Shown here: positions 1-64,000 of the stretch, piece by piece | How the letters are laid out: the number at the start of each line of letters is the position of its first letter | Position numbering within the stretch: position 1 is the stretch's first letter | Source of the DNA: Acidimicrobiia bacterium | GTDB taxonomy: Bacteria > Actinomycetota > Acidimicrobiia > Spongiisociales > ZC4RG35 | DNA: 64,000 nucleotides | Assembly: GCA_035525055.1 (NCBI GenBank) | Contig: DATLEZ010000040.1 | Coordinates: 12,099 to 76,098 of the forward strand | Reading direction: 5' to 3' | Notes under the pieces: model-generated | Databases searched by the model: none | What the model saw: the letters and a program-made list of their open reading frames with translations, nothing else | Told to the model about the DNA's origin: nothing | Translations under genes and position numbers: made by a program

Positions 1-119
1 ACCAACTCGTGTTTCATCGTCATCGAAACGAGTGAGGACGGCGACGACAACAGGTCGAAGCAACCGGACCCGGCACGAAACACCCAAGGCCAGCACCTTC
101 GAAATCTAGTGTCGTCAAT

Positions 120-1133
120 GTGTTTGCAGGCCGCTACCAGATCCAAGATCGGCTTGGCTCTGGAGGTTTCGGAACGGTTTATCGAGCTTACGATCACAAC
201 CTCGGACGAGAGGTCGCGCTCAAGCTGTTCCGCCAAGCCGACCCCGCAAGCCTCGCCCTGTGGGAAGCGCGTGTTTTGGTGGCGTTGGAAAGCGACCACG
301 TGTTGCGGGTCCTGAATGCTGGCATTCATCAGGACATCCCGTTCCTTGTGACCCTGGTGGCTGCTCTACGGTCGACCGAGGATCAACTCACGGTTCAGCC
401 CAGGGGGATAAGAGCCGACCTGGTCATCCGATGGAGTCGCCATTGTCTGATCGGGGTTCGCTTGTGCCACGAGTACCAACTCGTCCATCGCGACATCGCA
501 CCGTCCAACATCTTTCTCGACAGCGAGCATCACGCGCGTTTGGGAGATTTTGGTGTAGCCGCGACAGTTGCGGCCGATGGCACAGCTCCCTCGCAAGGCA
601 AACTTCGAATTCGGGCGCCGGAGGCCTATACCGATGGTCATGTCACGCAGCAATCGGACCTCTACTCAGTCGGTGTGACAATGTGGAGGCTCATCACTGG
701 GGCATGGCCTTTCGAAGCAGAAACAGATGCAGCTCTTATTGATGCGATTGTGAATCAGAGGCTCGTTCGATTGCGTGACCTGGCTCCGCACGTGCCTCAA
801 CGCCTGGCGCTCTTTGTAGAACATGCGATGGCGAGGCAACCCGAATCCCGTTACAGGCATGCCGCTGAGATGCTTGACTCCCTTGCGAGATTGGCACCAC
901 TTCGGCGCGCATGGGTTGAAGTGGCTCCAGGCCCTGGCGAAGACAGAGTTTGGCGGAGTTTCGCCACCAACACGCAATCGCCTCTCGTGGTTACGACCTC
1001 AAACCCCGGACGAGGAACGTGGACTGTCGTAACCCGATGGCAACATTCAGGACGCAGACTCCGAGACTTCTGTTCCAACGGGCCGAGGGCCACACTAGGC
1101 AGTCGACTGCGATCGATATTTGACAACGCTTAG
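120..1133 (+). CDS. Hanks-type Ser/Thr protein kinase, soluble, with a ~70-aa C-terminal tail of unknown function
   Basis: GTG-start 337-aa ORF. Ordered kinase motifs: GSGGFGTVY (Gly loop), VALK, HRDIAPSN, DFG, APE. Confidence 0.85.
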   Translation: MFAGRYQIQDRLGSGGFGTVYRAYDHNLGREVALKLFRQADPASLALWEARVLVALESDHVLRVLNAGIHQDIPFLVTLVAALRSTEDQLTVQPRGIRADLVIRWSRHCLIGVRLCHEYQLVHRDIAPSNIFLDSEHHARLGDFGVAATVAADGTAPSQGKLRIRAPEAYTDGHVTQQSDLYSVGVTMWRLITGAWPFEAETDAALIDAIVNQRLVRLRDLAPHVPQRLALFVEHAMARQPESRYRHAAEMLDSLARLAPLRRAWVEVAPGPGEDRVWRSFATNTQSPLVVTTSNPGRGTWTVVTRWQHSGRRLRDFCSNGPRATLGSRLRSIFDNA

Positions 1134-1386
1134 CGAGGCGCCGAATCCGCGCATCTCATCGAACTCGAAGACTCAAATAGGACAGGAGATAACTGGACGG
1201 GCGGCGGAGTCGCTCTACTCAGTCATTCGCTGGATATTCGCTTGCTTGCACACCGTTAGGCCCTGCTTGCTTGCCAAGCATCCAAGGGCGCCGAGTCGTC
1301 TGGCGATGTCGTATAGGATGACCGGCTGGCTGGTCCAGGAGTGAGGGGTCCAGGATTGGCCACGCCTCCTTTGAGGGCGACGATTA

Positions 1387-1671
1387 TTAGCGGGGCGAGG
1401 TCCGCGTTCGAGGAGGTCGCGCGGCGTCGTAATGAACTCGGCACAGCCCTCGACCAACGTGGCGACGGCCGCAGCCTTCGACCGAGCAGAGCCGCGGGGA
1501 CCGAAGGAGAGCAGGACCGCTCGACCCTCGGTACGAACGGACCGGGCCGAGGGGATCACCCAGCCGGAGGAAGCGTTGGTAATGCTTTGGACACCAACCG
1601 CGGGAGACCCGCCGTTCCGAGCAGCCCTCGATCGAGCAAGGACGAATCCCCCAAGTGTCAGCCTTCGCCAA
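1387..1671 (-). CDS. Small Cys/His-rich protein with a duplicated zinc-finger-like motif (the type usually found N-terminal to HNH nucleases; no nuclease domain here)
   Basis: 94 aa with two copies of C-x2-EGC-x7-G-x-C-x2-HY (CSIEGCSERRVSRGWCPKHY and CSVEGCGRRHVGRGLCRVHY). Confidence 0.5.
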   Translation of the reverse strand: MAKADTWGIRPCSIEGCSERRVSRGWCPKHYQRFLRLGDPLGPVRSYRGSSGPALLRSPRLCSVEGCGRRHVGRGLCRVHYDAARPPRTRTSPR

Positions 1672-1683
1672 TCGCCCTCCTAA

Positions 1684-1881
1684 TCACTGCGCTCGAGCCT
1701 TACCCGCAGCTGTCAGCCGGTCCGCTCCCAACCCGGTCGACTCGGTGTAGCCGGCGGCACGGGCGAAGTTCCAGGCGCCTCTGACTTCATCCTCAGTGTG
1801 GCCGGCCGCCATCAACTGCTGTGAGGCGAGGCGGGGGTCGGGTCCGGCGAGGATCGCCAGCAGTCGGTCGACGAGTTCCAT
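1684..1881 (-). CDS. Hypothetical small protein (65 aa)
   Basis: ORF 12 nt upstream of 1387..1671 on the same strand. No recognisable motif. Called only from position and length. Confidence 0.3.
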   Translation of the reverse strand: MELVDRLLAILAGPDPRLASQQLMAAGHTEDEVRGAWNFARAAGYTESTGLGADRLTAAGKARAQ

Positions 1882-1972
1882 GGTTTAGAGCCTCCATGGG
1901 CTGCCGTACCTCCTGGGGGAGACGATAGCGACAATCAGATAGTCTCATGCCTATACGAGGGGGTGCCATCCT

Positions 1973-2545
1973 GTGCGTCGAGGTTTGATCCTGACCCTGA
2001 TCTTGGTCGCGTGTAGCGGGACCGCGTATACAACCACCCTGGCGCCTGAGACCGCCACCAGCCGTGCAACTACAACGGCTCCGACGACCACGATGGTGCC
2101 GATCGCTCCCTTGGGTATGTCAGTTGCTGACATCGCTAACCGTTGGAACGCGGCCGCGGCAGAGGCATCGAGCGATCGACTCATCAACGGGGCAATACCG
2201 GCGGTCAGGACAGCGGATGGTTACTCCGCCCACACATGGACGTTCACGGATCGACTGACCCTTGAAGCCATTAGCGACGGTGCGGAAGTGGGCGAACTCA
2301 TTCTGAGGTTGGTACCAGCTGGTGCCGAATCGGATGCCGACTCGACCTTGGCAATGCTGACCGACATTCTCACGTTTCTAGTCACTGTCGATTCAGCTTT
2401 GGAGGCAGGGTCACGGGGTGACATCCTCCAGGACTTGGTCCAACTCAACGGGATTGATGTCGATACGGAGGTCACCCGCAATGGGATCGTCTACTCGATG
2501 AACAATTCCAGCGGGCTGATTGTTCTGAGCGCCTCCCGGCCCTGA
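1973..2545 (+). CDS. Putative lipoprotein
   Basis: GTG start. N-terminus MRRGLILTLILVACSG has a signal peptide plus lipobox (LVAC), followed by a Thr/Ala-rich linker. Confidence 0.6.
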   Translation: MRRGLILTLILVACSGTAYTTTLAPETATSRATTTAPTTTMVPIAPLGMSVADIANRWNAAAAEASSDRLINGAIPAVRTADGYSAHTWTFTDRLTLEAISDGAEVGELILRLVPAGAESDADSTLAMLTDILTFLVTVDSALEAGSRGDILQDLVQLNGIDVDTEVTRNGIVYSMNNSSGLIVLSASRP

Positions 2546-2558
2546 AAGGTCCGGGTAC

Positions 2559-3149
2559 ATGGAAGGCAATCACCAGCCACTCGTCGCACCTCCGCGACGG
2601 AACATAGAAAACCACCGGGATGCAGAGTTGTTTGTAGCGGAATGGATGCATTGGCTCGGCTGGGCAGGGGCGTCGGCAACCGCCCCTACCTCAGATGGAG
2701 GTGTTGACGTTGCCTCCAGCGGCGCCGTGGCTCAGGTCAAGTACGGTTCAGCCAGGGTCGGGCGTCCGGCGCTTCAGGCCCTCTTTGGCGCTGCCCAGGC
2801 TCTCGGCAAGCGCGCACTCTTCTTCTCTGCAGGTGGGTTTTCGCCTCAAGCGATCACCTGGGGGAACCAAGTAGGCATGGCCCTATTCGGTTTTGACTCG
2901 ACCGGCGAGGTGCGAGCGGTCAATTCCGCCGCAACGGCCCTGTTGCGTGAGGCGAAGGGCCTGCCCCCACCCCGCAACTGGACGTGGCTGATCTTTGTGA
3001 TACTGCTTGTTCCAGTCGCTTATTGCGGGAAGGTCGGATTCGATATCGCCGGCTTTTGGGGTTCGTTCTTCGGAGCCCTCCTTGGGATGGCAATATCCGG
3101 CGGAATTGCCAACTCCATCCAGGCCTTGGCTAAAGGTCTGAAGCCCTGA
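2559..3149 (+). CDS. Mrr-cat type restriction-endonuclease-like domain fused to two C-terminal TM helices
   Basis: PD-(D/E)xK-like core SDGGVDV...AQVKY with flanks typical of Mrr_cat. C-terminal hydrophobic helices WTWLIFVILLVPVAY and FFGALLGMAISGGIA. Confidence 0.65.
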   Translation: MEGNHQPLVAPPRRNIENHRDAELFVAEWMHWLGWAGASATAPTSDGGVDVASSGAVAQVKYGSARVGRPALQALFGAAQALGKRALFFSAGGFSPQAITWGNQVGMALFGFDSTGEVRAVNSAATALLREAKGLPPPRNWTWLIFVILLVPVAYCGKVGFDIAGFWGSFFGALLGMAISGGIANSIQALAKGLKP

Positions 3150-3422
3150 GAACGCGCCAGAACGGACCCCCTCGAGTAGCCCCCTCAGGCTCTGGCAACT
3201 TTTGGTGACGCTTGCTTGGGCACCGCGGTGGCGCTTGCTCGGACACCCCGGAATTGGGTGCCGCTTCCCTCCTGAACCCGCGTAGAAGGACAAGGACCTA
3301 CTTCAAGGAACCTCGGCAAGAGTCGGCTGTCTCCCGGCGAGACCGTGATATCACCTTTCATTACCAGCACCCCCGGTTAGTCTTCTCGGACGAGAGCCAT
3401 GACATGACGCGCCTGCCCGCCG

Positions 3423-4262
3423 TTGCCTTGCGATCTCCAGTTGCCCAGGATGCTTGACGATCTACCCAATTTTACCAATCCGCCGGTTGTCGAGCGAGCA
3501 CTCTCAGTCGCTTTCTCTCCACTGGAAGGACTCTCGATCGCCCACCTGGCCAAATTCTGGTCCCGGGTAGAAAAGGAATTTCCTCGAGCCCACAGTCAAC
3601 CGCCCTATGAGATGCCAATAGAGCGACTAGACGGGCCGCCGGGTCTGCCCAGTATCGAGCTCCGTCTGGAGACAACGATTCGGCCTCGCATGCTGTTCGT
3701 AACCGAGGATGACCAAGAACTGATCCAGGTTCAAGCAGATTGGTTCGCGTTCAATTGGCGGCGGCCTTCGGGGGCATCGGTCGAATACTCAAGATACCCA
3801 ACCGGGCGCGAGAGGTTCGAGACGTACTTCGACAAATTCCTAGCGTTCGTTGAAGAGACCCAAACAGGCAAGATCGTTCCGCATCAATGCGAAGTGACTT
3901 ACATCAATCATGTTCCGTCTTCCTTGTCCGAGCTCGATCAGTTGTCTCAAAAGGTAACTCTGGTCAATTCTCCGGATTTGGCTGCGCCCGCAAGATCGGT
4001 TGAAGGAGTCCAGTACGCGATGTCGATGCGACTCTCGGATCCCAACTTGGGCGACTTTGGGCGACTCCATCTTCAAATCCAACCTGGCGCTACCAGTGAC
4101 GGTAAGTCGTTGTACGTCATTACTTTGACGGCCAGAGGACGGCCGCTTGGACACGGAACTGAGGGCGTTCTTGGCTTTTTCGACCTTGGTCGCAAAGCAA
4201 TCGTCCGCAATTTTGTTTCGTTTACGACCGAGTCAATGCATCGTGTCTGGGGACTCTCGTAG
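3423..4262 (+). CDS. TIGR04255-family uncharacterised protein
   Basis: N-terminal FTNPPVVERALSVAF... block matches my recollection of the TIGR04255 N-terminus. The true start may be the ATG at 3450 rather than the TTG at 3423. Confidence 0.55.
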   Translation: MPCDLQLPRMLDDLPNFTNPPVVERALSVAFSPLEGLSIAHLAKFWSRVEKEFPRAHSQPPYEMPIERLDGPPGLPSIELRLETTIRPRMLFVTEDDQELIQVQADWFAFNWRRPSGASVEYSRYPTGRERFETYFDKFLAFVEETQTGKIVPHQCEVTYINHVPSSLSELDQLSQKVTLVNSPDLAAPARSVEGVQYAMSMRLSDPNLGDFGRLHLQIQPGATSDGKSLYVITLTARGRPLGHGTEGVLGFFDLGRKAIVRNFVSFTTESMHRVWGLS

Positions 4263-4723
4263 TGGCATCTGTCAGGGTGAGTTCGTTAATGGATCCCAAA
4301 TCCGCTCAGACCTCATCGCCATCAGGATGGGACCTTGGCGGAGGGGCAGGTATCGTCGCTGTTACCTTCTGGACTTCGAGTCAGCGGGATCCGTGGCACC
4401 CGTATGCAGTCGACCGGATCAAACGAGCGTTTATTCGTCTTGACGATTGGGACGGAGAGGGGTCGCTGGCGGTAACTCCCATCGCCGCTAGAAGGGCAGC
4501 CCGACTCGCCGAGGTCCTAGATGATGCGGACCTCATAAGACCATTCGTAACGTCAGGAAGCGAAGGCGGAATCATATTTGAGTGGGTAACCGCTGATTTC
4601 TCCTTGGAGCTCGAAGTGACGCCAACCGGGCGCCTTGAAGGCTCTTACCGAGATCCAACACAGTTCTGGCGAGCCGACGCAACTGATCCCAGGGTCCAGG
4701 AAGCTCTATCTCGGCTCCGATAG
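4262..4723 (+). CDS. Hypothetical protein (153 aa), translationally coupled to 3423..4262
   Basis: GTG start overlaps the upstream stop (TAGTG). No recognised domain. Confidence 0.45.
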   Translation: MASVRVSSLMDPKSAQTSSPSGWDLGGGAGIVAVTFWTSSQRDPWHPYAVDRIKRAFIRLDDWDGEGSLAVTPIAARRAARLAEVLDDADLIRPFVTSGSEGGIIFEWVTADFSLELEVTPTGRLEGSYRDPTQFWRADATDPRVQEALSRLR

Positions 4724-4741
4724 GGCCCCGGCGGAGGGTGC

Positions 4742-5212
4742 TTGCCCAACCAATACGAGTCCCCTTACGTCGACGATGTATCTCTTCCGTTGGGCCTGAT
4801 TGTGTACCGAGCTGTCAACCCCACATTCGTGGACTGGCTCGCCCTCGATACGACAGGCAATCCTCGGATGAACTCGAACGTTTTCGGAGATTACTCAGCG
4901 GCTAAGGCGGCGGAGCTGGGCTACCCAGGTCCGGCCATGTCGGTATGCACGGACGACATTCTCACGTCCGAGAACCAACCCATCACTAGGGTTCTCGATC
5001 GTTTCGACGACAACTATGGGATTGCCGAGTTCACAGTCGCGAGTCTAAGGTCCGTGACACCTCCACTTGGAATGTGTCGGGATCCAAAGCCTCAAGCCCC
5101 CTGGCACGCGTTGGTTTTCGCAACAACTCGCCCACGGCTCGATAGTGAGAAGGCAGCTCTTCGCAATATGTCACGTCTCGTTCGACTTCCGCGACGCTTA
5201 GATGGTGAGTAG
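4742..5212 (+). CDS. Hypothetical protein (156 aa)
   Basis: TTG start just after GGAGGG, 18 nt after the previous stop. No recognised domain. Confidence 0.45.
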   Translation: MPNQYESPYVDDVSLPLGLIVYRAVNPTFVDWLALDTTGNPRMNSNVFGDYSAAKAAELGYPGPAMSVCTDDILTSENQPITRVLDRFDDNYGIAEFTVASLRSVTPPLGMCRDPKPQAPWHALVFATTRPRLDSEKAALRNMSRLVRLPRRLDGE

Positions 5213-5380
5213 CTCCTACGTATTCACCTTGGAGCGGACCCTTGTTGAACAACTGTCCGTCTTCCTAAATCTTCTCTAATCACCTTCTCCGCCGACAGGG
5301 CATAACTGGACAAGTTGCGGAGACGGAACAACCGGACTTTCCTTGAGTTTTCAGCCACTAGCACAGCGGAAAGTCCGGGT

Positions 5381-5422
5381 TGCTTGCAAAGCAGGCGCTC
5401 TGCCGGGCTGAGCTACGTCCCC
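5381..5422 (-). pseudogene. Truncated tRNA-Ala(TGC): 5' 42 nt only
   Basis: The minus strand reads GGGGACG TA GCTC AGCCCGGCA GAGC G CCTGC TTTGCAA GCA. This gives the acceptor 5' strand, a complete D arm, and an anticodon stem-loop with TGC. The match stops 3 nt into the 3' anticodon stem and no T arm follows. Confidence 0.6.
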
Positions 5423-5554
5423 GGGATGGGTTGGAAACGCGGTTGGAAACCGGCACGACCGACCCGTTAGGCACAGATTAGGTGGCCCTACAGCGCATAA
5501 CTACGGTCGGAAGCTGTCAGGGAGACAGCGGGAGCCCATACGGGCGCGGGCAGT
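5415..5554 (+). repeat. Conserved element, copy A (right arm only; left side replaced by the tRNA-Ala fragment)
   Basis: ACGTCCCC-GGGATGGGTTGGAAACGCGGTTGGAAACCGGCACGACCGACCCGT...ACAGCGCATAACT...hairpin...GGGCGCGGGCAGT. Near-identical blocks occur at 10060-10213 and 13414-13560. Confidence 0.8.
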
Positions 5555-5586
5555 AGCCCTTCAGTCAATCAGCGGGAAAGGGAGGG

Positions 5587-6102
5587 CTAAGCGCTACGTT
5601 CGAGGGCGAGAGCCGCAGTCGACGTGTCGCTCAGGGCCGGGGCGAAGAATGCCTCGGTCTGAGCGTTGCGATGCGCCTGCCAGGCCAACATCGACAACTG
5701 GCCCTTCTCGAAACCGAAATGGTGGAGCCGTTCCCGAGGCAGATGATCATCGACGATCCGGTTAGCCGACTCGGCCGAAGCTCGCAGTCGTCGCTGGATC
5801 TCTACGAAGACAGGATCGTGTTCAGGGAATGCACGCAGATGTTCTGCGCGGTTGTAACCGGTTAGGACATCTTCAGACGTCTGGTCAAGGCGGATCCGGA
5901 TGTACCCGTCGTTCTGCCCGGGGGCCTCATCGATGACACCGTATTCGGCGGAGAGCCGGAATCCATCACCAGTCCTTGAGTCCCTCAGAGAGCCCCTTCC
6001 GAACCGGCCCGGACACCCGACTTCCACAGGGCTGAAGTAAGTGTTGAACACCACGCGGACTCTTGGGCATGAAGCTGGCCAGGTTCGATTCGGTGAGGTC
6101 AA
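5587..6102 (-). CDS. Hypothetical protein (171 aa)
   Basis: ORF 14 nt downstream of 6116..7210 on the same strand. No motif recognised. Start uncertain. Confidence 0.35.
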   Translation of the reverse strand: MTSPNRTWPASCPRVRVVFNTYFSPVEVGCPGRFGRGSLRDSRTGDGFRLSAEYGVIDEAPGQNDGYIRIRLDQTSEDVLTGYNRAEHLRAFPEHDPVFVEIQRRLRASAESANRIVDDHLPRERLHHFGFEKGQLSMLAWQAHRNAQTEAFFAPALSDTSTAALALERSA

Positions 6103-6115
6103 GGCCCGTGTCGTG

Positions 6116-7210
6116 TCAAGTCGACTCTCGCACCCAGACCGAGAGGTTGGCCGGCTGCATCGTCACGCTCGCCACCAACTCCAACTCCCGAGCTACCTGC
6201 CCCAAGTTCACTTGCGAAGCCAAGCGCCGAGCAAACGACTCCATCGTCGCTTCGCTGTCATACCGGAAACGATTGAACCGACGATCCACCACGCCCTGGA
6301 CTCTTCGGCGCAACGGGTTGAACAACGCGGCCGCCAATAACGTTGAACCCGCCACCGCCACCTCGCCCTGCGAGGGCAACATCCTTCCCAACACAAACAC
6401 CGCCCCCAAATAGACCCCGGCCAGAACCGCTGTCAACACTCCATAGCTCACCGTCCTCGAAATGATTCGATCGATCTCATACAGCCGGTACCGCAAAACC
6501 GCAACAGCGATCGCGATCGGAAGCAATCCCATGGCCACCGGAACTGCCGTCGCCTGGAGGGACTCGTTTTGCAGCTCTCCCAGCATGACGGCCACCGGCA
6601 GTAGGGCGGCGGCGCTAATAAACCACTTGAGCTGCTCGCGCTCCGTGGATTCGCCCATTCGAAAACGGCTAACCAGAGATGCCACGCCTCCCGCCAGCGA
6701 GCCAAAGAGGAAGATGGCGGCCACCCCGACGAGACTTGGTATCCAGAGGTTTCCAATGACCGCGGCGGGCACGAAGGCGGCGCCGGCCCAAACCACCCAC
6801 CACCAGCGTCGGTTCGGCGGCCGTCCGGTCGGGAATAGGACGAGCAATGGGCCTAACACCAGGCCGAGCCCGGCGAACAAGACCACCGAGAGGATCACCT
6901 CGTTCACTTCCGGTGAACGCCCCAACTGCCCAATCCATTCGGCAGCATTCACGATTGCAAACATGAGCCCGGCAGTCGATAGAAGCCAACCGATGCTGTG
7001 GTCGGGTCTGCGGACTGCCAGAAGCCACCCGGTGATCGTCATACTGGACACCGCGAACAGGAAGGGTATGTCGCGCCACCCTGAGCCGGTCGTCAAGAAC
7101 CAGATCGCGCTGGCGGCGACCGTCGCTGTTAGCAAACCGATGGCGACAACTCGCGCCCGGGTCACGTCGTGCATCGTACCTCCGACCAAGAGGTTGCCTC
7201 CCCCCATCAT
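6116..7210 (-). CDS. Polytopic membrane protein with a conserved C-terminal cytoplasmic block (paralog of 10395..11564)
   Basis: Many hydrophobic helices, then LRYRLYEIDRIISRTVSYG...LFNPLRRRVQGVVDRRFNRFRYD...MQPANLSVWVR. The same blocks occur in 10395..11564. Confidence 0.7.
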   Translation of the reverse strand: MMGGGNLLVGGTMHDVTRARVVAIGLLTATVAASAIWFLTTGSGWRDIPFLFAVSSMTITGWLLAVRRPDHSIGWLLSTAGLMFAIVNAAEWIGQLGRSPEVNEVILSVVLFAGLGLVLGPLLVLFPTGRPPNRRWWWVVWAGAAFVPAAVIGNLWIPSLVGVAAIFLFGSLAGGVASLVSRFRMGESTEREQLKWFISAAALLPVAVMLGELQNESLQATAVPVAMGLLPIAIAVAVLRYRLYEIDRIISRTVSYGVLTAVLAGVYLGAVFVLGRMLPSQGEVAVAGSTLLAAALFNPLRRRVQGVVDRRFNRFRYDSEATMESFARRLASQVNLGQVARELELVASVTMQPANLSVWVREST

Positions 7211-7245
7211 CTCGTTCCCTACCCGGTCGACGAGGACCTCCAGGA

Positions 7246-7872
7246 TTAAAAGAGAGCCGGCCCAGTGGAAAGGCTATCCTCCCGCCGAGGAGGGACGACG
7301 AAGCCTGGGATGTGGGCAGGGGCGAACGGTACCGAGACGATGGCAGCGGCCTTGAGCGGCTGGTGGCGGTTCTGCGCTCTGTCGAACAAGAACCCGGTCC
7401 ACCCAACCTCTTCGGCGTAATTGGAGAGCACGAAGGCGAAGACCAGGCTGGGCAGGATCAGGGTGAAGAATCTCGCCCAATTCTCTGTCACCGCGGTCAA
7501 TGGAAGCGTGCCGGCCAACCCGGTTGCAAGGAGGAGGGTGAGGACGGTGGGTCCCAGGAGCGCGAGCAGATACCAGCCGATGCCGACCCGCCAGCGCAGG
7601 CACCGGTGGGCGAGATCCCGCATTCCGGCCTTTCCTCGCACCGCCGACGTGACGATGAATGCCGGAACCGCGCTGCCAAGGACGTGGGCGAGTAGGTCGT
7701 ACGGGGCGTGCTCGTAGGGGAGCAGGTCTCGTCGGGTCAACGCTGGCGACAGGGCGGTCGCCACAGTGACGACATAAGCCATGACGAGGAATGCGGCGAC
7801 AGGGTGGCGCGCAATCCACATCCGAATCGGTGAGTACCAAGGGGCCCTGGGTTGAAGGGTGTCGTCGGACAT
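7246..7872 (-). CDS. CPBP (CAAX-protease-like) family membrane protein, possibly C-terminally truncated
   Basis: Multi-TM ORF with AEEVGWTGF (EExxxR-like motif 1, R replaced by T) and FAPAH (FxxxH). The later His motif is not seen before the stop. Confidence 0.45.
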   Translation of the reverse strand: MSDDTLQPRAPWYSPIRMWIARHPVAAFLVMAYVVTVATALSPALTRRDLLPYEHAPYDLLAHVLGSAVPAFIVTSAVRGKAGMRDLAHRCLRWRVGIGWYLLALLGPTVLTLLLATGLAGTLPLTAVTENWARFFTLILPSLVFAFVLSNYAEEVGWTGFLFDRAQNRHQPLKAAAIVSVPFAPAHIPGFVVPPRREDSLSTGPALF

Positions 7873-8315
7873 GTCCCCGATCCCGCTTCGGGCGGCGCTT
7901 CACAAGGCTACTCCCCGGGAGATTCCCGATGTCGGGGTCTAGCCTCGGTCGTGTGGGGTTGGAAACAGAACCATTTCGAAGCGAAGCGCGGGGCCATGGG
8001 CAGCCACGGTCTGAGCCAATGAAACCGAGTGGGTGATCCGACGGTCCCACCCGGTCCGTGGATATAGGGCGCAATCGGCATCTCGCCCAACCGGGCGGAG
8101 GCTCCGCTCAAGGGGGGCGGCACATCGTCCCTGTCAGTTTTGCCTGTATCGGATGTGACAGCCCCACGTGAGGTAGGCCGATTCACGACCCGACACCCAC
8201 GTCGCGTCGCCCGGAAAGGCGGCTCAGTTGCGATCGGTTCGAATCGGACCACCCGAGTAACATCCGGGTCAGCAGATCCCTGCTTCGCCTCCTCCTCGGA
8301 GTAGCAAGAGTCCCC

Positions 8316-9533
8316 ATGTCGTCGCAACGGCCTACCGCCACGGCTGAGCAGACATTCTGGGAACGCCTGGCAGCCCGTACCAGGCTTGCCGGTGCTGCAG
8401 CCACGATCGAGAGCCCGAGGACGGTCATGCGAATCGCAACCGGGGCGGCCTGGGCGGCCGCCGCCAATGCGGTTTTCACCGCTTTCGCATTCTTCTGGTT
8501 CGACGAGCCGGCGGCGGGAATCATGACCGTCGCGGTAACCGTGTCATACCTAGGCGCCTGGGTCTGGTACGCAAAGACCGGCAGCGTCCTCGACCTGGCC
8601 GTGATCACGGTGGTGGCGAGCACCATCGACATCTTGGCCGTCCACATGCTTCTTGGGGGGTACGCCAACTCGGGCAGCTACATGGTGTGGGGCATCACTC
8701 AGGTGTTGATCGCGGCGATCGTGTTCCCTCGAAGGGTCACACTCGGCGTCGTGGCCCTCTTCGCTGCCAGTGGAATCGCCTTCGGTGTGCTGGAGCCTTG
8801 GCTGGCCGGGGGAAGGCCTCCACCGGATCCGACCTTGAGGGCGCTCCTATTCGTCATCGTGCTACTGGGCAATCTCGGATTGCTCGCCCTCATTCTGACC
8901 TCGATTCTGAACCGACTGTCCGCCGAGCGCCGCCGCGCGGAGAGCCTGCTGTTGAATGTGCTCCCCGCCGTGATCGCAGCCGAACTGAAAGAGCACGGCG
9001 AGATCAAAGCCCGACGTTTCGACTCGGTCAGTGTGCTCTTCGCCGACGTCGTCGGGTTCACCCCGATGACGGCCTCAATCGAGCCGGAAGTGATGGTCGA
9101 CCGGCTCAACGTGATCTTCACCCATTTCGACACGCTGGCGGACCGCTACGGCTGCGAGAAGATCCGGACCATCGGAGATGGATACATGGTCGCCGCCGGC
9201 GTCCCGGTTCCGAAAGACGACCACGCCCACGCCTTGGCTGCAATGGCTCTCGACATGCTCGACTACATCGAGGACGGACCGTTTCGTCTCCGTATCGGCA
9301 TCGACACCGGCCCGGTCGTGGCAGGTGTCATCGGCACGAGGAAGTTCCAGTACGACGTGTGGGGCGACACCGTAAACACGGCGAGTCGGATGGAGTCCCA
9401 TGGCGAGCCCAATCGGATCCACGTCACAGAGTCTGTGCGGGCCGTCCTTGCCGATCGCTACCAGTTCCAGCCGAGAGGCACCATCTCGGTTAAGGGCAAG
9501 GGGAAGATGGAGACCTTTTTCCTCCTCGGATAG
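8316..9533 (+). CDS. Membrane-anchored class III adenylate/guanylate cyclase
   Basis: About 200-aa multi-TM N-terminus, then cyclase core FADVVGFT, RTIGDGYM and VWGDTVNTASRME. Confidence 0.9.
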   Translation: MSSQRPTATAEQTFWERLAARTRLAGAAATIESPRTVMRIATGAAWAAAANAVFTAFAFFWFDEPAAGIMTVAVTVSYLGAWVWYAKTGSVLDLAVITVVASTIDILAVHMLLGGYANSGSYMVWGITQVLIAAIVFPRRVTLGVVALFAASGIAFGVLEPWLAGGRPPPDPTLRALLFVIVLLGNLGLLALILTSILNRLSAERRRAESLLLNVLPAVIAAELKEHGEIKARRFDSVSVLFADVVGFTPMTASIEPEVMVDRLNVIFTHFDTLADRYGCEKIRTIGDGYMVAAGVPVPKDDHAHALAAMALDMLDYIEDGPFRLRIGIDTGPVVAGVIGTRKFQYDVWGDTVNTASRMESHGEPNRIHVTESVRAVLADRYQFQPRGTISVKGKGKMETFFLLG

Positions 9534-9966
9534 CGGAGCTGCGCATATGGCAGGAACCCAACGAATCCAAGAGATTTCAGGGACTGGACGCTGCTTTAGC
9601 AACGGACTTCGAGCCCAGCGGTACCTCGCACCGTTCCCATTCCCTGGACTAGGCAGTTCCCGAGGAGGGTCTGTTGTGTGCCTTCGCCAAGATCGTCTTA
9701 GGTATTCGGTGACGCGCCGCAGCGCAGAGCGAAACCTGGGACACCTAGCCGCCGAGCCTCAAGGGCAAAGCTCTCGGGCGTTCCTGCGATGCGGATCAGC
9801 CCGTTGAGTGGCTGAAGCACCAGGTGGCGACGCCCATGGTCCTCGATCCAGAGGTATCCGGCATTCATGGCAAGGCGAGCCGCGTTCCTGGAAAAAACGA
9901 ACCCACGACTCAGAAGGACCCCCGGTTCCATTTAGTCGCGAGCAAACTGGCGATGACGGGAGCCGG

Positions 9967-10213
9967 CGCGTTCCAGAAATCGACCAAACGCGTTCCACAG
10001 ACAACCGGTAAGGACCGGATCCGGCCCATAGCCATTGGTCGGATCCAGTTCTCAACCAATCCCACGTCCCCATGTCCCCCCGGGATGGGTTGGAAACGCG
10101 GTTGAAAACCGGCACGACCGACCCGTCGGACACAGATTAGGTGGAGCTACAGCGCATAACTTCCGTCGGACCCTGTCCGGGAGGCCCAGAACGCCCGGTC
10201 GGGCGCGGGCAGT
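9967..10213 (+). repeat. Conserved element, copy B (both arms)
   Basis: CGCGTTCCA at 9967 and 9989 (22-bp spacing; another at 9881), core ACGTCCCCATGTCCCC, inverted TGGAAACGCG at 10091, then the conserved 120-nt right arm ending GGGCGCGGGCAGT. Confidence 0.8.
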
Positions 10214-10394
10214 TACGAAGGACGTCTGATCCCGGCTTCGCAGGTCTAGAGGCGGATCGTAGGAGTGTTTGACCGGCTTCCCCGTAGGTGAAACCGTCAT
10301 GGCATGCAACGGGACCGCCTGTTTCGTTACCTGGGCGGTGCCCAACCACCCCGTCCCGGATCGTGAAACGTAGGAACCGCATAACCTCCAGCCG

Positions 10395-11564
10395 ATGCTG
10401 ACTGCTCGCAGGGCTCGCATCGGCTGGCTGGTGTCCATGATGATTCTTCTTCCGGCCGCCGTAGTGGGCCTCGGCGCTGTGGTCCAACGGCCCGATCTGG
10501 TCTCGTCTCCTGTATTCCTTGATCTTGTGGGCCGCGTTGGGATTTCGCCGGTCGCCGCGGCGTGGCTCGGATTCGTATTGCCGACCGCTTTGGCGTTCGT
10601 AGTGGCGGCTGTCATTCGCCGGGGACGGCCCGATGATCCCTCCGCCCTCCTATTCGGGCTATCGGTGGTATCGCTCTACCTCATCGTCGCTGGAGTGGGG
10701 ACGGCACTGTCCGAGGTGACAGCGCATGCGGTGGGTCGTTTTGTTGACGTCTTGGCAGTTGTCCTCTTGACGTTGGGCTTGTACCTCTTCCCAAACGGGC
10801 GCTTCCTACCACGATGGACCCGATGGCCCGCGATCGCGATGGCCGCTGTCAGCATCGCTTTTCCGGATCTGATCGGCGCTGCGAGGTCGATGGGCACCGA
10901 CAGTCCCGGCACCTTTTCGCTCGAAACGAGACACCTTGCCGCGGCGGTCGCTGTGTTGGCGCTGGGGACCTGGCTGCCGGCTCAGGTCTATCGATATCGG
11001 CGACTCTCGACACCTCTCGAGAAGCTTCAAACTCGTTGGATCATCTTCGGATTTGCACTCGTTCTCATCGGCTCACTGGGCGCCATTCTCCTCAGAGCGA
11101 TTGGAATCCCGTCGAGGTGGGTGGCGTGGCCGCTGCTGTTGGCGGCGGCAGGCACCTTCATATTGCCAGCGGCTGCCGGCCTCGCAGTCCTTCGATACCG
11201 GCTTTATGAGATCGATCGCATCATCTCTCGCACTGTCACATACTCGATTTTGGCTGGCCTGTTGGCCGCGTTGTACCTGGCCACGGTCTACGCCATGACG
11301 CGGCTCGTACCGGTGACGGGTGATCTAGCGGTGGCGGGTTCTACACTTGCGATTGCCGCCCTCTTCAACCCACTTCGGCGACGTGTTCAGCGGGTGGTGG
11401 ACCGCCGCTTCAACCGGTCGCGTTACGACGCCGTATTGATGATCGAGTCGTTCGCCTTGAGACTTCGCTCGGGAATCGAGCTAGGCGAAGTGCTGGCCGA
11501 TCTCCAGCAGGTACTGGTTCACACCGTCGAACCAGCGTCTACCAAGATTTGGTTGCGAGCATGA
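10395..11564 (+). CDS. Polytopic membrane protein, paralog of 6116..7210
   Basis: Multi-TM, with C-terminal LRYRLYEIDRIISRTVTYS...LFNPLRRRVQRVVDRRFNRSRYD...VEPASTKIWLR. Confidence 0.75.
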   Translation: MLTARRARIGWLVSMMILLPAAVVGLGAVVQRPDLVSSPVFLDLVGRVGISPVAAAWLGFVLPTALAFVVAAVIRRGRPDDPSALLFGLSVVSLYLIVAGVGTALSEVTAHAVGRFVDVLAVVLLTLGLYLFPNGRFLPRWTRWPAIAMAAVSIAFPDLIGAARSMGTDSPGTFSLETRHLAAAVAVLALGTWLPAQVYRYRRLSTPLEKLQTRWIIFGFALVLIGSLGAILLRAIGIPSRWVAWPLLLAAAGTFILPAAAGLAVLRYRLYEIDRIISRTVTYSILAGLLAALYLATVYAMTRLVPVTGDLAVAGSTLAIAALFNPLRRRVQRVVDRRFNRSRYDAVLMIESFALRLRSGIELGEVLADLQQVLVHTVEPASTKIWLRA

Positions 11565-11879
11565 ACCGAGTTTCCTCCAACCGGAAGCGGCCGCTACCTC
11601 CCTTTGAGCTCGAAACGGGAAGCAACCCCATGCACCGAGGACCGGAGCACGATGACATTGTCAGCAACGGAGGTCGATGGTTAGCCGACTGCCGGCTGGC
11701 CGACCTGCTGCCAGGCCGTAGTAACTCACGGGGTTCGGGCACCGGTCGGGTTGAGGTGCGCAGCCAGACTGCCCGGTGGGAGGCCACAGCGTTTCGGGTC
11801 GCGGTGCAGATCGCCCGCCTCCGTTACGGAGGCAGCCAGCACCGTCAACAGCAATCGGCGGATGCCCCGCGTGGTCACG

Positions 11880-12638
11880 TCAGCTCTCCACGGTCAGTGT
11901 TCCCACCATTCCCGCATCGACGTGTCCGGGGATGGCACAGACGAACTGGTACTGCCCAGGAGCCGCATCGAACGAGGCTCCCAGCTCCGCGCCCACGGGC
12001 ACCCGGAGATCGACACCGAGCTCGTCGACGGTGAAGGTGTGCCAGAACAAGTCCCTGTTCTCCATCGTGACGACCACACTTCCTTCGTTGACTTTCAGCT
12101 CGGTTTCCGAGAAGGCCAAGTTCTCGGACACAAGTGCGATATCCCCGGCGCCGATTTCGACGCGGCTGATGCTCGCACCCCAGACCAGGAGGACTCCCAG
12201 CAGCAGAACACATACGCCCATACTGAGCCATGGCCCGGTAGTCGACCCAGAAGCCCGGTTGGCAAAGAACCCGATAGCGGCAATGAGGGCGAGGAGGGAG
12301 ACCGCGGCCACGATCGACGAGATCAGGACGGAAGACATCGGCGATCCCTCCCGGATGTTGGTCATCGCCGCGGTCAGCATGAAATACAGAGTGATCGCAC
12401 CGGCGAGGGCCACCCCGGTCGCACCGAGGGTCCCTCGGCGCACCCGGGTAAGCCACGTGGCCAGAGCGAACCCCAACGCTACCGCTCCTCCTTCGAGGTC
12501 ACCTAGAACCGCCGAGATCGTCCCGATAGCCACTGTGGCCACGATGCCGCCGATGAACAGCAACCGGCGCCAGGTCAATCCCCGGCCAGCGGGCTCCGCC
12601 GTGATCGCATCAGGCCTTGTGACAGAACTCACGAGCAC
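11880..12638 (-). CDS. Membrane-anchored cupredoxin-domain protein
   Basis: About 5 TM helices, then a C-terminal beta-rich domain with a type-1 copper ligand pattern (WHTF ... FVCAIPGHVDAGM = C-x4-H-x4-M). Confidence 0.65.
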   Translation of the reverse strand: MLVSSVTRPDAITAEPAGRGLTWRRLLFIGGIVATVAIGTISAVLGDLEGGAVALGFALATWLTRVRRGTLGATGVALAGAITLYFMLTAAMTNIREGSPMSSVLISSIVAAVSLLALIAAIGFFANRASGSTTGPWLSMGVCVLLLGVLLVWGASISRVEIGAGDIALVSENLAFSETELKVNEGSVVVTMENRDLFWHTFTVDELGVDLRVPVGAELGASFDAAPGQYQFVCAIPGHVDAGMVGTLTVES

Positions 12639-13072
12639 TCTCCTTCGCCGTCAACGAGCGACGCCAGGGCCGCAACGAGCATGAGGATCGGAAGCACGAT
12701 GTTGGCTACCGCCACAACGGTGTCGGCCGGTGGCAAGTCTCGAGTCACGATCCTGTGGCTCACCGGCTCGCTGACTGCCCCGGCGACGAACAGGGCTGAG
12801 AGAAAGGCGAGCCAGGCTCGTGCCCGCCGACCATTCGCGTCCGCCCTCGGAGCCAGGCCGAGCGACAACCACATCTGGACGACGAGGTTCCAGGGGGCAG
12901 CGAGGCCCGCGCCGTGGACGCCACCCAAGACGCTTCGTCTCACATCGGATCCCATATCGAGCCCCAGAGCCCGGGCAGGGTATCCGCGCTTGATCGAGAG
13001 ATAGCTCCCAGCGACGAATGTCACGGTGTATGCGGTGGCCGCCGATCGGGCGATCCTGAGAGGACGGGTCAT
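12629..13072 (-). CDS. Hypothetical membrane protein (147 aa)
   Basis: About four hydrophobic helices. Overlaps the start of 11880..12638 by 10 nt, consistent with an operon. Confidence 0.45.
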   Translation of the reverse strand: MTRPLRIARSAATAYTVTFVAGSYLSIKRGYPARALGLDMGSDVRRSVLGGVHGAGLAAPWNLVVQMWLSLGLAPRADANGRRARAWLAFLSALFVAGAVSEPVSHRIVTRDLPPADTVVAVANIVLPILMLVAALASLVDGEGECS

Positions 13073-13318
13073 TTCGAACCTCCTTTTCTCCTTTCTAGCA
13101 ATGGAACGTTCCGCAAGGGTTACGGGATTTCGACAAGTTGACCAGACTCCTCACCCAGACCGACCGCTGCCGGCTGCATGGTCTCGGAGACCACTCCCAG
13201 CCATCCGTCCACCACTCCATCCGGATCGACCCTCTCCTCCATGGTGCTCGCAAAACCTTGGACCACCCGGTCCGCATCGGATCGGGACCGGTGAACCTTC
13301 GGTCCACCGAGTCCGACA

Positions 13319-13560
13319 CGCGTTCCAGGATCGGGCAAAACGCGTTCCAGGGTCAATGTTTCAGCGGGCGAAAACCCAAGCACCGTGGGGTTCAGGAGGT
13401 TTCCAACCAATCCCACGTCCCTGGGTTGGAAACGCGGTTGAAAACCGGCACGACCGACCCGTTGCACACAGAATAAGTGTTGTTACAGCGCATAACTACC
13501 GGCGGAACCGTTGCCCCTGGTCTGAGACCAGGGACAACGTCAACCACGCCGCCCGGCAGA
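13319..13560 (+). repeat. Conserved element, copy C (both arms)
   Basis: CGCGTTCCAG at 13319 and 13341 (22-bp spacing), core ACGTCCC, inverted TGGAAACGCG at 13427, conserved right arm, different hairpin (GTTGCCCCTGGTC TGA GACCAGGGACAAC). Confidence 0.8.
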
Positions 13561-13606
13561 ACGCGTGCAACACACTGTGAACCCGGCCGCGGCCAGGAAG
13601 CTGGAC

Positions 13607-14536
13607 CTACTTGTCGAACTCGATCCCGTCGATGACTCCGATGAAGGCCTTGGCCACTACGCGGTAGCCCTTGGGGTTGAGATGTCGGTTGGCCTTGGCA
13701 TCAGGGTCGTCGGGACACATGAAGCTGAGCTTGCAGAGGACGTCGACGTTGTCGGCGATGCCGTTCATCGGGCTCTCGTCAGTGAAGTCCCCGGCGCTGA
13801 ATGCGGTGTAGACATCGGCTACCTGGGCACCGGTCGCTGCGTAAGCCTGGGCGAGGGCACCGTTGAACGCCTGGGCAAGGGAGTCGCTGAGGAGGGCGAA
13901 GGCCGGATCAGGTGCCTGCTGTCCAGGGACTCCGCTGAAGAACCCGATCGCCGCCGCCACAAACGGGTTGTAGTAGTTCATGGCCACGACGGGCCCGGTG
14001 TATCCACCGACCTGTCTGAGGGTCCCCACGATCTGGGCCACCTTGCCGGCGATGGCCTGGATCTGCGCACCGAGGCAGGATGGATCATTGAATCCACAGA
14101 CCCCCAGTGCTTGCGTGATGTCATTGGCGCCGATGTCGATTGTGATCAGCACAACATTCTCCGCCGCCAGCGTCGCCAGTGCGTCTCCCATCTGTGATCC
14201 TGTCGCATAGTCGGCGGTGCAGGTGGAAGGCTGACCGGACACATTGACACCACCCATGAACTGGTCGGTCGTCTCACCGGGACATCCCAGCTTGACGTGC
14301 CCCAGATCAGCGGCAACCCGCCCGCCGATCCGTTGGAAGAGTTGGTCGGTGTATGACTGATCCGAGAATTCGATGCTGTTCCCTTCGGCATCGGCCAGCG
14401 TGCCGGCCGCAAGGGAGGTCCCCAGGGACAGATACACCGCTTCCTCGGGAGAGGCGGCCACCGCCGCCAAGGGTTGGGCGACGACTATCAGCGCCATCAC
14501 CACGGTCAGGAGAACCCGTCTCGTGCTCACGATCAC
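13607..14536 (-). CDS. Secreted SGNH/GDSL-family hydrolase
   Basis: Signal peptide MIVSTRRVLLTVVMALIVVAQPLAAVAA. Block I SLGTSLAAG and block III IGANDI. Confidence 0.75.
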   Translation of the reverse strand: MIVSTRRVLLTVVMALIVVAQPLAAVAASPEEAVYLSLGTSLAAGTLADAEGNSIEFSDQSYTDQLFQRIGGRVAADLGHVKLGCPGETTDQFMGGVNVSGQPSTCTADYATGSQMGDALATLAAENVVLITIDIGANDITQALGVCGFNDPSCLGAQIQAIAGKVAQIVGTLRQVGGYTGPVVAMNYYNPFVAAAIGFFSGVPGQQAPDPAFALLSDSLAQAFNGALAQAYAATGAQVADVYTAFSAGDFTDESPMNGIADNVDVLCKLSFMCPDDPDAKANRHLNPKGYRVVAKAFIGVIDGIEFDK

Positions 14537-14772
14537 TCCTCGGGTAGATTGCGTGGGAATCTACACACCTCGGACAAGCCTCCCGATATGGGACTTTGTC
14601 CCAATCTACCCAAAGCCATCAACTCAAGCTCGACTCGAAAGAATCGGGGGAGCCGAGGGCCGTGGGGCCAGGTCCGAGATGCACCGTCATGGGCTCAGGT
14701 CTAGAAGGCGTCGAGATCGTGTCCTTTGCCAGAGACGGAGCTGTCGCGGCATTCCAAGTGTTGGAGCCCACC

Positions 14773-17700
14773 TCAAACTCTGCCGCTCGGCCCCTCCCTC
14801 GCCTTGTCGGTGATAGCGCGGGCGGCCGCAACGGTCTGCTCCCATGACAAGATTGCGCCCCGGTCCCAGTGGGCGACAAAGGATTCCTCTTGCTCCGCTT
14901 TCAGCCTGGCCAGATCCGCCTGGTAGCGGGCTAGATCCCAAGCCGGCATTGGGTGCAGTAGCTCCCCCCGCCACCGGTCCGCCGCCCCAAACAGGACCGC
15001 TGCGGGCTCGAGCAGGCCGATCTCGCTAGCCAGACCGGCGATCGACTCGAACATCCAAACTGCGGTGCCGGTTTGTCTGATCTCAAGGGCTTCAAATAGG
15101 GACCGGTCGAACCGCTCGGCGCTTAGCTCATGCTGGCCGGCTCGACGCGCCCACCATCCCCAGGACCCGTAACCGACCGCAGTTCCAAACCGAATACCCA
15201 CCGCATCGAATTCCGCCACCGCCTCCCGGTACGTGCGATCCCCGGCCGCCGGATCATCAGAGGCGGCCAATACCTCCGCAAGGTCGTAGAGGGTCCATGC
15301 AATGGCCGGCCGGGCGCTGGCCTGCCGGAATAGTCCCAGCGCTTCCTGCAAAAGACCCGAGGCACCACTCCGCCCTAGAAATTGAGTGGCCCGCGCTTCG
15401 ACCAGCAGGGCATTGGCGATGCCTAGCTTGTCGCCTAGCCCCTCGAACAGCCGGCGCGCCTCCTCGGCCAACCCCAGCATCTCGGAGTAACCGGCGTTCC
15501 AAAAAACTGTCATCGCTCGCTCGAGCAGGCTCCAAGCCAGACCGACATGGTCGCCTGCATCACGGGAAGCCCCCGTCGCCTCATCGATATCGGACGGGTC
15601 GCGCCGTCCAGAAGCGGACGAAATGGCCCGAAGACGAAGCGCATCGGCACGACCGACCTTGTCTCCAACTTGTTCAAACGCGGCCAAAGCCTCGCTGGCG
15701 AGGGTGTGGGCCATCTCCGGTTCTCCTGCCAGTTCTGCCATGGAGGAGGCGGTCCCAAGCACTCGCGCCTTCCAGCGAATATCGGCATTCGGGGCCGCGC
15801 CAAGCACCCGGTCGATCCAGGAGCGGGCCTCCCCCACCAGGCCTCGCAACACCCAGAACTCCCCGAGTGCGCCGGTGAGCCGCATCGCTTCATCGTGAGA
15901 TCCGACGGCCAGGAGGTGATCGAGCGCCGCCCGGAAATTGGGTTGCTCATCCTCGAAACGACGCATCCAAAAAAACTGTTGCGGATCGTGAAGATGAGAA
16001 AGCCCCGATTCGGCGATCTCGACGTAGTAGTCGGTGAAACCAACCATGAGTGTGGCCTGTTCCGAGCCGGTCAGCTGGCCCGAGGCATATTCGCGCAAGG
16101 TCTCGAGCAACCGGTATCGATGGGACCCGGCACCGTCAAATCGAGTCTGAATCATCGACTTGTCCACGAGCGCGGCCAGCAGTCCGCTGGCATCTTCCGG
16201 TGCAATCGGCTCGAAGGCTGTCACACTTTCGACCGCTTCCAGCGAGAACCAGCTTCGGAAAGGAGCCAGTCGGCGGAAAAGCGCTTGCTCGTTGTGGCTC
16301 AAGAGGTTGTAGCTCCACTCAACTGTGGAACCGAGACTCTGAAGGCGTGAGTGGGCGGTCCGGCTGCCGCCGGAGAGAAACCGGAACCGATGCTCGAGTT
16401 TGGCGGCAATCTCGTCAAGACCGAATGCCCGCACTCTGGCGGCCGCGAGCTCAATCGCCAGCGGCATGCCGTCAAGGCGACGGCAGATCTCGGCCACAAA
16501 CCGAGCACCGTCCTGGTCGACCTGGAAGGTGGGCAACGCCGCGCGGGCTCGTGCCATGAAAAGTTCGACTGCATCTCCGCCCTCACCGGCTCCCGACTCG
16601 ATGACCTCCAGGGGCGGAACCAGCCACACCGTCTCTCCGGGAACCGCCAGCGGCTCCCTGCTCGTTGCGAGGATGGTGAGCCCCGGACACCGATCGAGCA
16701 TTCGGTCGACAAGCGCCGCGGTCGGATCCACCAGGTGCTCGCAATTGTCAAGCACGACGAGTGTTTCTTTCCCGGCGAGGGCGTCGACTAGAACCTGGGA
16801 CGTGACTGCCCCCTGCCTGCGCTCGGGCAGCAGCCCCTCGCCGGTTCCGATCAGGCCCAGGGCTACCGCAATGGTGTCGTCCAAGAGCCCCGGATCGGTG
16901 ATCTGATCAAGCTCGACCCACCACACTCCGTCCTTGAACCGCCCCACCAGCGATCGGGAGATCTCCAACGCCAGACGGGTCTTGCCCGAGCCTCCGGCCC
17001 CGGTCAGGGTGACCAGGCGCGCCTCTTGCAGCCTCGAGGCCACACCCTCGAGCTCCGATCGGCGGCCGATGAATGTGCTCCGTGCGGCAGGGAGGTTGTG
17101 GCGGGGTGACGCTGGGGCGGCCAGTCCCGGGCTCTGGCGAAGGATCGACTCTTCCAGTGAGGTCAGTTCTGGCGAAGGACTCAACCCCAACTCACTCACA
17201 AGGCGATTCCTCAAGGAAGCAAACACACCGAGCGCCTCCGTCTGCCGGCCAGCTTGGTAAAGGGCCAGCATCAACTGCCCCGCCAGCCTCTCTCGATAAG
17301 GGTTGGCTGCGACCAGGCCTTCGAGCTCGGATGCCAATTCGTGATATCGGCCGCCAGCAAGGTCCAGATCGATCCGCCGTTCCAGCAGCGTGAGACGCAG
17401 CTCCTCGAGACGGGTGCGCTCCTGACTGATCGATGGCGTATCGGCCACATCATCAAACGGGCGGCCGCGCCAGAGACTTAGCTGTGTCTGCAGTCTTTCC
17501 TGCTCGTCGAAGCCTTCGGCCAGAGTTGGTTCGGCGAAGACGTCGGCGTCGATGGTCCCGGAGGGCAAGTCAAGGGCGTAGCCGGACCTTCGCTTGATGA
17601 TGACCTTCTCGCCCAACAGGCCCCGCAACCGCGAAACGTAAGCCTGCACGGTGCCGACGGATGAAGGAGGAGGCGACTCACCCCATATTTCGTCGATCAG

Positions 17701-17832
17701 TCGATCCATCGAAACCGGATGCCCGCGATTGGCGATCAGGATGCCCAACAGTGTCCGGGGTCGCGAACCACCCAAGTCGACCTCAGCTCCGTCGATGGCG
17801 ACCTCGAGTGGGCCCAGCACTCTGACTTTCAT
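14773..17832 (-). CDS. AfsR/SARP-type regulator: winged-helix DNA-binding + BTAD + NB-ARC-like P-loop NTPase + TPR (STAND architecture)
   Basis: MKVRVLGPLEV... OmpR-like wHTH, BTAD segment, Walker A GAGGSGKT, long helical-repeat C-terminus. I prefer the ATG at 17832 over the TTG at 17880. Confidence 0.85.
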   Translation of the reverse strand: MKVRVLGPLEVAIDGAEVDLGGSRPRTLLGILIANRGHPVSMDRLIDEIWGESPPPSSVGTVQAYVSRLRGLLGEKVIIKRRSGYALDLPSGTIDADVFAEPTLAEGFDEQERLQTQLSLWRGRPFDDVADTPSISQERTRLEELRLTLLERRIDLDLAGGRYHELASELEGLVAANPYRERLAGQLMLALYQAGRQTEALGVFASLRNRLVSELGLSPSPELTSLEESILRQSPGLAAPASPRHNLPAARSTFIGRRSELEGVASRLQEARLVTLTGAGGSGKTRLALEISRSLVGRFKDGVWWVELDQITDPGLLDDTIAVALGLIGTGEGLLPERRQGAVTSQVLVDALAGKETLVVLDNCEHLVDPTAALVDRMLDRCPGLTILATSREPLAVPGETVWLVPPLEVIESGAGEGGDAVELFMARARAALPTFQVDQDGARFVAEICRRLDGMPLAIELAAARVRAFGLDEIAAKLEHRFRFLSGGSRTAHSRLQSLGSTVEWSYNLLSHNEQALFRRLAPFRSWFSLEAVESVTAFEPIAPEDASGLLAALVDKSMIQTRFDGAGSHRYRLLETLREYASGQLTGSEQATLMVGFTDYYVEIAESGLSHLHDPQQFFWMRRFEDEQPNFRAALDHLLAVGSHDEAMRLTGALGEFWVLRGLVGEARSWIDRVLGAAPNADIRWKARVLGTASSMAELAGEPEMAHTLASEALAAFEQVGDKVGRADALRLRAISSASGRRDPSDIDEATGASRDAGDHVGLAWSLLERAMTVFWNAGYSEMLGLAEEARRLFEGLGDKLGIANALLVEARATQFLGRSGASGLLQEALGLFRQASARPAIAWTLYDLAEVLAASDDPAAGDRTYREAVAEFDAVGIRFGTAVGYGSWGWWARRAGQHELSAERFDRSLFEALEIRQTGTAVWMFESIAGLASEIGLLEPAAVLFGAADRWRGELLHPMPAWDLARYQADLARLKAEQEESFVAHWDRGAILSWEQTVAAARAITDKAREGPSGRV

Positions 17833-17936
17833 AACGGAAGGGACGGTAACCGTAGGGATTTGCCGTGGCCCCTTTTGCAAGATCGGTGCAAGCCGCCGGC
17901 TAGGTGGCTGCAGAGCTCCTTCCGCAGCCTCGGTGA

Positions 17937-18512
17937 ATGCACCGCTTCCTGGCCGCCGTCGTTTCGTTGCTGGTCATCTTCGTGCTGGGACCCGTCGGAA
18001 CCGAAGGCGGTAACGCCGTCGATTCCTCGTTGACTACTGATGGGTCGCAATCAGAGAACGACAGTGCTCTCTTACAGTGGGCCATCTCCAGGTTTGCCGG
18101 GGCCGATTTGGACCTGCCCGCTGTCTTCGTGGCATTCCATGATCAGAAGGAGGCCTGCGCTGGGCATCCGGGCCTCTTCAGAGACCAACCGGACCTCCGC
18201 ATAGACATATGCGGCTTCTTCGATTTCTCGACAGCGGCCAAGAAGACGCTGCTCCACGAGTTGGCCCACGCCTGGGCGCACGAGAACCTGTCCGACCCTG
18301 ACATCGAGGAGTTTCTCATCCTGCGGGGCTTGGAGATATGGGCCGGGCCCCTCGCGCCATGGGAGCTGAAAGGCTCTGAACATGCCGCCGAGATAATTTC
18401 CTGGGCTCTATTCGATCGGGAGCTGGACCTCGTCACAATCCCCGATGCCGGCCCGGAGGCGATCGAGGCGTCCTACCGAATCTTGACTGGAAGATCGCTT
18501 CCCGACCGATAG
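17937..18512 (+). CDS. Secreted HExxH-motif protein (putative zinc peptidase)
   Basis: N-terminal signal/TM (FLAAVVSLLVIFVLGPV). LLHELAHAWAHE motif. No family recognised. Confidence 0.55.
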   Translation: MHRFLAAVVSLLVIFVLGPVGTEGGNAVDSSLTTDGSQSENDSALLQWAISRFAGADLDLPAVFVAFHDQKEACAGHPGLFRDQPDLRIDICGFFDFSTAAKKTLLHELAHAWAHENLSDPDIEEFLILRGLEIWAGPLAPWELKGSEHAAEIISWALFDRELDLVTIPDAGPEAIEASYRILTGRSLPDR

Positions 18513-18831
18513 CCGTCGGAAGGCCGCCGGGCGGTACAGGCGCCTCCGTTTTGACGTGCTTGGGCTACTCCCACATCGTCACCATGGCCCCCAGGTGCCG
18601 GTTCCCCTCTCCAATTATTGGGATCGCCGTGACGGCAATCTCGCTCCATCTCTTGTCAGCCCTGAGGAAGCGGAGTCGGCGGTGTGTTGAGACCTGCTTG
18701 GTCAGGGCGAAAAGCAATGGAATCTGGTCATCGGAGGTGCCTCGGCGACGGTGGCCCTATGCACCACCCCGACATCTCGGGTCAAAGATGGGCATGTGCG
18801 CGCAGCACGACCCCCTCGGACGGGCTCAGGA

Positions 18832-21543
18832 TCAACTCACGGACTCAGTGAGCGGGACTTGGTTCTTGACCGGTCCGGTGAGACTGTCGAGAGCGAGTTC
18901 GATCCCCTGGTCGGTCGAGAGCCCTCTTCCTCTCGCGAACTCGGCATCGAAATCCTCCCCGAGCCCCCGCCGGGCGGTAGCCGCAGCCTCCTCTAGTAAA
19001 GGTTGTTGCCATGGAACTGCCTTGTGCCCTGACGATTCTCTCCGGACCGCCGCAGCGCCCAGCAAGACGGCGGCCAGGGCGAGGTCCCCGCGAACCGAAG
19101 CAAGGACGGCCATGATGCCAAGGCAGTCGCATATTCCCCGGGCGTCCTTTAGCTGCTGGCGCACCAACAGGCTCTCGGATAGGCGTTCTACGGCCTGGTC
19201 GACATCGCCGGTCATGAAGGCGAGCACTCCGAGACTCAACTGGGCATGACCTACCCCCCATGTCAGTCCGCGACTCTTGGAGTACTCAAGAGTGGTCCTG
19301 AGCAACTGGTCCCCGGTTATGAAGTCATTCCTCGCCAAAGCGACGTGGGCCAACCCGTAGACACACCACGCGTCGGCCATCCACCCGAAGTCGACTCGGC
19401 GCGCGAGATCAACCGCTTCGTTGAATTGGGCTTCGGCCCGGTCGATCTCGTTGAGGTTGTAGGTGGTCATCCCGTGCATTCCCAGAGAACGTGCCAACCA
19501 GTGCACATCACCCAGTGCTCTCCACATCTCAACGGACTCGTTCTGAGCCTTCTCCGATCGGTCGGGGTCCCCGGCCAGCATCGCCAACCACCCCACCGTT
19601 CCCAGCGCCGCGGCCCGGCCCGGACTCGGCCCTTCTGCATGTTCAAGGAGGCGGGTGGTGAGTTCCAGGCCCTCGGTCACATACCCCCTCGTATCCCAAT
19701 AGAGAGGCAGCAAGCCGCATATCCAGAGCGACTCCTCGAAGTCGCTCTGGGTCCGCAGGGCCGACTCGAGCGACTCCCGGATGTTGTGGCGCTCTCGCTC
19801 GATCTCCCCGAGTGCGGCCGGGAATTCCGGAGTCGGAAGCACGTCCTCCAAACGCGTCGCCAAGGACAGGCACCAGCGCAGGTGATTCCGGCGCAAGACC
19901 GGCTCCTCGTCGGACTCGTGAAGCTTCTCGAGGGAGAACTCGCGCAGAGTCTCGAGCATTCGATAGCGCGGCTGCCCGTCGTCGTCGATGGCAAACACCA
20001 CGAGCGACTTCGCGACCAACTCATCAAGCAGGTCAAAGGCATCTCGCTCACTCAGGGCCTCATCTACACACACGGCCGAGATGGCTCCAAGCGGCCAACC
20101 TCCCGCGAAGACCCCGAGCCGGCGGAACATGACCTCTTCAGGCTCGTCTAGAAGGTCATGGCTCCATTGGATGGCGGCGCGCAGTGTTCGATGGCGCTCA
20201 GGAGCGTCGAGAGGCCCTCGATCGAGCAACGACAGGCGGTCGTCGAGGCGGCGCAGCAAAGCGTCGGGCGAAAACAGGCGCAGCCGGGCCGCGGCAAGTT
20301 CTATTCCCAGCGGCAAGCCGTCCAGTCTCCGGGTGATCTCGGCGATGACGCCGGCATTGTTCTCATCGAGGTGAAAATCGGGGCGAACTGCCTGCGCTCT
20401 CTCAACGAACAGCACCACCGCGTCTGCGGCGCTGATCGCCTCTAGGTCCCCCGCCTCAAGCGGCACAGGCAAGGGAGAGAGGGGATACTCGTGTTCCCAG
20501 CTCATTCTCAACGGTGACCGGCTCGTCACCAAGACGCGAGCATTTGGGAGCACCTCGAGAATCTGCCCGATCTCGCCCCCGGCCGAGATGAGTTGCTCCA
20601 TGTTGTCGAGAATGAGCAGAGTCCGGGCGGGGCCGACCACCGAACCCAATGCTTCGACGATGCTCCGGTCCTTCGACTCGTGGATCCCGAGTGTTCTTCC
20701 GACCGCCGACAAGAACTGCGCGGGAGCTCGCACCGCCGATAGGTCGAGAAAGAAGACGCCGTCGGGAAAATCAGGCTGCAGGCGCGTGGCAAGCTCGATC
20801 GCGAGCCGCGTCTTGCCGGTGCCCCCTGGCCCCGTGATGGTGACCTGACGCACAGAATCGCGCATAAGCAGCTGGGCGGCTCCGTCCACATCGGCGACGC
20901 GGCCGACTATCGGATTCGGCGGCAAAGGCACCGAGGACGGGTTATGGGGCCGTGCCCGCGGGGGCAGCAGGACGAGCGGCAAGCCGGGCGCGTCAAGGCG
21001 ATGCAATCGCTCGCTGCGCCCAATTCCCTTCATATCGAAGAGACCGAGATCGATCATTGTCCAATTCCGTCCTCCGAGGTCGTCTTCGACCAGGATGCGC
21101 GTCGTGTCAGAAGTCAGGATCTGGCCTCCGTGGGCGGCGGCGCCGACCCGGGCCCCGCGGTGAACGTCGAGCCCCACATAGCCTTGCGGGGTCAGGGAAG
21201 GCGTCCCGGTATGGATACCAATCCGGCATTTCGGAGTTGTGGCACGGGGCCACGTCCGGCCTGCGATTTGGCTTTGAATCTCGTATGCAGCCTCCACCGC
21301 ATCGAGCGGGCTGGCGAAGACGCAAAAAAAGCCGTCGCCTTCGGTAGAAACGGTCTGGCCATGATGGCTGCTTATCGCTGCGTTGACGATGGTGTGGTAC
21401 TGATGAAGCAGCGGCGGATAGTCGTCACCCAACTGCTCGACCAGAGGGGTGGATCCCTCCAGGTCGGCATACAGAAGAGTCAGCAGACCGGCGCCTTTCT
21501 GGGTCACCGGCTCGTCGATCGTGTCGGAAGAGCTGGGGGTCAT
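18832..21543 (-). CDS. Class III cyclase-homology domain + P-loop NTPase + TPR protein (STAND architecture)
   Basis: N-terminal LLYADLEGST...EGDGFFCVF...IGIHTG...GLDVHRGARV cyclase fold, Walker A GPGGTGKT, TPR-like C-terminus. 903 aa. Confidence 0.85.
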   Translation of the reverse strand: MTPSSSDTIDEPVTQKGAGLLTLLYADLEGSTPLVEQLGDDYPPLLHQYHTIVNAAISSHHGQTVSTEGDGFFCVFASPLDAVEAAYEIQSQIAGRTWPRATTPKCRIGIHTGTPSLTPQGYVGLDVHRGARVGAAAHGGQILTSDTTRILVEDDLGGRNWTMIDLGLFDMKGIGRSERLHRLDAPGLPLVLLPPRARPHNPSSVPLPPNPIVGRVADVDGAAQLLMRDSVRQVTITGPGGTGKTRLAIELATRLQPDFPDGVFFLDLSAVRAPAQFLSAVGRTLGIHESKDRSIVEALGSVVGPARTLLILDNMEQLISAGGEIGQILEVLPNARVLVTSRSPLRMSWEHEYPLSPLPVPLEAGDLEAISAADAVVLFVERAQAVRPDFHLDENNAGVIAEITRRLDGLPLGIELAAARLRLFSPDALLRRLDDRLSLLDRGPLDAPERHRTLRAAIQWSHDLLDEPEEVMFRRLGVFAGGWPLGAISAVCVDEALSERDAFDLLDELVAKSLVVFAIDDDGQPRYRMLETLREFSLEKLHESDEEPVLRRNHLRWCLSLATRLEDVLPTPEFPAALGEIERERHNIRESLESALRTQSDFEESLWICGLLPLYWDTRGYVTEGLELTTRLLEHAEGPSPGRAAALGTVGWLAMLAGDPDRSEKAQNESVEMWRALGDVHWLARSLGMHGMTTYNLNEIDRAEAQFNEAVDLARRVDFGWMADAWCVYGLAHVALARNDFITGDQLLRTTLEYSKSRGLTWGVGHAQLSLGVLAFMTGDVDQAVERLSESLLVRQQLKDARGICDCLGIMAVLASVRGDLALAAVLLGAAAVRRESSGHKAVPWQQPLLEEAAATARRGLGEDFDAEFARGRGLSTDQGIELALDSLTGPVKNQVPLTESVS

Positions 21544-21714
21544 CGAGGCTGTCGCTCATACTGTGCTCGCATTGACAAAAGTGTAAGGCGGCCCAAGCAT
21601 CTCCCGATCGACGCACAACCAACCACCTTGCCGCGGAGCGGCTCGCCGGGCAGAGCCGGCAAGCGCTCGGAGTCGCCCGGGAATGACTGAGGCAGCGGTC
21701 CGGTTCCACCCAAT

Positions 21715-22095
21715 ATGGATACAGCCATCGAACAGGCTCTGGGCCAGGGCGGCATCGTCGACATAACCACGACCGGCCGCAAGAGCGGTCAAGCTCGGCG
21801 CATCGAGATCTACCTCCACAATCTCGATGGCGTCTTCTACCTCACCGGCCGACCCGGCTTTCCGCGTGATTGGGTCGCCAATCTCGCGGCTGACCCGCGA
21901 ATGACACTCCACCTCAAACGCGGGGTGTCAGCCGACCTGGCTGCCACCGCCGAAGTAATTACCAACCCAGAGGACAAGGGCGAGATCATCCTCCGTGCCC
22001 GGGTCGAAAGCTGGGGCGCCAATCCCGATGTGGCTCGGGCCGATCTCGACCACTGGGTAACCACCTCACCCCTGGTCCGTTTCTCAATCGATTGA
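21715..22095 (+). CDS. Deazaflavin (F420)-dependent nitroreductase family protein (DUF385-like)
   Basis: TTTGRKSGQARRIEIYL...DWVANLAADPRMTL matches the family pattern. Confidence 0.65.
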   Translation: MDTAIEQALGQGGIVDITTTGRKSGQARRIEIYLHNLDGVFYLTGRPGFPRDWVANLAADPRMTLHLKRGVSADLAATAEVITNPEDKGEIILRARVESWGANPDVARADLDHWVTTSPLVRFSID

Positions 22096-22132
22096 CAACA
22101 CGTCAGGATTGCCCGCCCAAGGATTGCTTGCC

Positions 22133-22546
22133 CTAGCGGGCCCGCAACCCGTACGTTCCAGCTGACAGCGTGGCATACGACCGCGCCACGATCGTTTCGA
22201 GCACCTTGAGGTCGATTGCCTCTAGATCCTTGAGGTAAACGCAGCCGACTCCGCTCGTGTGGGGTCCCAAGCGATGGAGCAGTTCGGTATGGGAGCCGAC
22301 TCCGTCGGGCACGTAGAGGCTGATCGCCGCCTTCCGCGGAGAGAAAGCTGCCGCGGCCGCGTCGCTCTCACGCCCGCTCGTGTACTTGTAGTGATAGTGG
22401 CCAAACCCGATGATGTTTCCGTAGAGGCGGGCCTTCTCCCCTGTTACGCGACTCATCATTTCGAGCAGGGTTTCGGCATCGCGACGGCGTTCCGGATGGT
22501 CTATCCCCTCGACGAACCTCTGGACTGACTCATCAACGCCATTCAC
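22133..22546 (-). CDS. DUF1801 (YdhG-like) domain protein
   Basis: 137 aa. FVEGIDHPERRRDAETLLEMM...GFGHYHYKY...AAISLYV pattern. Confidence 0.65.
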   Translation of the reverse strand: MNGVDESVQRFVEGIDHPERRRDAETLLEMMSRVTGEKARLYGNIIGFGHYHYKYTSGRESDAAAAAFSPRKAAISLYVPDGVGSHTELLHRLGPHTSGVGCVYLKDLEAIDLKVLETIVARSYATLSAGTYGLRAR

Positions 22547-22724
22547 CCGAGACCTCCGATCGCCTCACCTTTTCTTCCAAACTGAGGAGTACACCGCGTT
22601 CTGAAGGCGGCGGTCCCCGGACCACAGGTGATCAAAGTTATGCGGGCGCTTGTCCTGTCCCATGATCAGCCCTGTTTAGCGGCTGCAACCTGCCTCATCG
22701 AGTTATCGGCCGCGACCCGGCGAG

Positions 22725-24491
22725 CTACGCAATGGCGTTGACGCCGACCGCAGCGGCCTCCGCCTGAAGACTGACTGCCTGCAGACTGACAGATGGAAGA
22801 GATAGCTGAAAGATGTTCCAATCGCCGCGTCGGAAGTATTGAAGGTCGCCGCCCATTAGCCGTGCCAGGGTCCGAGCGATGCCCAGGCCAATCCCGACCG
22901 AGTCGAGCTGGCCTGATGATCTCTGGGCCCGTTGGTACGGCAGGAAGATCCGTTCAGAAGCCTCCTCCGGTATCGCGGGGCCGTTGTCAGCCACATTCAC
23001 CTGGATCGTGTGATAGGCCTCATTGAGGCGCACTTCGATGGAGGGTCCCCCGTAGCGGCGGGCGTTGGTGATCAGGTTGCGGATGATTTGCCGTACGCGA
23101 CCCGGATCGCCCACGGCTCGCAGCAGCGGGGCCAGGTGGTCGATCACCTTGACCCTTGCGACGACCTCAATTCCATAGGCCTCGATCACTTGAGCGACCT
23201 GGGCTTGGACGCAGACCGGGACCTTGGCGATGACCAGCTGGTCCAATTCGGCCCGAGCCGAGACCAGCAGGTCCTCGATTATGTTTCCGAGATCAAAGGC
23301 CTGATCGGCTACCGCTGTGATCATTTCCTCGCGCTCGTGTTGCGATAACGAAGGGTCGTTATCTCGCAAGAGCTCGGCGAACCCCAGTACCCCGGTGAGA
23401 GGAGTGCGGAGCTCGTGGCTGACCGATGCCAGGAATCGGTCCTTGGCTGAGGTCAGGTCTCTCAGGTGTTGCAGCTCTCGATTGGTTTCGTTCCGGCGGT
23501 AGAGCAGATATGTAACAGTGGCCACCGCCGCGCTCAGGGTCAGGCCCGCCATCAACACCAGGAGCGGCGCTTCGCTGTTGAAGGCATACGGCGACCCCTC
23601 TTTGACATCCACCGAGACGCGCCAGATGCGGTCACCCACAGATATCTGGCTAACCCAGCCACCTTCAACGTCGGCTGCAACTGTGGAGAGGTCAGTGACG
23701 TCGACTACCTTCCATGTAACCGCTTCAGCAATCGAGGGTGGTATCCGAGTGGCGAGCAACTCGCTTAGATCCATCGGTGCGAGCGTGAACCCCTCGATAG
23801 CTCCGGTCTCAGGGTCGGCCACTCGCCGATAGAGAATGAATCCGTCGTCTTCATCTTCAGAGAACAGCTGCAGAAACGGAGTAGCGATGGTGGCGTCGGC
23901 CTCGGCGGTCCGCTCCAAGGCGGCGCGGCGCACCGGGTCTGATCCTGAGTCGAATCCATGCGGTCGGTCGAATGCCCCCGCTGGTTCAAACCACTGCGCC
24001 GGGTAGTAAACGGACCGAGGGCCAACCGAAACTCGGCCGCCTTCGGAGTCCCTTTCGAAGACCGAATAGTCCGGGATCTCACGGGAGATGTCTTCTATGT
24101 ATTGATCGAGGTCCTCGCTCCGAACAAGTGCGATAAAGCCAAGCCCCCCCATTCCTTCCACCACACCCACATCGGCCGCAAACAGGGCAAACTCCTTCTG
24201 GGTGACAATGTCACTCGCCCGAAAGAGGCCCGCTGCTGCCACCAGCCGCTCCTCGGCCGAGGCAATGGCGCCAGAAAGCGCTTCAACCACGACCTCCCCG
24301 CCCTGGGCAACCGCACCGTCGGCCCTCAATCCGGATCGGAACCAGAACCCAACAGCGGTCACCAGTGTCAAAACCAGAACGACGATCGCCACGACTCCCA
24401 CCATCACCGCAGGCCCGAACCTCTTGATGGCAGGAACAACGCCCTCGCGATCGCGTTCTAGTTCCCCATTACGCAAGTCCCTAGGCATCAC
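22725..24491 (-). CDS. Sensor histidine kinase with an extracytoplasmic CHASE-like domain; no adjacent response regulator
   Basis: TM, then about 270-aa periplasmic domain, then TM. H-box SHELRTPL. N box NLITNARRYG. G box GIGLGIA. Confidence 0.85.
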   Translation of the reverse strand: MMPRDLRNGELERDREGVVPAIKRFGPAVMVGVVAIVVLVLTLVTAVGFWFRSGLRADGAVAQGGEVVVEALSGAIASAEERLVAAAGLFRASDIVTQKEFALFAADVGVVEGMGGLGFIALVRSEDLDQYIEDISREIPDYSVFERDSEGGRVSVGPRSVYYPAQWFEPAGAFDRPHGFDSGSDPVRRAALERTAEADATIATPFLQLFSEDEDDGFILYRRVADPETGAIEGFTLAPMDLSELLATRIPPSIAEAVTWKVVDVTDLSTVAADVEGGWVSQISVGDRIWRVSVDVKEGSPYAFNSEAPLLVLMAGLTLSAAVATVTYLLYRRNETNRELQHLRDLTSAKDRFLASVSHELRTPLTGVLGFAELLRDNDPSLSQHEREEMITAVADQAFDLGNIIEDLLVSARAELDQLVIAKVPVCVQAQVAQVIEAYGIEVVARVKVIDHLAPLLRAVGDPGRVRQIIRNLITNARRYGGPSIEVRLNEAYHTIQVNVADNGPAIPEEASERIFLPYQRAQRSSGQLDSVGIGLGIARTLARLMGGDLQYFRRGDWNIFQLSLPSVSLQAVSLQAEAAAVGVNAIA

Positions 24492-24639
24492 CCCTCAATA
24501 TCGACACCGGCAGACACAACTTGACCAGGGCACCGCACCCTGTTGTCGGTGGAGGATTTAGGCCCTGGTCGCCTAAGGCCCATCGGGCTGTTGAGCCCAG
24601 GGGCGCCTGCCCGCCTGGCTAGCTACCTCGGTGCCACCA

Positions 24640-24678
24640 AACGAAGAGGGGGGCGCCGGTTGGCCCCCCCCTTTCGTT
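24640..24678. terminator. Strong GC hairpin between the CHRD gene and the histidine kinase gene
   Basis: AACGAAGAGGGGGGC-loop-GCCCCCCCCTTTCGTT (about 13 bp with one mismatch). No clear U-tract on either strand, so the terminator call is tentative. Confidence 0.35.
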
Positions 24679-24710
24679 CTGTTCAAGTCGTGTCGGTTAG
24701 GGGTTGACCC

Positions 24711-25322
24711 CTAGCTGGAAACAACCTTGCCAAGCTGGCCTCTGATCGCACCGGCGGGATAGACCGTGGTGTGAACATTGACGTAGTAACCGGCGCGATT
24801 TTCCTTGATCGAGGTGAGGAGCGTGGCATCCAGCCCCTCGATGCAATCGGAATAGAGGGTCGAGTTCCCACTCACCTTGGTATCGGCGTTGAGGATCGCA
24901 AGGTCGACTACAACACCACCGTTAGTGCCGGCAGCACCGACGTGAATGTGGGCGGCCGTAATCGCGTCAAGGCGCTTCACCTTGACCGCGTAGCAAACGG
25001 TCCCCTCGTCAGGGCGGACACTGACTCGTGCCCAACCTATGCCGTCGGGATCACCGGCCGGGACCTCGTTCGCTCCACTGAGTCGAATGAGGCGCCTGGA
25101 ACTGTGACCGCGATTGCGGTCGTCGCTGGTGTTGCTGAGGCTGGTGTTGTCATCGCTCCGACTGCGGACGGAGGCTTCTCTTGAGCTATTGCGGTCGTCG
25201 CTGTTCGATTCGTTGCGGGTATCGACCCGCGAATCCTCAGACCCATCGTGAGCCTGTATAGGGAGCACCATTACTCCCATCAGTCCAATGACCAGAGCAA
25301 GCACGAATGCAGCTCTACGCAT
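24711..25322 (-). CDS. Secreted CHRD-domain protein
   Basis: ATG at 25322 preceded by AAGGAGG. Signal peptide. S/D/R/N-rich low-complexity linker. CHRD blocks LSGANEVP, AAHIHVGAAGTNGGVV, YVNVHT, GAIRGQL. This is the 3' third of the 717-aa track ORF. Confidence 0.75.
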   Translation of the reverse strand: MRRAAFVLALVIGLMGVMVLPIQAHDGSEDSRVDTRNESNSDDRNSSREASVRSRSDDNTSLSNTSDDRNRGHSSRRLIRLSGANEVPAGDPDGIGWARVSVRPDEGTVCYAVKVKRLDAITAAHIHVGAAGTNGGVVVDLAILNADTKVSGNSTLYSDCIEGLDATLLTSIKENRAGYYVNVHTTVYPAGAIRGQLGKVVSS

Positions 25323-25483
25323 TGAGACCTCCTTTCGAGGCAACCGTTGAAGTACCCCGAATTTCGACCGGGCAAACCCTTCGAAAGCCCTCGGCTGCCT
25401 TGATATCGGTGAGATCGGTATCCCCGGGACCGGGGCTCTCGCTGTGCCAGGACCACCGCGATACACTTCCCGATTCCCAGATT

Positions 25484-25561
25484 GGGCCCATAGCTCAGCT
25501 CGGTTAGAGCGCGTCCCTGATAAGGACGAGGTCCGTGGTTCAAGTCCACGTGGGCCCACCA
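25484..25561 (+). tRNA. tRNA-Ile (anticodon GAT), CCA encoded
   Basis: Perfect cloverleaf by hand folding: GGGCCCA/TGGGCCC acceptor, GCTC/GAGC D stem, CGTCC-CTGATAA-GGACG anticodon arm, CGTGG-TTCAAGT-CCACG T arm, A-CCA. Confidence 0.95.
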
Positions 25562-26723
25562 AGAGAGTCTCATTCGAACCATGGCCACAAGAAACAGGCT
25601 GCTTCGCCTCCCAGGGCAACGAACCGTGCGGTCGCTCACGCCGCCCCATCACGTGTTGACGGGTGTATGTCAAGGCATGGTCGGGCGACAACAGCAGATC
25701 CATCTCGCTTTCAAGCCTTTGCGGTAAATCGTCAGCCAATAGATCCTGGAGTGGCTGCCGAAGATCGGCCCCGCCGATCCGATCGTCAAGCAAATACAAC
25801 CGTTCAAACATGGCTTGGTTGGTCAGACGGCGGGTCAGGTCATTGCCCTCTGTGTAGATCCAGGCGCATTCAGACAGAAGTTCGAGTATCGAATCGACTA
25901 CCTCGATTGCCTTTTCAAACTGATAGCTCGCCGCCTCCAAGAGCCGACGGGCCGTCAGTTCCTCGCGTCGAATTCGGTCTTGTTCCTCTTTCAGGAGATC
26001 CAGCGGGATGGCCTCGGCATAGTGGGCGTCAAGCAACCGGCGCCGCTGGATGTCGAAGTCAGCCAGTCGCTTTTGTTGGATCTCGGCTTCATTGCGCCCG
26101 AGTGCCTTGGCCTTATGAATGTGATCGAGCACCAAGTCCCGGAGCTTTGACATAGCGTCGGAACTCAGGCTGACCGATACATAAAACTGTTCGACGGCTC
26201 TCTCAACGGCCCCGGCTGGAACATAGGGCTGCCGGCAGCCGTTGCGCCGAGTCCGGCCGCTGCAGTAGAAGTAGGCGTAAGCCCCACCGTTACCGTGAAC
26301 CTGCGTAAAGGAGATGCGCGACCCGCAATAACCGCACCAAAGGGTGCCCTTGAGGTAGTGCTTGTGCTGACGAACCTTTTCCCCCGACTCGCGGCGCGAC
26401 CGCAAGATGGCTTGCACCGCTTCGAACACGTCTTCGTCGATCAATGGTTGGTGGCGGCCGGGATACTCGACGCCCTCCCACGTGACCACGCCGATGTAAT
26501 AGTGATTCGCTAGTACCTTGGCCACGTTGGAGGTCGTGAGCGGTCGGGCCGGTTGCCGTGGCGTGGTCGGAGTGCGCAGGCCTCGGTCGGCCAGTTCAAT
26601 CTGGATGTCGCGAATAGACCACTCGCCGGTGGCGTAAGCGCTGAAGGCCCATTGGATATACGGTGCCCGGTCTTCATCGACCACGACGGTGCGAACACAG
26701 GCCAGCGCCAGGAACCCAATCAT
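25562..26723 (-). pseudogene. Large serine recombinase lacking the N-terminal resolvase catalytic domain
   Basis: Recombinase-domain and zinc-ribbon blocks (WSIRDIQIELADRGLRT; LWCGYCGSRISF...YFYCSGRTRRNGC) plus a coiled coil. No S-recombinase catalytic domain upstream. The frame runs on, without a stop, antisense through the tRNA. Confidence 0.75.
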
Positions 26724-26752
26724 CGTTGGTAGGTCGACCGGTCCTAAAGCGT

Positions 26753-26872
26753 TTGGACTACCTGTATTTCGATCTCCGCAACCGCAAGAAGGACGAGATC
26801 GTCGTGGTGACACTTCGAGGTGACTCGATGAACGTGCGACTACTCGACTCGTCTGGGGAGCCATCTACCTGA
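26753..26872 (+). pseudogene. DUF1883-like N-terminal fragment
   Basis: (TTG)DYLYFDLRNRKKDEIVVVTLRGDSMNVRLLDSS resembles the DUF1883 N-terminus as I recall it. The frame stops after about 39 codons. Confidence 0.4.
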
Positions 26873-27005
26873 AGACGGACGGCGAGCGTCTGATCACCGC
26901 CTTCAAGATCGAGGCCGGATCACCCACGAAGAAGTGGTTCTACTTCGAGTACGGGCTGGACGCCACCGGTCAGCTGTCCCTGGTCAGATGGGTTTAGCCA
27001 GCCGA

Positions 27006-27812
27006 TCAGCTGACCAACTCCTGGAAGAGGTCCGGGAGCACCCGGTCCGCGGGGAGACATAGCTGCTCTCTCACATCTTCGCGGTAGCTGAGGAGATGGC
27101 GAAGGCCGGCCAGGGTGTTGCCCTCCTCGCGGTAGGCACGCACTAGGAGCCGATGCGAGGTGTCACGGAACGGCGAGCACGCGATGGCGGCAAGGCTGGC
27201 TTTGATCGCCAGCAGATGGCTGTTGCTCTCCAGAAAGCGCGCAGCGAGGGCTTCCAGGACGTGGACCCGGGTCTCTCGATAGCACTCCCGCTCTGGATTC
27301 ACCCACGGCTCATCCCAATCGGGAAGCAGGTCATAGCTGAACGTCTCGATGACTGCCTCCCCATCAACCGGTGTTGAGCGGCCCGACAGCAGCGTTCGGC
27401 CCAAGGTCTCCGCATCGTGGAGGTCGACGTCACACGTCTCGGCCAGCTCGAGATGATCGCCGTCGCTGTGAACCAGTTGCGGCCGTGTCGATCCGAGTCG
27501 CCACAAGGCTGTTCTGAGTCGGCCGTGGGCATGGGTGTCGACCACGTCCGGCCAAAGCATGGCGGCGATCTGCTCCCGTGGCATCGGTCGCCGGCGCAGA
27601 GCCAGAAAAGCCAACAAACGGTGCGCCGAGGAACCGCTCGAGGGAGGGTCGCTTCCTCCGACGATTCTGAAGCAACCGAGGAGTTCGACCCGGAAAGACT
27701 CTGCCGACACTTGTGGCCCCCAATCAGTCTTCTCAACTCTAGAGAGCTGTCGGCGCCCGAATTGATCCCGACGATATCCCGGTGTGACGGATCGGTGACG
27801 CCCAAGGAACAC
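27006..27812 (-). CDS. SARP-type transcriptional activator (wHTH + BTAD)
   Basis: VELLGCFRIV...AHRLLAFLALRRRPMPREQIAAMLWPD...LRTALWRL then BTAD-like helices (RDTSHRLLVRAYREEGNTLAGLRHLLSYRE). Start uncertain. Confidence 0.75.
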   Translation of the reverse strand: MFLGRHRSVTPGYRRDQFGRRQLSRVEKTDWGPQVSAESFRVELLGCFRIVGGSDPPSSGSSAHRLLAFLALRRRPMPREQIAAMLWPDVVDTHAHGRLRTALWRLGSTRPQLVHSDGDHLELAETCDVDLHDAETLGRTLLSGRSTPVDGEAVIETFSYDLLPDWDEPWVNPERECYRETRVHVLEALAARFLESNSHLLAIKASLAAIACSPFRDTSHRLLVRAYREEGNTLAGLRHLLSYREDVREQLCLPADRVLPDLFQELVS

Positions 27813-27854
27813 CTGTCGGTGAGAGTCGATCCGGTCTCACGAAGAGGGAAACGA

Positions 27855-29009
27855 ATGGGTCATTCACTTCTGCGTCAGCTGAGACTTCACCGAGCGATCC
27901 TTCTCTGGGGCTGTTGGCGGGTTGTCCTCGAGTTGGAGGTCCTCAAAGCAAGGGCCAGCGGCGAGATCGCCTTTCTCTTCGGGACCGAGGCAGATCCCAA
28001 CAAGCCGGTGGTCTACCTCGACACCATGAACCTGGTTCTCAATGCCGACGAGGATGTGTTCGGCCCCGGTGGGACACCTTCGGCCTGCCTAGCTCCCGGC
28101 TCACGCCCACGTATCGACTTCGACCAGAAGTCACAGAAGTTCGAATCCGGGTTCGAGATCATGATCGACTTCCCGGCCCTGCGACTGGAGACCGAGAAGG
28201 AGCAAGAGGGCGATCGGGAATCCGACACACCCGGCCCTCTCGCAATCCCGACCAAGGCCCAAATTCGAGGGCACTTCCCGGGCACACTCCGACCGGTGGA
28301 GTACGGGGTGGAGATGTTCGAAGGTGAGCTCATCATCGCGTTGCCACCTCAGGTCGAAGACAAGATCCGGATGTCCGAACTGCGGGTGGAATTTCTGATC
28401 CCACTCCGGTGGATCCGCTTCACTTCCCACAAGCAGCTGACCCTGCAGCCGGTGTTCCTCTCCGCTGCCGGGACCACCCCGCCAACGGGCGAGGACTTCT
28501 ACCCGGGGCTCGCCAACGCCAACGTCCTTTGGGGAAGATGCTGCGTCGAGTTCGTGACCCGATGCCCCATCTACGTCGACGAGCAGGATTGGCGGGTGGC
28601 GACGCAGAACGAGGCGATCGCCTTCAAGAACGGCACCGACGTCAGCGACGCCATCGAGGTCTTCGTCGTCGGGGAACTTGACCCGGTCGACATGTGGGGT
28701 GGAGGGGCCACTTGGGGCTCGGGCACCGCCACGGCCAAGGTGGTTTCGACGGACAATCAGCTACCACTGAACCAGACCCACATGGCTCACGAGCTGGGGC
28801 ACGTCCTCGGGCTGGGGCACCCCGGTGACTCCGGCGACGGGCTCACCGATGGTTGCATCGGTTCGCTGATGGAGCCGAGTGGGTTCTTCGCCGACAACCC
28901 GGCACTCCAGTGCGAAGGCAATTGCGACAACATCTCAAACCCGTTGCTCCGCTTCGCTCCATGGCAATTCTGCATCAGCCGGGATCGGCCCGACGACCAG
29001 CTCTTCTGA
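27855..29009 (+). CDS. Metzincin-like zinc metallopeptidase with a ~270-aa N-terminal region of unknown function; no signal peptide seen
   Basis: ATG at 27855 after GAGGGAA. Extended zinc motif HELGHVLGLGHP (HExxHxxGxxH) followed by SLMEP (Met-turn-like). The upstream part of track ORF 27417.. is antisense to the SARP gene. Confidence 0.65.
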   Translation: MGHSLLRQLRLHRAILLWGCWRVVLELEVLKARASGEIAFLFGTEADPNKPVVYLDTMNLVLNADEDVFGPGGTPSACLAPGSRPRIDFDQKSQKFESGFEIMIDFPALRLETEKEQEGDRESDTPGPLAIPTKAQIRGHFPGTLRPVEYGVEMFEGELIIALPPQVEDKIRMSELRVEFLIPLRWIRFTSHKQLTLQPVFLSAAGTTPPTGEDFYPGLANANVLWGRCCVEFVTRCPIYVDEQDWRVATQNEAIAFKNGTDVSDAIEVFVVGELDPVDMWGGGATWGSGTATAKVVSTDNQLPLNQTHMAHELGHVLGLGHPGDSGDGLTDGCIGSLMEPSGFFADNPALQCEGNCDNISNPLLRFAPWQFCISRDRPDDQLF

Positions 29010-29265
29010 CGCATCGACAGATCGCGTCTGCGATACGCCGCCTATAGCCTGCCGGGACCGATGGACACGTCTGATCCCGGACCGAGCTTCGACGAGCTGC
29101 GCGCGGCATGCACCCGATTCCTGGTCGGTCACGGTCGACCCACACCTCAGAAGCCGCTGGAGGAGATCTTTGGTCCTCGACGGTGCTTCCGGCGATAAGG
29201 CCGAATTCCTCCGGGATGGAGTCAATTATCACTAACGGGATCCAAAACGGCCACGTCGATACCTT

Positions 29266-30131
29266 ATGGTCGACGGAGAACGCGAGACCTGGGACCTCGA
29301 GTACTGCGTCAAGAAACGGTGGCCACATTCTCAGGACCCTGTCCGCAACAACGTCGAATTGACCATTCGGCTCCGCAATCGCATTGAGCATCGATACGAG
29401 GCCGGGCTGACGGTGGCTGCCACTGGGTTTACGCAAGCTCTTGTCATTAATTTTGAGGAAGAGCTCGTCAGCCACTTTGGTCCGACCTATTCGATTGCCG
29501 AGTACGTCCACATACCTGTTTCACTCAGCACGTTGTCGCGTGAGGGAGTAGCTCGGCTAGTCGCCGCCCAACAGCAACTCCCACAAAAGCTGAAGGACTT
29601 CTTCGTTGAGTATCGATCCGGCGTAACGCCGGAAGTTGCAGCTGACCGTCGATTCGAGTTCCGAGTCGAGATCGTTCAGAAACGGACTGCCAAGTCCGAC
29701 GCGGAATCTTGCGGTCTGTCAGCTTCGTAAACGAGGGCGACCTTACAGATGATGAACTGGCTGCCTATCAGGCTCTAGCCAAGACAGGCCGGGTCATACT
29801 TCGGGAAAAGTCGCGACCCGTCTCGAACCTCGGCCGGCTCAGGCCAAAAGCGGCTTGCCTGCAGGTAGAACAACAGATCCCGTTCAGGTTCAGACCTTCA
29901 GCCGAGTTTCCGCAAGCATGGAAACATTTCCGTGTTCGTCCACCGACTACCACCAAGGGGCAAGCACGGCAGAAGACCGATGAGCGATACTGCTATTACG
30001 AAGCCTGGAACGACTACGTCTACACCCCGAAGTGCGTAGAGCTCCTAGTGCGAGAGTGCGGGACCGCAAAAGGCTTCCGCAAAGTAATAGGTCGCAGTCC
30101 GACTGTTAAGCAAACCACACCGTCTAAGTAG
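29266..30131 (+). pseudogene. DUF3644-like gene, N-terminally truncated and split by a frameshift near 29700
   Basis: WDLEYCVKK...DPVRNNVELTIRLRNRIEHR matches my recollection of DUF3644. Two overlapping ORFs (29266..29730 and 29709..30131) continue one another in different frames. Confidence 0.4.
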
Positions 30132-30322
30132 GTAGGCAGCCCTTCACTCGAACGTCTGTTCATCGTATTTTATCAACATACCACTGCCAAGGCAGACCGG
30201 TCAGGTCAGCGGCACTATCTAGAGTTAGCACCAGAAGCAACCTTGGGAGTTGCGAGGGCGCGCGCAGAGGATCGAACTACCGATCTACCCCTTAGGCCCA
30301 TCCCGTTGCGGGTTCGCGCTTA

Positions 30323-30370
30323 GTCTCAATAGGGCCACGTCTCAATAGGGCCACGTCTCAATAGGGCCAC
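30323..30370. repeat. Three perfect head-to-tail copies of the 16-mer GTCTCAATAGGGCCAC
   Basis: Read directly at 30323-30338, 30339-30354 and 30355-30370. No spacers. Confidence 0.95.
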
Positions 30371-30381
30371 AAGACAGCTAG

Positions 30382-30552
30382 CAGGCGAACCACCGCAGAT
30401 GGCCAGACTTCGATGACAAGGCCGCAGGCGAGCTGATGTTCAAAACTCTGCGAGGTGGGCCGGTCCGGCCGAACAGCTTCCGGCGCCGAGTCTGCGCCCT
30501 GGGGGCCAAGGGTCGCGAGGTCAACGCAAACAACGTGAGGTTGCAGGTCTGA
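30382..30552 (+). pseudogene. Tyrosine-integrase-like fragment (about 56 codons)
   Basis: Translation ...GELMFKTLRGGPVRPNSFRRRVCALGAKG... resembles the lvFpt-rGgplr-snfrrrvw segment preceding the HxLRH box of phage integrases. No catalytic residues present. Confidence 0.35.
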
Positions 30553-30558
30553 TGAGGA

Positions 30559-30993
30559 TCAGCCGAGGGTCACGCGAGGGTTCGACCCGGCTGGGACCTC
30601 AGTGAAGTCCGGGAGAGTCTTCAACACCTCCTCCGCTCCTGCCGGGGCATACACCGCAAGGATCACCATCGGCTCGTAACTGGTGTTCAGTGTCGAGTGG
30701 AACACCCCCTTCGGGATCCAAACGGCGTCGCCTGGCACGACGGGCTTCGGTTCACTGTCGTCGATCGTCTGATCTCCTCTCCCAGAAAGGATGTAGAGGA
30801 TCTCGTCCGACTCGGGATGGTTGTGCCGATCATGTCCCTTGCCTGGAAGGAGGACGACATGCATCAGGCTGCAGTCACCGCCTTCCGTGTTGTCGGTTGC
30901 AATGAGTGGCTTGATGATTCCCCAATCGAAGGTCCAGGTCGGGATCACAAACGGATCTACGAACTTGGCGGGCATGGTCCTCTCCCCTCTCAT
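30559..30993 (-). CDS. Cupin-domain protein
   Basis: GKGHDRHNHPESDEILYILSG ... PGDAVWIPKGVFHS are the two cupin motifs. Confidence 0.8.
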   Translation of the reverse strand: MRGERTMPAKFVDPFVIPTWTFDWGIIKPLIATDNTEGGDCSLMHVVLLPGKGHDRHNHPESDEILYILSGRGDQTIDDSEPKPVVPGDAVWIPKGVFHSTLNTSYEPMVILAVYAPAGAEEVLKTLPDFTEVPAGSNPRVTLG

Positions 30994-31815
30994 CTAAACC
31001 GTCATGGACTTGAAGCGACGCATGTTCTCGGTCATGGCCCTCTCGGTGGGCAGGCGCTCCATGGATGAGGCACCGAAGAACCCGACGATGCCCTCGGTGC
31101 GGTCCAGCACATATTGGGCATCCTCCGGCTCGGCGAGAGGGCCCCCGTGACAGAGCACAGTGATTTCGGGGTTCAATCTGACTGCCGCGTCACGCATGGC
31201 CTGGATCTCGACTACACATTCGTCGAGGGTCTTGGCAGTCTGCGCACCGATAGTCCCTTTGGTGGTGAGCCCCATGTGAGGGACCAGCACGTCTGCACCA
31301 GCCTCGGTCATCGAGACCGCGTCGTCCGGGTCGAAGACATAAGGTGCCGTAACCAGCCCAAGGCGAGCGGCCTCTCTGATCATGTCGACCTCAAGCCCGT
31401 AACCCATACCGGTCTCCTCTAGATTCGTCCGGAAGGTGCCGTCGATGAGACCCACGGTTGGGAAGTTCTGCACCCCGGCGAATCCTGCGTCCATGACCTG
31501 GCGCAGGAAGTGAGGCATGAGGCGAAAGGGGTCGGTCCCGCACACTCCCGCAAGGACCGGGGTGTCACGGACTATCGGGAGCACCTCATTTCCCATCTCC
31601 ATGACAATCGCATTGGCGTCGCCGTAGGGGAGCAGGCCAGCCAGTGATCCCCGTCCGGCCATTCGATACCGACCCGAGTTGTAGATAATGATCAGGTCGG
31701 CGCCACCGGCCTCGGCGCACTTCGCCGAGAGGCCGGTGCCAGCCCCCGCCCCGATGATCGGATCGCCCCGCGCGAGAGTCGCCAGGAGCCTGGCCCGGGC
31801 ATCATCACCGGTCAT
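30994..31815 (-). CDS. Phosphoenolpyruvate-hydrolase-like TIM-barrel protein (PF09370-type; equivalent to the Tm-1 C-terminal half)
   Basis: [49 protein letters not shown]...[13 protein letters not shown]. Confidence 0.8.
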
Positions 31816-33068
31816 CGCACCCCTTTCATATAGGCATCCAGCTTCTCCGCCATCGCTGTGGCGAACGCCGGATTATTGATGTCGCAGTCCATCTCGATCA
31901 GCTCGACCGAGCTGGACAGGTTCTCTCGGATCGCCCCGAACAGCGCGGCGTCGGCGTCCGGATCGTAAAAAGGCTGGCCCTCGACGGCGATCATTGACAC
32001 GCCCCGAAGCGGGATGAAAAGGGCCGTTGGCCCACTGGCACCCGACAGCTTCTCAGCGATCTGTCGCCCCAGCTCTGCGGCTTCCTCTGGGGTGGTTCGC
32101 ATGAGAGTCACCGCTGGGTTGTGCTGGTACATCGTCCGACCCTCGAACTTCTCGGGCACGGTGTCAGGGGCACCGAAGTTGACCATGTCGAGAGCCCCCA
32201 GCGAGACCACTTGGGGAGTGCCGACCCGCGCCGCCGCCCCGAGCCGATCAGGACCGGCAGTGAGCACGCCGCCCACCAACTCGTCACAGAGTTCGGTAGT
32301 CGTGAGGTCGAGTATCCCATCGAAGAGTCCTGCGTCGATCAGATTCTCCATTGCCTTACCGCCGGTGCCGGTGCAATGAAAGACCAGGACCTCGTAGCCG
32401 CGGCTCTCCAGGTTGGCTCGGGCTTGGGACACGGCGGGCGTCGTGACACCGAACATCGTGGCCGCCACCAGCGGGCGTGGGTCGTGGAGCTCGACCGGCG
32501 CCTTCTTGACCATCCCGGCGATGGCCGCAGCAGCGTTCGCCAGAATCCGGGCGGAGATCGAGTTCACCCCAGCGATGTCGGTCACCGACGCCATCATCGT
32601 GATGTCGGTGGCTCCCACGTAGCGGGATGTGTCCCCCGAGGCCATGGTGGAAAGCACCATTTTGGGGACTCCAACGGGCAATTGCTGCATTGCAGAAGTC
32701 GCAATGGCAGTTCCCCCCGAGCCACCTGCAGCCAGGACTCCATCGAAGCGACCTTCCTCGTATAGCCGCCCAACCATTGCGGCAGCCGCTTGGGTCATGG
32801 CGGCGACGGCCTGGCCCCGGTCGCCGGCAGCAGCGAGAGCGTCCGCGTCAGCGCCGATGGCCGCCGCCACCTGGTGCCGGGTGATGTCGGGAGTGATTCC
32901 GGAAGGCTCATTGACGCCGACATCTACGACCAGCACCTGCACATCATCGCCCAGGAGGCGATCTCGCAGATACGAATACTCCAAGCCCTTGGTGTCGAGA
33001 GTGCCCATCAGGAGGATGGTTGGCAAGTCGGACACGGGCTCTCCTTTCGTGTGTTCTGACCCAACCAC
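31812..33068 (-). CDS. UPF0261 / Tm-1-like ATP-binding domain protein, copy 1
   Basis: [21 protein letters not shown]... N-terminus and family-length 418 aa. 4-nt overlap with the downstream TIM-barrel gene. Confidence 0.85.
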
Positions 33069-33101
33069 GCCGGCCGTCGGCGAGGGTTAGGGTGACGGGA
33101 T

Positions 33102-33890
33102 GTGCGATACCCCGGTCGTCGAGGGATGATCGACAGGTTCGGGCTCGACGGTCGGACCGCCGTGGTCACAGGGGCCAGCCGGGGGCTTGGTCGGGCGATG
33201 GCCGAGGCGCTGGCCAAAGCGGGGGCAAAGGTTGTTCTGGTAGGCCGTGACCGGGACGAGCTCGGCCGGGTCGCGGCGGAGCTCGCCGACCAATCCTGCG
33301 ATGTCGTCGTAAGGGAGCTCGATCTCTCCCGGGTCGATGACATCGAATCGTGGGTGGAGGGCGTCTGGTCTGAGTTAATGCCCATCGAGATCGTGCTCCA
33401 CTCAGCCGGCCACCAGCGCCGGGCGCCGGCGATCGAAGTTGACCCGAAGGATTGGGAGAAGATCCTGACAGTGAATCTCACTGCTCCCTTCTTCCTGTCA
33501 CGGGCGTTCGGAAGACGGCAGATCGAGGCTGGATTGGGTGGGTCCCACATCTTCATCGGGTCTCTGACGACCCTCAGAGGGATCGCCAACACTGCGCCTT
33601 ATGCGGCGTCGAAAGCAGGTCTGGCGGGTGTGGTCCGGACGCTGGCGGTTGAGTGGGCGAGCTCCGGGATTCGGGTCAATGCCATCGCCCCGGGGTATTT
33701 TCGGACCGCTCTGACGGAAGGGCTTTTCCAGAATCCCGAGCTGAGCGCATGGGTCCATTCGCGGATCCCGATGGGCCGGTTGGGTGTTCCCGATGATCTC
33801 GGAGGTGCCGCGGTTTTCCTGGCCTCCGAGGCCTCCTCCTACATGACCGGGGCCGTCCTGGGTGTCGATGGTGGTTGGCTGGCCGGCTGA
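33102..33890 (+). CDS. SDR-family oxidoreductase
   Basis: TGASRGLG cofactor motif and YAASKAG catalytic motif. The start may be the ATG at 33126. Confidence 0.9.
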   Translation: MRYPGRRGMIDRFGLDGRTAVVTGASRGLGRAMAEALAKAGAKVVLVGRDRDELGRVAAELADQSCDVVVRELDLSRVDDIESWVEGVWSELMPIEIVLHSAGHQRRAPAIEVDPKDWEKILTVNLTAPFFLSRAFGRRQIEAGLGGSHIFIGSLTTLRGIANTAPYAASKAGLAGVVRTLAVEWASSGIRVNAIAPGYFRTALTEGLFQNPELSAWVHSRIPMGRLGVPDDLGGAAVFLASEASSYMTGAVLGVDGGWLAG

Positions 33891-33934
33891 GGAGTCGGCA
33901 GTGCGGGACGGTGACGTGGCCGGCTGTCCTTCAC

Positions 33935-35386
33935 TCATGCCGGCGGTCCAAAGCCCAGCTTCCCGGGGTTGAGGATCCCATCCGGGTCGATCGCATTCTT
34001 GATCGCCTGGACGTAAGGCCATGCCTCGCCGTATTGCTCGCGCATGAACCGACCCAATTTGACTCCTACCCCGTGATGCTCGTTGATCACGCCCCCGTGT
34101 GCCAACGAGGTGCGAACCGCCGAGTCCCACAGTCGATCGTGGAGCTCGAGTGCCTCCATCGGGTCAGGGGGAGGCTCGTAGACATAAAACCGGTCATAGA
34201 CCATCACTCCCCAAGGGAACCAATGGGAGAAATGGGCGGTGTATTTGGCGCCGTACTCAGCAAAACCCTCCTCGATATTCTTCCGCTTGGCCCGGTAGAG
34301 ATCGGGCATGTTATTGAACGAGCAGACCGTGTCCGTGGTTCCGAAGATGATGGGAGGAGTCGGGGCATTCCCCATCGCATAAGGCTCATACTTGCCTTGC
34401 CACCAGGTCATGGCTCCCTCCGGACCGATGAACGAACCGCCCACCTCGGTGCAGATCGCTGTGATTGCCTCAGCTTCGAGGTCAACGAGACGCTGGTCAC
34501 CGTCACACACCACCACCAGCAGGGCGCCGGTGAGCTCTAGTCCCAGGATGCTGTTGAGCTTGTCACGATCGGCCTCGTCGTACAGACGCATGACAGCCGG
34601 GCGCCAACGCCGGGTCATGATCCGTCGCCCGGCTTCGAGACCGTCAAAGACTGTTGCGAACTCGTAGGTGAGGAACGCCTGCGCCGCCGGTATGGGGTCG
34701 ACTCGCAGGGTGGCGGAGGTGAGGACGCCCATCGTGCCCTCCGAGCCGATCAGAAGCTGGAGAAGGCCGGGGCCAGCAGCGTGGCTTGGGACCGGGAGGG
34801 TGGACACGAGCCTGCCTGGCGGGAGGGCAACCTCGACCTGAAGCACGAGGTCTTCCGCCTTGCCGTACTTGGTCGACCTGACCCCGGACCCTCGGGCTGC
34901 CAGCCACCCGCCGACGGTGGCACCGAAATGGTACGAACCGGGCTCGTGGGCAACAGCCAGTCCGAGAGGTTGGAGGGCCTGCTCTAGCTTAGGCCCGGTC
35001 ACCCCCGCCTCGGCGGTCACCACCAGGCTGGCTTCGTCGATCTCGACGATCCTGTCCATTCGGGTGAGGTCCAAGGCAACTCCGCCATAGAGGGCAAAGG
35101 TCCCACCCTGGGTGCCCGATCCCCCTCCCCTGGGCACCACCGGAACTCGATGGTCGGTAGCAATGCGAATTATCGCTGCGACTTGCTCTGCGGTCCCAGG
35201 CCGGACAGTCACGTCGGCGGTCGGGAGATCGATGTCGTGGAGCTGGTACAGCTGGGACATCCAGGACCAGTCAGCCGCCTGCCGGGTCAGTTCGCTCGGG
35301 TCGATAGAAGTGTGCTCGGCTCCGACCACGTCAGTGAGCTCATGCTGGAGCATCCTCAGCCGGAAGTGGGCCCTGGGGTCAGACAT
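33935..35386 (-). CDS. FAD-linked oxidase (GlcD / FAD_binding_4 type)
   Basis: VVPRGGGSGTQGG FAD-binding segment. 483 aa with a C-terminal FAD-oxidase_C-like region. Confidence 0.85.
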   Translation of the reverse strand: MSDPRAHFRLRMLQHELTDVVGAEHTSIDPSELTRQAADWSWMSQLYQLHDIDLPTADVTVRPGTAEQVAAIIRIATDHRVPVVPRGGGSGTQGGTFALYGGVALDLTRMDRIVEIDEASLVVTAEAGVTGPKLEQALQPLGLAVAHEPGSYHFGATVGGWLAARGSGVRSTKYGKAEDLVLQVEVALPPGRLVSTLPVPSHAAGPGLLQLLIGSEGTMGVLTSATLRVDPIPAAQAFLTYEFATVFDGLEAGRRIMTRRWRPAVMRLYDEADRDKLNSILGLELTGALLVVVCDGDQRLVDLEAEAITAICTEVGGSFIGPEGAMTWWQGKYEPYAMGNAPTPPIIFGTTDTVCSFNNMPDLYRAKRKNIEEGFAEYGAKYTAHFSHWFPWGVMVYDRFYVYEPPPDPMEALELHDRLWDSAVRTSLAHGGVINEHHGVGVKLGRFMREQYGEAWPYVQAIKNAIDPDGILNPGKLGFGPPA

Positions 35387-36074
35387 GGTCGAGAGCGGAT
35401 CCGTTCGTCGAGATAAACGGACGCGCGACCTCGAGCTGGCGGGTGAGGCTGGCCTGCATGTGATCTATGTGCTCATTGACCAGCCGTCTTATCCCTTTGT
35501 GGTCCGAGTCGGCCACCGATCTGGCGATCAGAGCGTGCTCTTCGGCACACAGGGCCAGCCGTTCGAGGCGACCGGGCTGCGAGGTCCAGAACCAGTGGAG
35601 GCGGCGTCGTTGTTTGGCAGCGATGTCTGAGAAAAGGGCGTGGTCTGAGGCCTTCTGCAAGAGCTCATGGAAGGCCTGGTCACCCTCGGACCACCGGTCC
35701 AGATCTTTCCTCGCTGCGGCGGCGGCCATGGTGTCGACACAGTCGCGCAGGGCGATGCCTTGTTCCTCAGTCAGGTTCTCCGAAGCGCGGCTGAACATCG
35801 CGGTGTCCACAAGTCGAAGGACATCGCATATCTCGCTGACCTCAGCCGTGGTCAGTCCAGCCACCGAGTAACCACTGTTGTAGCTTCGACGTACCAGCTG
35901 GTCGAGCTCGAGACGCTGGAGCGCCGCCCGCACCGGAGTCCGGCTGATACCCAGCCATCGAGCCAGAGCCACTTCTCTCAGGTGGTCCCCAGGACTGACG
36001 TTGTCGCTGGTAAGCAGCTCGCGTAGCTGCATGTAGGCCCGGTCGGTGACGGTGAAGTGATCGGGTTCTGCCAT
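35379..36074 (-). CDS. GntR-family regulator (FadR/FCD subfamily)
   Basis: N-terminal wHTH (LREVALARWLGISRTPVRAAL) and an all-helical C-terminal FCD-like domain. Confidence 0.9.
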   Translation of the reverse strand: MAEPDHFTVTDRAYMQLRELLTSDNVSPGDHLREVALARWLGISRTPVRAALQRLELDQLVRRSYNSGYSVAGLTTAEVSEICDVLRLVDTAMFSRASENLTEEQGIALRDCVDTMAAAAARKDLDRWSEGDQAFHELLQKASDHALFSDIAAKQRRRLHWFWTSQPGRLERLALCAEEHALIARSVADSDHKGIRRLVNEHIDHMQASLTRQLEVARPFISTNGSALDHV

Positions 36075-36982
36075 CAGAGCACCCGGTTGACGAATTCTCG
36101 GTTTTCGACCTTCACCGGGACCTGCATCAGTTCCAGCACCCCACGAGCCACATGCTCGGAGTATCTCCGGAACGACTCCTCGCCCTTCTCCTTGGTTGCC
36201 CGCATCGGATTGCCGATAACGCCGGTCTCGGTGAACTCGTGGTGATCCATCGGGAAAGTGAAGTAGGTATAGCCCTCGAACTCCACATCGGGAGCGCCGT
36301 CGAACTTCCTGAACGAGTCGGGGAGGAAATCAGGGATCGAGGTAGGGGTGTGCTCAGCTCTGTCCATACGAACCAGATCCTCGTTCCATGCGAGACATTG
36401 TGATGTCTCCCACTCACTCGAATGCCAGCCGGGCGTCTCCTCGGGAGGATTCTCGAACACCCCCTCCACCACCCCCACGTAGCGCTCCATATAGGGCTTC
36501 ACAAGGCCGATAAGGGCGCCGGTCTCATAGCGAAGCTTGCGCAGCACCGGGTCGACCACCTTGATATTGGACCCGTGCCCGTTCACGAACACGATTCGGT
36601 TGAAGCCGTGGTGGATCAGACTTCTCGCCACGTCTTCCATCAGGGCGAGAAGGGTCGACGAGCGGACAGTGATCGTGCCGCGTCCCTCACCGGGACGGTG
36701 CATGTGCTGCGGTGAGTAGCCAGTCCAGATTGGTGGAGTGTGCAGAACGCCGATAAGCCGTGAGACCCGGCCCGAGATCTCGATGGCGGTGATGGTGTCG
36801 CAGTAGAGAGGCAGGTGTGGCCCGTGCTGCTCAGTGCTGGCCATGGGCACCAGCACCAAGTCCTTCTCCTCGAGATAGGCCCGTATATCCACGTAGGAAA
36901 GCTCCGCCAGGTTCCAGGAGACGAACTGCTCGCGGAACGCCCGCTCGGCCTCCGTGATCTCTGTCAGTTTGTCTGTGGTCAT
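36074..36982 (-). CDS. Creatininase-family amidohydrolase
   Basis: VPMASTEQHGPHLPLYCD and FVNGHGSN motifs. Confidence 0.85.
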   Translation of the reverse strand: MTTDKLTEITEAERAFREQFVSWNLAELSYVDIRAYLEEKDLVLVPMASTEQHGPHLPLYCDTITAIEISGRVSRLIGVLHTPPIWTGYSPQHMHRPGEGRGTITVRSSTLLALMEDVARSLIHHGFNRIVFVNGHGSNIKVVDPVLRKLRYETGALIGLVKPYMERYVGVVEGVFENPPEETPGWHSSEWETSQCLAWNEDLVRMDRAEHTPTSIPDFLPDSFRKFDGAPDVEFEGYTYFTFPMDHHEFTETGVIGNPMRATKEKGEESFRRYSEHVARGVLELMQVPVKVENREFVNRVL

Positions 36983-38238
36983 GTCGTTCTCTCCAATTGA
37001 GCCATAGGTACGGTGGCGTCTTCTAGAAGCTCGACGAACAGATCGGCCACGATCTCTCCGAAGGATGGATCGTTGACGTGATACGCCAGCTTGTGGATTG
37101 CAATGTCGGGGCGGAGGTCCCTTCGGAGTCTCTCAACGAAGGCTCCGTCGGCCACAGGGTCCCAGAACACGCCGTCGGGTACGTTAGGGATGGACAGGCC
37201 CCCGGTGGGGATAGCTATGGCGATGGGGCCGGTCGCCAGATTGAGCCGCTCTGCGAAGAGTTGCCCGATTTCCTCCATCTGGGCTTTTGGTGTGCGGACA
37301 AGGGTGTATTCGGGGTTGTGGTCATAGGTCGGTCGGTCGGCGAGCTCGGGAGGGACCTGCCCGCTGGCGAACACGCTGAAGTCGATGCATCCCGGGACCA
37401 CGATCTGGGGCAACCCCAGCTCACCAATCGTCCTGAGGCGGCGCGGGCCCCCGTCGTGTATTCCCCCGACCATGGGATCGGTCACTTCGTTGGTGGTGAA
37501 GTCGACGATCCCGACAAAGTGCCCGGCTGTGGCGAGGTCTTCCATGGCCGGCCCACCTACACCGTTGGAATGGAAGACGACTGCCTCGTACCCGTGCTCG
37601 GAGAGGCGGTCACGCAGGGCCATGACCGCCTTGGTGGTGTTGCCGAGCATCGTCACACCGACGAGTCGCGTGTCGGAGTCATCGGTCACGAGCCGGCGCG
37701 GGTTGGCAGCCATCGCAGCAACCGCCACCACCACATTGTCGAACACGGTCGTCGCCACCCGGTTGAGGCCCATGATGTCGACCACGGTGTGCACGACCAT
37801 CATGTCAGACGTTCCGACCAGGGGTCCAAACTCATGGCGCCCCGAGGCAATAGGGCTGAGGACGACCTTGGGCACCCCGATCGGGAGGACCATCAAAGCC
37901 GCCGCCCCTATGACCGCGCCCTCGGCTCCGCCAAGGCCGATGGCGGCATCGACTTGCCCCCGCCTGTACAGATCAGTCATCAGCGACTGCACCGCGCGGC
38001 GCATCATGGCCACAGCACGGCCCCGGGTGCCCGCCTGCCGGATCTCCCCGATGGTCGAGTCGGCGAATCGAGCAACTTCCCCGTGATCGATGTCGGGAAC
38101 TATGCCGAGGGGCTCGCCAAGGATTCCGACGTCTATCACCGTGGTCGTACATCCCAACCCGATCAGGCGATCGCGGATATAGGCAACTTCGGGACCCTTG
38201 GTGTCGAGGGTGCCGACGATGACGACTTGGGGCGCCAC
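36979..38238 (-). CDS. UPF0261 / Tm-1-like ATP-binding domain protein, copy 2
   Basis: VVIVGTLDTKGPEVAYIRDRL..., 419 aa, co-linear with copy 1. ATGA overlap with the creatininase gene. Confidence 0.85.
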   Translation of the reverse strand: MAPQVVIVGTLDTKGPEVAYIRDRLIGLGCTTTVIDVGILGEPLGIVPDIDHGEVARFADSTIGEIRQAGTRGRAVAMMRRAVQSLMTDLYRRGQVDAAIGLGGAEGAVIGAAALMVLPIGVPKVVLSPIASGRHEFGPLVGTSDMMVVHTVVDIMGLNRVATTVFDNVVVAVAAMAANPRRLVTDDSDTRLVGVTMLGNTTKAVMALRDRLSEHGYEAVVFHSNGVGGPAMEDLATAGHFVGIVDFTTNEVTDPMVGGIHDGGPRRLRTIGELGLPQIVVPGCIDFSVFASGQVPPELADRPTYDHNPEYTLVRTPKAQMEEIGQLFAERLNLATGPIAIAIPTGGLSIPNVPDGVFWDPVADGAFVERLRRDLRPDIAIHKLAYHVNDPSFGEIVADLFVELLEDATVPMAQLERTT

Positions 38239-38242
38239 TTTC

Positions 38243-39133
38243 TCAGTGTTGGATCAAGGGGAGCACATGAGCGCTGGCTCGTTCAACCAGCCAGTCGTAG
38301 AACTCCTCGCTGAGGGTCGAACTGCCGTGGTCCTGGATGAACTTGAGCTGCTCAGGTGAGATACCGGCGGGGTTTTCGTCGATCGCATTGGGATACGGAT
38401 TGGCAGGGGTCCGGTCGATCGGCGCCACAAATTCCATCGTCAGCGCACCGTCGTAACCGATCTGCCTGAGCAGGGCAATGACCTCGGTCCAGTCGTAGTC
38501 ACCCATTCCTGGAGGCATCCGATTGTTCTCGGCGACGTGGAAGTCGGTGAGTCGATCTCCGACGTCGAGGATGGCCTGGCGCCAGTCGGCCTCCTCGATG
38601 TTGATGTGGAAAGCATCGAGGCAGACCCCGCAGTCAGGACCAGTAGCCTCGGCGAGCGCCATGGCCTGCTCGCCCCGGTTGATGAAGTAGGTCTCGAAGC
38701 GGTTGAGAGGCTCGATACAGGGACGAACGCCCTCGACGAGAGAGTGGGCCATGATCTCGGCCATGCCCTCCACCGCCCATTTCCACTCCTCCTCGGGCGA
38801 TCCGTCGGGAATGATCTTGCCGACAGTTGCGGGCACGATGGTGATCTCGTGTCCCTCGAGCTCCTTGACCATCGTGATGCAGTCCTTGACATACTTCACG
38901 GAGGCGGCCCGTTGGGCCTCGTCCTTGGCCACCAGGTTGCGCTCGCCAAGCATCAGGGTCACCGCACCCCAGCACTTGAGGCCTGCGTCATCAAGCAGGG
39001 CTTTCACGTGCTTGGTGTCATAGATGTCCGGCTCGCCGCTGATCTCGATACTCGAATAGCCGAACTTCGCCAATCGGGCGATCGTTACCTCGATCGGCTC
39101 GGCCCGCATCCAGTTGTGCATGGACAGGTGCAT
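38243..39133 (-). CDS. Xylose-isomerase-like TIM-barrel protein (sugar phosphate isomerase/epimerase family)
   Basis: 296 aa. GYSSIEISGE..., CLDAFHINIEE and HVAENNR patterns typical of AP_endonuc_2. Confidence 0.8.
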   Translation of the reverse strand: MHLSMHNWMRAEPIEVTIARLAKFGYSSIEISGEPDIYDTKHVKALLDDAGLKCWGAVTLMLGERNLVAKDEAQRAASVKYVKDCITMVKELEGHEITIVPATVGKIIPDGSPEEEWKWAVEGMAEIMAHSLVEGVRPCIEPLNRFETYFINRGEQAMALAEATGPDCGVCLDAFHINIEEADWRQAILDVGDRLTDFHVAENNRMPPGMGDYDWTEVIALLRQIGYDGALTMEFVAPIDRTPANPYPNAIDENPAGISPEQLKFIQDHGSSTLSEEFYDWLVERASAHVLPLIQH

Positions 39134-39185
39134 CGATCATCCTCCTCGACTGGGAGCAACCCGGCGCCGCTCACTAGCCAAGAAT

Positions 39186-39203
39186 TGTATACAGCTCTGT
39201 ACA
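39186..39203. promoter_or_regulatory. Candidate GntR operator in the divergent promoter region
   Basis: Two adjacent palindromes, TGTATACA (39186-39193) and TGTACA (39198-39203), in the 126-nt spacer between the minus-strand operon that encodes GntR and the ABC operon. Confidence 0.4.
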
Positions 39204-39259
39204 CACGCGCCTCGCCGGACCGTGGTATTTTCGTCGGCGGTGTGCAGACCGGTGAGCAG

Positions 39260-40339
39260 ATGAGTGTGGTCAAAGCTGCAGGGTCGGAAGTGATGGGAGG
39301 CGCCCGGAACCGACCGGAGCTAAGGCGTCGCCTACTGATCGGCCTGGGTTCGGTCCCACTTCTCTTCCTCATTGCCTGGATCTTCTTTCTCTCCCAGGGA
39401 ACCTCGGCCGGACCGGCAGTCGCACAGCCCGGCAGGTTTCTCGTCACGCTCCTCGACGCCGTCACCGTGGCCGGGCTGTTCTTCGTTGTGGCCTCGGGAT
39501 TCACTCTCATATTCGGTCTGATGCGGACCGTGAACATGGCCCATGGCTCTCTCTTCTTGCTGGCTGCCTATCTCGGCATCAGCTTGCAGCAGACGATGGT
39601 TGGCAAGACACGGAACATCGAACCGGCGGATGTGAGCATGGCCTCGTGGCTCGTGCCGCTCTTCGTGGGGGCGTTGGTTGCTGCCGTGATCGGCATAGTC
39701 GTTCAGCAGGTCCTGTTGAGATGGAACGAAGGTCAGGAGCTGCGCCAGGCATTGATCACACTGGCGGTATCGGTGATCCTCGCCGACCAGATGCTCTCCT
39801 GGTTTGGCGGGTTGGCCACGCGGATGATTTGGCCCGGAGCGGTGACCCACTTCGTCGAGATCCTCGGCCGGCGCTACCCGACCTCGAGACTGTTCATGCT
39901 CGCCGCCGCCATGGTGGTCGGTGCCGCCCTGTGGGTTTGGCTCAACAAGACCCGGATGGGAATGATCATTCGCGCCGGCGTCGATGACCGCGACATGGTT
40001 CGGGCTCTCGGGATCAACATCCTCGCCGTGTTCGCCGTCGCTTTCTTCGTGGGCGCATTCTTGGCCGGGGTCGGAGGTGTGATGGGTGCCTCGTTCGCCG
40101 GGGTGGCGCCCGGATCCGACGGGCAGTGGCTCCTCAACTCGCTGGTGGTGGTGATCGTGGGCGGGCTGGGCTCGCTCAAGGGTGCTCTCGCGGGTTCACT
40201 CCTCTTCGGATTCGTAGTCTCTTTTTCTCCCGCTTACCTTCCTGAGGGCCTCACCTTCTACAGCATCATCCTCACCTTTGTGCTTCTGGCCGTTGTTCTC
40301 GCCGTTCGGCCACACGGTCTGTTCGGCCGGCCCGAATGA
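39260..40339 (+). CDS. ABC transporter permease, LivH-like (HAAT family)
   Basis: In-frame ATG at 39260 of track ORF 38537... LDAVTVAGLFFVVASGFTLIFGLMRTVNMAHGS is the typical LivH N-terminus. The earlier part of the ORF is antisense to 38243..39133. Confidence 0.85.
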   Translation: MSVVKAAGSEVMGGARNRPELRRRLLIGLGSVPLLFLIAWIFFLSQGTSAGPAVAQPGRFLVTLLDAVTVAGLFFVVASGFTLIFGLMRTVNMAHGSLFLLAAYLGISLQQTMVGKTRNIEPADVSMASWLVPLFVGALVAAVIGIVVQQVLLRWNEGQELRQALITLAVSVILADQMLSWFGGLATRMIWPGAVTHFVEILGRRYPTSRLFMLAAAMVVGAALWVWLNKTRMGMIIRAGVDDRDMVRALGINILAVFAVAFFVGAFLAGVGGVMGASFAGVAPGSDGQWLLNSLVVVIVGGLGSLKGALAGSLLFGFVVSFSPAYLPEGLTFYSIILTFVLLAVVLAVRPHGLFGRPE

Positions 40340-41352
40340 GCAGATCGTCCAAGCTCGCGCTGGTACCGGTGACTGCAGCGTTGGCGGTTTTGCCGCTGGT
40401 GACGTCCGATTTCGTCACCTCGTTTCTCGTGACTCGGATCCTCATCCTCGGCGTTGCCGCCGCTTCGATCGTGTTCTTGTTCCGGTATGGCGGGATGGTA
40501 TCTCTGGCTCAGTTCCTGATCTTCGGGGTGGCTGGCTTCATGGTCGGCAACGCCACCGGTCAGGCAGGGTCGAAAGGGCTGAAGCTCGGATGGGATCCCT
40601 GGGTCGGCGCCCTCTTCGCTCTCGGGGTCTGCCTGGTCGTCGCCTTGGTCCTGGGAGCGCTGGCCAGCCGAACGAGCGGGATCTACTTCCTCATGCTGAC
40701 GCTCACCTACGCGGTCATCGGCTACTACTTCTTTGGTCAGGTCACGAACCTGTCGGGATTCGGAGGTATCACCGGGATCACGCCGCCGTCGTTCTTCGCC
40801 GGTCATCCCTGGCGGTTGTACTACGTCGCCGTCGGGCTATCACTGGCGGTCTACCTCGGTTTCAGATCGATCGCCCGGACACCATTCGGACTGGCATTGC
40901 AAGGCACCCGGGACGATCCCGTTCGAATGGCATCGCTCGGGTTCAACGTCCCGCTACACCGAACTCTGGCCTTCGTGATCGCTGGATTCGTCGCTGCCTG
41001 CGCCGGAATCTTGAACATCTGGTGGAACGGTCAGATCGACCCCACCTCGATCTCGATTGGGCCCACCCTTGACCTCCTCATCATCGCGGTCATCGGCGGC
41101 ATCTCATACTTCGGGGGCGCCTGGTTGGGAGCGGCGGTCTATGTCACCGCCAACATCTATTTGCGAAATCTCCCGCTGGTCGGACTGATCGGCATCACGG
41201 AGGCTCGATTCAACACATTGATCGGGATTGTCGTGTTGCTGATCATGGTCCTCTCACCCGAGGGGATCATGGGCATCATCGACCGGCTCCGTCGAGGGAC
41301 CCGAGGCATGAAACCCTTGGCACCTCCCATCGCCAGAGTCGGTGCCGATTGA
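40336..41352 (+). CDS. ABC transporter permease, LivM-like
   Basis: Multi-TM 338 aa with a 4-nt overlap with the LivH-like gene. Confidence 0.85.
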   Translation: MSRSSKLALVPVTAALAVLPLVTSDFVTSFLVTRILILGVAAASIVFLFRYGGMVSLAQFLIFGVAGFMVGNATGQAGSKGLKLGWDPWVGALFALGVCLVVALVLGALASRTSGIYFLMLTLTYAVIGYYFFGQVTNLSGFGGITGITPPSFFAGHPWRLYYVAVGLSLAVYLGFRSIARTPFGLALQGTRDDPVRMASLGFNVPLHRTLAFVIAGFVAACAGILNIWWNGQIDPTSISIGPTLDLLIIAVIGGISYFGGAWLGAAVYVTANIYLRNLPLVGLIGITEARFNTLIGIVVLLIMVLSPEGIMGIIDRLRRGTRGMKPLAPPIARVGAD

Positions 41353-41416
41353 TGCTCGCCCTGGCGAAGGAACAGAGAAGAGCGCGAGCGAATGCCTCGC
41401 CGACGAGGAGGAAGAT

Positions 41417-42925
41417 ATGAGAGCAATCGAAGTCAGACGGTCGAGGCCAGCCCGATGGCTGGCCCTCATCGCCGCAATGGCGATGACCCTGGCAGCATGT
41501 GCAGGGGAACCGGCTACGACCGAAACGACCGCTGCCCCGACCGAAACGACCGCTGCCCCGACCGAGACGACCGCTGCCCCGACCGAGACGACCGCTGCCG
41601 GAGTTGAGCCGATCAAGCTCGGGATCCTTGGCGAGTGTGAGGGAGCCTTTGGCGCCTTCCACGAGGACGTGGTCGGCGGGACGATCTTGGCCCTGATCAA
41701 CCATGCAGGCGCAACCAGCAACTCACCCACCAGTGCCCTCGACGGGTTTAGCAACGCGGTCGCCGGCGGCCGCGAGATCGAACTCGTCGGCACCGGATGT
41801 GGAGACGACACCCCCGACCGTATCATCCAGGAGATCCGAACCCTGGTCGAACAGAACGGCGCTGAGATAATCATCGGCCCGCTCTCGGGCGATGAGTCGA
41901 TTGCAGTCGCCAACTATGCCAAGGACCACCCGGAGATAACGGTCATCAGCGGCATCGCAGGAGCCCAGGAGACGACACTTCATGTGCAGGCTCCCAACTA
42001 CTTCCGATTCCACGGCGACGGTGCTCAGTGGAATGCGGGACTCGGCGATCTCCTGTACAACGAGGCCGGGTGGGAGACAGCAGCCGTCATCTCCGATGAC
42101 TACAGCTTCGCTTGGACCTCGACGGCCGGGTTCATCGCCGACTTCTGTGCAGTCGGAGGCGAGGTGACGAGCCGGGTGTTTCCACCACTCGGCACAACCG
42201 ACTACTCATCGTTCATCCAGCAGCTACCCGACCCGGATGAGGTCGATGGCTACTTCTGGGTCGTCGGAGGCACTGGAACGACCGCCGCTTTGGAGGCATT
42301 CATCAATGCCAAAGGCGACCTCACGGGCGAACAGCACGCCGGGAACCTGTTCTTCAATCCAGGACTCGCATCAACCCTCGGACCAGGCATCGCAGGCGCA
42401 TACGTCGGCGGATTCGCCACGCCCCCGGGTGATGTGACGACACCGGCGATCCAGGAGTACCTGGCAAGCGCCGACGCAGCATGGGAGACCCTGGCAGGAG
42501 CTCTGAGCGGCAATGAGCCTGCGCCACCGTCGGTGGCGGCGGCGTTCGGTTTCTTCTACGGCTACTACAGCGGAGGCGTGGCCCTGGTCAACGCGCTGAA
42601 TGCAGTCGAGGGTGATCTATCGAACAACCACGAAGCCTTGCGTGCCGAGCTGGCAGGTATGACGCTCGAGCTGCCCTATGGACCAGTGACCCTCGACGAG
42701 AACCGTCACGGCATCGTCGATGTCTATCTCTCGCAGCTGGTCCTCGAAGGCGATGAAGTGGTCCAGAAGACCGTGGCTCTGATTCCTCAGGTGGACCAGA
42801 CCTTCGGAGGCACCTTCAGCACCGAAACCCCCGGCCCCTCGCGGGACTTCCCGGCGTGCGAGACGAGAGACCTCCCGTGGAGCGGGAACGCCATTCCGGT
42901 CGTCGACGGTGTTCCCCAGGGCTAG
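41417..42925 (+). CDS. ABC transporter substrate-binding lipoprotein (type I periplasmic-binding fold, Leu/Ile/Val-binding family)
   Basis: ATG at 41417 after GAGGAGGAAG. Lipobox LAAC. TETTAAP repeat linker. Then a PBP1-like domain. Confidence 0.85.
   Translation: MRAIEVRRSRPARWLALIAAMAMTLAACAGEPATTETTAAPTETTAAPTETTAAPTETTAAGVEPIKLGILGECEGAFGAFHEDVVGGTILALINHAGATSNSPTSALDGFSNAVAGGREIELVGTGCGDDTPDRIIQEIRTLVEQNGAEIIIGPLSGDESIAVANYAKDHPEITVISGIAGAQETTLHVQAPNYFRFHGDGAQWNAGLGDLLYNEAGWETAAVISDDYSFAWTSTAGFIADFCAVGGEVTSRVFPPLGTTDYSSFIQQLPDPDEVDGYFWVVGGTGTTAALEAFINAKGDLTGEQHAGNLFFNPGLASTLGPGIAGAYVGGFATPPGDVTTPAIQEYLASADAAWETLAGALSGNEPAPPSVAAAFGFFYGYYSGGVALVNALNAVEGDLSNNHEALRAELAGMTLELPYGPVTLDENRHGIVDVYLSQLVLEGDEVVQKTVALIPQVDQTFGGTFSTETPGPSRDFPACETRDLPWSGNAIPVVDGVPQG
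41519..41599 (+). repeat. 3.9 tandem copies of the 21-mer ACCGA(A/G)ACGACCGCTGCCCCG
   Basis: Units at 41519, 41540, 41561 and 41582 (partial). They encode (T)ETTAAP repeats just after the lipobox. Confidence 0.9.
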
Positions 42926-43722
42926 GTGAGGAACAGTTGATACCGAATCCCGTAGTCCCGGTCGAGGCACAGCAGGATCATGCCCTGAGCATTCGGTCGG
43001 TGACCAAGGCATTCGGAGGACTGGTGGCCGTGGATGACATCGATCTCGATGTCGTTCACGGCCAACGCTTGGGTCTCCTCGGACCCAATGGGGCCGGGAA
43101 GACCACACTCTTCAACCTGGTCGCCGGTGACATGCGGCCGACATCGGGGACTATCAAGATCGGCGGGGTGGACTGCACAATGCTTCCGTCGCGCCACCGC
43201 GCAGCAATGGGCGTTTCTCGCACTTATCAGCGCACCCGCCTATTCGGTGGACTGACCGTCATAGACAATCTCTACCTCGCTCAGACCGGCAAGAGCGGAC
43301 GGCACAGGGCAGTGTGGAGATCGAAGCTGGATGAGGAGCTTTGCGAGAAGGCGGCTGCCGCAGCGACGATGGTGTGGCTCGGCAAGCGCAAGGAGGACAA
43401 GGTCGACGACCTCTCCCATGGTGAACGGCGCCAGTTGGAGGTGGCGATGGCGTTGGTCGCCGACCCCTTCATTCTGCTCCTGGACGAACCGGCGTCTGGA
43501 TTGTCCCAAGGAGAGCGGGAGAGCCTCACGGAGCTGTTGCTCGGGCTTCCCCCCGGGTTGACTCTGGTCCTCATCGAGCATGACATGGATGTGGCGCTCC
43601 GGGCAGCAGAACAGATCGTGGTCATGTCCGACGGCAGAATCGTGGCCTCCGGCTCGACCGAGGAGATCCGTGACGACCCGGTCGTTCACGCGATCTATCT
43701 CGGGGAACCCCGCGAGGAGTGA
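42856..43722 (+). CDS. ABC transporter ATP-binding protein, LivG-like
   Basis: Walker A GPNGAGKTT, signature LSHGERRQL, Walker B ILLLDEP. The real start is probably downstream of 42856 (for example the TTG near 42937), because the listed start overlaps the binding-protein gene. Confidence 0.85.
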   Translation: MRDERPPVERERHSGRRRCSPGLGEEQLIPNPVVPVEAQQDHALSIRSVTKAFGGLVAVDDIDLDVVHGQRLGLLGPNGAGKTTLFNLVAGDMRPTSGTIKIGGVDCTMLPSRHRAAMGVSRTYQRTRLFGGLTVIDNLYLAQTGKSGRHRAVWRSKLDEELCEKAAAAATMVWLGKRKEDKVDDLSHGERRQLEVAMALVADPFILLLDEPASGLSQGERESLTELLLGLPPGLTLVLIEHDMDVALRAAEQIVVMSDGRIVASGSTEEIRDDPVVHAIYLGEPREE

Positions 43723-44432
43723 TGGCCGATCCACTACTCCAGGTCGACATGCTCGAGGCTGGCTACGGCCAGTCGACGGTCCTCGATTCGCTTTCGTTCT
43801 CGATGGGGATCGAATCGGTGGCGATCATCGGGCGAAACGGCATGGGGAAGACCACATTGTGCAAGGTGATCATGGGTCTGATTCGACCGACCCGCGGCTC
43901 CGTCGTGTTCGACGGGCAGAACCTCACCCGGATATCTCCCGAGAAGGTCGCACGAGCCGGCGTGGGCTATGTGCCTCAAGGTCGAAGGCTATTTCCATCC
44001 CTGACCGTCGATGAGCATCTGCGGATGCTGTCAAGCCGGACCAACGGGAAGCGGTGGAACGCCGAAACCGTCTACGAGCTGTTCCCCCGCCTTGCCGCGC
44101 GGCGCCAGAGCCGAGCAGGCTTGCTCTCCGGTGGAGAGCAGCAGATGCTCGCCGTCGGCCGGACCCTGATGCTCAACAGTCGCCTCATCATGATGGACGA
44201 GCCATCCGAGGGCCTCGCCCCGACGATCGTGGAGACGCTCATAGCGGCCGTCCATACCCTCGTTGCCGAAGGAGTTGCGGTCCTGGCCGTCGAGCAGAAC
44301 ATCCATGCCGCGACCGCAATGGCGAACCGCCAGCTGGCAATGGTCTCCGGGAGGATCGAAGCAGAGCTCACCGCCGACCAAATTCGCGACAACCCCACAC
44401 TGCAACGCCGGTACCTGGGTGTCGACGCTTAA
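43719..44432 (+). CDS. ABC transporter ATP-binding protein, LivF-like
   Basis: Walker A GRNGMGKTT, signature LSGGEQQML, Walker B LIMMDEP. Confidence 0.85.
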   Translation: MMADPLLQVDMLEAGYGQSTVLDSLSFSMGIESVAIIGRNGMGKTTLCKVIMGLIRPTRGSVVFDGQNLTRISPEKVARAGVGYVPQGRRLFPSLTVDEHLRMLSSRTNGKRWNAETVYELFPRLAARRQSRAGLLSGGEQQMLAVGRTLMLNSRLIMMDEPSEGLAPTIVETLIAAVHTLVAEGVAVLAVEQNIHAATAMANRQLAMVSGRIEAELTADQIRDNPTLQRRYLGVDA

Positions 44433-44462
44433 GTCCTGGTACGGAAGAGAGAGGCCCTATAG

Positions 44463-45647
44463 ATGACCATCACCAATGTCGCCCTCCTGGGCTCGAAGTT
44501 CATGGGACGAACCCATTCCAACGCCTGGATGAGCGTTGGCAAGTACTTCCCCGAGGCCGGGATCGCCAACCTTCATACGGTCTCGGCTCGCAACCCCGAG
44601 GACCTCGAAATATTCGCGACCACATGGGGATGGTCATCATGGACCACGGATTGGCGCGAGGCCGTAGCGCATTCAGAGGTCGACCTGGTGGACATCGCCA
44701 CCCCGAACCACGTCCACGCCGAACAGGCGATCGCGGCCCTCGAGGCAGGCAAGCACGTGGCCTGTGAGAAGCCGCTGGCCGCAGACTTAGCGGGCGCCAA
44801 GTCGATGGCAGAGGCCGCCTCGCGAGCCGAAGGCAAAGCATTCGTCTGGTACATGTACCGGCGGGTCCCCGCCCTCGCCCTGGCCCACCGACTTGTAAAA
44901 GCGGGCGCTTTGGGCCGGATATATCACGCCCGGGCAGCCTATCTCCAGAGTTGGGGTGGGCCGGATACTCCGCTGTTGTGGCGTTTCCAGGGCGACGTAG
45001 CTGGCTCGGGTGCCCATGGCGATCTCAACGCACACATCATTGACGCGGTGCGTTTCCTCACGGGTGAGGAGATAGCCACCGTGGACGGTGCGATCGAGCA
45101 CACCTTCATTGAGGAGCGGGCTCTCCTCGAGGGTGGGGCCGGCGGTGAGATCGCTGGAGCAGGCGCCACGACCTCGGGCGCGACCGGCAAAAGCACGGTC
45201 GACGACGCCGTTCTCTTCATCGGTCGTCTCTCGGGCGGCGGATTGGCCAGCTTCGAGGCGACCCGATTGGCAACTGGCTACCACAACGCCAACCGGATCG
45301 AGATTCACGGCGAAACGGGGGCTGTCCGATTCGACTTCGAACGGATGAATGAGCTCGGCTACTACGACGCCAGCGGTGAACCCTCCACTCAGGGCTGGAC
45401 GACCATTGATGTGACGAGGGGAGGCGACGGGCACCCCTACGCCGAAGCGTGGTGGCCCGCCAGTCACGGCCTGGGTTACGAGAACACCTTCGTCAACCAG
45501 GCCGCCGACATGCTTCGGGTGATCGGGGGTCAGGATCCCGTGGTCCCGCTGCCTGACTTCGCCGACGCACTCGAGACCCAGAAAGTCTTGGCGGCGGCCC
45601 TCATCTCGGCTCGCGAGCACACCCCTGTAGACATTGCACAACTCTGA
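44463..45647 (+). CDS. Gfo/Idh/MocA-family oxidoreductase
   Basis: N-terminal Rossmann ([13 protein letters not shown]), EKP motif (VACEKPLA), 394 aa. Confidence 0.9.
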
Positions 45648-45667
45648 GACAGGAAAGAGGTACCCAC

Positions 45668-46912
45668 ATGAGCAAGGCAGCACCATTCGAGCCGGTATTT
45701 ATGCCGGTAGGCGTTCTAACCGCCGCCCTCCAAGAGTTGACGCCCCGAGAGAAGCGGGACCCGGATCCCGACCTGGCCGTCGAGGAATGGCTCGACTTCG
45801 CATCTGAGCTATCCGTTGACTGCATCGAGCTGTCTGCTGCGGTGCATCCCGACCTTGCTGACATTCCCCCCGAGGCGATGCTCGACCCGGTTGCCAACAC
45901 TCTCGACCTCCGCCAGCCATTCGACCAGAACCGGGCGAATCGAGTGCAGGCGGCAGTCGCCAGCTCGGGCGTCTACATAGCGGACATCGCCTACTTCGAC
46001 AACCTGCTTCATGACGATCCTGCCATTCGACGGGAGAAGCATGACTTCATGCTCGGAGTCATGGACGCGGCAACGCTCCTTGGAGTGCCAGCTGTCGCCG
46101 GGTTCGTCGGCCGGGACCAGACCAGATCGATGGACCAGAACCTGATCGAGTTCGAGGACAGCTTCGTCCCCCTTCTGCAGGCGGCCAAAGATCGGGGAAT
46201 CGTGTACCGGGTTGAGCAGTGCCCGATGCCGGGTTGGACTCCCAACGACAACTACCACAACAACATCGGCTACACCCCTGCCATGTGGATTGCCCTGCAT
46301 CGAATCGCCGAGAAACATGGAGTCGGGGACCAGTTCCGGGTTCATTACGACCCATCACATTCCATCCTGATGGGCCAGGACACGCGATCGATGTTCCAAT
46401 ACCTGGCAGACGAAGGTTATGGGTTCCTGATCGACGGACTCCACGTAAAGGGCCAGGTCATCGACAGCCGGGGGGTGGCGGCCTGGGGCTACGGGGGCCA
46501 GACCGTGCAACGCGGCGACTGGATCGATGGCGAGATCTCGTCGAACCCAGCCGATCTCGCCAAAGCGTGGCTGATACAAACATCGCTGGCAGAGCACGAA
46601 TTGCCCGGCACCGCCCGTCACGATCCTCTGGCGTATCTCCAGAACCGGACTGTCGACTGGCTTGACCATCAACTGGCTCTTCGCGAACTGCTCGACCTCG
46701 ATGTTGCCAAGGTACCCCTGATCGTCGAGCATGAGTACCCGCCAGCCCGCGTTCAGGAGAAGGAAAATTTGGCTCCGATCCTGGCCGGGTCGATCGCTTT
46801 CACCCGGCACATCGATCAGGCGGCAGCAGCCATGTACGCGCTCCAACACCAAGTCCTCCCGGCGCAGGGCATTCCGGTTCAGGGATTCGGCAGGGAGGCC
46901 TATCGAAGCTGA
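45668..46912 (+). CDS. Xylose-isomerase-like TIM-barrel protein (second one in the cluster)
   Basis: 414 aa. [10 protein letters not shown]..., VEQCPMPGW and [13 protein letters not shown] patterns. Confidence 0.75.
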
Positions 46913-46976
46913 ATCGGCGTTCGGCCGCGGCCCACGGGACGATCGCCATTCCCGACTCAGCGCAGAATCTCGGACA

Positions 46977-47024
46977 TCCCTGATAGAGGACGAGGTCCGT
47001 GGTTCAACTCCACGTGGTCCCACC
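46977..47024 (+). repeat. Imperfect direct copy of the 3' half of tRNA-Ile (att-like remnant or decayed pseudo-tRNA)
   Basis: TCCCTGATAGAGGACGAGGTCCGTGGTTCAACTCCACGTGGTCCCACC versus 25514-25560: 45 of 47 identical plus a 1-nt insertion that makes an 8-nt anticodon loop. The 5' half is not foldable. Confidence 0.75.
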
Positions 47025-47156
47025 GTTTTGCTTGCCCTCACCTGGCCGCCAGGGATCAACAGCTTCGTTTTGAGGCTCGAGGGATTTCGCTGACGGTGGT
47101 CTCGATGAACGGCGTCGTTAGCATCAAGGTCCACTGATGCTCCCGGACGCTCCAAC

Positions 47157-47456
47157 GTGAGCCAGACGCACCGGCCACTCATTCCCCGTCCAATTCATTG
47201 GATACTGGGACTCTGGGCAGTCGTAGGCGTTTCGATCGCCATCTGGTTTCTCTCGATCAACTCTTTCGCGGGGGATTGGCAGGACGTCGTAAGCGTCGTG
47301 AGCATCGCGTTCGTCGTGGTGTGTGGTCTGGCCATCGGCCTGTCCTGGCTCATCGTTCGCTATTTCATCACTGGTGACAGCGCCCGAGTCGCAGTCGCTC
47401 TCCTCGGGCCTCCGGCTTTGTTCGGTTTGATTCCTTTCACGCTGTGGCTTCTTTGA
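47157..47456 (+). CDS. Hypothetical small membrane protein (99 aa)
   Basis: GTG start and three hydrophobic helices. No motif. Confidence 0.35.
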   Translation: MSQTHRPLIPRPIHWILGLWAVVGVSIAIWFLSINSFAGDWQDVVSVVSIAFVVVCGLAIGLSWLIVRYFITGDSARVAVALLGPPALFGLIPFTLWLL

Positions 47457-47489
47457 CCTCGATCCCGCGGGTTTGGCGCGATTCCCCGC

Positions 47490-47864
47490 TCAGACCGAAA
47501 GCCCCAACAGCATCTGGGAGAAGGCGTAGCCAGCAATTCCGCCGACCAAAGTGATGACCAGATTCAGCGCGGCCCGCCGCCTGCCGCGCTGCCCATCCTC
47601 AGCAAGAATCACTACGTCCCCCATCCAGGTCGAGAAGGTGGTGAAGCCTCCAAGGAACCCGACGGTCAACGCGGCCATCAGGTCCGGTTCTATCGGCGAT
47701 CGAGCGTCGACGCCGACCAGGGCTCCCAATAGGATCGCACCGATGAGGTTGACGACCATGGTCGGCAATCCTCCACGCTCCGTTCGTTGATGAAGTGCGC
47801 GGGACAATTCATAACGGGCCAGAGCTCCGACTGAGCCCAGCACGCCGATCCAGATGAACCTCAT
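47490..47864 (-). CDS. crcB: Fluoride channel CrcB/FluC subunit
   Basis: 124 aa, 4 TM, family blocks GALARY...NLIGAILLG...GFLGGFTTFST. Confidence 0.9.
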   Translation of the reverse strand: MRFIWIGVLGSVGALARYELSRALHQRTERGGLPTMVVNLIGAILLGALVGVDARSPIEPDLMAALTVGFLGGFTTFSTWMGDVVILAEDGQRGRRRAALNLVITLVGGIAGYAFSQMLLGLSV

Positions 47865-48226
47865 GCCGGCGTTCTGCCGAGGCGGATCCCGGATATGGCG
47901 GCTGCCAGGCCCAGAACAATGCTCACAGAGGCGTACGCCATCGCCTTCGGAACCGACATGCCATCGAGCTGGCCCACGATGGCCGAGAAGGTGGTGAATG
48001 CACCGAGCGCTCCAACTCCTAGGAAGGCAGCGGCCAACTCCGGTCTCCTGAAACGTGCAACCCGGCTCGTGAGCACGCCCAGAAGGAAGGCGCCGACGAC
48101 GTTGACCGACAGAGTTCCCAAGGGGAAGCCACCGTCGTCAGCCACTCGCTGAACCGCATGACGAGCCAGCGAGCCGACCAGGCCGCCCGCCAGAACCATG
48201 GCGCGCATCATCCATGATTTCGACAT
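47861..48226 (-). CDS. crcB: Fluoride channel CrcB/FluC subunit (second paralog, likely heterodimer partner)
   Basis: 121 aa, 4 TM, GSLARH...NVVGAFLLG...GALGAFTTFS. 4-nt overlap with the downstream crcB. Confidence 0.9.
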   Translation of the reverse strand: MSKSWMMRAMVLAGGLVGSLARHAVQRVADDGGFPLGTLSVNVVGAFLLGVLTSRVARFRRPELAAAFLGVGALGAFTTFSAIVGQLDGMSVPKAMAYASVSIVLGLAAAISGIRLGRTPA

Positions 48227-48260
48227 GCGTTCTCTGTGTTAGCAGCCGGAACCGGTGGGT

Positions 48261-48461
48261 TCAGGATGCGCCCTCGCCCTCAGCTTGATGGCTTCCCTCC
48301 TCCCAACGGCCCGCTCGTCGCGCGGCGTTCGCAAGCAGAAACTCGATCTGAGCATTCAGGCTCCTCATGTCGTCGGCGGCCCATCTCTCCAGCACCCGAT
48401 GGAGCCGGGGGTTGAGCCGGAGGAGGAAGCTTTTCCGATCAATCATCCGGGATGCCGGCAT
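48261..48461 (-). CDS. Ribbon-helix-helix (Arc/HicB-antitoxin-like) DNA-binding protein
   Basis: KSFLLRLNPRLHRVLERWAADDMRSLNAQIEFLL is the typical RHH strand-helix-helix pattern. 34 nt upstream of crcB on the same strand. Confidence 0.65.
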   Translation of the reverse strand: MPASRMIDRKSFLLRLNPRLHRVLERWAADDMRSLNAQIEFLLANAARRAGRWEEGSHQAEGEGAS

Positions 48462-48638
48462 TGACTATCGGCTTACCCCTGTGGTCTGAGGTAAGGATCA
48501 CCATCAGGTTCGAGACCGTCGCGGCTTTGCGTCGATTAGGCGCTCGCCTGACATCCGGCTCCTTTTGGTGGATGTATCGATATGATATCACTTCGATATC
48601 GGGAACCAAATACGTAGGCGGGCCGTACACTCGGATCG

Positions 48639-48758
48639 ATGAAACTGCGTCCGTTGATCGTGATTGCGGCCGTGGCGGCCTTCTTCGCAGCCCTGGCCCG
48701 CAAGCGTGTGGAGGAAGCCAAACCGACCGAGTCCTGGGAGCCTGTCAGCTACTCGTGA
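48639..48758 (+). CDS. 39-aa single-TM small protein (possible DLW-39 family)
   Basis: ATG...TGA, MKLRPLIVIAAVAAFFAALARKRVEEAKPTESWEPVSYS. Below the ORF-track cutoff. Its length, TM helix plus acidic W tail, and ori-proximal position fit my recollection of the actinobacterial DLW-39 family. Confidence 0.45.
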   Translation: MKLRPLIVIAAVAAFFAALARKRVEEAKPTESWEPVSYS

Positions 48759-48765
48759 GGCTCCA

Positions 48766-49416
48766 GTGAAGGCCCTCGTGCTCGCTGACGGCGACGGAGA
48801 CCTGCGGGTTGCCCACGTTCTGGCGGGCGAGGGTTTGGAAGTCTCGATACACGGAAGTGCCAAGTCTGGCCGATACCCGACAATCGAGGATCCTGTCGGC
48901 ATCGACGTCGTGGTCGGCTACACGGCTGCCGCCCTCGAGGTTGCCAAGAGAGCCGGGGCCGCGGCAGTCACCGCGGCCGATGTCGATGACAGCCCGGTCC
49001 CGACAGTCGCCGGCGCATCCTTGCTAGGAGTGGCCCTCGCGATTGCCGGCCGCCTCGAAGCGGGCGGGTCTGATGTTTTGCGTGTCGCAATCGCCCATCC
49101 CGGCGGTCCTACGCTGGGTGGGGTCGGGATGGCCTTTCCTCCGCCGGTTGGCAAGGCTCGCGGAACGATCCTCAGTGAGGCCCCTCTCAAAGTGGTCTCG
49201 GCGTCGACGCAGGAGCCATGGGCGGCAATCGTTGTCGAGTCCAACACCGGAGATCAGGCCGTCGTTGACGAGCACCGATTCTTGACAGCTATCTGCCTTG
49301 CGGCCGGTGTCGCCCTGCTACCGCCGGCGGGGATCGTGAAGGTCTGGGATGTTCCCGACATCTACCTCTCGAAGGCCCAGAGCATGGGCCTGGTGGCTGC
49401 CAAGCGCACCGAGTAG
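48766..49416 (+). CDS. Hypothetical protein (216 aa from the GTG)
   Basis: GTG at 48766, 7 nt after the small-ORF stop. The part of track ORF 48664.. upstream of this overlaps the small ORF in another frame. No motif recognised. Confidence 0.45.
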   Translation: MKALVLADGDGDLRVAHVLAGEGLEVSIHGSAKSGRYPTIEDPVGIDVVVGYTAAALEVAKRAGAAAVTAADVDDSPVPTVAGASLLGVALAIAGRLEAGGSDVLRVAIAHPGGPTLGGVGMAFPPPVGKARGTILSEAPLKVVSASTQEPWAAIVVESNTGDQAVVDEHRFLTAICLAAGVALLPPAGIVKVWDVPDIYLSKAQSMGLVAAKRTE

Positions 49417-49435
49417 CCCTAGATAGCGACTAGCC

Positions 49436-49927
49436 CTAAATCGCGGGGACTTCTTCGGTCGGGGTTTCCGCCACCACTGAGGGTTCGGTCTTGGCGCCGT
49501 TGGGAGCGGCCGGAGTCCAGCGGCGAGGAGCGGGAGGGTTCGCGGGCACTGCGACCGGTGCCAGCGACTCCTCGAGCACGACTAACTCGACTCCCCCGAC
49601 CACATCGGAGATCAGGTTGTACATGACAGCGGCGAGCGTCATCAGGCCGGTCGAAAGGACTGCCCAGACGATCGAACCGAACACTGCTGCCCGCAGGAAC
49701 CTCTCGGTGTTGGCGAACGGGTTCTCGCCCTCCTCGAGGAGCGTGATCCTCACAAGGACGTCGACGATCCGATCGGGGATGCCAGCTGCGATCAGAACGG
49801 ACCAGAACATCACGAGACCGAGGACGATTCCCAAAGCCGCCACCACATTGAAGAGGGAAGAGACTTTGAGGACCGTCCACGGGTCGATCTTGCGGATGAT
49901 TCGGCGAACGCGCCGGACCGTGGTCAT
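49436..49927 (-). CDS. DUF3566-domain membrane protein (conserved gyrA neighbour in Actinomycetota)
   Basis: RRVRRIIRKIDPWTVLKVSSLFNVV... block. I prefer the internal ATG at 49927 because the listed start (50029) overlaps gyrA. Confidence 0.75.
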   Translation of the reverse strand: MTTVRRVRRIIRKIDPWTVLKVSSLFNVVAALGIVLGLVMFWSVLIAAGIPDRIVDVLVRITLLEEGENPFANTERFLRAAVFGSIVWAVLSTGLMTLAAVMYNLISDVVGGVELVVLEESLAPVAVPANPPAPRRWTPAAPNGAKTEPSVVAETPTEEVPAI

Positions 49928-49967
49928 GTGCCGACGATTGTACCCAATGACGAGGCTAAGCCCGACT

Positions 49968-52412
49968 TCACTCGTCTTCTTCGGGTGGAACCACGGTGAA
50001 CGCCGCCAAATGGGAACCGGCACCGACATTCATCACTCTGACCCCGGTGGAGTCTCGCCGTTGACGGGAGATCTTGTCCACTGGTTGGCGAATCCCGCTC
50101 CCGGTCGAGGAAATGAGAAAGACCTCGGTGCCCTTGTTGACGCCGACGGCACCGATCAACCGGCCCCGGGCCTTAGTCAACTTGATCGCCTTGACCCCGA
50201 TCCCGCCCCGCCCCTGGCCCCGGAACTGCTCGATGGGAGTTCGCTTGCCGTATCCGTTGGAAGTCATCAGCAGGACCTCAGGCCCATCGGCCGATGAAGC
50301 GGCCGCAACCACTTCGTCGCCCGCCCGCAGCTTGATCCCTCGCACGCCTTGCGTCGCGCGTCCCATCGGGCGCAGATCGCCTTCAGGGAAACGGATCCCC
50401 TGGCCGTTGGCCGAGAAGATGAGCATGTCGTTCTCGCCGGTGGTGGTCCGGACCGAGACGACCTCATCGTCGTCGACCAACTTGATCGCGACCAGAGTCT
50501 GGTTGCGACTGTCGTACTCACGGAACAAGGTCTTCTTGGCGGTACCCAACCTCGTGACCATCACTAGAAAGCGCGAGGTCTCGTAGTTGCGGGTGTCGAT
50601 AATCGCCTCGATGCGCTCCTCCGGCTGCAGCGGGAGCACCGCCTGGGCAAGGACTCCCTTGGAGGTTCGATCCTTCCGGGGGATCTCGTGGGCCTTGGCA
50701 CGGTGGACCAGGCCCTTGTTGGTGAAGAACAGCAGATAGGCATGGGCAGTGGTGTGGACCAAGTGAGCGACGACGTCCTCACCCGACACCTCCGCCGCTT
50801 TGACCCCACGTCCCCCCCGGCCCTGGGTCTTGTAGGTACTGGCCGGCACCGACTTGACGTACCCCGAGGCAGAAACGGTGACGATGAGCTCATCGTCGGC
50901 GATCAGGTCTTCGAGGCTCATCTCGCCCTCGTCGAGGATGATCTGTGATCGACGCGGGGTGGCGAACTTCTCCTTGATCTCGGTCAGGTCCTCACGAATG
51001 ATCGAGCGGCGCAGGGCCGGATCGGCCAGGATCGCCTTGAGCTCGGTGATCGTCCTCATCAGCTCAGCCAACTCCTCGCGAAGCTTGTTGACCTCCAGCG
51101 CGGTGAGGCGCCGCAGGGGCATGTCGAGGATGGCATTGGCCTGAATCTCGGAAAGCTCGAAGCGCTCCATCAGGCGCGTGCGGGCGGCGGCGGTATCGGA
51201 CGACGCTCTGATCAGCGCCACGACTTCGTCGATGTTGTCAACCGCAATGATCAGGCCCTCGACGAGGTGAGCACGGGCCTCGGCTTCCGCCAGGCGAAAG
51301 CGGGTGCGGCGCTCGATGACCTCCATCTGATGATCGAGGTAGTGACCGATCATGTCGGCCAGATTGAGGGTGCGGGGAATCCCGTCGACCAGCGCCACCA
51401 TGTTGACCCCGAAGCTCTCCTGGAGTGGAGTGTTCTTGTACAACTGGTTGAGGACGACCTGGGGAACCGCTTCCTTCTTCAACTCGATGACCAGGCGGAT
51501 GCCGCGGCGATTGTCCGACTCATTCCGGAGATCGGCGATGCCCAAGAGCTTCTTGTCGTCGACCAGGGTGCGGATCTTTTCCATCACCCGCTCGATCGAC
51601 ACCTGATAGGGCATCTCGGTAACGACGATGGCGGTCCGGCCCTTGCGAACCTCAGCGACATCGGCCACGGCCCGCATCTTCACCGATCCCCGACCAGAGG
51701 CCAGAGCCTCGCGCAGACCGGTGGTCCCGACCAGATAGCCGCCCGTCGGGAAGTCGGGGCCTTTGACAAAGCGCATCAGCTCTTCTGAGTCGGCATCGGG
51801 ATTCTCGAGGGAGTGGAGGGCTGCGTCGATGACTTCGCCGAGGTTGTGGGAGGGAATATTGGTGGCCATTCCCACGGCGATCCCCTGGCTGCCATTGACG
51901 AGCAGATTCGGGAACCGGGAAGGCAGGACGGTCGGCTCTTCGGTCTCTCCCGAATAGTTCTCGACGAAGTCGACGGTGTGCTCTCTGATCCCGTCGAGCA
52001 GGCGCATCGAAAGATGGGTCAGCCTGGCCTCTGTGTACCGCGAGGCCCCCGGTGGGTCGTCGATGGTTCCAAAGTTCCCCTGCGGATCGATCAAGAGATG
52101 GCGGAGCGAGAAGTCCTGACCCATCCTCACCAGGGCGTCATAGATGGCTGTGTCGCCGTGAGGGTGGTAGTTGCCCATGACCTCACCGACCACCTTGGCG
52201 CACTTGCGGTGAGGGGTGGTGGGACCGATGTTGTTCTCGAACATCGAATAGACGATCCGGCGCTGGACCGGCTTGAGGCCGTCGCGGACGTCGGGCAGCG
52301 CTCGCGACACGATGACAGACATCGCGTAGTCGACGAAGGATTGCTCCATCTCATCGCGAATGTCGATGGTCCCGATGGAACCGTTGGGAGGTGTGTCAGG
52401 TCGGTCGGTCAT
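49968..52412 (-). CDS. gyrA: DNA gyrase subunit A
   Basis: 814 aa. [23 protein letters not shown], catalytic-Tyr region RYTE, C-terminal beta-pinwheel repeats. Confidence 0.97.
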
Positions 52413-52413
52413 G

Positions 52414-54345
<1,932 letters not shown>

Positions 54346-54526
54346 TCAGGGGGAAGAATTATGGAACCTGAGTTATGAAATCGGGACCCCCGTTCGGGAC
54401 CTTCCGGGCCACCGATTTCATGTTTGTAATTATAGCTCAACCGGTGACAGATTTGGCCATTCCGGGCAACCCTGGATGAGCCGAAAGGCCAATAGTTATG
54501 GGCGATTTTTGGATGGGCGAGAAACC

Positions 54527-54862
54527 TCAGCGTTGATTGGGGCCAACCACTCTGACAGTCTCGACGACGCCCTCGCCGAGTTGCTCATCGAGGCGCCTCA
54601 TCAGGTCCCCGATGGCGTACCGGAGCATGCCCACGAGGGCGGGTGAAATGGCCTCGACGACCAGTTCTCCCTCGCGAATAAATAGGGGCCGGCTCTGCCC
54701 GGACCAAGGCGCCCCGGCCATCTCGTCCCACCCCTCGTCCAACGATCTACTGACCGAAGGAGAAGGCAAGCCGAGCCGGGCCAAGAGTGACTCAAGCACC
54801 CCCTCGAGAGGTTCAGGTTGCATGGCGAAGAGCGTGGTACGTGGTACGTGGTACGTGGGCAT
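54527..54862 (-). CDS. DUF721 (DciA-like) protein
   Basis: Position between recF and gyrB. ...LFIREGELVVEAISPALVGMLRY... pattern. The true start may be the ATG at 54823. Confidence 0.7.
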   Translation of the reverse strand: MPTYHVPRTTLFAMQPEPLEGVLESLLARLGLPSPSVSRSLDEGWDEMAGAPWSGQSRPLFIREGELVVEAISPALVGMLRYAIGDLMRRLDEQLGEGVVETVRVVGPNQR

Positions 54863-55156
54863 GGAAGAGTGGGGTGACGGGAGGGTGGCAAGGGAGCCTT
54901 CGTTTCGGAAACTGAAGAATCACCGAAGAGCAGGAAGCGACGGCCGTCGTTGGCTTAACGCCAAATTTGGTCATAGGCGACCGCCTGAAACGAAATTTGG
55001 TCATAGGCGAACGAGTACCGGAGCTGTGTGACCGAATTACGGACAAAGTGGGCGTCAGCGACCGAATTTGGGCTCGGGACAATGCACGAGAGGACTCGTT
55101 GTTCCTTCGTTGATTCTTAGGCACCGCGCACCACTCGCCACGCACGACGGGACTCC

Positions 55157-56245
55157 TCACCTGACGAGTCCTGGTTCTACCCGCCATACTTTTCCTTCCA
55201 GGGGGACTTCTTCGTGGCGAGTCGTTGTGATCACTATTTGCGCACCCGGCAGCGCCGACGTCAACGCCTCGGCTCGCGACGGATCCAACTCCGAGAACAC
55301 GTCATCCAGCAACAGCAGCGGATCGACCCCGACCTGGTCGGCGATCGCATGGTGGGCCGCGATGCGGAGGGCCAGCGCCATCGTCCGTTGTTCACCCTGA
55401 CTCGACTGGTGGCGAGCCGGGCGACCATCGAGATGAAGGACAGGATCGTCTCTATGGGGGCCGGCACCGGTGAGTCGCAGTTCGAGATCGACTCGACGGC
55501 GAGCCGCCAGCGCCTCGATAAGGGCCGCAGTCCAATCGCTGGGTGGAGTGGATGGATCCAGTGATCCACCCCAATCTGACTCGTATTCGATCGCGACTTG
55601 TGACTCCCGGCCAGCAACCCGCGAGTAGACCTCGGTCACAAGAGCCGTCAATGCCGCCGCGGCCCGGGCCCGTCGGGCCATGAGACGAGCTCCGGCCTGA
55701 GCCAGCCTGGTATCCCATACGTCGAGAGTCAGTTGATCTCGCTCGCCGGATTTCAGATATGCATTGCGCTGGCGAAGCGACCTCTCGTACTCGGACTGAT
55801 CGTGATGTGCGGCCGGCCACAACTGCACGGCCAGATCGTCGAGCAGATCTCGCCGGCCCGAAGGTGCGCCCTTTACGAGATCGAGATCCTCGGGGAGGAA
55901 AGCCACCACTCGCAGAATTCCAAGGAGATCGGCAGTCCGCTGGAGGCTCTTGCCGTCGAGCCGGGCCCGGCGCCCTCCCCGTCGCTTGATCTCGACCTCG
56001 ACCAGCGCCGTCCCCTCCCCCTTCGTGACCTCTCCTCTAACCACTGCGGAGACTGCCGACTCGGCGACGAGGGCTTCATCGGGAGCCCCTCGCAGCGACC
56101 TCAGACTGGCCAGGTACGCAACTCCCTCGAGGAGGTTGGTCTTACCGGCCCCGTTATTGCCAACCAGGATGTTGATCCCCGGATCCGGACTCCAATGCAG
56201 CTCGGAATAGGACCGGAAGTCAGCGAGGGCAATCCAGTTCAGCAT
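55157..56245 (-). CDS. recF: DNA replication and repair protein RecF
   Basis: Walker A GNNGAGKTNLLE, signature SQGEQRTMAL, Walker B LLLLDDVFSELD. Confidence 0.95.
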   Translation of the reverse strand: MLNWIALADFRSYSELHWSPDPGINILVGNNGAGKTNLLEGVAYLASLRSLRGAPDEALVAESAVSAVVRGEVTKGEGTALVEVEIKRRGGRRARLDGKSLQRTADLLGILRVVAFLPEDLDLVKGAPSGRRDLLDDLAVQLWPAAHHDQSEYERSLRQRNAYLKSGERDQLTLDVWDTRLAQAGARLMARRARAAAALTALVTEVYSRVAGRESQVAIEYESDWGGSLDPSTPPSDWTAALIEALAARRRVDLELRLTGAGPHRDDPVLHLDGRPARHQSSQGEQRTMALALRIAAHHAIADQVGVDPLLLLDDVFSELDPSRAEALTSALPGAQIVITTTRHEEVPLEGKVWRVEPGLVR

Positions 56246-56323
56246 TATTCGGTTACGTCTACGTTCTACGCCAAACCTAGGCGGGAGTTCTTACGTAAGA
56301 CGTAGAACGTACAATGTAGAACG

Positions 56324-57400
56324 CTAGATCCTCACCGGCATTAGGAGGTAGAGGAAGCCTCCGTCGCCGTTATCGAGCACGCTCGGCTTGAGGCCATCGA
56401 TCAGCCTCATGCGAATCTTGTCACCTGAGATCGCGCTCACACCATCGGCCAGGTACCGAGGGTTGAACGCAATGAGGATCTCGTCGGCACCGCTGAATTC
56501 TCCAGGGAGATGCTCGACTTCGGCTCCGACGTCCTGGCGAGTGACGTTGACCTCGACTCCCCCTTCGCCGATCTTGAGGCGAACTGGAATGTGGTCCTCA
56601 GCCACCAGCGCCACCCGGCCCAGAGCCTCGAGCACGGCCTCCTTCTCCATAACCACCTGGGTCGGATACGTCTCCGGCAGGAGCGATCGGTACTTAGGGA
56701 AAGCGCCCTCGATCAGGCGGATCCGCAACGAACCCCGGTCCGAGGTGAACACTGCTTCCCGGTCGGCCAGACCGGCCGACACTTTGGCCGTACCGATGGT
56801 CCGGCCCAATTCACGCAAGCCTCTCGCCGGCACCAGACCCTGGCCGGTGATGCCCATTCCCGGCAGATCACGGACGGCCAAGCGGTAGGAGTCGGTGGCC
56901 ACGAGACGCAAGCCTTCGTCGGTGGACTCGAACAGGACCCCGGTCAGGATCGGACGGGCCGCATCGGAGGACGACGCCACCACAACCTGAGCCAGGGCTG
57001 CCGTCAACTCATCCCCGTCTACCTCCACCCCGTCCACCGGCTTGTCATCAAGGGATGGAAAATCATCGAGATTCAACGTTCGCAGGGTGAAGCGCGGGCC
57101 TTTGCCGAGGATCTCGACTTCGCCATCACTGACCCCGACCGTCACCACCCCGACCGGCATCTTTCTGACCGCCTCCGACAGCAGCCGTCCCGGGATGACA
57201 GCCTTGCCCTCCTCCATCATCTCGACCGGGCCGGACGTACGGACCGTGATCTCCAGGTCGGTCCCGGTTACCTCCAACCGGCCGGCCGCGACTTCACACA
57301 AAACTCCCTGTAGCACGGGAAGCGCCGTTCGACTCGCGACCGCCCGGTTGGCTCGCGAGAACAAATCGGCAAGGTCATCGCGCTCGGCTCGGATTCTCAC
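56324..57400 (-). CDS. dnaN: DNA polymerase III beta sliding clamp
   Basis: 358 aa, three-domain clamp pattern, position between dnaA and recF. Confidence 0.95.
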   Translation of the reverse strand: MRIRAERDDLADLFSRANRAVASRTALPVLQGVLCEVAAGRLEVTGTDLEITVRTSGPVEMMEEGKAVIPGRLLSEAVRKMPVGVVTVGVSDGEVEILGKGPRFTLRTLNLDDFPSLDDKPVDGVEVDGDELTAALAQVVVASSSDAARPILTGVLFESTDEGLRLVATDSYRLAVRDLPGMGITGQGLVPARGLRELGRTIGTAKVSAGLADREAVFTSDRGSLRIRLIEGAFPKYRSLLPETYPTQVVMEKEAVLEALGRVALVAEDHIPVRLKIGEGGVEVNVTRQDVGAEVEHLPGEFSGADEILIAFNPRYLADGVSAISGDKIRMRLIDGLKPSVLDNGDGGFLYLLMPVRI

Positions 57401-57420
57401 AACGAAGCGTCCCTTCTAGA

Positions 57421-57480
57421 TCTATGGCTTTGTATTTAAAGAGTAAGTAGTTGTAGTAGGCAGTGTGGATATGTGGAGAC
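57421..57480. promoter_or_regulatory. Candidate oriC element in the dnaA-dnaN spacer: AT-rich tract plus two abutting DnaA boxes
   Basis: AT-rich tctatggctttgtatttaaagagtaagtagttgtagtagg (57421-57460), followed by TGTGGATAT (57464-57472) and TGTGGAGAC (57472-57480). Confidence 0.55.
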
Positions 57481-57590
57481 CTGAGGAAACCTACGGTAAA
57501 CGTTGGGTGATCGCGTCCCCAACGGGGTGTTGACATTGTGACGGTTTTCCCCGGGAACGCGCAGGTCTCCGTCGGAGGCGTTGATAACCA

Positions 57591-58958
57591 TCAGGATTTC
57601 CTCAGTTGCTGTGAAAGGCTGTGCACACGATCGAAGACGGTGCGGTCGCTTCGAATGATGCGCTTGACCTTGTCGACGGAGTGGATGACCGTCGTGTGGT
57701 CGCGACCTCCGAAGTGGTGCCCGATCTTCGGCAGCGATAGGTCGGTCAGTTCGCGGCACAGATACATCGCCACCTGCCGGCACAAGACCAGAGGCTGGCG
57801 GCGACTGGGGCCTTCGACCTCGCTCACTGAGAAGCCGAACGACTCGGCTGTGGCCCTGATGATGTCCTCGGCCGCCAGCGCCTTCCCGTCTTGACTCGGT
57901 AGAAGGTCTCCGAGAACCTCCTGGGCCATCACCAGATCGATGTTCCGATGGGTGAGGGCCGCGTATGCAGTCACCCTGGTGAGAGCGCCTTCGAGTTCAC
58001 GGATGTTGTCGGAGACCACGCTGGCGATGAACTCGAGAACATCCCGCGGGACCGGCCGGGGCGCGAACTCGGCGTTGCGACGAAGAATGGCTAGGCGGGT
58101 CTCGACATCGGGCGGTTGGATGTCCGTTAGAAGCCCCCATTCAAACCGGCTGCGAAGTCGGTCCTCGAGGGTCGACAGGTTGCGGGGATGGCGGTCGGAG
58201 CTGATCACCATCTGCTTGCCCGACTCATAGAGACTGTTGAAGGTGTGAAAAAACTCTTCGAGGATCTGCTCCTTGCCTTCGAAGAACTGGACGTCGTCGA
58301 GAAGGAGGACGTCGGTCGACCGATAACGATGCTTGAAGTCGTCGACCCGCTTGCGTCTGATGGAATCAATGAAGTCGTTGAGGAAGCGCTCGGATGTGAT
58401 GTAGCGCACCACCAGCCCGGGATAGAGCTCGAGGGCGAGGTGTCCGACTGCATGAAGGAGATGGGTCTTGCCGAGGCCGGCCGGCCCGTAGATGAACAGG
58501 GGGTTGTAGTGAGTTCCGGGCTGTTCGGCGACGGCCATTGCCGCCGCCCAGGCGAAGCGGTTGGAGCTCCCTACTACGAAATTGTCAAACCGATACCGGC
58601 CCACCAGCGAGACCGACGTGTCGTTCTCCACGACTCCAGGTCGGTGCTCGAGGAGCGGCAATGGTGGGGCCTCGAGCGGTTCGTTGGCGCTCAGATAGTG
58701 CAACTCGACGGCGTCACCGAAGCTCTGCTTGAAGGCGTGCTCGATGAGGGATGAGTGCTTATCTCGCACCCACTGCAAGTGGAAATCGTTAGGGGCAACC
58801 AGAGTGACCCGGTTAGGCCCTACGTCAGGTTCGAGCCGGGATAGCCATTTTTGCCAATTGGCGGTCGAGACAGATCCTCGCAAGGTCCTCTGAAACTCAC
58901 TCCACCGGTCCGGCCATCCCTCAAAAGGCGTAACAAATTGCACCGGCCCATCCTCCAC
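57591..58958 (-). CDS. dnaA: Chromosomal replication initiator DnaA
   Basis: GTG start. Walker A GPAGLGKTHL, LLLDDVQF, sensor/Box VII region, C-terminal HTH (GGRDHTTVIHS). Confidence 0.95.
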   Translation of the reverse strand: MEDGPVQFVTPFEGWPDRWSEFQRTLRGSVSTANWQKWLSRLEPDVGPNRVTLVAPNDFHLQWVRDKHSSLIEHAFKQSFGDAVELHYLSANEPLEAPPLPLLEHRPGVVENDTSVSLVGRYRFDNFVVGSSNRFAWAAAMAVAEQPGTHYNPLFIYGPAGLGKTHLLHAVGHLALELYPGLVVRYITSERFLNDFIDSIRRKRVDDFKHRYRSTDVLLLDDVQFFEGKEQILEEFFHTFNSLYESGKQMVISSDRHPRNLSTLEDRLRSRFEWGLLTDIQPPDVETRLAILRRNAEFAPRPVPRDVLEFIASVVSDNIRELEGALTRVTAYAALTHRNIDLVMAQEVLGDLLPSQDGKALAAEDIIRATAESFGFSVSEVEGPSRRQPLVLCRQVAMYLCRELTDLSLPKIGHHFGGRDHTTVIHSVDKVKRIIRSDRTVFDRVHSLSQQLRKS

Positions 58959-59011
58959 AGTCCGCGACCTGCCCCTGCGGTTTCCACAGCCACATCCACA
59001 TCTGTGGATAG
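58951..59011. promoter_or_regulatory. DnaA-box cluster at and upstream of the dnaA start
   Basis: TCCTCCACA (58951), GTTTCCACA (58980), ACATCCACA (58992), inverted TGTGGATAG (59003). Weaker boxes near 59207 and 59330. Confidence 0.6.
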
Positions 59012-59388
59012 CCCTGGAAACCGGGCACAGATCTGCCTCAAAAAAACCTCGTCCGGAGCGCGACTAACCGCAGTAGACAAGGGGAAGTAGCCCGAAATCG
59101 CTCTCCAGCGGAAAGCGAGTATGGATGGGCCGTAGAAGCGAAGTCAAGACCGCGGATTCCATCTTTGATCGGCCCGCGATGGCCCAGATCATCAAGCGGA
59201 ATCGGACTTTTCCACTGGTTCGGGAGACCAACATCCTTCGACGCGATCCGAGGCGAGATACCATTTTTTTCGCGAAGGAGCCTGGCCTTTGACCTTCTCC
59301 CCCGCCCGCAATAACCTTCAGAGGTCGACCGTTTCCACGGTTCCAGGTCCAAACACTGCCGATCCAATCGATTTTCCCGGGGTTTCAC

Positions 59389-59523
59389 ATGAAGAGAACA
59401 TTCCAACCAAAGGTAAGACGACGGATGCGCAAGCACGGCTTCCGTCATCGCATGACGACTCGTGCTGGACGCGCCATTCTCAAGTCACGGCGTGCAAAAG
59501 GCCGCAAGCGTCTCGCCGCTTAA
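59389..59523 (+). CDS. rpmH: 50S ribosomal protein L34
   Basis: 44 codons, [44 protein letters not shown]. Below the ORF-track cutoff. Confidence 0.92.
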
Positions 59524-59869
59524 GCCCGTTTCGCTCCGCTCCTCGACCAGTTTCCGCACCGTCCTGACGACTGGTCGTCGCCGGCGGGCGGGAGATTTGG
59601 TGATTGTTGGGGCGGTAGGTCAGCCAGGAAATGTCCGGTTCGGGCTGGTAACCGGACGACGAATAGGAAGCGCAGTGGTACGTAATCGAGCAAAACGAAG
59701 GCTTCGTGAAGCCATCCGGGCGGCCGGTCTGCCAGAGGGGTACGACTTTGTTGTGATTGCCGGATCCACCGTGCCCGAGGTGCCGTTCTCGACCCTGGTT
59801 ACATGGATCTCAGAAGCAGCGAACCCTTTCGAGGCAGGTAAGAGCGGGTCCGATTGGGGGCGGGTTTGA
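59462..59869 (+). CDS. rnpA: RNase P protein component
   Basis: [10 protein letters not shown]...[12 protein letters not shown] (RNR motif). Start uncertain: the only canonical starts that keep the conserved N-terminus (ATG 59462, GTG 59492) lie inside rpmH. Confidence 0.8.
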
Positions 59870-60126
59870 AACGAGCCCTGTCTGGATTGGCCCGGGTCCC
59901 AGCTCGCATCGCCATCAATCTAATCAAGATCTACCAGAAATTGGTAAGCCCCAACCTGAGCCCCAACTGTCGGTTTCAGCCGAGTTGCTCGCAATACGCG
60001 TCGGACTCCATCGCCCGATTTGGCCTTCTTCGAGGCAGTTGGCTTGGAATCAAGCGAATTGGCCGTTGCCATCCGCTCCATCCGGGCGGATTCGATCCCG
60101 TGCCAGATAACTGGAGGGCTCGCTGA
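59854..60126 (+). CDS. yidD: Membrane protein insertion efficiency factor YidD
   Basis: [23 protein letters not shown]...[15 protein letters not shown]. Confidence 0.88.
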
Positions 60127-60992
60127 TGGGTCAGTTGTTCGATGGCCTTCAGGACATTCTGGGTGGCGCCCTCGCCTTTTTCTACGACCTGGTCCCCTCA
60201 TACGGATTGGCAATCATCCTCCTCACCATCAGTGTCAATCTTCTGCTTTTCCCGCTGACCCTCAAGCAAACTCGATCTACCCGCGCCTTTCAGTCGATCC
60301 AGCCCGAAGTGCGCCGGATCCAGAAGGAACTGAAGGAAAAGCCCGAGGAGATGCAGAAGGAGTTGATGCGGGTCCAGCGAGCGGCCGGCGCCACCCCGGG
60401 CGGTTGTCTGCTGCCCCTGATCGTTCAGATGCCGATCTGGTTCGCCCTCTTTCGGGTTCTGTCGGTTACTCCTAATGAAGGGGGACTCCCCACTCCGTCT
60501 ATTCACATCCCCGTGGGTTCGGCCTTGCGGACCGCCATCGATGCCGGCCAGACCTTTCTCGGCATGAACCTGGGGACGAAGGTTTCGGAGGCGGTGGCAC
60601 TGGGAATCGGGACGGCTATTCCCTACCTGTCGATGCTGGTGATCATGGTCGCCACCCAATACGTTCAGCAGTGGCACGCCACTGCCGGTCAGGTGCGGCC
60701 CGACAATCCTCAGGCCGCCGCCACTCAGATGGTCACAAAGGTGATGCCGTTCTTCATCGGGTTCATTTCTTACAACTTTCCCGCCGGTCTGGTGCTCTAC
60801 TGGATGACTGGCAATATTTTCCGGTTGCTGCAGCAAATTGTGATATTCCGTATCGATGGGCGACCCCAGATGCCGGTGGCTTCGGAGGAATCGGCCCCGC
60901 GGAATGAGAAGCAGCAAGTGGACGAAGAGAAGAGGCCGGCCAGACCGCAGCCTGGTTCTGCCGACCGGCGCCGACGTCGCAAGAGGAAGTGA
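60126..60992 (+). CDS. yidC: Membrane protein insertase YidC (short Gram-positive type)
   Basis: GLAIILLTISVNLLLFPLTLKQ, CLLPLIVQMPIWFALF, basic C-terminal tail. Confidence 0.9.
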   Translation: MGQLFDGLQDILGGALAFFYDLVPSYGLAIILLTISVNLLLFPLTLKQTRSTRAFQSIQPEVRRIQKELKEKPEEMQKELMRVQRAAGATPGGCLLPLIVQMPIWFALFRVLSVTPNEGGLPTPSIHIPVGSALRTAIDAGQTFLGMNLGTKVSEAVALGIGTAIPYLSMLVIMVATQYVQQWHATAGQVRPDNPQAAATQMVTKVMPFFIGFISYNFPAGLVLYWMTGNIFRLLQQIVIFRIDGRPQMPVASEESAPRNEKQQVDEEKRPARPQPGSADRRRRRKRK

Positions 60993-60996
60993 AATC

Positions 60997-62019
60997 GTGG
61001 TTGAGTGGGTAGAGGTCAGAGGGAAAACGGTAGATGTGGCCGTCGCCGCGGCGATGCAGGAATTGTCCATCGCCGATCGTGAAGGAGTCGATGTCGAAGT
61101 CATCCAAGAACCCGAAAAGGGCTTTCTGGGAATGGGCGGCAAAGACGCGATAGTGCGCGTAAAGCCCCGTTCTCAGGGGAGGAATCGCAAACGGCGCCGG
61201 GGACGCGGTGAGGGTGAAGGCGATCGCCGACCGTCTCTGGGCTCCCCTTCGGGGTCGCGAACCCAGAATGACAGGACACAAGGTGACCGGAGTGAAGGGC
61301 CACGGGGCGGGTCCAGAACCGCTAGCAATCAGGGAAGCCGCGGACGTTCCCAGGCCCGACCTCCGACGGGTCAGGATCAGCGCTCGTCCCGGCCTGCACG
61401 GCCGTCCGGAGACGTCAGCCGTCAGCGGCCATCAAATCGTCCCGGAAATGACCGGCACCGAGAGCGGGACAGCCGCGACAATCAGAGCCGTTCCGCGGGT
61501 CCACCACGAGAGAGAGAGGCAAGGGTGAGCACAGCCAATCCGCACGAGCAGGCTCCAATGGTTGAGGAGTTTCTCAACGGTCTGGTGTCTTCCTTTGGCC
61601 TGGATGGACAGGTGAATGTGTCAGTCGAGGACGAGGTGATCGTTGTGACGATCGACGGCGAGCAGACCGAGGCATTGGTTGGCCCGCGTGGTTCCGTAAT
61701 GGAAGCAATCCACGAGATCACGAAGACAGTGCTCCATCGCCAGGTTGACGACACAGCGCGAGTTCGGATCGACATTGCCGGCTATGCGGAGCGCCGACGC
61801 CAGGCGCTAAGCATCTACGCAGCCCAATTGATCGACCAGGTTCTTGGAGAGGGCGGCGAGATCATGCTCGAGCCGATGAGTGCGGCGGATCGCAAGGTCA
61901 TCCATGACGCAGTGGCCGAACGCGAAGGGGTTCGCTCCTACTCGGAAGGTGAGCCGCCGCGCAGGTATGTGGTCATCGCCACCACCGATGAGGCCGCCGA
62001 TAACGACGATGAGGATTAA
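60997..62019 (+). CDS. jag: Jag/KhpB-like RNA-binding protein (Jag_N + KH + R3H) with a long R/G/S/D-rich linker
   Basis: GTG at 60997 (in frame in track ORF 60856..). Jag_N VEVRGKTVDVAVAAAMQEL. KH LVGPRGSVMEAI. R3H AADRKVIHDAV...SYSEGEPPRRYVVI. Confidence 0.8.
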   Translation: MVEWVEVRGKTVDVAVAAAMQELSIADREGVDVEVIQEPEKGFLGMGGKDAIVRVKPRSQGRNRKRRRGRGEGEGDRRPSLGSPSGSRTQNDRTQGDRSEGPRGGSRTASNQGSRGRSQARPPTGQDQRSSRPARPSGDVSRQRPSNRPGNDRHRERDSRDNQSRSAGPPREREARVSTANPHEQAPMVEEFLNGLVSSFGLDGQVNVSVEDEVIVVTIDGEQTEALVGPRGSVMEAIHEITKTVLHRQVDDTARVRIDIAGYAERRRQALSIYAAQLIDQVLGEGGEIMLEPMSAADRKVIHDAVAEREGVRSYSEGEPPRRYVVIATTDEAADNDDED

Positions 62020-62027
62020 ACCCTCAA

Positions 62028-62043
62028 GTTTCACGTGAATCCT
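62028..62043. promoter_or_regulatory. parS-like site
   Basis: AGTTTCACGTGAATCC matches the consensus TGTTTCACGTGAAACA at 13 of 16 positions, with the central TTTCACGTGAA intact. It overlaps the GTG start of rsmG. Confidence 0.55.
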
Positions 62044-62619
62044 TCACTTGAGCGCAGTTTGGCCTTCGCCGGCATCGACCCGAGCGAGAGTCAAGTCGCC
62101 CAACTCGAGGAACTTGGTGACTGGTTGAGGGTTGAGGCCCTGCCCGCGGGAGGAATTGGCCCGTCGGAAGGCCCCCGGATCGACGATCGCCACCTGGCCG
62201 ACTCGATCGTGTACGCGGCAGCCTGGGCGGTACCACCTCGATATTGCTGGGATATCGGAACCGGTGCCGGCCTTCCCGGATTGGTGCTGGCTCTCCTCTG
62301 GCCGCTGTGTGGATTCACGCTGGTGGATCGCTCGGCCCGCAAGATCGATTTGGTCCGTCGGGCAGCCAGGGTTGTTGGGATCGAGGTCGACACCCGGGTT
62401 GCCTCGATTGGAAGCCTGGAGGGCCCGATGGAGGCCATTGTCAGCCGGGCCTTGATGCCGGCCATTGCTCTTTTGCCCCACCTTCGACGACTGCTGGCGT
62501 CCGGGGGCGCGGCGGTTGTTAGCGGATCAGGTGTTGACGTCCCCGGTTACGAAGAAATGCCGGTTCCGGCCGGGATCCTTGACCACAGAGCGAGACTCCT
62601 TATGATGCGGGCTAAGTGA
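62035..62619 (+). CDS. rsmG: 16S rRNA (guanine527-N7)-methyltransferase RsmG
   Basis: DIGTGAGLPGLVLA SAM motif, 194 aa, position before parA. Confidence 0.9.
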   Translation: MNPSLERSLAFAGIDPSESQVAQLEELGDWLRVEALPAGGIGPSEGPRIDDRHLADSIVYAAAWAVPPRYCWDIGTGAGLPGLVLALLWPLCGFTLVDRSARKIDLVRRAARVVGIEVDTRVASIGSLEGPMEAIVSRALMPAIALLPHLRRLLASGGAAVVSGSGVDVPGYEEMPVPAGILDHRARLLMMRAK

Positions 62620-63437
62620 GCACACAGGGCACATCCTCTTTGGGCAGATCCTCCTCGGGCGACTCCCTTGCCACCATCGTCGCCCTCGCTAATCAAAAGG
62701 GAGGAGTAGGCAAGTCCACGACTGCAATCAACCTCGCCGCGGCTCTGGCTTTTCAAGGACAACGTGTCCTCATCGTCGACCTGGACCCGCAAGGTAACGC
62801 CACTTCCGGCCTCGGGGTCGACCGCGGTGCTATTATCCACTCGGTATACGACGTTCTGTTAAAGGATATACCGATAGAGGACGCTATTGAGCCTACATCG
62901 GTCAAGAACCTCTTCGTTGTGCCGGCCACCATCGACCTGGCCGGTGCCGAGATCGAACTCGTGCCCGCCTTTTCTCGCGAAGGACGCCTCAAAGCGGCGC
63001 TCGCCACCATCACCGCCGATTTCCGGGTGATCTTCATCGATTGTCCGCCGTCATTGGGGTTGTTGACTGTCAATGCTCTTACGGCTGCCGACGAGGTCCT
63101 GATTCCGATCCAATGCGAGTACTACGCCCTCGAGGGTCTCAGTCAGCTGCTGAGCAACGTCGAATTGGTCAAACGCCAACTCAATCCCGCATTGAGAGTG
63201 GAGGGGGTCGTCCTCACCATGTACGACGCTCGCACCAACCTTTCAAGGGATGTTGCCAATCAGGTTCGCAAGCATTTTGTCGAGGACACATATCGGACAG
63301 TGATCCCTCGGTCGGTTCGGATCTCGGAGGCTCCCTCTTATGGCGAGCCCATCGAGGCGTTTGATCCGATGACACGTGGGGCCATCGCCTATCGAGAACT
63401 GGGACGGGAGTTCCGGCGCCGGCATCACCTTGACTGA
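62616..63437 (+). CDS. parA: Chromosome partitioning ATPase ParA/Soj
   Basis: Deviant Walker A NQKGGVGKSTT. IIDCPPSLG. 4-nt overlap with rsmG. Confidence 0.95.
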   Translation: MSTQGTSSLGRSSSGDSLATIVALANQKGGVGKSTTAINLAAALAFQGQRVLIVDLDPQGNATSGLGVDRGAIIHSVYDVLLKDIPIEDAIEPTSVKNLFVVPATIDLAGAEIELVPAFSREGRLKAALATITADFRVIFIDCPPSLGLLTVNALTAADEVLIPIQCEYYALEGLSQLLSNVELVKRQLNPALRVEGVVLTMYDARTNLSRDVANQVRKHFVEDTYRTVIPRSVRISEAPSYGEPIEAFDPMTRGAIAYRELGREFRRRHHLD

Positions 63438-63446
63438 GGAGGGAAC

Positions 63447-64000
63447 GTGACAACAAGGACGGCCAAGAGCGGGGCTGCCAAACGCGGGTTGGGCCGGGGC
63501 CTGGAGTCGCTGATTCCCTCAGCTGCGGTCACCGACGCGGGCTTCGCCCATGTAAACCTCGATGAGATCAGCCCAAACCCTCAACAACCGCGGGCGAACT
63601 TTGACGAGGAGGGGCTCGCCTCGCTGGCCGACTCGATAGGGACAGTCGGCGTCCTACAACCAGTGGTTCTCCGTCGTAACCCGGACGGCGGCTATGTGCT
63701 GGTGGCGGGGGAGCGTCGGTGGAGAGCCGCCCGCCGAGCCGGCTTGACGGAGATTCCGGCGATGATCCGCTCCGGTGATGACGCCGCCTCATTGACCGAG
63801 GCTCTGGTCGAGAATCTGCAGCGGTCGGATCTCACTCCGCTTGAAGAAGCCGCCGCCTACCAGCAGCTCCTGGAAGATTTTGGCATGACCCACGATGAAG
63901 TTGGCAGACGGGTCGGGAAGAGCCGGGCGGCAATCAGCAACACTCTGCGACTCCTCGGACTGCCGGCCTCCATCCAGGGAATGATCGAGAGAGGGGAGTT
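63447..64000 (+). CDS. parB: Chromosome partitioning protein ParB (5' part; truncated by the window end)
   Basis: GTG at 63447 after GGAGGGA. GLGRGLESLIP, NPQQPR, LVAGERRWRAA, HTH region GKSRAAISNTLRLL. Confidence 0.9.
   Translation, partial: MTTRTAKSGAAKRGLGRGLESLIPSAAVTDAGFAHVNLDEISPNPQQPRANFDEEGLASLADSIGTVGVLQPVVLRRNPDGGYVLVAGERRWRAARRAGLTEIPAMIRSGDDAASLTEALVENLQRSDLTPLEEAAAYQQLLEDFGMTHDEVGRRVGKSRAAISNTLRLLGLPASIQGMIERGE

Follow-up and report, generated by a model that had tools for sequence, protein, structure and literature searches.

Repeats beside a tRNA-Ala gene in an Acidimicrobiia bacterium are probably the two ends of a Tn5-like mobile family landing before tRNA genes

Introduction

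What is the non-coding sequence that occurs three times, in the same orientation, in a 64,000-nucleotide stretch of the Acidimicrobiia contig DATLEZ010000040.1 (the whole of this stretch is referred to here as the window)? A preliminary description, made from the sequence alone, had offered two readings, a structured RNA family with a variable stem, or recombination or transposition site DNA in the form of attP-like arms or a MITE-type non-autonomous element. The analysis presented here indicates that the repeats are probably the two ends of an undescribed, Tn5-like mobile family which lands before tRNA genes, and that two cassettes of this family are stacked at tRNA-Ala.

Results

The presence of three same-orientation copies (A, B and C) sharing a near-identical block was borne out. 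The 39-mer GGTTGGAAACGCGGTTGRAAACCGGCACGACCGACCCGT was found at 5429, 10088 and 13424, each time on the + strand with 0 mismatches, and did not occur in 100 shuffles. A repeat search returned a 136-nt direct-repeat family at 5419-5554, 10078-10213 and 13414-13549, and the blocks CACAGAtTAgGTG and ACAGCGCATAACT were found in 3/3 copies. A short core, ACGTCCC(C), is present in every copy as reported (5415-5422 in A, 10064-10071 in B and 13415-13421 in C), and the reported second core of B is also there: the copy B junction core spans 10064..10081 and consists of ACGTCCCC followed by the degenerate copy ATGTCCCCCC. The junction of copy C, with the core ACGTCCC (13415..13421), has 5 nt (CGGGA) fewer than that of A.

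The right arms follow the core at 5423..5554 (A), 10082..10213 (B) and 13422..13509 (C). Their start had been described as an inverted 9-mer but is actually a tandem pair of GGTTGGAAAC 10-mers repeating every 12 nt (5429-5438 and 5441-5450 in A; 10088-10097 and 10100-10109 in B; 13424-13433 and 13436-13445 in C), preceded in copy A by a terminal GGGATG. An invariant 13-mer lies at 5490-5502, 10149-10161 and 13485-13497. The left arms of copies B and C (9967..10063 and 13319..13414) end with a single inverted copy of the 10-mer (GTTTCCAACCAATCCC) and carry, as previously noted, two CGCGTTCCA 9-mers exactly 22 bp apart (9967-9975 and 9989-9997; 13319-13327 and 13341-13349). No other pair with this spacing occurs in the window, where 0.16 pairs were expected. 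Together the arms bound two gene-carrying segments, E_A (5423-10063, 4641 bp) and E_B (10082-13414, 3333 bp). When GGGATGGGTTGGAAAC was compared with the reverse complement of the left-arm tips, GTTCTCAACCAATCCC at 10048-10063 and GGTTTCCAACCAATCCC at 13398-13414, 13/16 positions matched for E_A and 15/16 for E_B, and both ends of each segment thus carry terminal inverted repeats.

The left limit of similarity is fixed at the core, and the right limit varies (about 95, 136 and 273 nt). Between copies, homology fades after 136 nt in B and after about 95 nt in C, where it stops near 13509. The variable hairpin of the preliminary description does exist in A (GCTGTC/GACAGC) and in C (a 13-bp stem), but it sits at or past the point where copy-to-copy homology fades. 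The 13-bp hairpin (13510..13540), which had been counted within copy C, lies beyond the shared sequence and may be the terminator of a GDSL-lipase gene (13607-14536, - strand).

Copy A adjoins a tRNA-Ala(UGC) gene on the minus strand, and the core ACGTCCCC is the reverse complement of nt 1-8 of this gene. The 5' part of this gene, comprising the acceptor 5' strand, D arm and anticodon stem-loop, occupies 5378..5422; the reverse complement of this interval reads GGGGACGTAGCTCAGCCCGGCAGAGCGCCTGCTTTGCAAGCA, and the interval is identical to the intact tRNA-Ala(tgc) genes which adjoin the same element at loci L002-L005. The gene is broken past the anticodon loop, its 3' half was sought in the window and was absent, and ARAGORN made no call for 5378-5422. 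A search beyond the left edge of the window with the window's own protein recovered a 2.4-kb contig only. In four other Acidimicrobiia contigs the right arm is set directly against an intact tRNA-Ala(tgc) gene. Copy A had been placed in an unusually long intergenic gap; it in fact lies between two remnants, that of the tRNA-Ala gene and that of a transposase gene, and abuts both.

The right arm of copy A is the putative transposase-proximal end of E_A. Beyond it lie the C-terminal remnant of a DDE transposase gene (5587..6102, - strand, homology at 5644-5979) and the E_A cargo (6116..9533), for which Pfam and translation gave a 364-aa membrane protein (-), a CAAX-protease-like protein (-) and an adenylate cyclase (+). 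The left arm at 9967..10063 would be the distal end. E_B would run from its proximal end, the right arm of copy B, to the left arm at 13319..13414, and its cargo (10395..13072) encodes a 389-aa membrane protein (+) which is a paralog of the 6116-7210 product of E_A, a cupredoxin-domain protein (-) and a 147-aa ORF (-); a transposase is absent from this cargo. The right arm of copy C would represent the truncated proximal end of a third element. As 10064-10071 is identical to 5415-5422, E_A is bordered on both sides by an 8-bp direct repeat, ACGTCCCC, while the two flanks of E_B differ, one being ATGTCCCC with a further 2 nt and the other ACGTCCC. Segments of 4641 and 3333 bp with genes do not agree with a MITE, and the ~250-bp unit is better seen as the junction of two elements. 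In our opinion 5587-6102 should be annotated as a transposase pseudogene and the three non-coding elements as mobile-element ends.

An integron was also considered and was rejected, as a Pfam search of about 60 window ORFs found no recombinase domain and the sites are ~250-bp two-arm junctions rather than attC. The stacking of cassettes in the same orientation is the sole integron-like trait of the locus.

The ORF next to copy A represents a C-terminal portion (residues 349-459, including the catalytic E region) of a ~476-aa protein, the family of which comprises 725 clusters at 50% identity. Full-length members gave no match in Pfam-A or NCBIfam at E<=10, ten distant members gave none in Pfam-A at E<=0.1, and sequence profiles gave none in the PDB. 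The only residues invariant among 68 diverse members are D163, G210, D265, R413 and E417. An AlphaFold2 model built from a deep alignment (pLDDT 93.7, pTM 0.91) had Tn5 transposase 1muh_A as its best PDB structure match (E 1.4e-6, probability 1.00, 480 aligned columns), although Foldseek TM-scores were low (0.35) despite the probability of 1.00. The P-element transposase was the next structure match, and Hermes was much lower (rank 32, probability 0.54). As in Tn5 transposase, a beta-rich insertion separates the second D from the E in the model, which predicts an RNase-H-like DDE core for the full-length family, of which the window holds a C-terminal remnant only. A model from a shallow alignment (pLDDT 60), which gave meaningless PH-domain matches, was replaced by the deep-alignment model.

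In relatives the gene adjoining the end is always this DDE transposase, intact or decayed, and it is always followed by GTTTYCAACCGCGTTTCCAACCCATCCC at nt 1 of tRNA-Arg(CCG), tRNA-Arg(CCT) or tRNA-Ala(UGC). The tandem GGTTGGAAAC repeats terminate the 3' side of the transposase gene, flush with tRNA-Ala, tRNA-Arg(CCT) or tRNA-Arg(CCG), and the terminal 28 nt of the right arm adjoin tRNA-Arg genes downstream of intact transposase genes. The end GTTTYCAACCGCGTTTCCAACCCATCCC was not present at the tRNA-Ile gene of the window or at a tRNA-Leu gene in L005. A distant transposase homolog (24% identity) also ends next to a junction, in a Microthrixaceae contig.

The core changes with the tRNA. Near-identical ends carry different 8-mers, GGGGACGT in the window, L001 and L006 and GCCCTCGT in L140 and L141, and each 8-mer core agrees with nt 1-8 of the tRNA type concerned. 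More distant junction families have the cores GCCTTCGT and GCCCTCGT, each with its own inverted repeat matching at both ends, and tandemly repeated cores were also seen at related junctions in L033 and L105. Left arms join unrelated DNA with breakpoints at the core (L030, L044), different flanks are found beside the same end among related contigs, and many contigs break at the module or end, which is expected of multi-copy DNA. All-vs-all ORF clustering over 34 loci and Pfam searches of 84 neighbouring proteins found no recurrent integrase or transposase near the sites, PHROGs gave no relevant match, and the right arm was absent from viral contigs. The cargo beside the sites is diverse and includes methylases, Fic, toxin-antitoxin-like proteins and STAND regulators.

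The intact transposase gene of relatives follows a degenerate gene (~302 aa) whose product is XerD-like (E 1e-6). This 302-aa family has no conserved Tyr, and in the end-linked subfamily Arg I is replaced by Thr and neither the His of HxxR nor the LGH His is kept. Judged by its residues, the protein does not appear to be a catalytically competent tyrosine recombinase (R-K-H-R-H/W-Y). The same module has a small divergent ORF which gave no database match and which, on inspection by eye, looks like a helix-turn-helix protein.

We examined these observations against an alternative in which the repeats are attachment sites of tyrosine-recombinase integrative elements, and the left-arm copies are attP-like junctions of tandem, integrase-less (CIME-like) elements. 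The 8-bp core would then be the crossover between inverted core-type sites, CGCGTTCCA would be arm-type or Xis sites, and the right arm an identity block restoring the tRNA promoter and leader after 5'-end integration. The locus does have the classic attP layout of a 15-16-bp inverted repeat, an 8-bp spacer and two direct repeats about 70-100 bp away (here 9-mers 22 bp apart in one arm), yet transposon ends fit this layout too. An XerD-like gene and a small Xis/AlpA-like ORF in the end-adjacent module would also be in keeping with such elements, as would a similarity block of variable length with its boundary fixed at the core, and the available text of PMC4482086 describes in dusA-specific integrases a precedent for 5'-end integration that restores the start of the gene. 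Against this, the XerD-like family lacks the residues listed above, the end-adjacent gene always encodes a DDE transposase, and no matching half-site is present towards the tRNA. Near-identical ends bearing GGGGACGT or GCCCTCGT according to the tRNA are better understood as a target duplication than as an element-encoded crossover; attP cores that co-evolve could also produce the switch, but it is easier to explain as target-derived. We consider the attachment-site explanation unlikely. The attP-like detail of the preliminary description is less probable than an interpretation as transposon ends plus a target duplication, given that the same ends carry different cores matching the adjoining tRNA. 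Its broader suggestion of recombination or transposition site DNA with arm repeats was essentially right, the arms being in our interpretation the two element ends and copies B and C end-to-end junctions.

To determine if the repeats encode a structured RNA, the Rfam search and covariation test that had been suggested for them were both carried out. Rfam at gathering score returned tRNA-Ile only for the whole window, and nothing was returned for 5000-14000 at E<=10. RNAalifold on nine copies gave compensatory changes in 0/17 pairs on the + strand and 0/20 on the - strand, for sequences too alike to make this a strong test. In single-sequence folds of both strands the z-scores of A and B were no better than shuffles, and that of C was strong because of its private hairpin only. 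The outer helix is missing in related tRNA-Arg-linked ends (L128, L129), in which the tandem 10-mers are kept. Two substitutions in a GGGUUGG/CCGACCC hairpin are retained as G-U pairs, weakly favouring the + strand, but the wider family has not kept this helix. A structured RNA family is not supported by these results.

A TAnnnT hexamer, pointing outward, occurs at a constant distance of 49-56 nt from the tRNA in the variants TAATCT, TATTCT, TATCCT, TACTCT, TACCCT and TACCAT. In the window it is a -10 candidate on the - strand of each copy (TAATCT at 5475-5480 in A and at 10134-10139 in B; TATTCT at 13470-13475 in C). The blocks CACAGATTAGGTG and ACAGCGCATAACT fit a candidate outward promoter on the opposite strand; the hexamer is the only feature which suggests promoter activity, the -35 region not being defined. 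A generic sigma-70 promoter and terminator scan reported nothing at the elements. The CGCGTTCCA pair was also checked by eye as a sigma-54 promoter, an ECF sigma promoter or SARP/OmpR-type boxes, and these readings were dropped because the four left arms have no consistent -12/-10 element. The preliminary description had noted neither the fit of these blocks to an outward promoter nor the match of the core to tRNA-Ala nt 1-8, the tRNA beside copy A and the transposase remnant.

A plausible -10 hexamer is also what would be expected if nothing here were mobile, and the right arm were the native alaT promoter and leader or a structured leader or small RNA, with B and C as segmental duplications and the repeats as operators of a host regulator. 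Several genomes have kept the tRNA-linked copy at alaT, the hairpin on the + strand tolerates its two G-U substitutions, and the window encodes AfsR/SARP-like regulators, a class which binds direct repeats spaced 11 or 22 bp. However, such an RNA does not agree with the lack of an Rfam match and of compensatory change, the unremarkable A and B folds, or the loss of the outer helix where the 10-mers persist. A native alaT leader would not be expected to place the same 28 nt before three tRNA species, always downstream of a transposase gene. Copies A, B and C have no downstream gene in common on either strand, and the junctions of left arms to unrelated DNA at L030 and L044 also count against this explanation, which we regard as very improbable.

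Discussion

The reading that we prefer is that of cut-and-paste-type elements driven by a Tn5/IS4-like DDE transposase, alongside which the degenerate XerD-like protein and the small divergent ORF are encoded. Insertion would take place directly upstream of tRNA nt 1, with tRNA nt 1-8 duplicated as the 8-bp target-site duplication that forms the core, such that the tRNA sequence would be kept intact and its own upstream region lost. In the right arm the terminal GGGATG and the two tandem GGTTGGAAAC copies are presumed binding sites of the transposase or its partner, and an outward promoter would produce a ~45-nt leader plus tRNA, the leader presumably being trimmed by RNase P. The left arm would be the other end, bearing the inverted 10-mer at its tip and, subterminally, the pair of CGCGTTCCA boxes with their 22-bp spacing.

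Repeated insertion at one tRNA-Ala site would give a head-to-tail stack in the order tRNA-Ala, E_A, E_B and truncated third end, in which E_A would have had its transposase reduced to a remnant beside three cargo genes and E_B would carry cargo only. It follows from such a stack that copy A would be a tRNA/end junction and copies B and C end/8-bp/end, tail-to-head junctions. A single stack does not predict the end/end junction which lies 3' of the tRNA-Ala of the JANMST contig, 6.3 kb off, and this counts against the stack model. None of the copies recovered was a complete autonomous one with both ends, and no left end was found within 5-10 kb upstream of intact modules (L129, L137, L138). Since no intact transposase was found in the window or in the junction loci examined, E_A and E_B may be immobile fossils; alternatively they may be mobilised in trans. 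The tRNA/end arrangement is syntenic between species (L128, L129) and may therefore be old and vertically inherited, not recently mobile.

In a wider picture the family would be widespread, a catalytically dead XerD-like protein would serve as end binder or target selector, insertion at tRNA nt 1 would donate a promoter and leader, integron-like stacks of cassettes would be built up by repeated insertion at tRNA genes near the origin in Acidimicrobiia, and in certain lineages the tRNA would have become permanently dependent on the end. This extension is tentative and, taken as a whole, we lean slightly against it.

If the main reading is correct, these would be bacterial DNA transposons of a family whose choice of target is new so far as the literature was searched, landing with single-nucleotide precision at the tRNA 5' end and bringing a built-in replacement promoter. 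A large protein family which has no Pfam or NCBIfam model would gain a function, and a degenerate XerD-like partner a role, maybe that of a programmable site selector. The same reading would also account for the variable cassettes by alaT and argT-type genes in Acidimicrobiia and for the assembly breaks there. A transposase whose recognition site is defined and conserved could also attract interest as a tool for targeted DNA insertion. In the literature searched we found no description of tRNA-5'-end integration or of such a transposase family, the dusA elements providing an analogy only.

The predicted fold of the 476-aa protein, the D-D-E triad and the short terminal inverted repeats are shared with Tn5/IS4, and the putative 8-bp target duplication is similar in length to the 9 bp of Tn5. 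Unlike Tn5/IS4, the 476-aa protein has no sequence match in Pfam, NCBIfam or the PDB, the ends are asymmetric (tandem sites at one, subterminal 9-mers at the other), an XerD-like protein is co-encoded, and one precise tRNA position would be used where Tn5/IS4 targets are loosely chosen.

Tn7 inserts beside a conserved essential gene, and has asymmetric, multi-site ends and a non-catalytic targeting partner. The present elements resemble Tn7 and Tn7-like elements (attTn7, tRNA-linked CRISPR-associated transposons) in their proposed site-specific insertion beside a conserved essential gene that is spared, in their asymmetric ends with several repeated binding sites, and in a dedicated non-catalytic partner that possibly picks the target. 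Tn7, however, inserts on the downstream side of its marker gene with 5-bp duplications and depends on TnsABC+D/E, of which no homologs were seen here, whereas the present elements sit at the 5' end, where the promoter must be replaced.

As far as the available text of PMC4482086 and PMC4383910 describes them, dusA-specific integrase islands and tRNA-3'-end elements use a conserved gene as landing site, keep its function and stack in tandem. The present family would be similar in that the landing gene is kept working by element sequence and that tandem stacking occurs. Those elements rely on active integrases of the tyrosine type and themselves encode a copy of the gene end, whereas here the recombinase-like protein looks inactive, a DDE transposase adjoins the end and the 8-mer varies with the target.

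E_B, and largely E_A, are like mobile insertion cassettes (MIC231 of IS231) in having IS-type ends around passenger genes and no working transposase of their own, and like them would depend on one acting in trans. E_A and E_B differ in being larger (3.3-4.6 kb), in being stacked at a single tRNA target and in belonging to a parent transposase family that is undescribed.

Ty3 and the Dictyostelium TRE5 elements use tRNA genes as a 'safe haven', inserting at a set position immediately upstream of them. They are retroelements guided by RNA polymerase III factors and do not replace a promoter, in contrast to what we propose here; if our reading is correct, the present family would be a prokaryotic counterpart of this strategy and of Tn7.

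Repeat blocks in the window

The three same-orientation non-coding blocks (copies A, B and C; 5415-5554, 9967-10213 and 13319-13560) were present as first described, and the repeat is real. The 39-mer GGTTGGAAACGCGGTTGRAAACCGGCACGACCGACCCGT was found on the plus strand at 5429, 10088 and 13424 with 0 mismatches, with 0 occurrences in 100 shuffles, and a repeat search of the window returned a family of 136-nt repeats at 5419-5554, 10078-10213 and 13414-13549. Pairs of CGCGTTCCA 9-mers with starts 22 bp apart were located in the window only at 9967 and 13319. Alignment of the three copies revealed invariant blocks reaching approx. 95 nt from the core (the short 8-mer at the arm boundary), beyond which copy C diverges and A-B similarity runs on to 136 nt. 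The variable hairpin of the preliminary description is present but is located in the zone where between-copy similarity fades.

The proposal that the blocks encode a structured RNA was not borne out. No Rfam match was obtained for the blocks, RNAalifold analysis of nine copies on both strands gave 0 pairs with a double change, and the folding energy of copies A and B was not better than that of shuffles. The outer helix GGGTTGG/CCGACCC is not retained in related tRNA-Arg-adjacent ends, in which the tandem 10-mers are retained. Together these results place the conservation on primary sequence, which would be expected for protein-binding sites.

Placement of the ends against tRNA genes

The reverse complement of 5378-5422, GGGGACGTAGCTCAGCCCGGCAGAGCGCCTGCTTTGCAAGCA, is, on its sequence, the 5' part of a minus strand tRNA-Ala(UGC) gene. 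Exact-pattern scans of public genomes and metagenomes located the element in Acidimicrobiia only. In four of the comparison loci (L002, L003, L004 and L005) the right arm, which is the transposase-proximal end, abuts an intact tRNA-Ala(tgc) gene identified by ARAGORN, so that ACGTCCCC corresponds to tRNA nucleotides 1-8. Sites were arranged either as tRNA, core and right arm (window copy A and these four loci) or as left arm, core and right arm (window copies B and C, L001 and L006).

The tRNA-Ala(UGC) of copy A (5295-5424, minus strand) is broken, its sequence being disrupted past the anticodon loop. A 12-bp hairpin (CCGGACTTTCC...GGAAAGTCCGG) is found in place of the anticodon-stem 3' strand, variable loop and T arm, after which the CGTCTCC acceptor 3' strand is still present near 5310. 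The displaced 3' half is absent from the window and a functional tRNA-Ala(UGC) must be located elsewhere in the genome. To the left of copy A (1-5377), GC content is lower and codon bias is weak; this region codes for a Ser/Thr kinase, an Mrr-like nuclease and hypothetical proteins.

At every locus, GTTTYCAACCGCGTTTCCAACCCATCCC was observed downstream of the transposase stop, directly against tRNA nucleotide 1. The abutted gene was tRNA-Arg(CCG) in L128, L129, L132 and L133, tRNA-Arg(CCT) in L124-L126, L134, L135 and L139, and tRNA-Ala(UGC) in the window family; the end motif was absent at the window tRNA-Ile gene and at the L005 tRNA-Leu gene. As the same end stands before three different tRNAs, it is part of the element rather than of the tRNA. 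This placement, at a fixed position after the transposase gene, together with the negative RNA analyses, weakens a purely regulatory or RNA reading of the blocks. In L128, a second copy of the tRNA-Arg(CCG) 3' half, with 25 nt of flank, follows directly after the tRNA (2883-2980), which looks like the leftover of a separate, classical 3'-end integration.

On the minus strand all right ends contain a TAnnnT hexamer 49-56 nt upstream of tRNA nucleotide 1 (TAATCT, TATTCT, TATCCT, TACTCT, TACCCT or TACCAT), in which only positions 3-5 vary and which matches the actinobacterial -10 consensus. Between-copy similarity spans at least the hexamer region, copy C stopping just past an invariant 13-mer upstream of the hexamer, and this extent is what an end would need if it were driving the displaced tRNA. 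We infer that the right end carries a candidate outward promoter for the tRNA.

Ends, cores and junctions of the proposed elements

The right arm begins GGGATG, followed by GGTTGGAAAC-GC-GGTTGRAAAC, and GTTTCCAACCAATCCC, in inverted orientation, closes the left arm. Contigs L140 and L141 have the order decayed transposase gene, right end, GCCCTCGT and left end with 9-mers; their ends are the same as those of the window, yet the 8-mer is that of tRNA-Arg. Distant lineages share the architecture (two CGCGTTCCA boxes, approx. 65 nt, inverted repeat, 8-mer, tandem repeats). Their repeat sequences are their own and agree between the two ends, and GCCTTCGT and GCCCTCGT are among their cores. The CGCGTTCCA boxes are conserved widely across lineages, and in L033 a distant transposase homolog ends adjoining a distant-lineage junction.

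Within the window, the first proposed element, E_A (5423-10063), has identical ACGTCCCC 8-mers on both flanks; the flanks of the second, E_B (10082-13414), are degenerate. The simplest account is that tRNA nucleotides 1-8 would be duplicated as an 8-bp target duplication, and that repeated insertion at the same intact target would give the head-to-tail stack.

Left-arm-like sequence, with the CGCGTTCCA pair and a shared continuation of approx. 90 nt, was also observed in L061 (Bifidobacterium breve MAG), L074 (IMCC26207) and L087, in which no transposase homolog was found. Its presence in such different actinobacterial contigs means either that related elements have a wide host range or that the contigs were mis-binned.

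Predicted transposase, probable partner protein and cargo

Homologs of the minus strand ORF at 5587-6102 were found in Acidimicrobiia only, and the longer ones extend N-terminally to a full length of approx. 476 aa, of which the window retains the equivalent of residues 349-459 and nothing more. The 476-aa family comprises 725 clusters at 50% identity (E<=1e-3), and sequence searches of Pfam, NCBIfam and PDB gave no match to it. When 68 diverse members were aligned, D163, G210, D265, R413 and E417 were the sole invariant residues, and the AlphaFold2 model built on this alignment had a pLDDT of 93.7 and pTM of 0.91. The best Foldseek PDB match was Tn5 transposase in complex with end DNA (1muh_A; E 1.4e-6, probability 1.00, 480 columns), with P-element transposase at rank 3 and Hermes at rank 32 (probability 0.54). 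From the invariant residues and the modelled fold we conclude that the protein is a predicted Tn5/IS4-like DDE transposase of a family undescribed by Pfam, NCBIfam or PDB; ORF 5587-6102 is, judged by homology, a transposase remnant.

In L128 and L129 a gene for a 302-aa protein lies upstream of, and is overlapped by, the transposase gene, which is preceded by a small divergent ORF with a helix-turn-helix look by eye; together these form the module. The 302-aa family matches XerD (E 1e-6), Brujita integrase and XerA, and integrase annotations occur among its distant members. A tyrosine-recombinase model, in which the blocks are att sites, fits the site geometry and the presence of this XerD-like gene; against it stand the variation of the core with the target and the missing catalytic residues. 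The family has no conserved tyrosine, and in the end-linked subfamily Arg I is replaced by Thr, the HxxR His by Ser, and the LGH His is not retained. The 302-aa protein is probably a DNA-binding, non-catalytic partner. Many contigs bearing the module (L132-L136, L140, L143 and L144) break off inside it, no more than approx. 250 nt away from it, or exactly at the terminal repeats, as would be expected if those populations carried the module or its ends in multiple copies or in polymorphic form.

No recurrent recombinase was found beside left-arm sites, the neighbours being diverse cargo, a point that fits the element model poorly. Each window cassette encodes one of two paralogous multi-pass membrane proteins (6116-7210, minus strand; 10395-11564, plus strand) which have no Pfam match and share a C-terminal block, LRYRLYEIDRIISRTV.Y...AVAGSTL..AALFNPLRRRVQ.VVDRRFNR.RYD. 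In three Ilumatobacteraceae contigs (L044, L062 and L068) a 161-aa protein with a nucleotidyltransferase-type antitoxin look by eye adjoins junction sites; its identity (96% between two contigs, 83-86% to the third) suggests recently exchanged cargo.

Genomic setting and assessment

The window covers the chromosomal origin region, its gene cluster at 49968-63437 comprising minus strand gyrA, gyrB, dciA, recF, dnaN and dnaA followed by yidC, rsmG and parA. The origin region of actinobacteria typically contains ileT and alaT, and the cluster thus places the stacked elements in the origin-proximal ileT/alaT neighbourhood. A 38-nt direct repeat of the tRNA-Ile(GAT) 3' end (25523-25560 and 46987-47024, 95% identity, approx. 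21.4 kb between) is what an island inserted at the 3' end of a tRNA gene usually leaves. A scan of ORFs within this segment gave metabolic and transport genes (UPF0261, PEP hydrolase-like, creatininase, a branched-chain amino-acid ABC system) and no integrase. A 21-nt sequence, CGACCGAAACGACCGCTGCCC, repeated in tandem about five times at 41496-41599 near the start of a periplasmic-binding-protein gene, probably encodes a repetitive protein linker.

Several further observations fit the element model poorly. The search yielded no autonomous copy bounded by both ends, and intact modules had no left end in the 5-10 kb upstream of them. Synteny between L128 and L129 indicates that some insertions are old. 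In the JANMST contig a junction is on the 3' side of its tRNA-Ala. We found no description of a tRNA-5'-targeting Tn5-like family in the literature. The best explanation of the repeats is that they are ends and junctions from a new family of Tn5-like elements that target tRNA 5' ends and donate a promoter; the window would contain two transposase-less cassettes of this family and, in copy C, a truncated third.

Follow-up and report, generated by a model that had tools for sequence, protein, structure and literature searches.

The attP site of the myxophage Mx8 is contained in the 3'-terminal part of the gene intP, whose product, the integrase Int, is a tyrosine recombinase, and integration into a tRNA gene alters the C-terminus of the encoded integrase. 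The closest known counterparts of the locus considered here are the class 'A' tDNA islands of Islander (Williams 2002; Hudson et al. 2015, PMC4383910). Anticodon-centred att sites represent one of the two main tDNA-island classes, a tyrosine integrase is a required filter in Islander, and 125 tandem arrays, each at one tDNA, are recorded there (PMC4383910). AICE-like actinobacterial elements with serine recombinases in a tRNA gene have also been described, as in the Mycobacterium tRNA-Leu group (Ghinet et al. 2011, PMC3218068). Here, we have analysed a 64-kb window (the whole stretch of DNA under study) from the genome of a soil Acidimicrobiia, in which a 21.4-kb segment (25562-46976) adjoins the replication origin. 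This segment is a decayed genomic island, foreign to its position, and it probably arose when the tRNA-Ile(GAT) gene near the origin was the target of site-specific integration twice in succession. The native flanks and the two tRNA sequences that bound the segment are as follows.

22725-25483: native left flank, with CHASE histidine kinase, CHRD protein and tRNA promoter region
22725-24491, reverse strand: CHASE histidine kinase (Pfam)
24711-25250, reverse strand: CHRD protein (Pfam)
25484-25561, forward strand: tRNA-Ile(GAT), intact, regenerated (ARAGORN)
46977-47024, forward strand: original tRNA-Ile, its 3' half (from anticodon stem to ACC), displaced and decaying
47025-50029: native right flank (Pfam; colinear with L001-L004 and L202-L206)
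47157-47456, forward strand: 99-aa membrane protein
47490-48226, reverse strand: crcB pair
48261-48461, reverse strand: RHH/HicB-like gene
48664-49416, forward strand: 250-aa gene
49436-50029, reverse strand: DUF3566

ARAGORN confirms the intact tRNA-Ile(GAT) reported in a first-pass annotation and finds no other tRNA gene in the window. A 47-nt identity block inside it (25514-25560, TCCCTGATAAGGACGAGGTCCGTGGTTCAAGTCCACGTGGGCCCACC) has a second copy on the same strand at 46977-47024 (TCCCTGATAgAGGACGAGGTCCGTGGTTCAAcTCCACGTGGtCCCACC), with 45 of 47 positions identical plus a 1-nt insertion; the copies differ by two substitutions and one inserted G (anticodon loop). The indel-free 37-nt part of the block matches 46988-47024 with two mismatches, a second match to it arose in none of 100 shuffles, and a repeat search recovers the same pair (listed as D5). 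Direct reading and shuffles thus bear out the repeat noted in the first pass, which is far beyond chance, the chance expectation being no such match. Together with 26 nt of 5' flank, the window's tRNA-Ile matches L204 at 100% identity, and L002, L008, L012 and others share its tRNA sequence. All three differences of the distal copy are departures from sequence that is invariant in relatives, as expected of a displaced copy that is not under selection. The insertion as a whole ends distally with this fragment. It has no Rfam tRNA match at E <= 10 and no 5' half of a tRNA was found upstream of it; the faint D-arm similarity (CTCAGC) remarked upon earlier is at chance level (local score 6.0 vs a null mean of 5.7, P = 0.49). 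At the same locus, L056 and L033 have tRNA-Ile 3' halves beginning at the same TCCCTGATAAGGA. No homology could be demonstrated between the 3' flank of the fragment and the sequence 3' of the tRNA in L204 or L205 (P = 0.68). As first described, the last island gene ends at 46912, and beyond the distal repeat the conserved origin-proximal core runs from the crcB pair, past DUF3566, through gyrA, gyrB, DciA, dnaN and dnaA.

An empty site, in which tRNA-Ile abuts the 47-kb flank, had been named beforehand as the test of insertion, and this arrangement is found in the metagenome contig L205, where an intact tRNA-Ile lies between the crcB (right) and CHASE kinase (left) flanks. There, the 250-aa gene and crcB pair (window 49376-47536) are followed after ~130 nt by an intact tRNA-Ile that, with its 5' flank, corresponds to window 25560-25430 at 97% identity, and the CHASE kinase (L205 1821-3052) matches window 24533-23299 at 84%. 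L204 and L206 are consistent with this empty site, with L206 2841-3699 matching window 25559-24725 at 79%. The nucleotide identity of the genomes to which these contigs belong is only ~80-84%, and the contigs of the closest MAGs (L001, L003 and L004) end before the site. An intact tRNA-Ile also stands at the fragment's position and orientation in 13 genome relatives (L002, L006, L008, L009, L012, L014, L015, L020, L025, L030, L046, L055 and L062), and none of the relatives compared carries the same 21 kb at the same place. The insertion, its end points and the relatives of its cargo, discussed below, are established. The empty site supports the earlier view of a tRNA-integrated island, with the amendment that the segment is composite. 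Its tRNA-proximal portion (25562-~30375) is the wreck of a small integrative element, with the following features.

25557-25580: tRNA-proximal junction of the serine-recombinase element (direct reading)
25562-26699, reverse strand: large serine recombinase (LSR) remnant (Pfam PF07508 and PF13408 only)
26750-27000, forward strand: DUF1883-like gene scraps (weak Pfam match PF08980, E = 0.004)
27006-27812, reverse strand: BTAD-domain regulator gene, inside the LSR element remnant (Pfam PF03704)
27846-29009, forward strand: HELGHxxGxxH (metzincin-type) motif protein, no Pfam match (translation)
29266-30131, forward strand: gene for the C-terminal part of a DUF3644 domain, with a second overlapping ORF
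30323-30370: three perfect tandem copies of GTCTCAATAGGGCCAC (TRF: period 16, 3.0 copies, 100% match)
30358-30375, reverse strand: distal junction of the LSR element, with TTGTGGCCCTATTGA as the attP-derived arm

At the tRNA-proximal junction, a shared core at or just past the tRNA CCA end (CCACCAAGA) is followed by the recombinase's last codons (antisense GSNETLL), and the same junction is found in L083 (tRNA-Ile) and L081 (tRNA-Glu). The recombinase remnant, which abuts the tRNA much as had been annotated, keeps the Recombinase, Zn-ribbon, coiled-coil and tail regions and lacks the N-terminal ~185 aa (the Resolvase catalytic domain). Residues 186-598 of the protein P0003 align to window 26696-25455 with 75% identity, and its residues 1-185 have no trace anywhere in the 64-kb window. 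The intact protein of L081 shares 73% identity with the remnant, and intact recombinases at 73-75% identity to it are 568-630 aa long. The DUF1883-like scraps adjoin the truncation point. The DUF3644 match (Pfam PF12358) covers profile positions 64-181 only, and this gene and its overlapping ORF are possibly one frameshifted gene. The last GTCTCAATAGGGCCAC copy forms the element's far-end site. When TTGTGGCCCTATTGA is joined to the LSR 3' end it restores ...GSNETLL-WPY-stop, and the same WPY-stop is restored in the window element and L083 via synonymous codons (TAT/TAC). The 15-mer TTGTGGCCCTAYTGA (30358-30372) occurs once in the window, where none is expected, and among the 198 loci compared only in L083 and L084, where it marks the far end of the intact element and has the orientation, relative to the recombinase, that it has in the window. 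The far-end site of L083 has a single counterpart in the window, at 30358-30377. Both ends rest on 15-20-nt matches that are significant but short. These ends, like the identity and truncation of the recombinase, are established.

The window's LSR is a member of a large and little-described clade directed at tRNA genes. Genes of the intact 568-630-aa recombinases read into tRNA-Glu (L081/L199) and tRNA-Ile (L083-85), and two more distant LSR homologues read into tRNA-Pro (L283) and tRNA-Ser (L284). A TrwB-like ATPase, Replic_Relax, HTH_3 and an ImmA-like peptidase form a backbone common to L081, L083, L282 and L284; the far ends of the L199 and L282-L284 elements were looked for and not located. 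The serine-type remnant, of a class noted earlier as not usually using tRNA att sites, is no oddity, since its clade targets tRNA 3' ends. We find this clade more interesting than the island itself, which is an ordinary kind of element. The remainder of the segment (~30376-46976) would be an older island whose anticodon-centred crossover would have made the 48-nt repeat.

30376-30393, forward strand: AGCTAGCAGGCGAACCAC, sequence after the tRNA before the LSR element entered; likely left end of the older island
30382-30552, forward strand: 56-codon ORF, earlier called a tyrosine-integrase scrap
30559-46912: cargo, 17 genes, 16.3 kb (Pfam and NCBIfam)

The window has a single copy of AGCTAGCAGGCGAACCAC (0.01 expected), and the empty sites L204-L206 have none; of 281 loci, only L008 contains its first 13 nt (AGCTAGCAGGCGA), 3 nt past the tRNA-Ile CCA. 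As judged from its predicted products, the cargo is a sugar/cyclitol-type uptake and catabolism cluster and is all that remains of the older island. It encodes a cupin, a PEP-hydrolase-like protein, two UPF0261 proteins, an SDR, a GlcD-like FAD oxidase, a GntR/FCD regulator, a creatininase-family hydrolase, a sugar-epimerase-like TIM barrel, a 5-gene Liv-type ABC importer, a levoglucosan-dehydrogenase-like GFO/IDH/MocA enzyme and a 414-aa TIM-barrel protein. Colinear clusters occur in at least 10 related MAGs at 76-81% nucleotide identity, and the homology ends at the outer cargo gene ends (30578 and 46912-46918). The relatives' clusters lie on contigs other than those with gyrA/tRNA-Ile (L030 vs L090/L142; L025 vs L092/L141); their flanks are not common to most of the MAGs and, in the one MAG with annotated flanks, are ordinary metabolic genes. 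The suggested composition check revealed no distinction between cargo (GC 0.626, GC3 0.757) and core, and of all pairs, cargo and right core lie closest in codon usage. In same-MAG comparisons the cargo shows 76% nucleotide identity to relatives and gyrA/gyrB 77%, and it is therefore foreign to the site, not to the lineage. No mobility gene of any kind is left in the older island, and searches throughout the 21.4-kb interval turned up neither a tyrosine integrase nor an excisionase. The supposed tyrosine-integrase scrap 5 kb inside could not be confirmed: the ORF (30382-30549) has no Pfam match, no match at E <= 0.001 among 1.84 billion proteins and no significant tblastn match, its only resemblance, at E = 1.3, being to part of an integrase in L148. 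It is consequently from att geometry only that we infer the older island's recombinase.

We suggest the following history. An integrative element would first have recombined inside the anticodon stem-loop of tRNA-Ile, with an attP carrying a tRNA copy from anticodon stem to 3' end; this copy would have rebuilt the gene and displaced the original 3' half to the far end, where it now decays. Tyrosine integrases usually leave this geometry, and one of them was probably the enzyme of this step. The 16.3-kb cluster would have arrived with this element, and its sequence looks derived from a related Acidimicrobiia genome, the likely donor. A second, small integrative element encoding the LSR, probably mobilisable or conjugative, would then have entered between the first island and the rebuilt tRNA, at the CCA end of the latter. 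Because the LSR gene of this family runs across attP, its frame after integration runs antisense into the tRNA. Deletions would finally have taken the LSR catalytic domain and the transfer/replication backbone of the second element, as well as every mobility gene of the first; the block as a whole is now fixed. The order is suggested by the stretch 30376-30393, which in L008 follows tRNA-Ile at a distance of 3 nt and which the empty sites lack.

A different donor is conceivable, if unlikely: the genome's own cluster may have moved to the tRNA within the same cell line, carried by an integrative element that had captured it through imprecise excision and then reintegrated. This differs from the history above in the donor only, and would suit a cluster that is widespread in the lineage at ordinary chromosomal sites, is native in composition and diverges like core genes. 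However, in the relatives examined there is no tRNA within the 10 kb sampled either side of the cluster, nor, in one relative, a recombinase among 10 annotated flanking ORFs, and therefore a capture site is not evident. It is improbable that the 21.4 kb arrived as one composite element via a single anticodon-loop crossover, with the LSR element already nested beside the tRNA-like part of attP in a previous host or circular form. One long-repeat pair does bracket the whole segment, nothing in the window dates either part relative to arrival, and 30376-30393 shows only that the LSR element has a tRNA 3' end on one side and island DNA on the other. At this same tRNA-Ile locus, however, L083 carries an intact LSR element alone and L002 has ~35 nt of a recombinase 3' end directly after the tRNA with no island, which makes independent integration at the chromosomal tRNA the simpler reading. 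That the LSR itself made the 48-nt repeat, the block being one LSR island with its crossover in the anticodon loop, seems very improbable, even though the remnant is the sole recombinase in the interval, abuts the tRNA and belongs to a tRNA-specific clade. Within 11.6 kb, the intact tRNA-Ile element of L083 shows no tRNA repeat of more than ~11 nt, and its junctions have only a short core in common, at the CCA end, so the LSR does not account for the repeat, and the homologous far-end site in the window lies 4.8 kb from the tRNA, not at 46977. Native cargo composition and core-like divergence would fit vertically inherited core DNA with a decayed paralogous tRNA or chance match as second copy, but this has next to no likelihood given that the empty sites already refute it, the cargo is located elsewhere in relatives, the repeat match is far beyond chance, and the fragment fits no tRNA model and has only chance 5'-half similarity.

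Read as two successive integrations, the locus resembles the Islander class 'A' islands in that an intact tRNA and a same-strand displaced 3' fragment from the anticodon stem-loop mark its ends, relatives have an empty site, the cargo is metabolic and a tandem array occupies one tDNA. Unlike them, its island has no surviving tyrosine integrase, its cargo is not compositionally foreign, and the tRNA-proximal array member is a serine-recombinase element at another sublocation (the CCA end). With the Mycobacterium tRNA-Leu group it shares an LSR at a tRNA 3' end in Actinomycetota, the likeness being one of domains, site and gene content: the Resolvase, Recombinase and Zn-ribbon domains are present in intact relatives of the window LSR, and the element is small, with replication and DNA-translocation genes. 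The host (Acidimicrobiia), the target tRNAs (Ile, Glu, Pro and Ser) and the backbone (TrwB-like ATPase, Replic_Relax, HTH and ImmA) differ from that group, and the window copy is a wreck without catalytic domain and backbone. As in Mx8, the window's LSR family appears to have attP within the 3' end of the recombinase gene, with a predicted change of C-terminus upon integration, but here the enzyme is a serine rather than a tyrosine recombinase.

Comparison with unoccupied relatives establishes that the 21.4 kb lying between the tRNA-Ile(GAT) gene and a displaced copy of its 3' half (25562-46976) are an insertion. Its principal features are these:

25484-25561, + strand, tRNA-Ile(GAT), the sole tRNA of the 64-kb window (ARAGORN)
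25562-26699, - strand, serine-recombinase (LSR) remnant
30559-46912, cargo, 17 genes
46977-47024, + strand, displaced tRNA-Ile fragment

The first-pass annotation had read the fragment as a same-strand repeat of the 3' half of the intact gene, and this is borne out by direct side-by-side reading, by shuffling and by an independent repeat search that also recovered the pair. The fragment copies 25514-25560, from the third base of the anticodon stem's 5' strand through to ACC, with 45 of 47 positions identical and a 1-nt insertion; it carries two substitutions (caaGtcc to caaCtcc and ggGccc to ggTccc) and an extra G in the anticodon loop. The 37 nt lying 3' of the indel were matched at 46988-47024 with two mismatches, and a second match was seen in none of 100 shuffles. 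Reading the fragment instead as a decayed paralogous tRNA, for which a faint D-arm similarity (CTCAGC) upstream of it had been offered, is rejected, given that this resemblance is at chance level (P = 0.49) and that the fragment has no Rfam tRNA match even at E <= 10; the foldable paralog that had been named as contrary evidence was thus not found. All three differences depart from sequence that is invariant among relatives, which fits a displaced copy without selection.

The decisive contigs were found by a crcB scan of metagenomes. One of them, L205 (3,053 nt), aligns colinearly with three distinct stretches of the window: its first part corresponds to 49376-48620 and 48262-47536 (the 250-aa gene and the crcB pair, 81-83% identity), followed after about 130 nt by an intact tRNA-Ile with its 5' flank (25560-25430, 97%) and lastly by the CHASE histidine kinase (24533-23299, 84%). 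In a second, L204, crcB is followed after about 190 nt by tRNA-Ile and a 5' flank that is 100% identical to 25559-25458, and in a third, L206, crcB, 1.5 kb of sequence, tRNA-Ile and the CHRD gene (25559-24725) succeed one another. In these relatives, then, both flanks of the 21.4 kb adjoin one intact tRNA-Ile, so the proposed search for an empty site has a positive outcome. Homology between the 3' flank of the fragment and the native tRNA flank of L204 and L205 was not significant. Thirteen relatives have an intact tRNA-Ile(GAT) on the opposite strand, 2-8 kb past DUF3566 and with the 3' end towards gyrA; it sits where the window's fragment sits and points the same way, unlike the window's intact gene. 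The contrary outcome, the same 21 kb at this place in relatives, did not materialise, with no island genes within 10 kb of DUF3566 in 80 relatives. A further relative, L002, was considered as a virgin empty site and rejected, since the 3' flank of its tRNA is a 35-nt recombinase scrap and crcB has been lost.

The conserved origin-proximal core expected beyond the distal repeat is indeed present, running from the crcB pair to gyrA, gyrB, dnaN and dnaA, and the right-hand side of the window corresponds to the origin region of an actinobacterial chromosome:

47157-47456, + strand, 99-aa membrane protein
47490-48226, - strand, two crcB genes
48261-48461, - strand, RHH/HicB-like gene
48664-49416, + strand, 250-aa gene
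49436-50029, - strand, DUF3566
49968-52412, - strand, gyrA
52414-54339, - strand, gyrB
54527-54862, - strand, DciA-like gene
56324-57400, - strand, dnaN
57591-58958, - strand, dnaA
60126-60992, + strand, yidC

A DUF3566 scan of species-representative genomes returned Acidimicrobiia-type MAGs only, the nearest having 87.7% nucleotide identity over gyrA/gyrB; the host is an uncultured member of the soil Acidimicrobiia. On the other side, 5' of the tRNA, a CHRD-domain gene (24711-25250, - strand) that separates the kinase from the tRNA occurs in L206 and not in L205, and is thus a presence/absence polymorphism. Further out (14773-21543, - strand) lie large STAND-type regulators (BTAD + NB-ARC + TPR and adenylate cyclase + AAA + TPR), with counterparts 5' of tRNA-Ile in L002 (16409-19777) and in another relative, L008 (9470-12805), that are about 31-32% identical; these regulators may be a fast-evolving syntenic neighbour of tRNA-Ile.

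The cargo looks like a set of genes for the uptake and catabolism of a predicted sugar- or cyclitol-like compound. It comprises a cupin, a PEP-hydrolase-like protein, two UPF0261 proteins, an SDR, a GlcD-like FAD oxidase, a GntR/FCD regulator, a creatininase-family (IolN-like) hydrolase, a sugar-epimerase-like TIM barrel, a five-gene Liv-type ABC importer, a 414-aa TIM-barrel protein and a GFO/IDH/MocA enzyme that is levoglucosan-dehydrogenase-like at 312 bits, below the family cut-off. In the 5' part of the gene for the importer's substrate-binding protein, four copies of a 21-nt repeat, CGACCGAAACGACCGCTGCCC, at 41517-41599 would encode a repeated Thr/Glu/Ala/Pro-rich linker. The block is colinear with clusters in at least 10 related MAGs (76-81% nucleotide identity), and the homology ends at the outer gene ends, at 30578 and 46912-46918. 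Cluster and gyrA/tRNA-Ile lie on different contigs in two of these MAGs (L030 against L090/L142, and L025 against L092/L141), and the cluster flanks are not common to most of them. No tRNA was found within the 10 kb sampled on each side of the relatives' clusters, and in the one MAG with annotated flanks the cluster has no mobility genes beside it, the neighbours being ordinary metabolic genes. The compositional foreignness that GC and codon-usage profiles might have revealed is lacking, with cargo GC (0.626) and GC3 (0.757) equal to the core, and in same-MAG comparisons cargo divergence (76%) is close to that of gyrA/gyrB (77%). Core-like composition and divergence point to a source within the lineage, with which transfer and relocation would be alike compatible.

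The tRNA-proximal part of the block, which we call element 2, holds the recombinase remnant that the first-pass annotation had placed directly inside this end, and its Recombinase and Zn-ribbon domains (about 26672-26186) confirm that assignment. A 717-codon open frame on the - strand (24711-26864) that fuses the CHRD gene, the tRNA antisense and the remnant is spurious, a high-G+C artefact and not one gene. An intact relative of 568 aa (L081/L199) is 73% identical to the remnant, and residues 186-598 of another, the 630-aa protein P0003 from L083-85, align to 26696-25455 at 75% identity; nothing in the window corresponds to residues 1-185 of P0003, its Resolvase catalytic domain. Besides the remnant, element 2 contains DUF1883-like scraps, a BTAD regulator, a metzincin-motif protein, a partial DUF3644 gene and three perfect copies of a 16-mer. 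The backbone common to L081, L083, L282 and L284 (a TrwB-like ATPase, Replic_Relax, an HTH_3 regulator and an ImmA-like peptidase, then the recombinase) has left none of its other genes in the window.

All intact recombinase genes examined read into the 3' end of an oppositely oriented tRNA gene, namely tRNA-Glu in L081/L199, tRNA-Ile in L083-85, tRNA-Pro in L283 and tRNA-Ser in L284; in L282 the gene reaches a tRNA-like 3' fragment beside tRNA-Ala. The last of these, in a complete genome (CP129495.1), is a 26-nt fragment separate from the adjacent intact tRNA-Ala(GGC), which lies about 125 nt away (10648-10700 and 10818-10891), and may be a relic att site or part of a tandem array. The genes belong to a clade of 3,515 proteins at E <= 1e-30 among 8,000 candidates scored, whose open frames end in tails read from the tRNA antisense strand (GSNxxxLVxxxGxEP...; proteins P0001-P0120). 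A strict form of the tail motif, GS[NSK]..LV...G[FLIV]EP, which is the antisense translation of the T-arm and acceptor stem, occurs in 85 of the 120 best homologs and in looser versions in many others; adjacency to tRNA-Ile, Glu, Pro and Ser was seen at the DNA level. The size of the clade suggests that tRNA targeting by serine recombinases is not rare in Actinomycetota. We found no later survey of such recombinases in the literature, where the targeting is called rare or unknown. The scrap 3' of tRNA-Ile in L002 (12575-12610) is 35 nt of the same recombinase gene end with a 1-nt deletion, which is why the 3' flanks of this tRNA in L002 and in the window are alike.

Judging by its intact relative, the recombinase of element 2 was not the maker of the 48-nt repeat. 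Across 11.6 kb on its far side, the L083 element at tRNA-Ile shows no tRNA repeat above about 11 nt, and the similarity of its far end (3649-3673, ATGGGACGCTCTTTTGTGGCCCTAC) to the tRNA junction is limited to the vicinity of a short core. The reverse complement of this far end has one match in the window, at 30358-30377, where none is expected. An exact 15-mer within it, TTGTGGCCCTAYTGA, occurs once in the window (30358-30372, - strand) and, among 198 loci, in L083 and L084 only, with its orientation relative to the recombinase gene conserved (L083 3662-3676). Joining the 3' end of the recombinase (25562-25580, - strand) to this far-end arm (30358-30372, - strand) yields ...GSNETLL-WPY-stop in both the window and L083, with a synonymous TAT/TAC difference between them. 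The restored reading frame places the crossover at the CCA end or immediately after it (core CCAC(C)AAGA) and attP inside the last codons of the gene, and together with the far-end site it delimits element 2 as 25562 to about 30375. On integration the recombinase would exchange its last three residues and stop for a tRNA-antisense tail, which in P0003 adds 72 aa. The far-end arm is triplicated in the window as three perfect tandem copies of GTCTCAATAGGGCCAC (30323-30370), which is single-copy in L083; the extra copies may have arisen by slippage or by repeated recombination. No convincing site was found at the far ends of the elements in L199 and L282-L284, so the attP reconstruction rests on two elements, those of the window and of L083/84. 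Extended to the whole clade, the reading would be that the last codons span attP, that the circular form ends in ...GSNETLL-WPY-stop and that the tail swap at CCA is an integration-sensing switch for the enzyme or its expression, a generalisation that we offer tentatively and consider rather unlikely as it stands. If it were true, tRNA targeting by serine integrases would be widespread and rule-based in Actinomycetota, unlike the rarity described in the literature.

The remainder of the block, island 1, seems to begin where element 2 stops. The 18 nt following the far-end site, AGCTAGCAGGCGAACCAC (30376-30393), occur once in the window (0.01 expected), and their first 13 nt were found in one of 281 loci, L008, 3 nt past the tRNA-Ile CCA, and are absent from the empty sites L204-L206. 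Viral contigs gave no match to this stretch beside tRNA-Ile. We read 30376-30393 as the probable left end of island 1, of which L008 would keep a remnant. If this is correct, element 2 would be the second arrival, having landed between island 1 and the rebuilt tRNA, as the reverse order would leave a half-tRNA between the two parts. Half-tRNAs starting at TCCCTGATAAGGA are present at the same locus in L056 (15850-15895) and L033 (18831-18881), the latter with an excisionase-like HTH ORF beside its fragment (by reading), and they indicate that the anticodon site is in recurrent use. The L056 fragment is called a 72-nt tRNA by ARAGORN, yet is without a D-arm, and in L062 a 27-nt T-arm-to-end piece of tRNA-Ile (14025-14051) lies 600 nt from the intact gene. 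Short scars also lie beside tRNA-Ile in the seemingly unoccupied relatives L002 (12575-12610) and L008 (9205-9225), both of which are without the crcB pair, and this loss suggests deletions from integrated elements into the flank.

As for the enzyme behind the proposed integration of island 1 at the anticodon, we infer by analogy that it was probably a tyrosine integrase. No PF00589 domain was detected in the window among the ORFs scanned, and tblastn of two tyrosine integrases against the window returned nothing. The tyrosine-integrase-like scrap reported earlier at 30382-30549 found no support: the ORF has no Pfam match, no phmmer match among 1.84e9 proteins, and no significant tblastn match to plasmids or to any of the loci.

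The tRNA-plus-fragment signature flags an island that methods based on composition would miss, since GC and codon usage of the cargo equal those of the core, and it does so with all mobility genes of island 1 lost. The insertion has put a set of catabolic operons (16 kb), common among soil Acidimicrobiia, no more than about 11 kb from dnaA. The recombinase scrap of L002, the flank remnant of L008, the half-tRNAs of L033 and L056 and the intact L083 element together mark the origin-proximal tRNA-Ile as a recurrent landing site with two sublocations. Of all leads, the clade of serine recombinases that target tRNA genes and carry attP within their own stop region is the most interesting. It looks numerous, is a source of natural serine integrases whose attB sites at tRNA 3' ends are conserved and predictable, and could supply integration tools for Actinomycetota. 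Restricting a tDNA-island survey to tyrosine integrases, as is done in Islander, would mean missing the tRNA-proximal element.

Taken together, the 21.4-kb block is a genuine, composite, immobilised tRNA-Ile island, of a kind already known. Its immobility is a prediction from the lack of any intact recombinase. The window copy retains PF07508 and PF13408 only, whereas intact relatives have Resolvase, Recombinase and Zn-ribbon domains, so that with the catalytic domain missing it is a remnant of an LSR member and not a functional one. Its att sites are short, sharing a small core and lacking long direct repeats, as is typical of LSRs, the junctions at about 25557-25575 and 30358-30375 having just CCAC(C)AAGA in common, as they do in L083. 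The replication and DNA-translocation genes that accompany the recombinase in AICEs and IMEs are missing, with no homolog of the L083 backbone in the window. In its mode of action the proximal element resembles the serine-recombinase AICEs described by Ghinet et al. in Mycobacterium tRNA-Leu, where such targeting was called 'rare' (PMC3218068). Compared with Islander islands, the block agrees in having an intact tDNA at one end (25484-25561), a displaced fragment in the same orientation at the other (46977-47024, none expected by chance) and an unoccupied site with flanks contiguous around intact tDNA (L205, L204 and L206), but disagrees in its integrase, no tyrosine integrase gene (PF00589) having been found among the ORFs scanned in the interval. 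Running from anticodon stem to 3' end, the repeat is of the kind seen in anticodon-centred tDNA islands; these make up 2,083 of the 3,919 islands in Islander and are catalysed by tyrosine integrases (PMC4383910).
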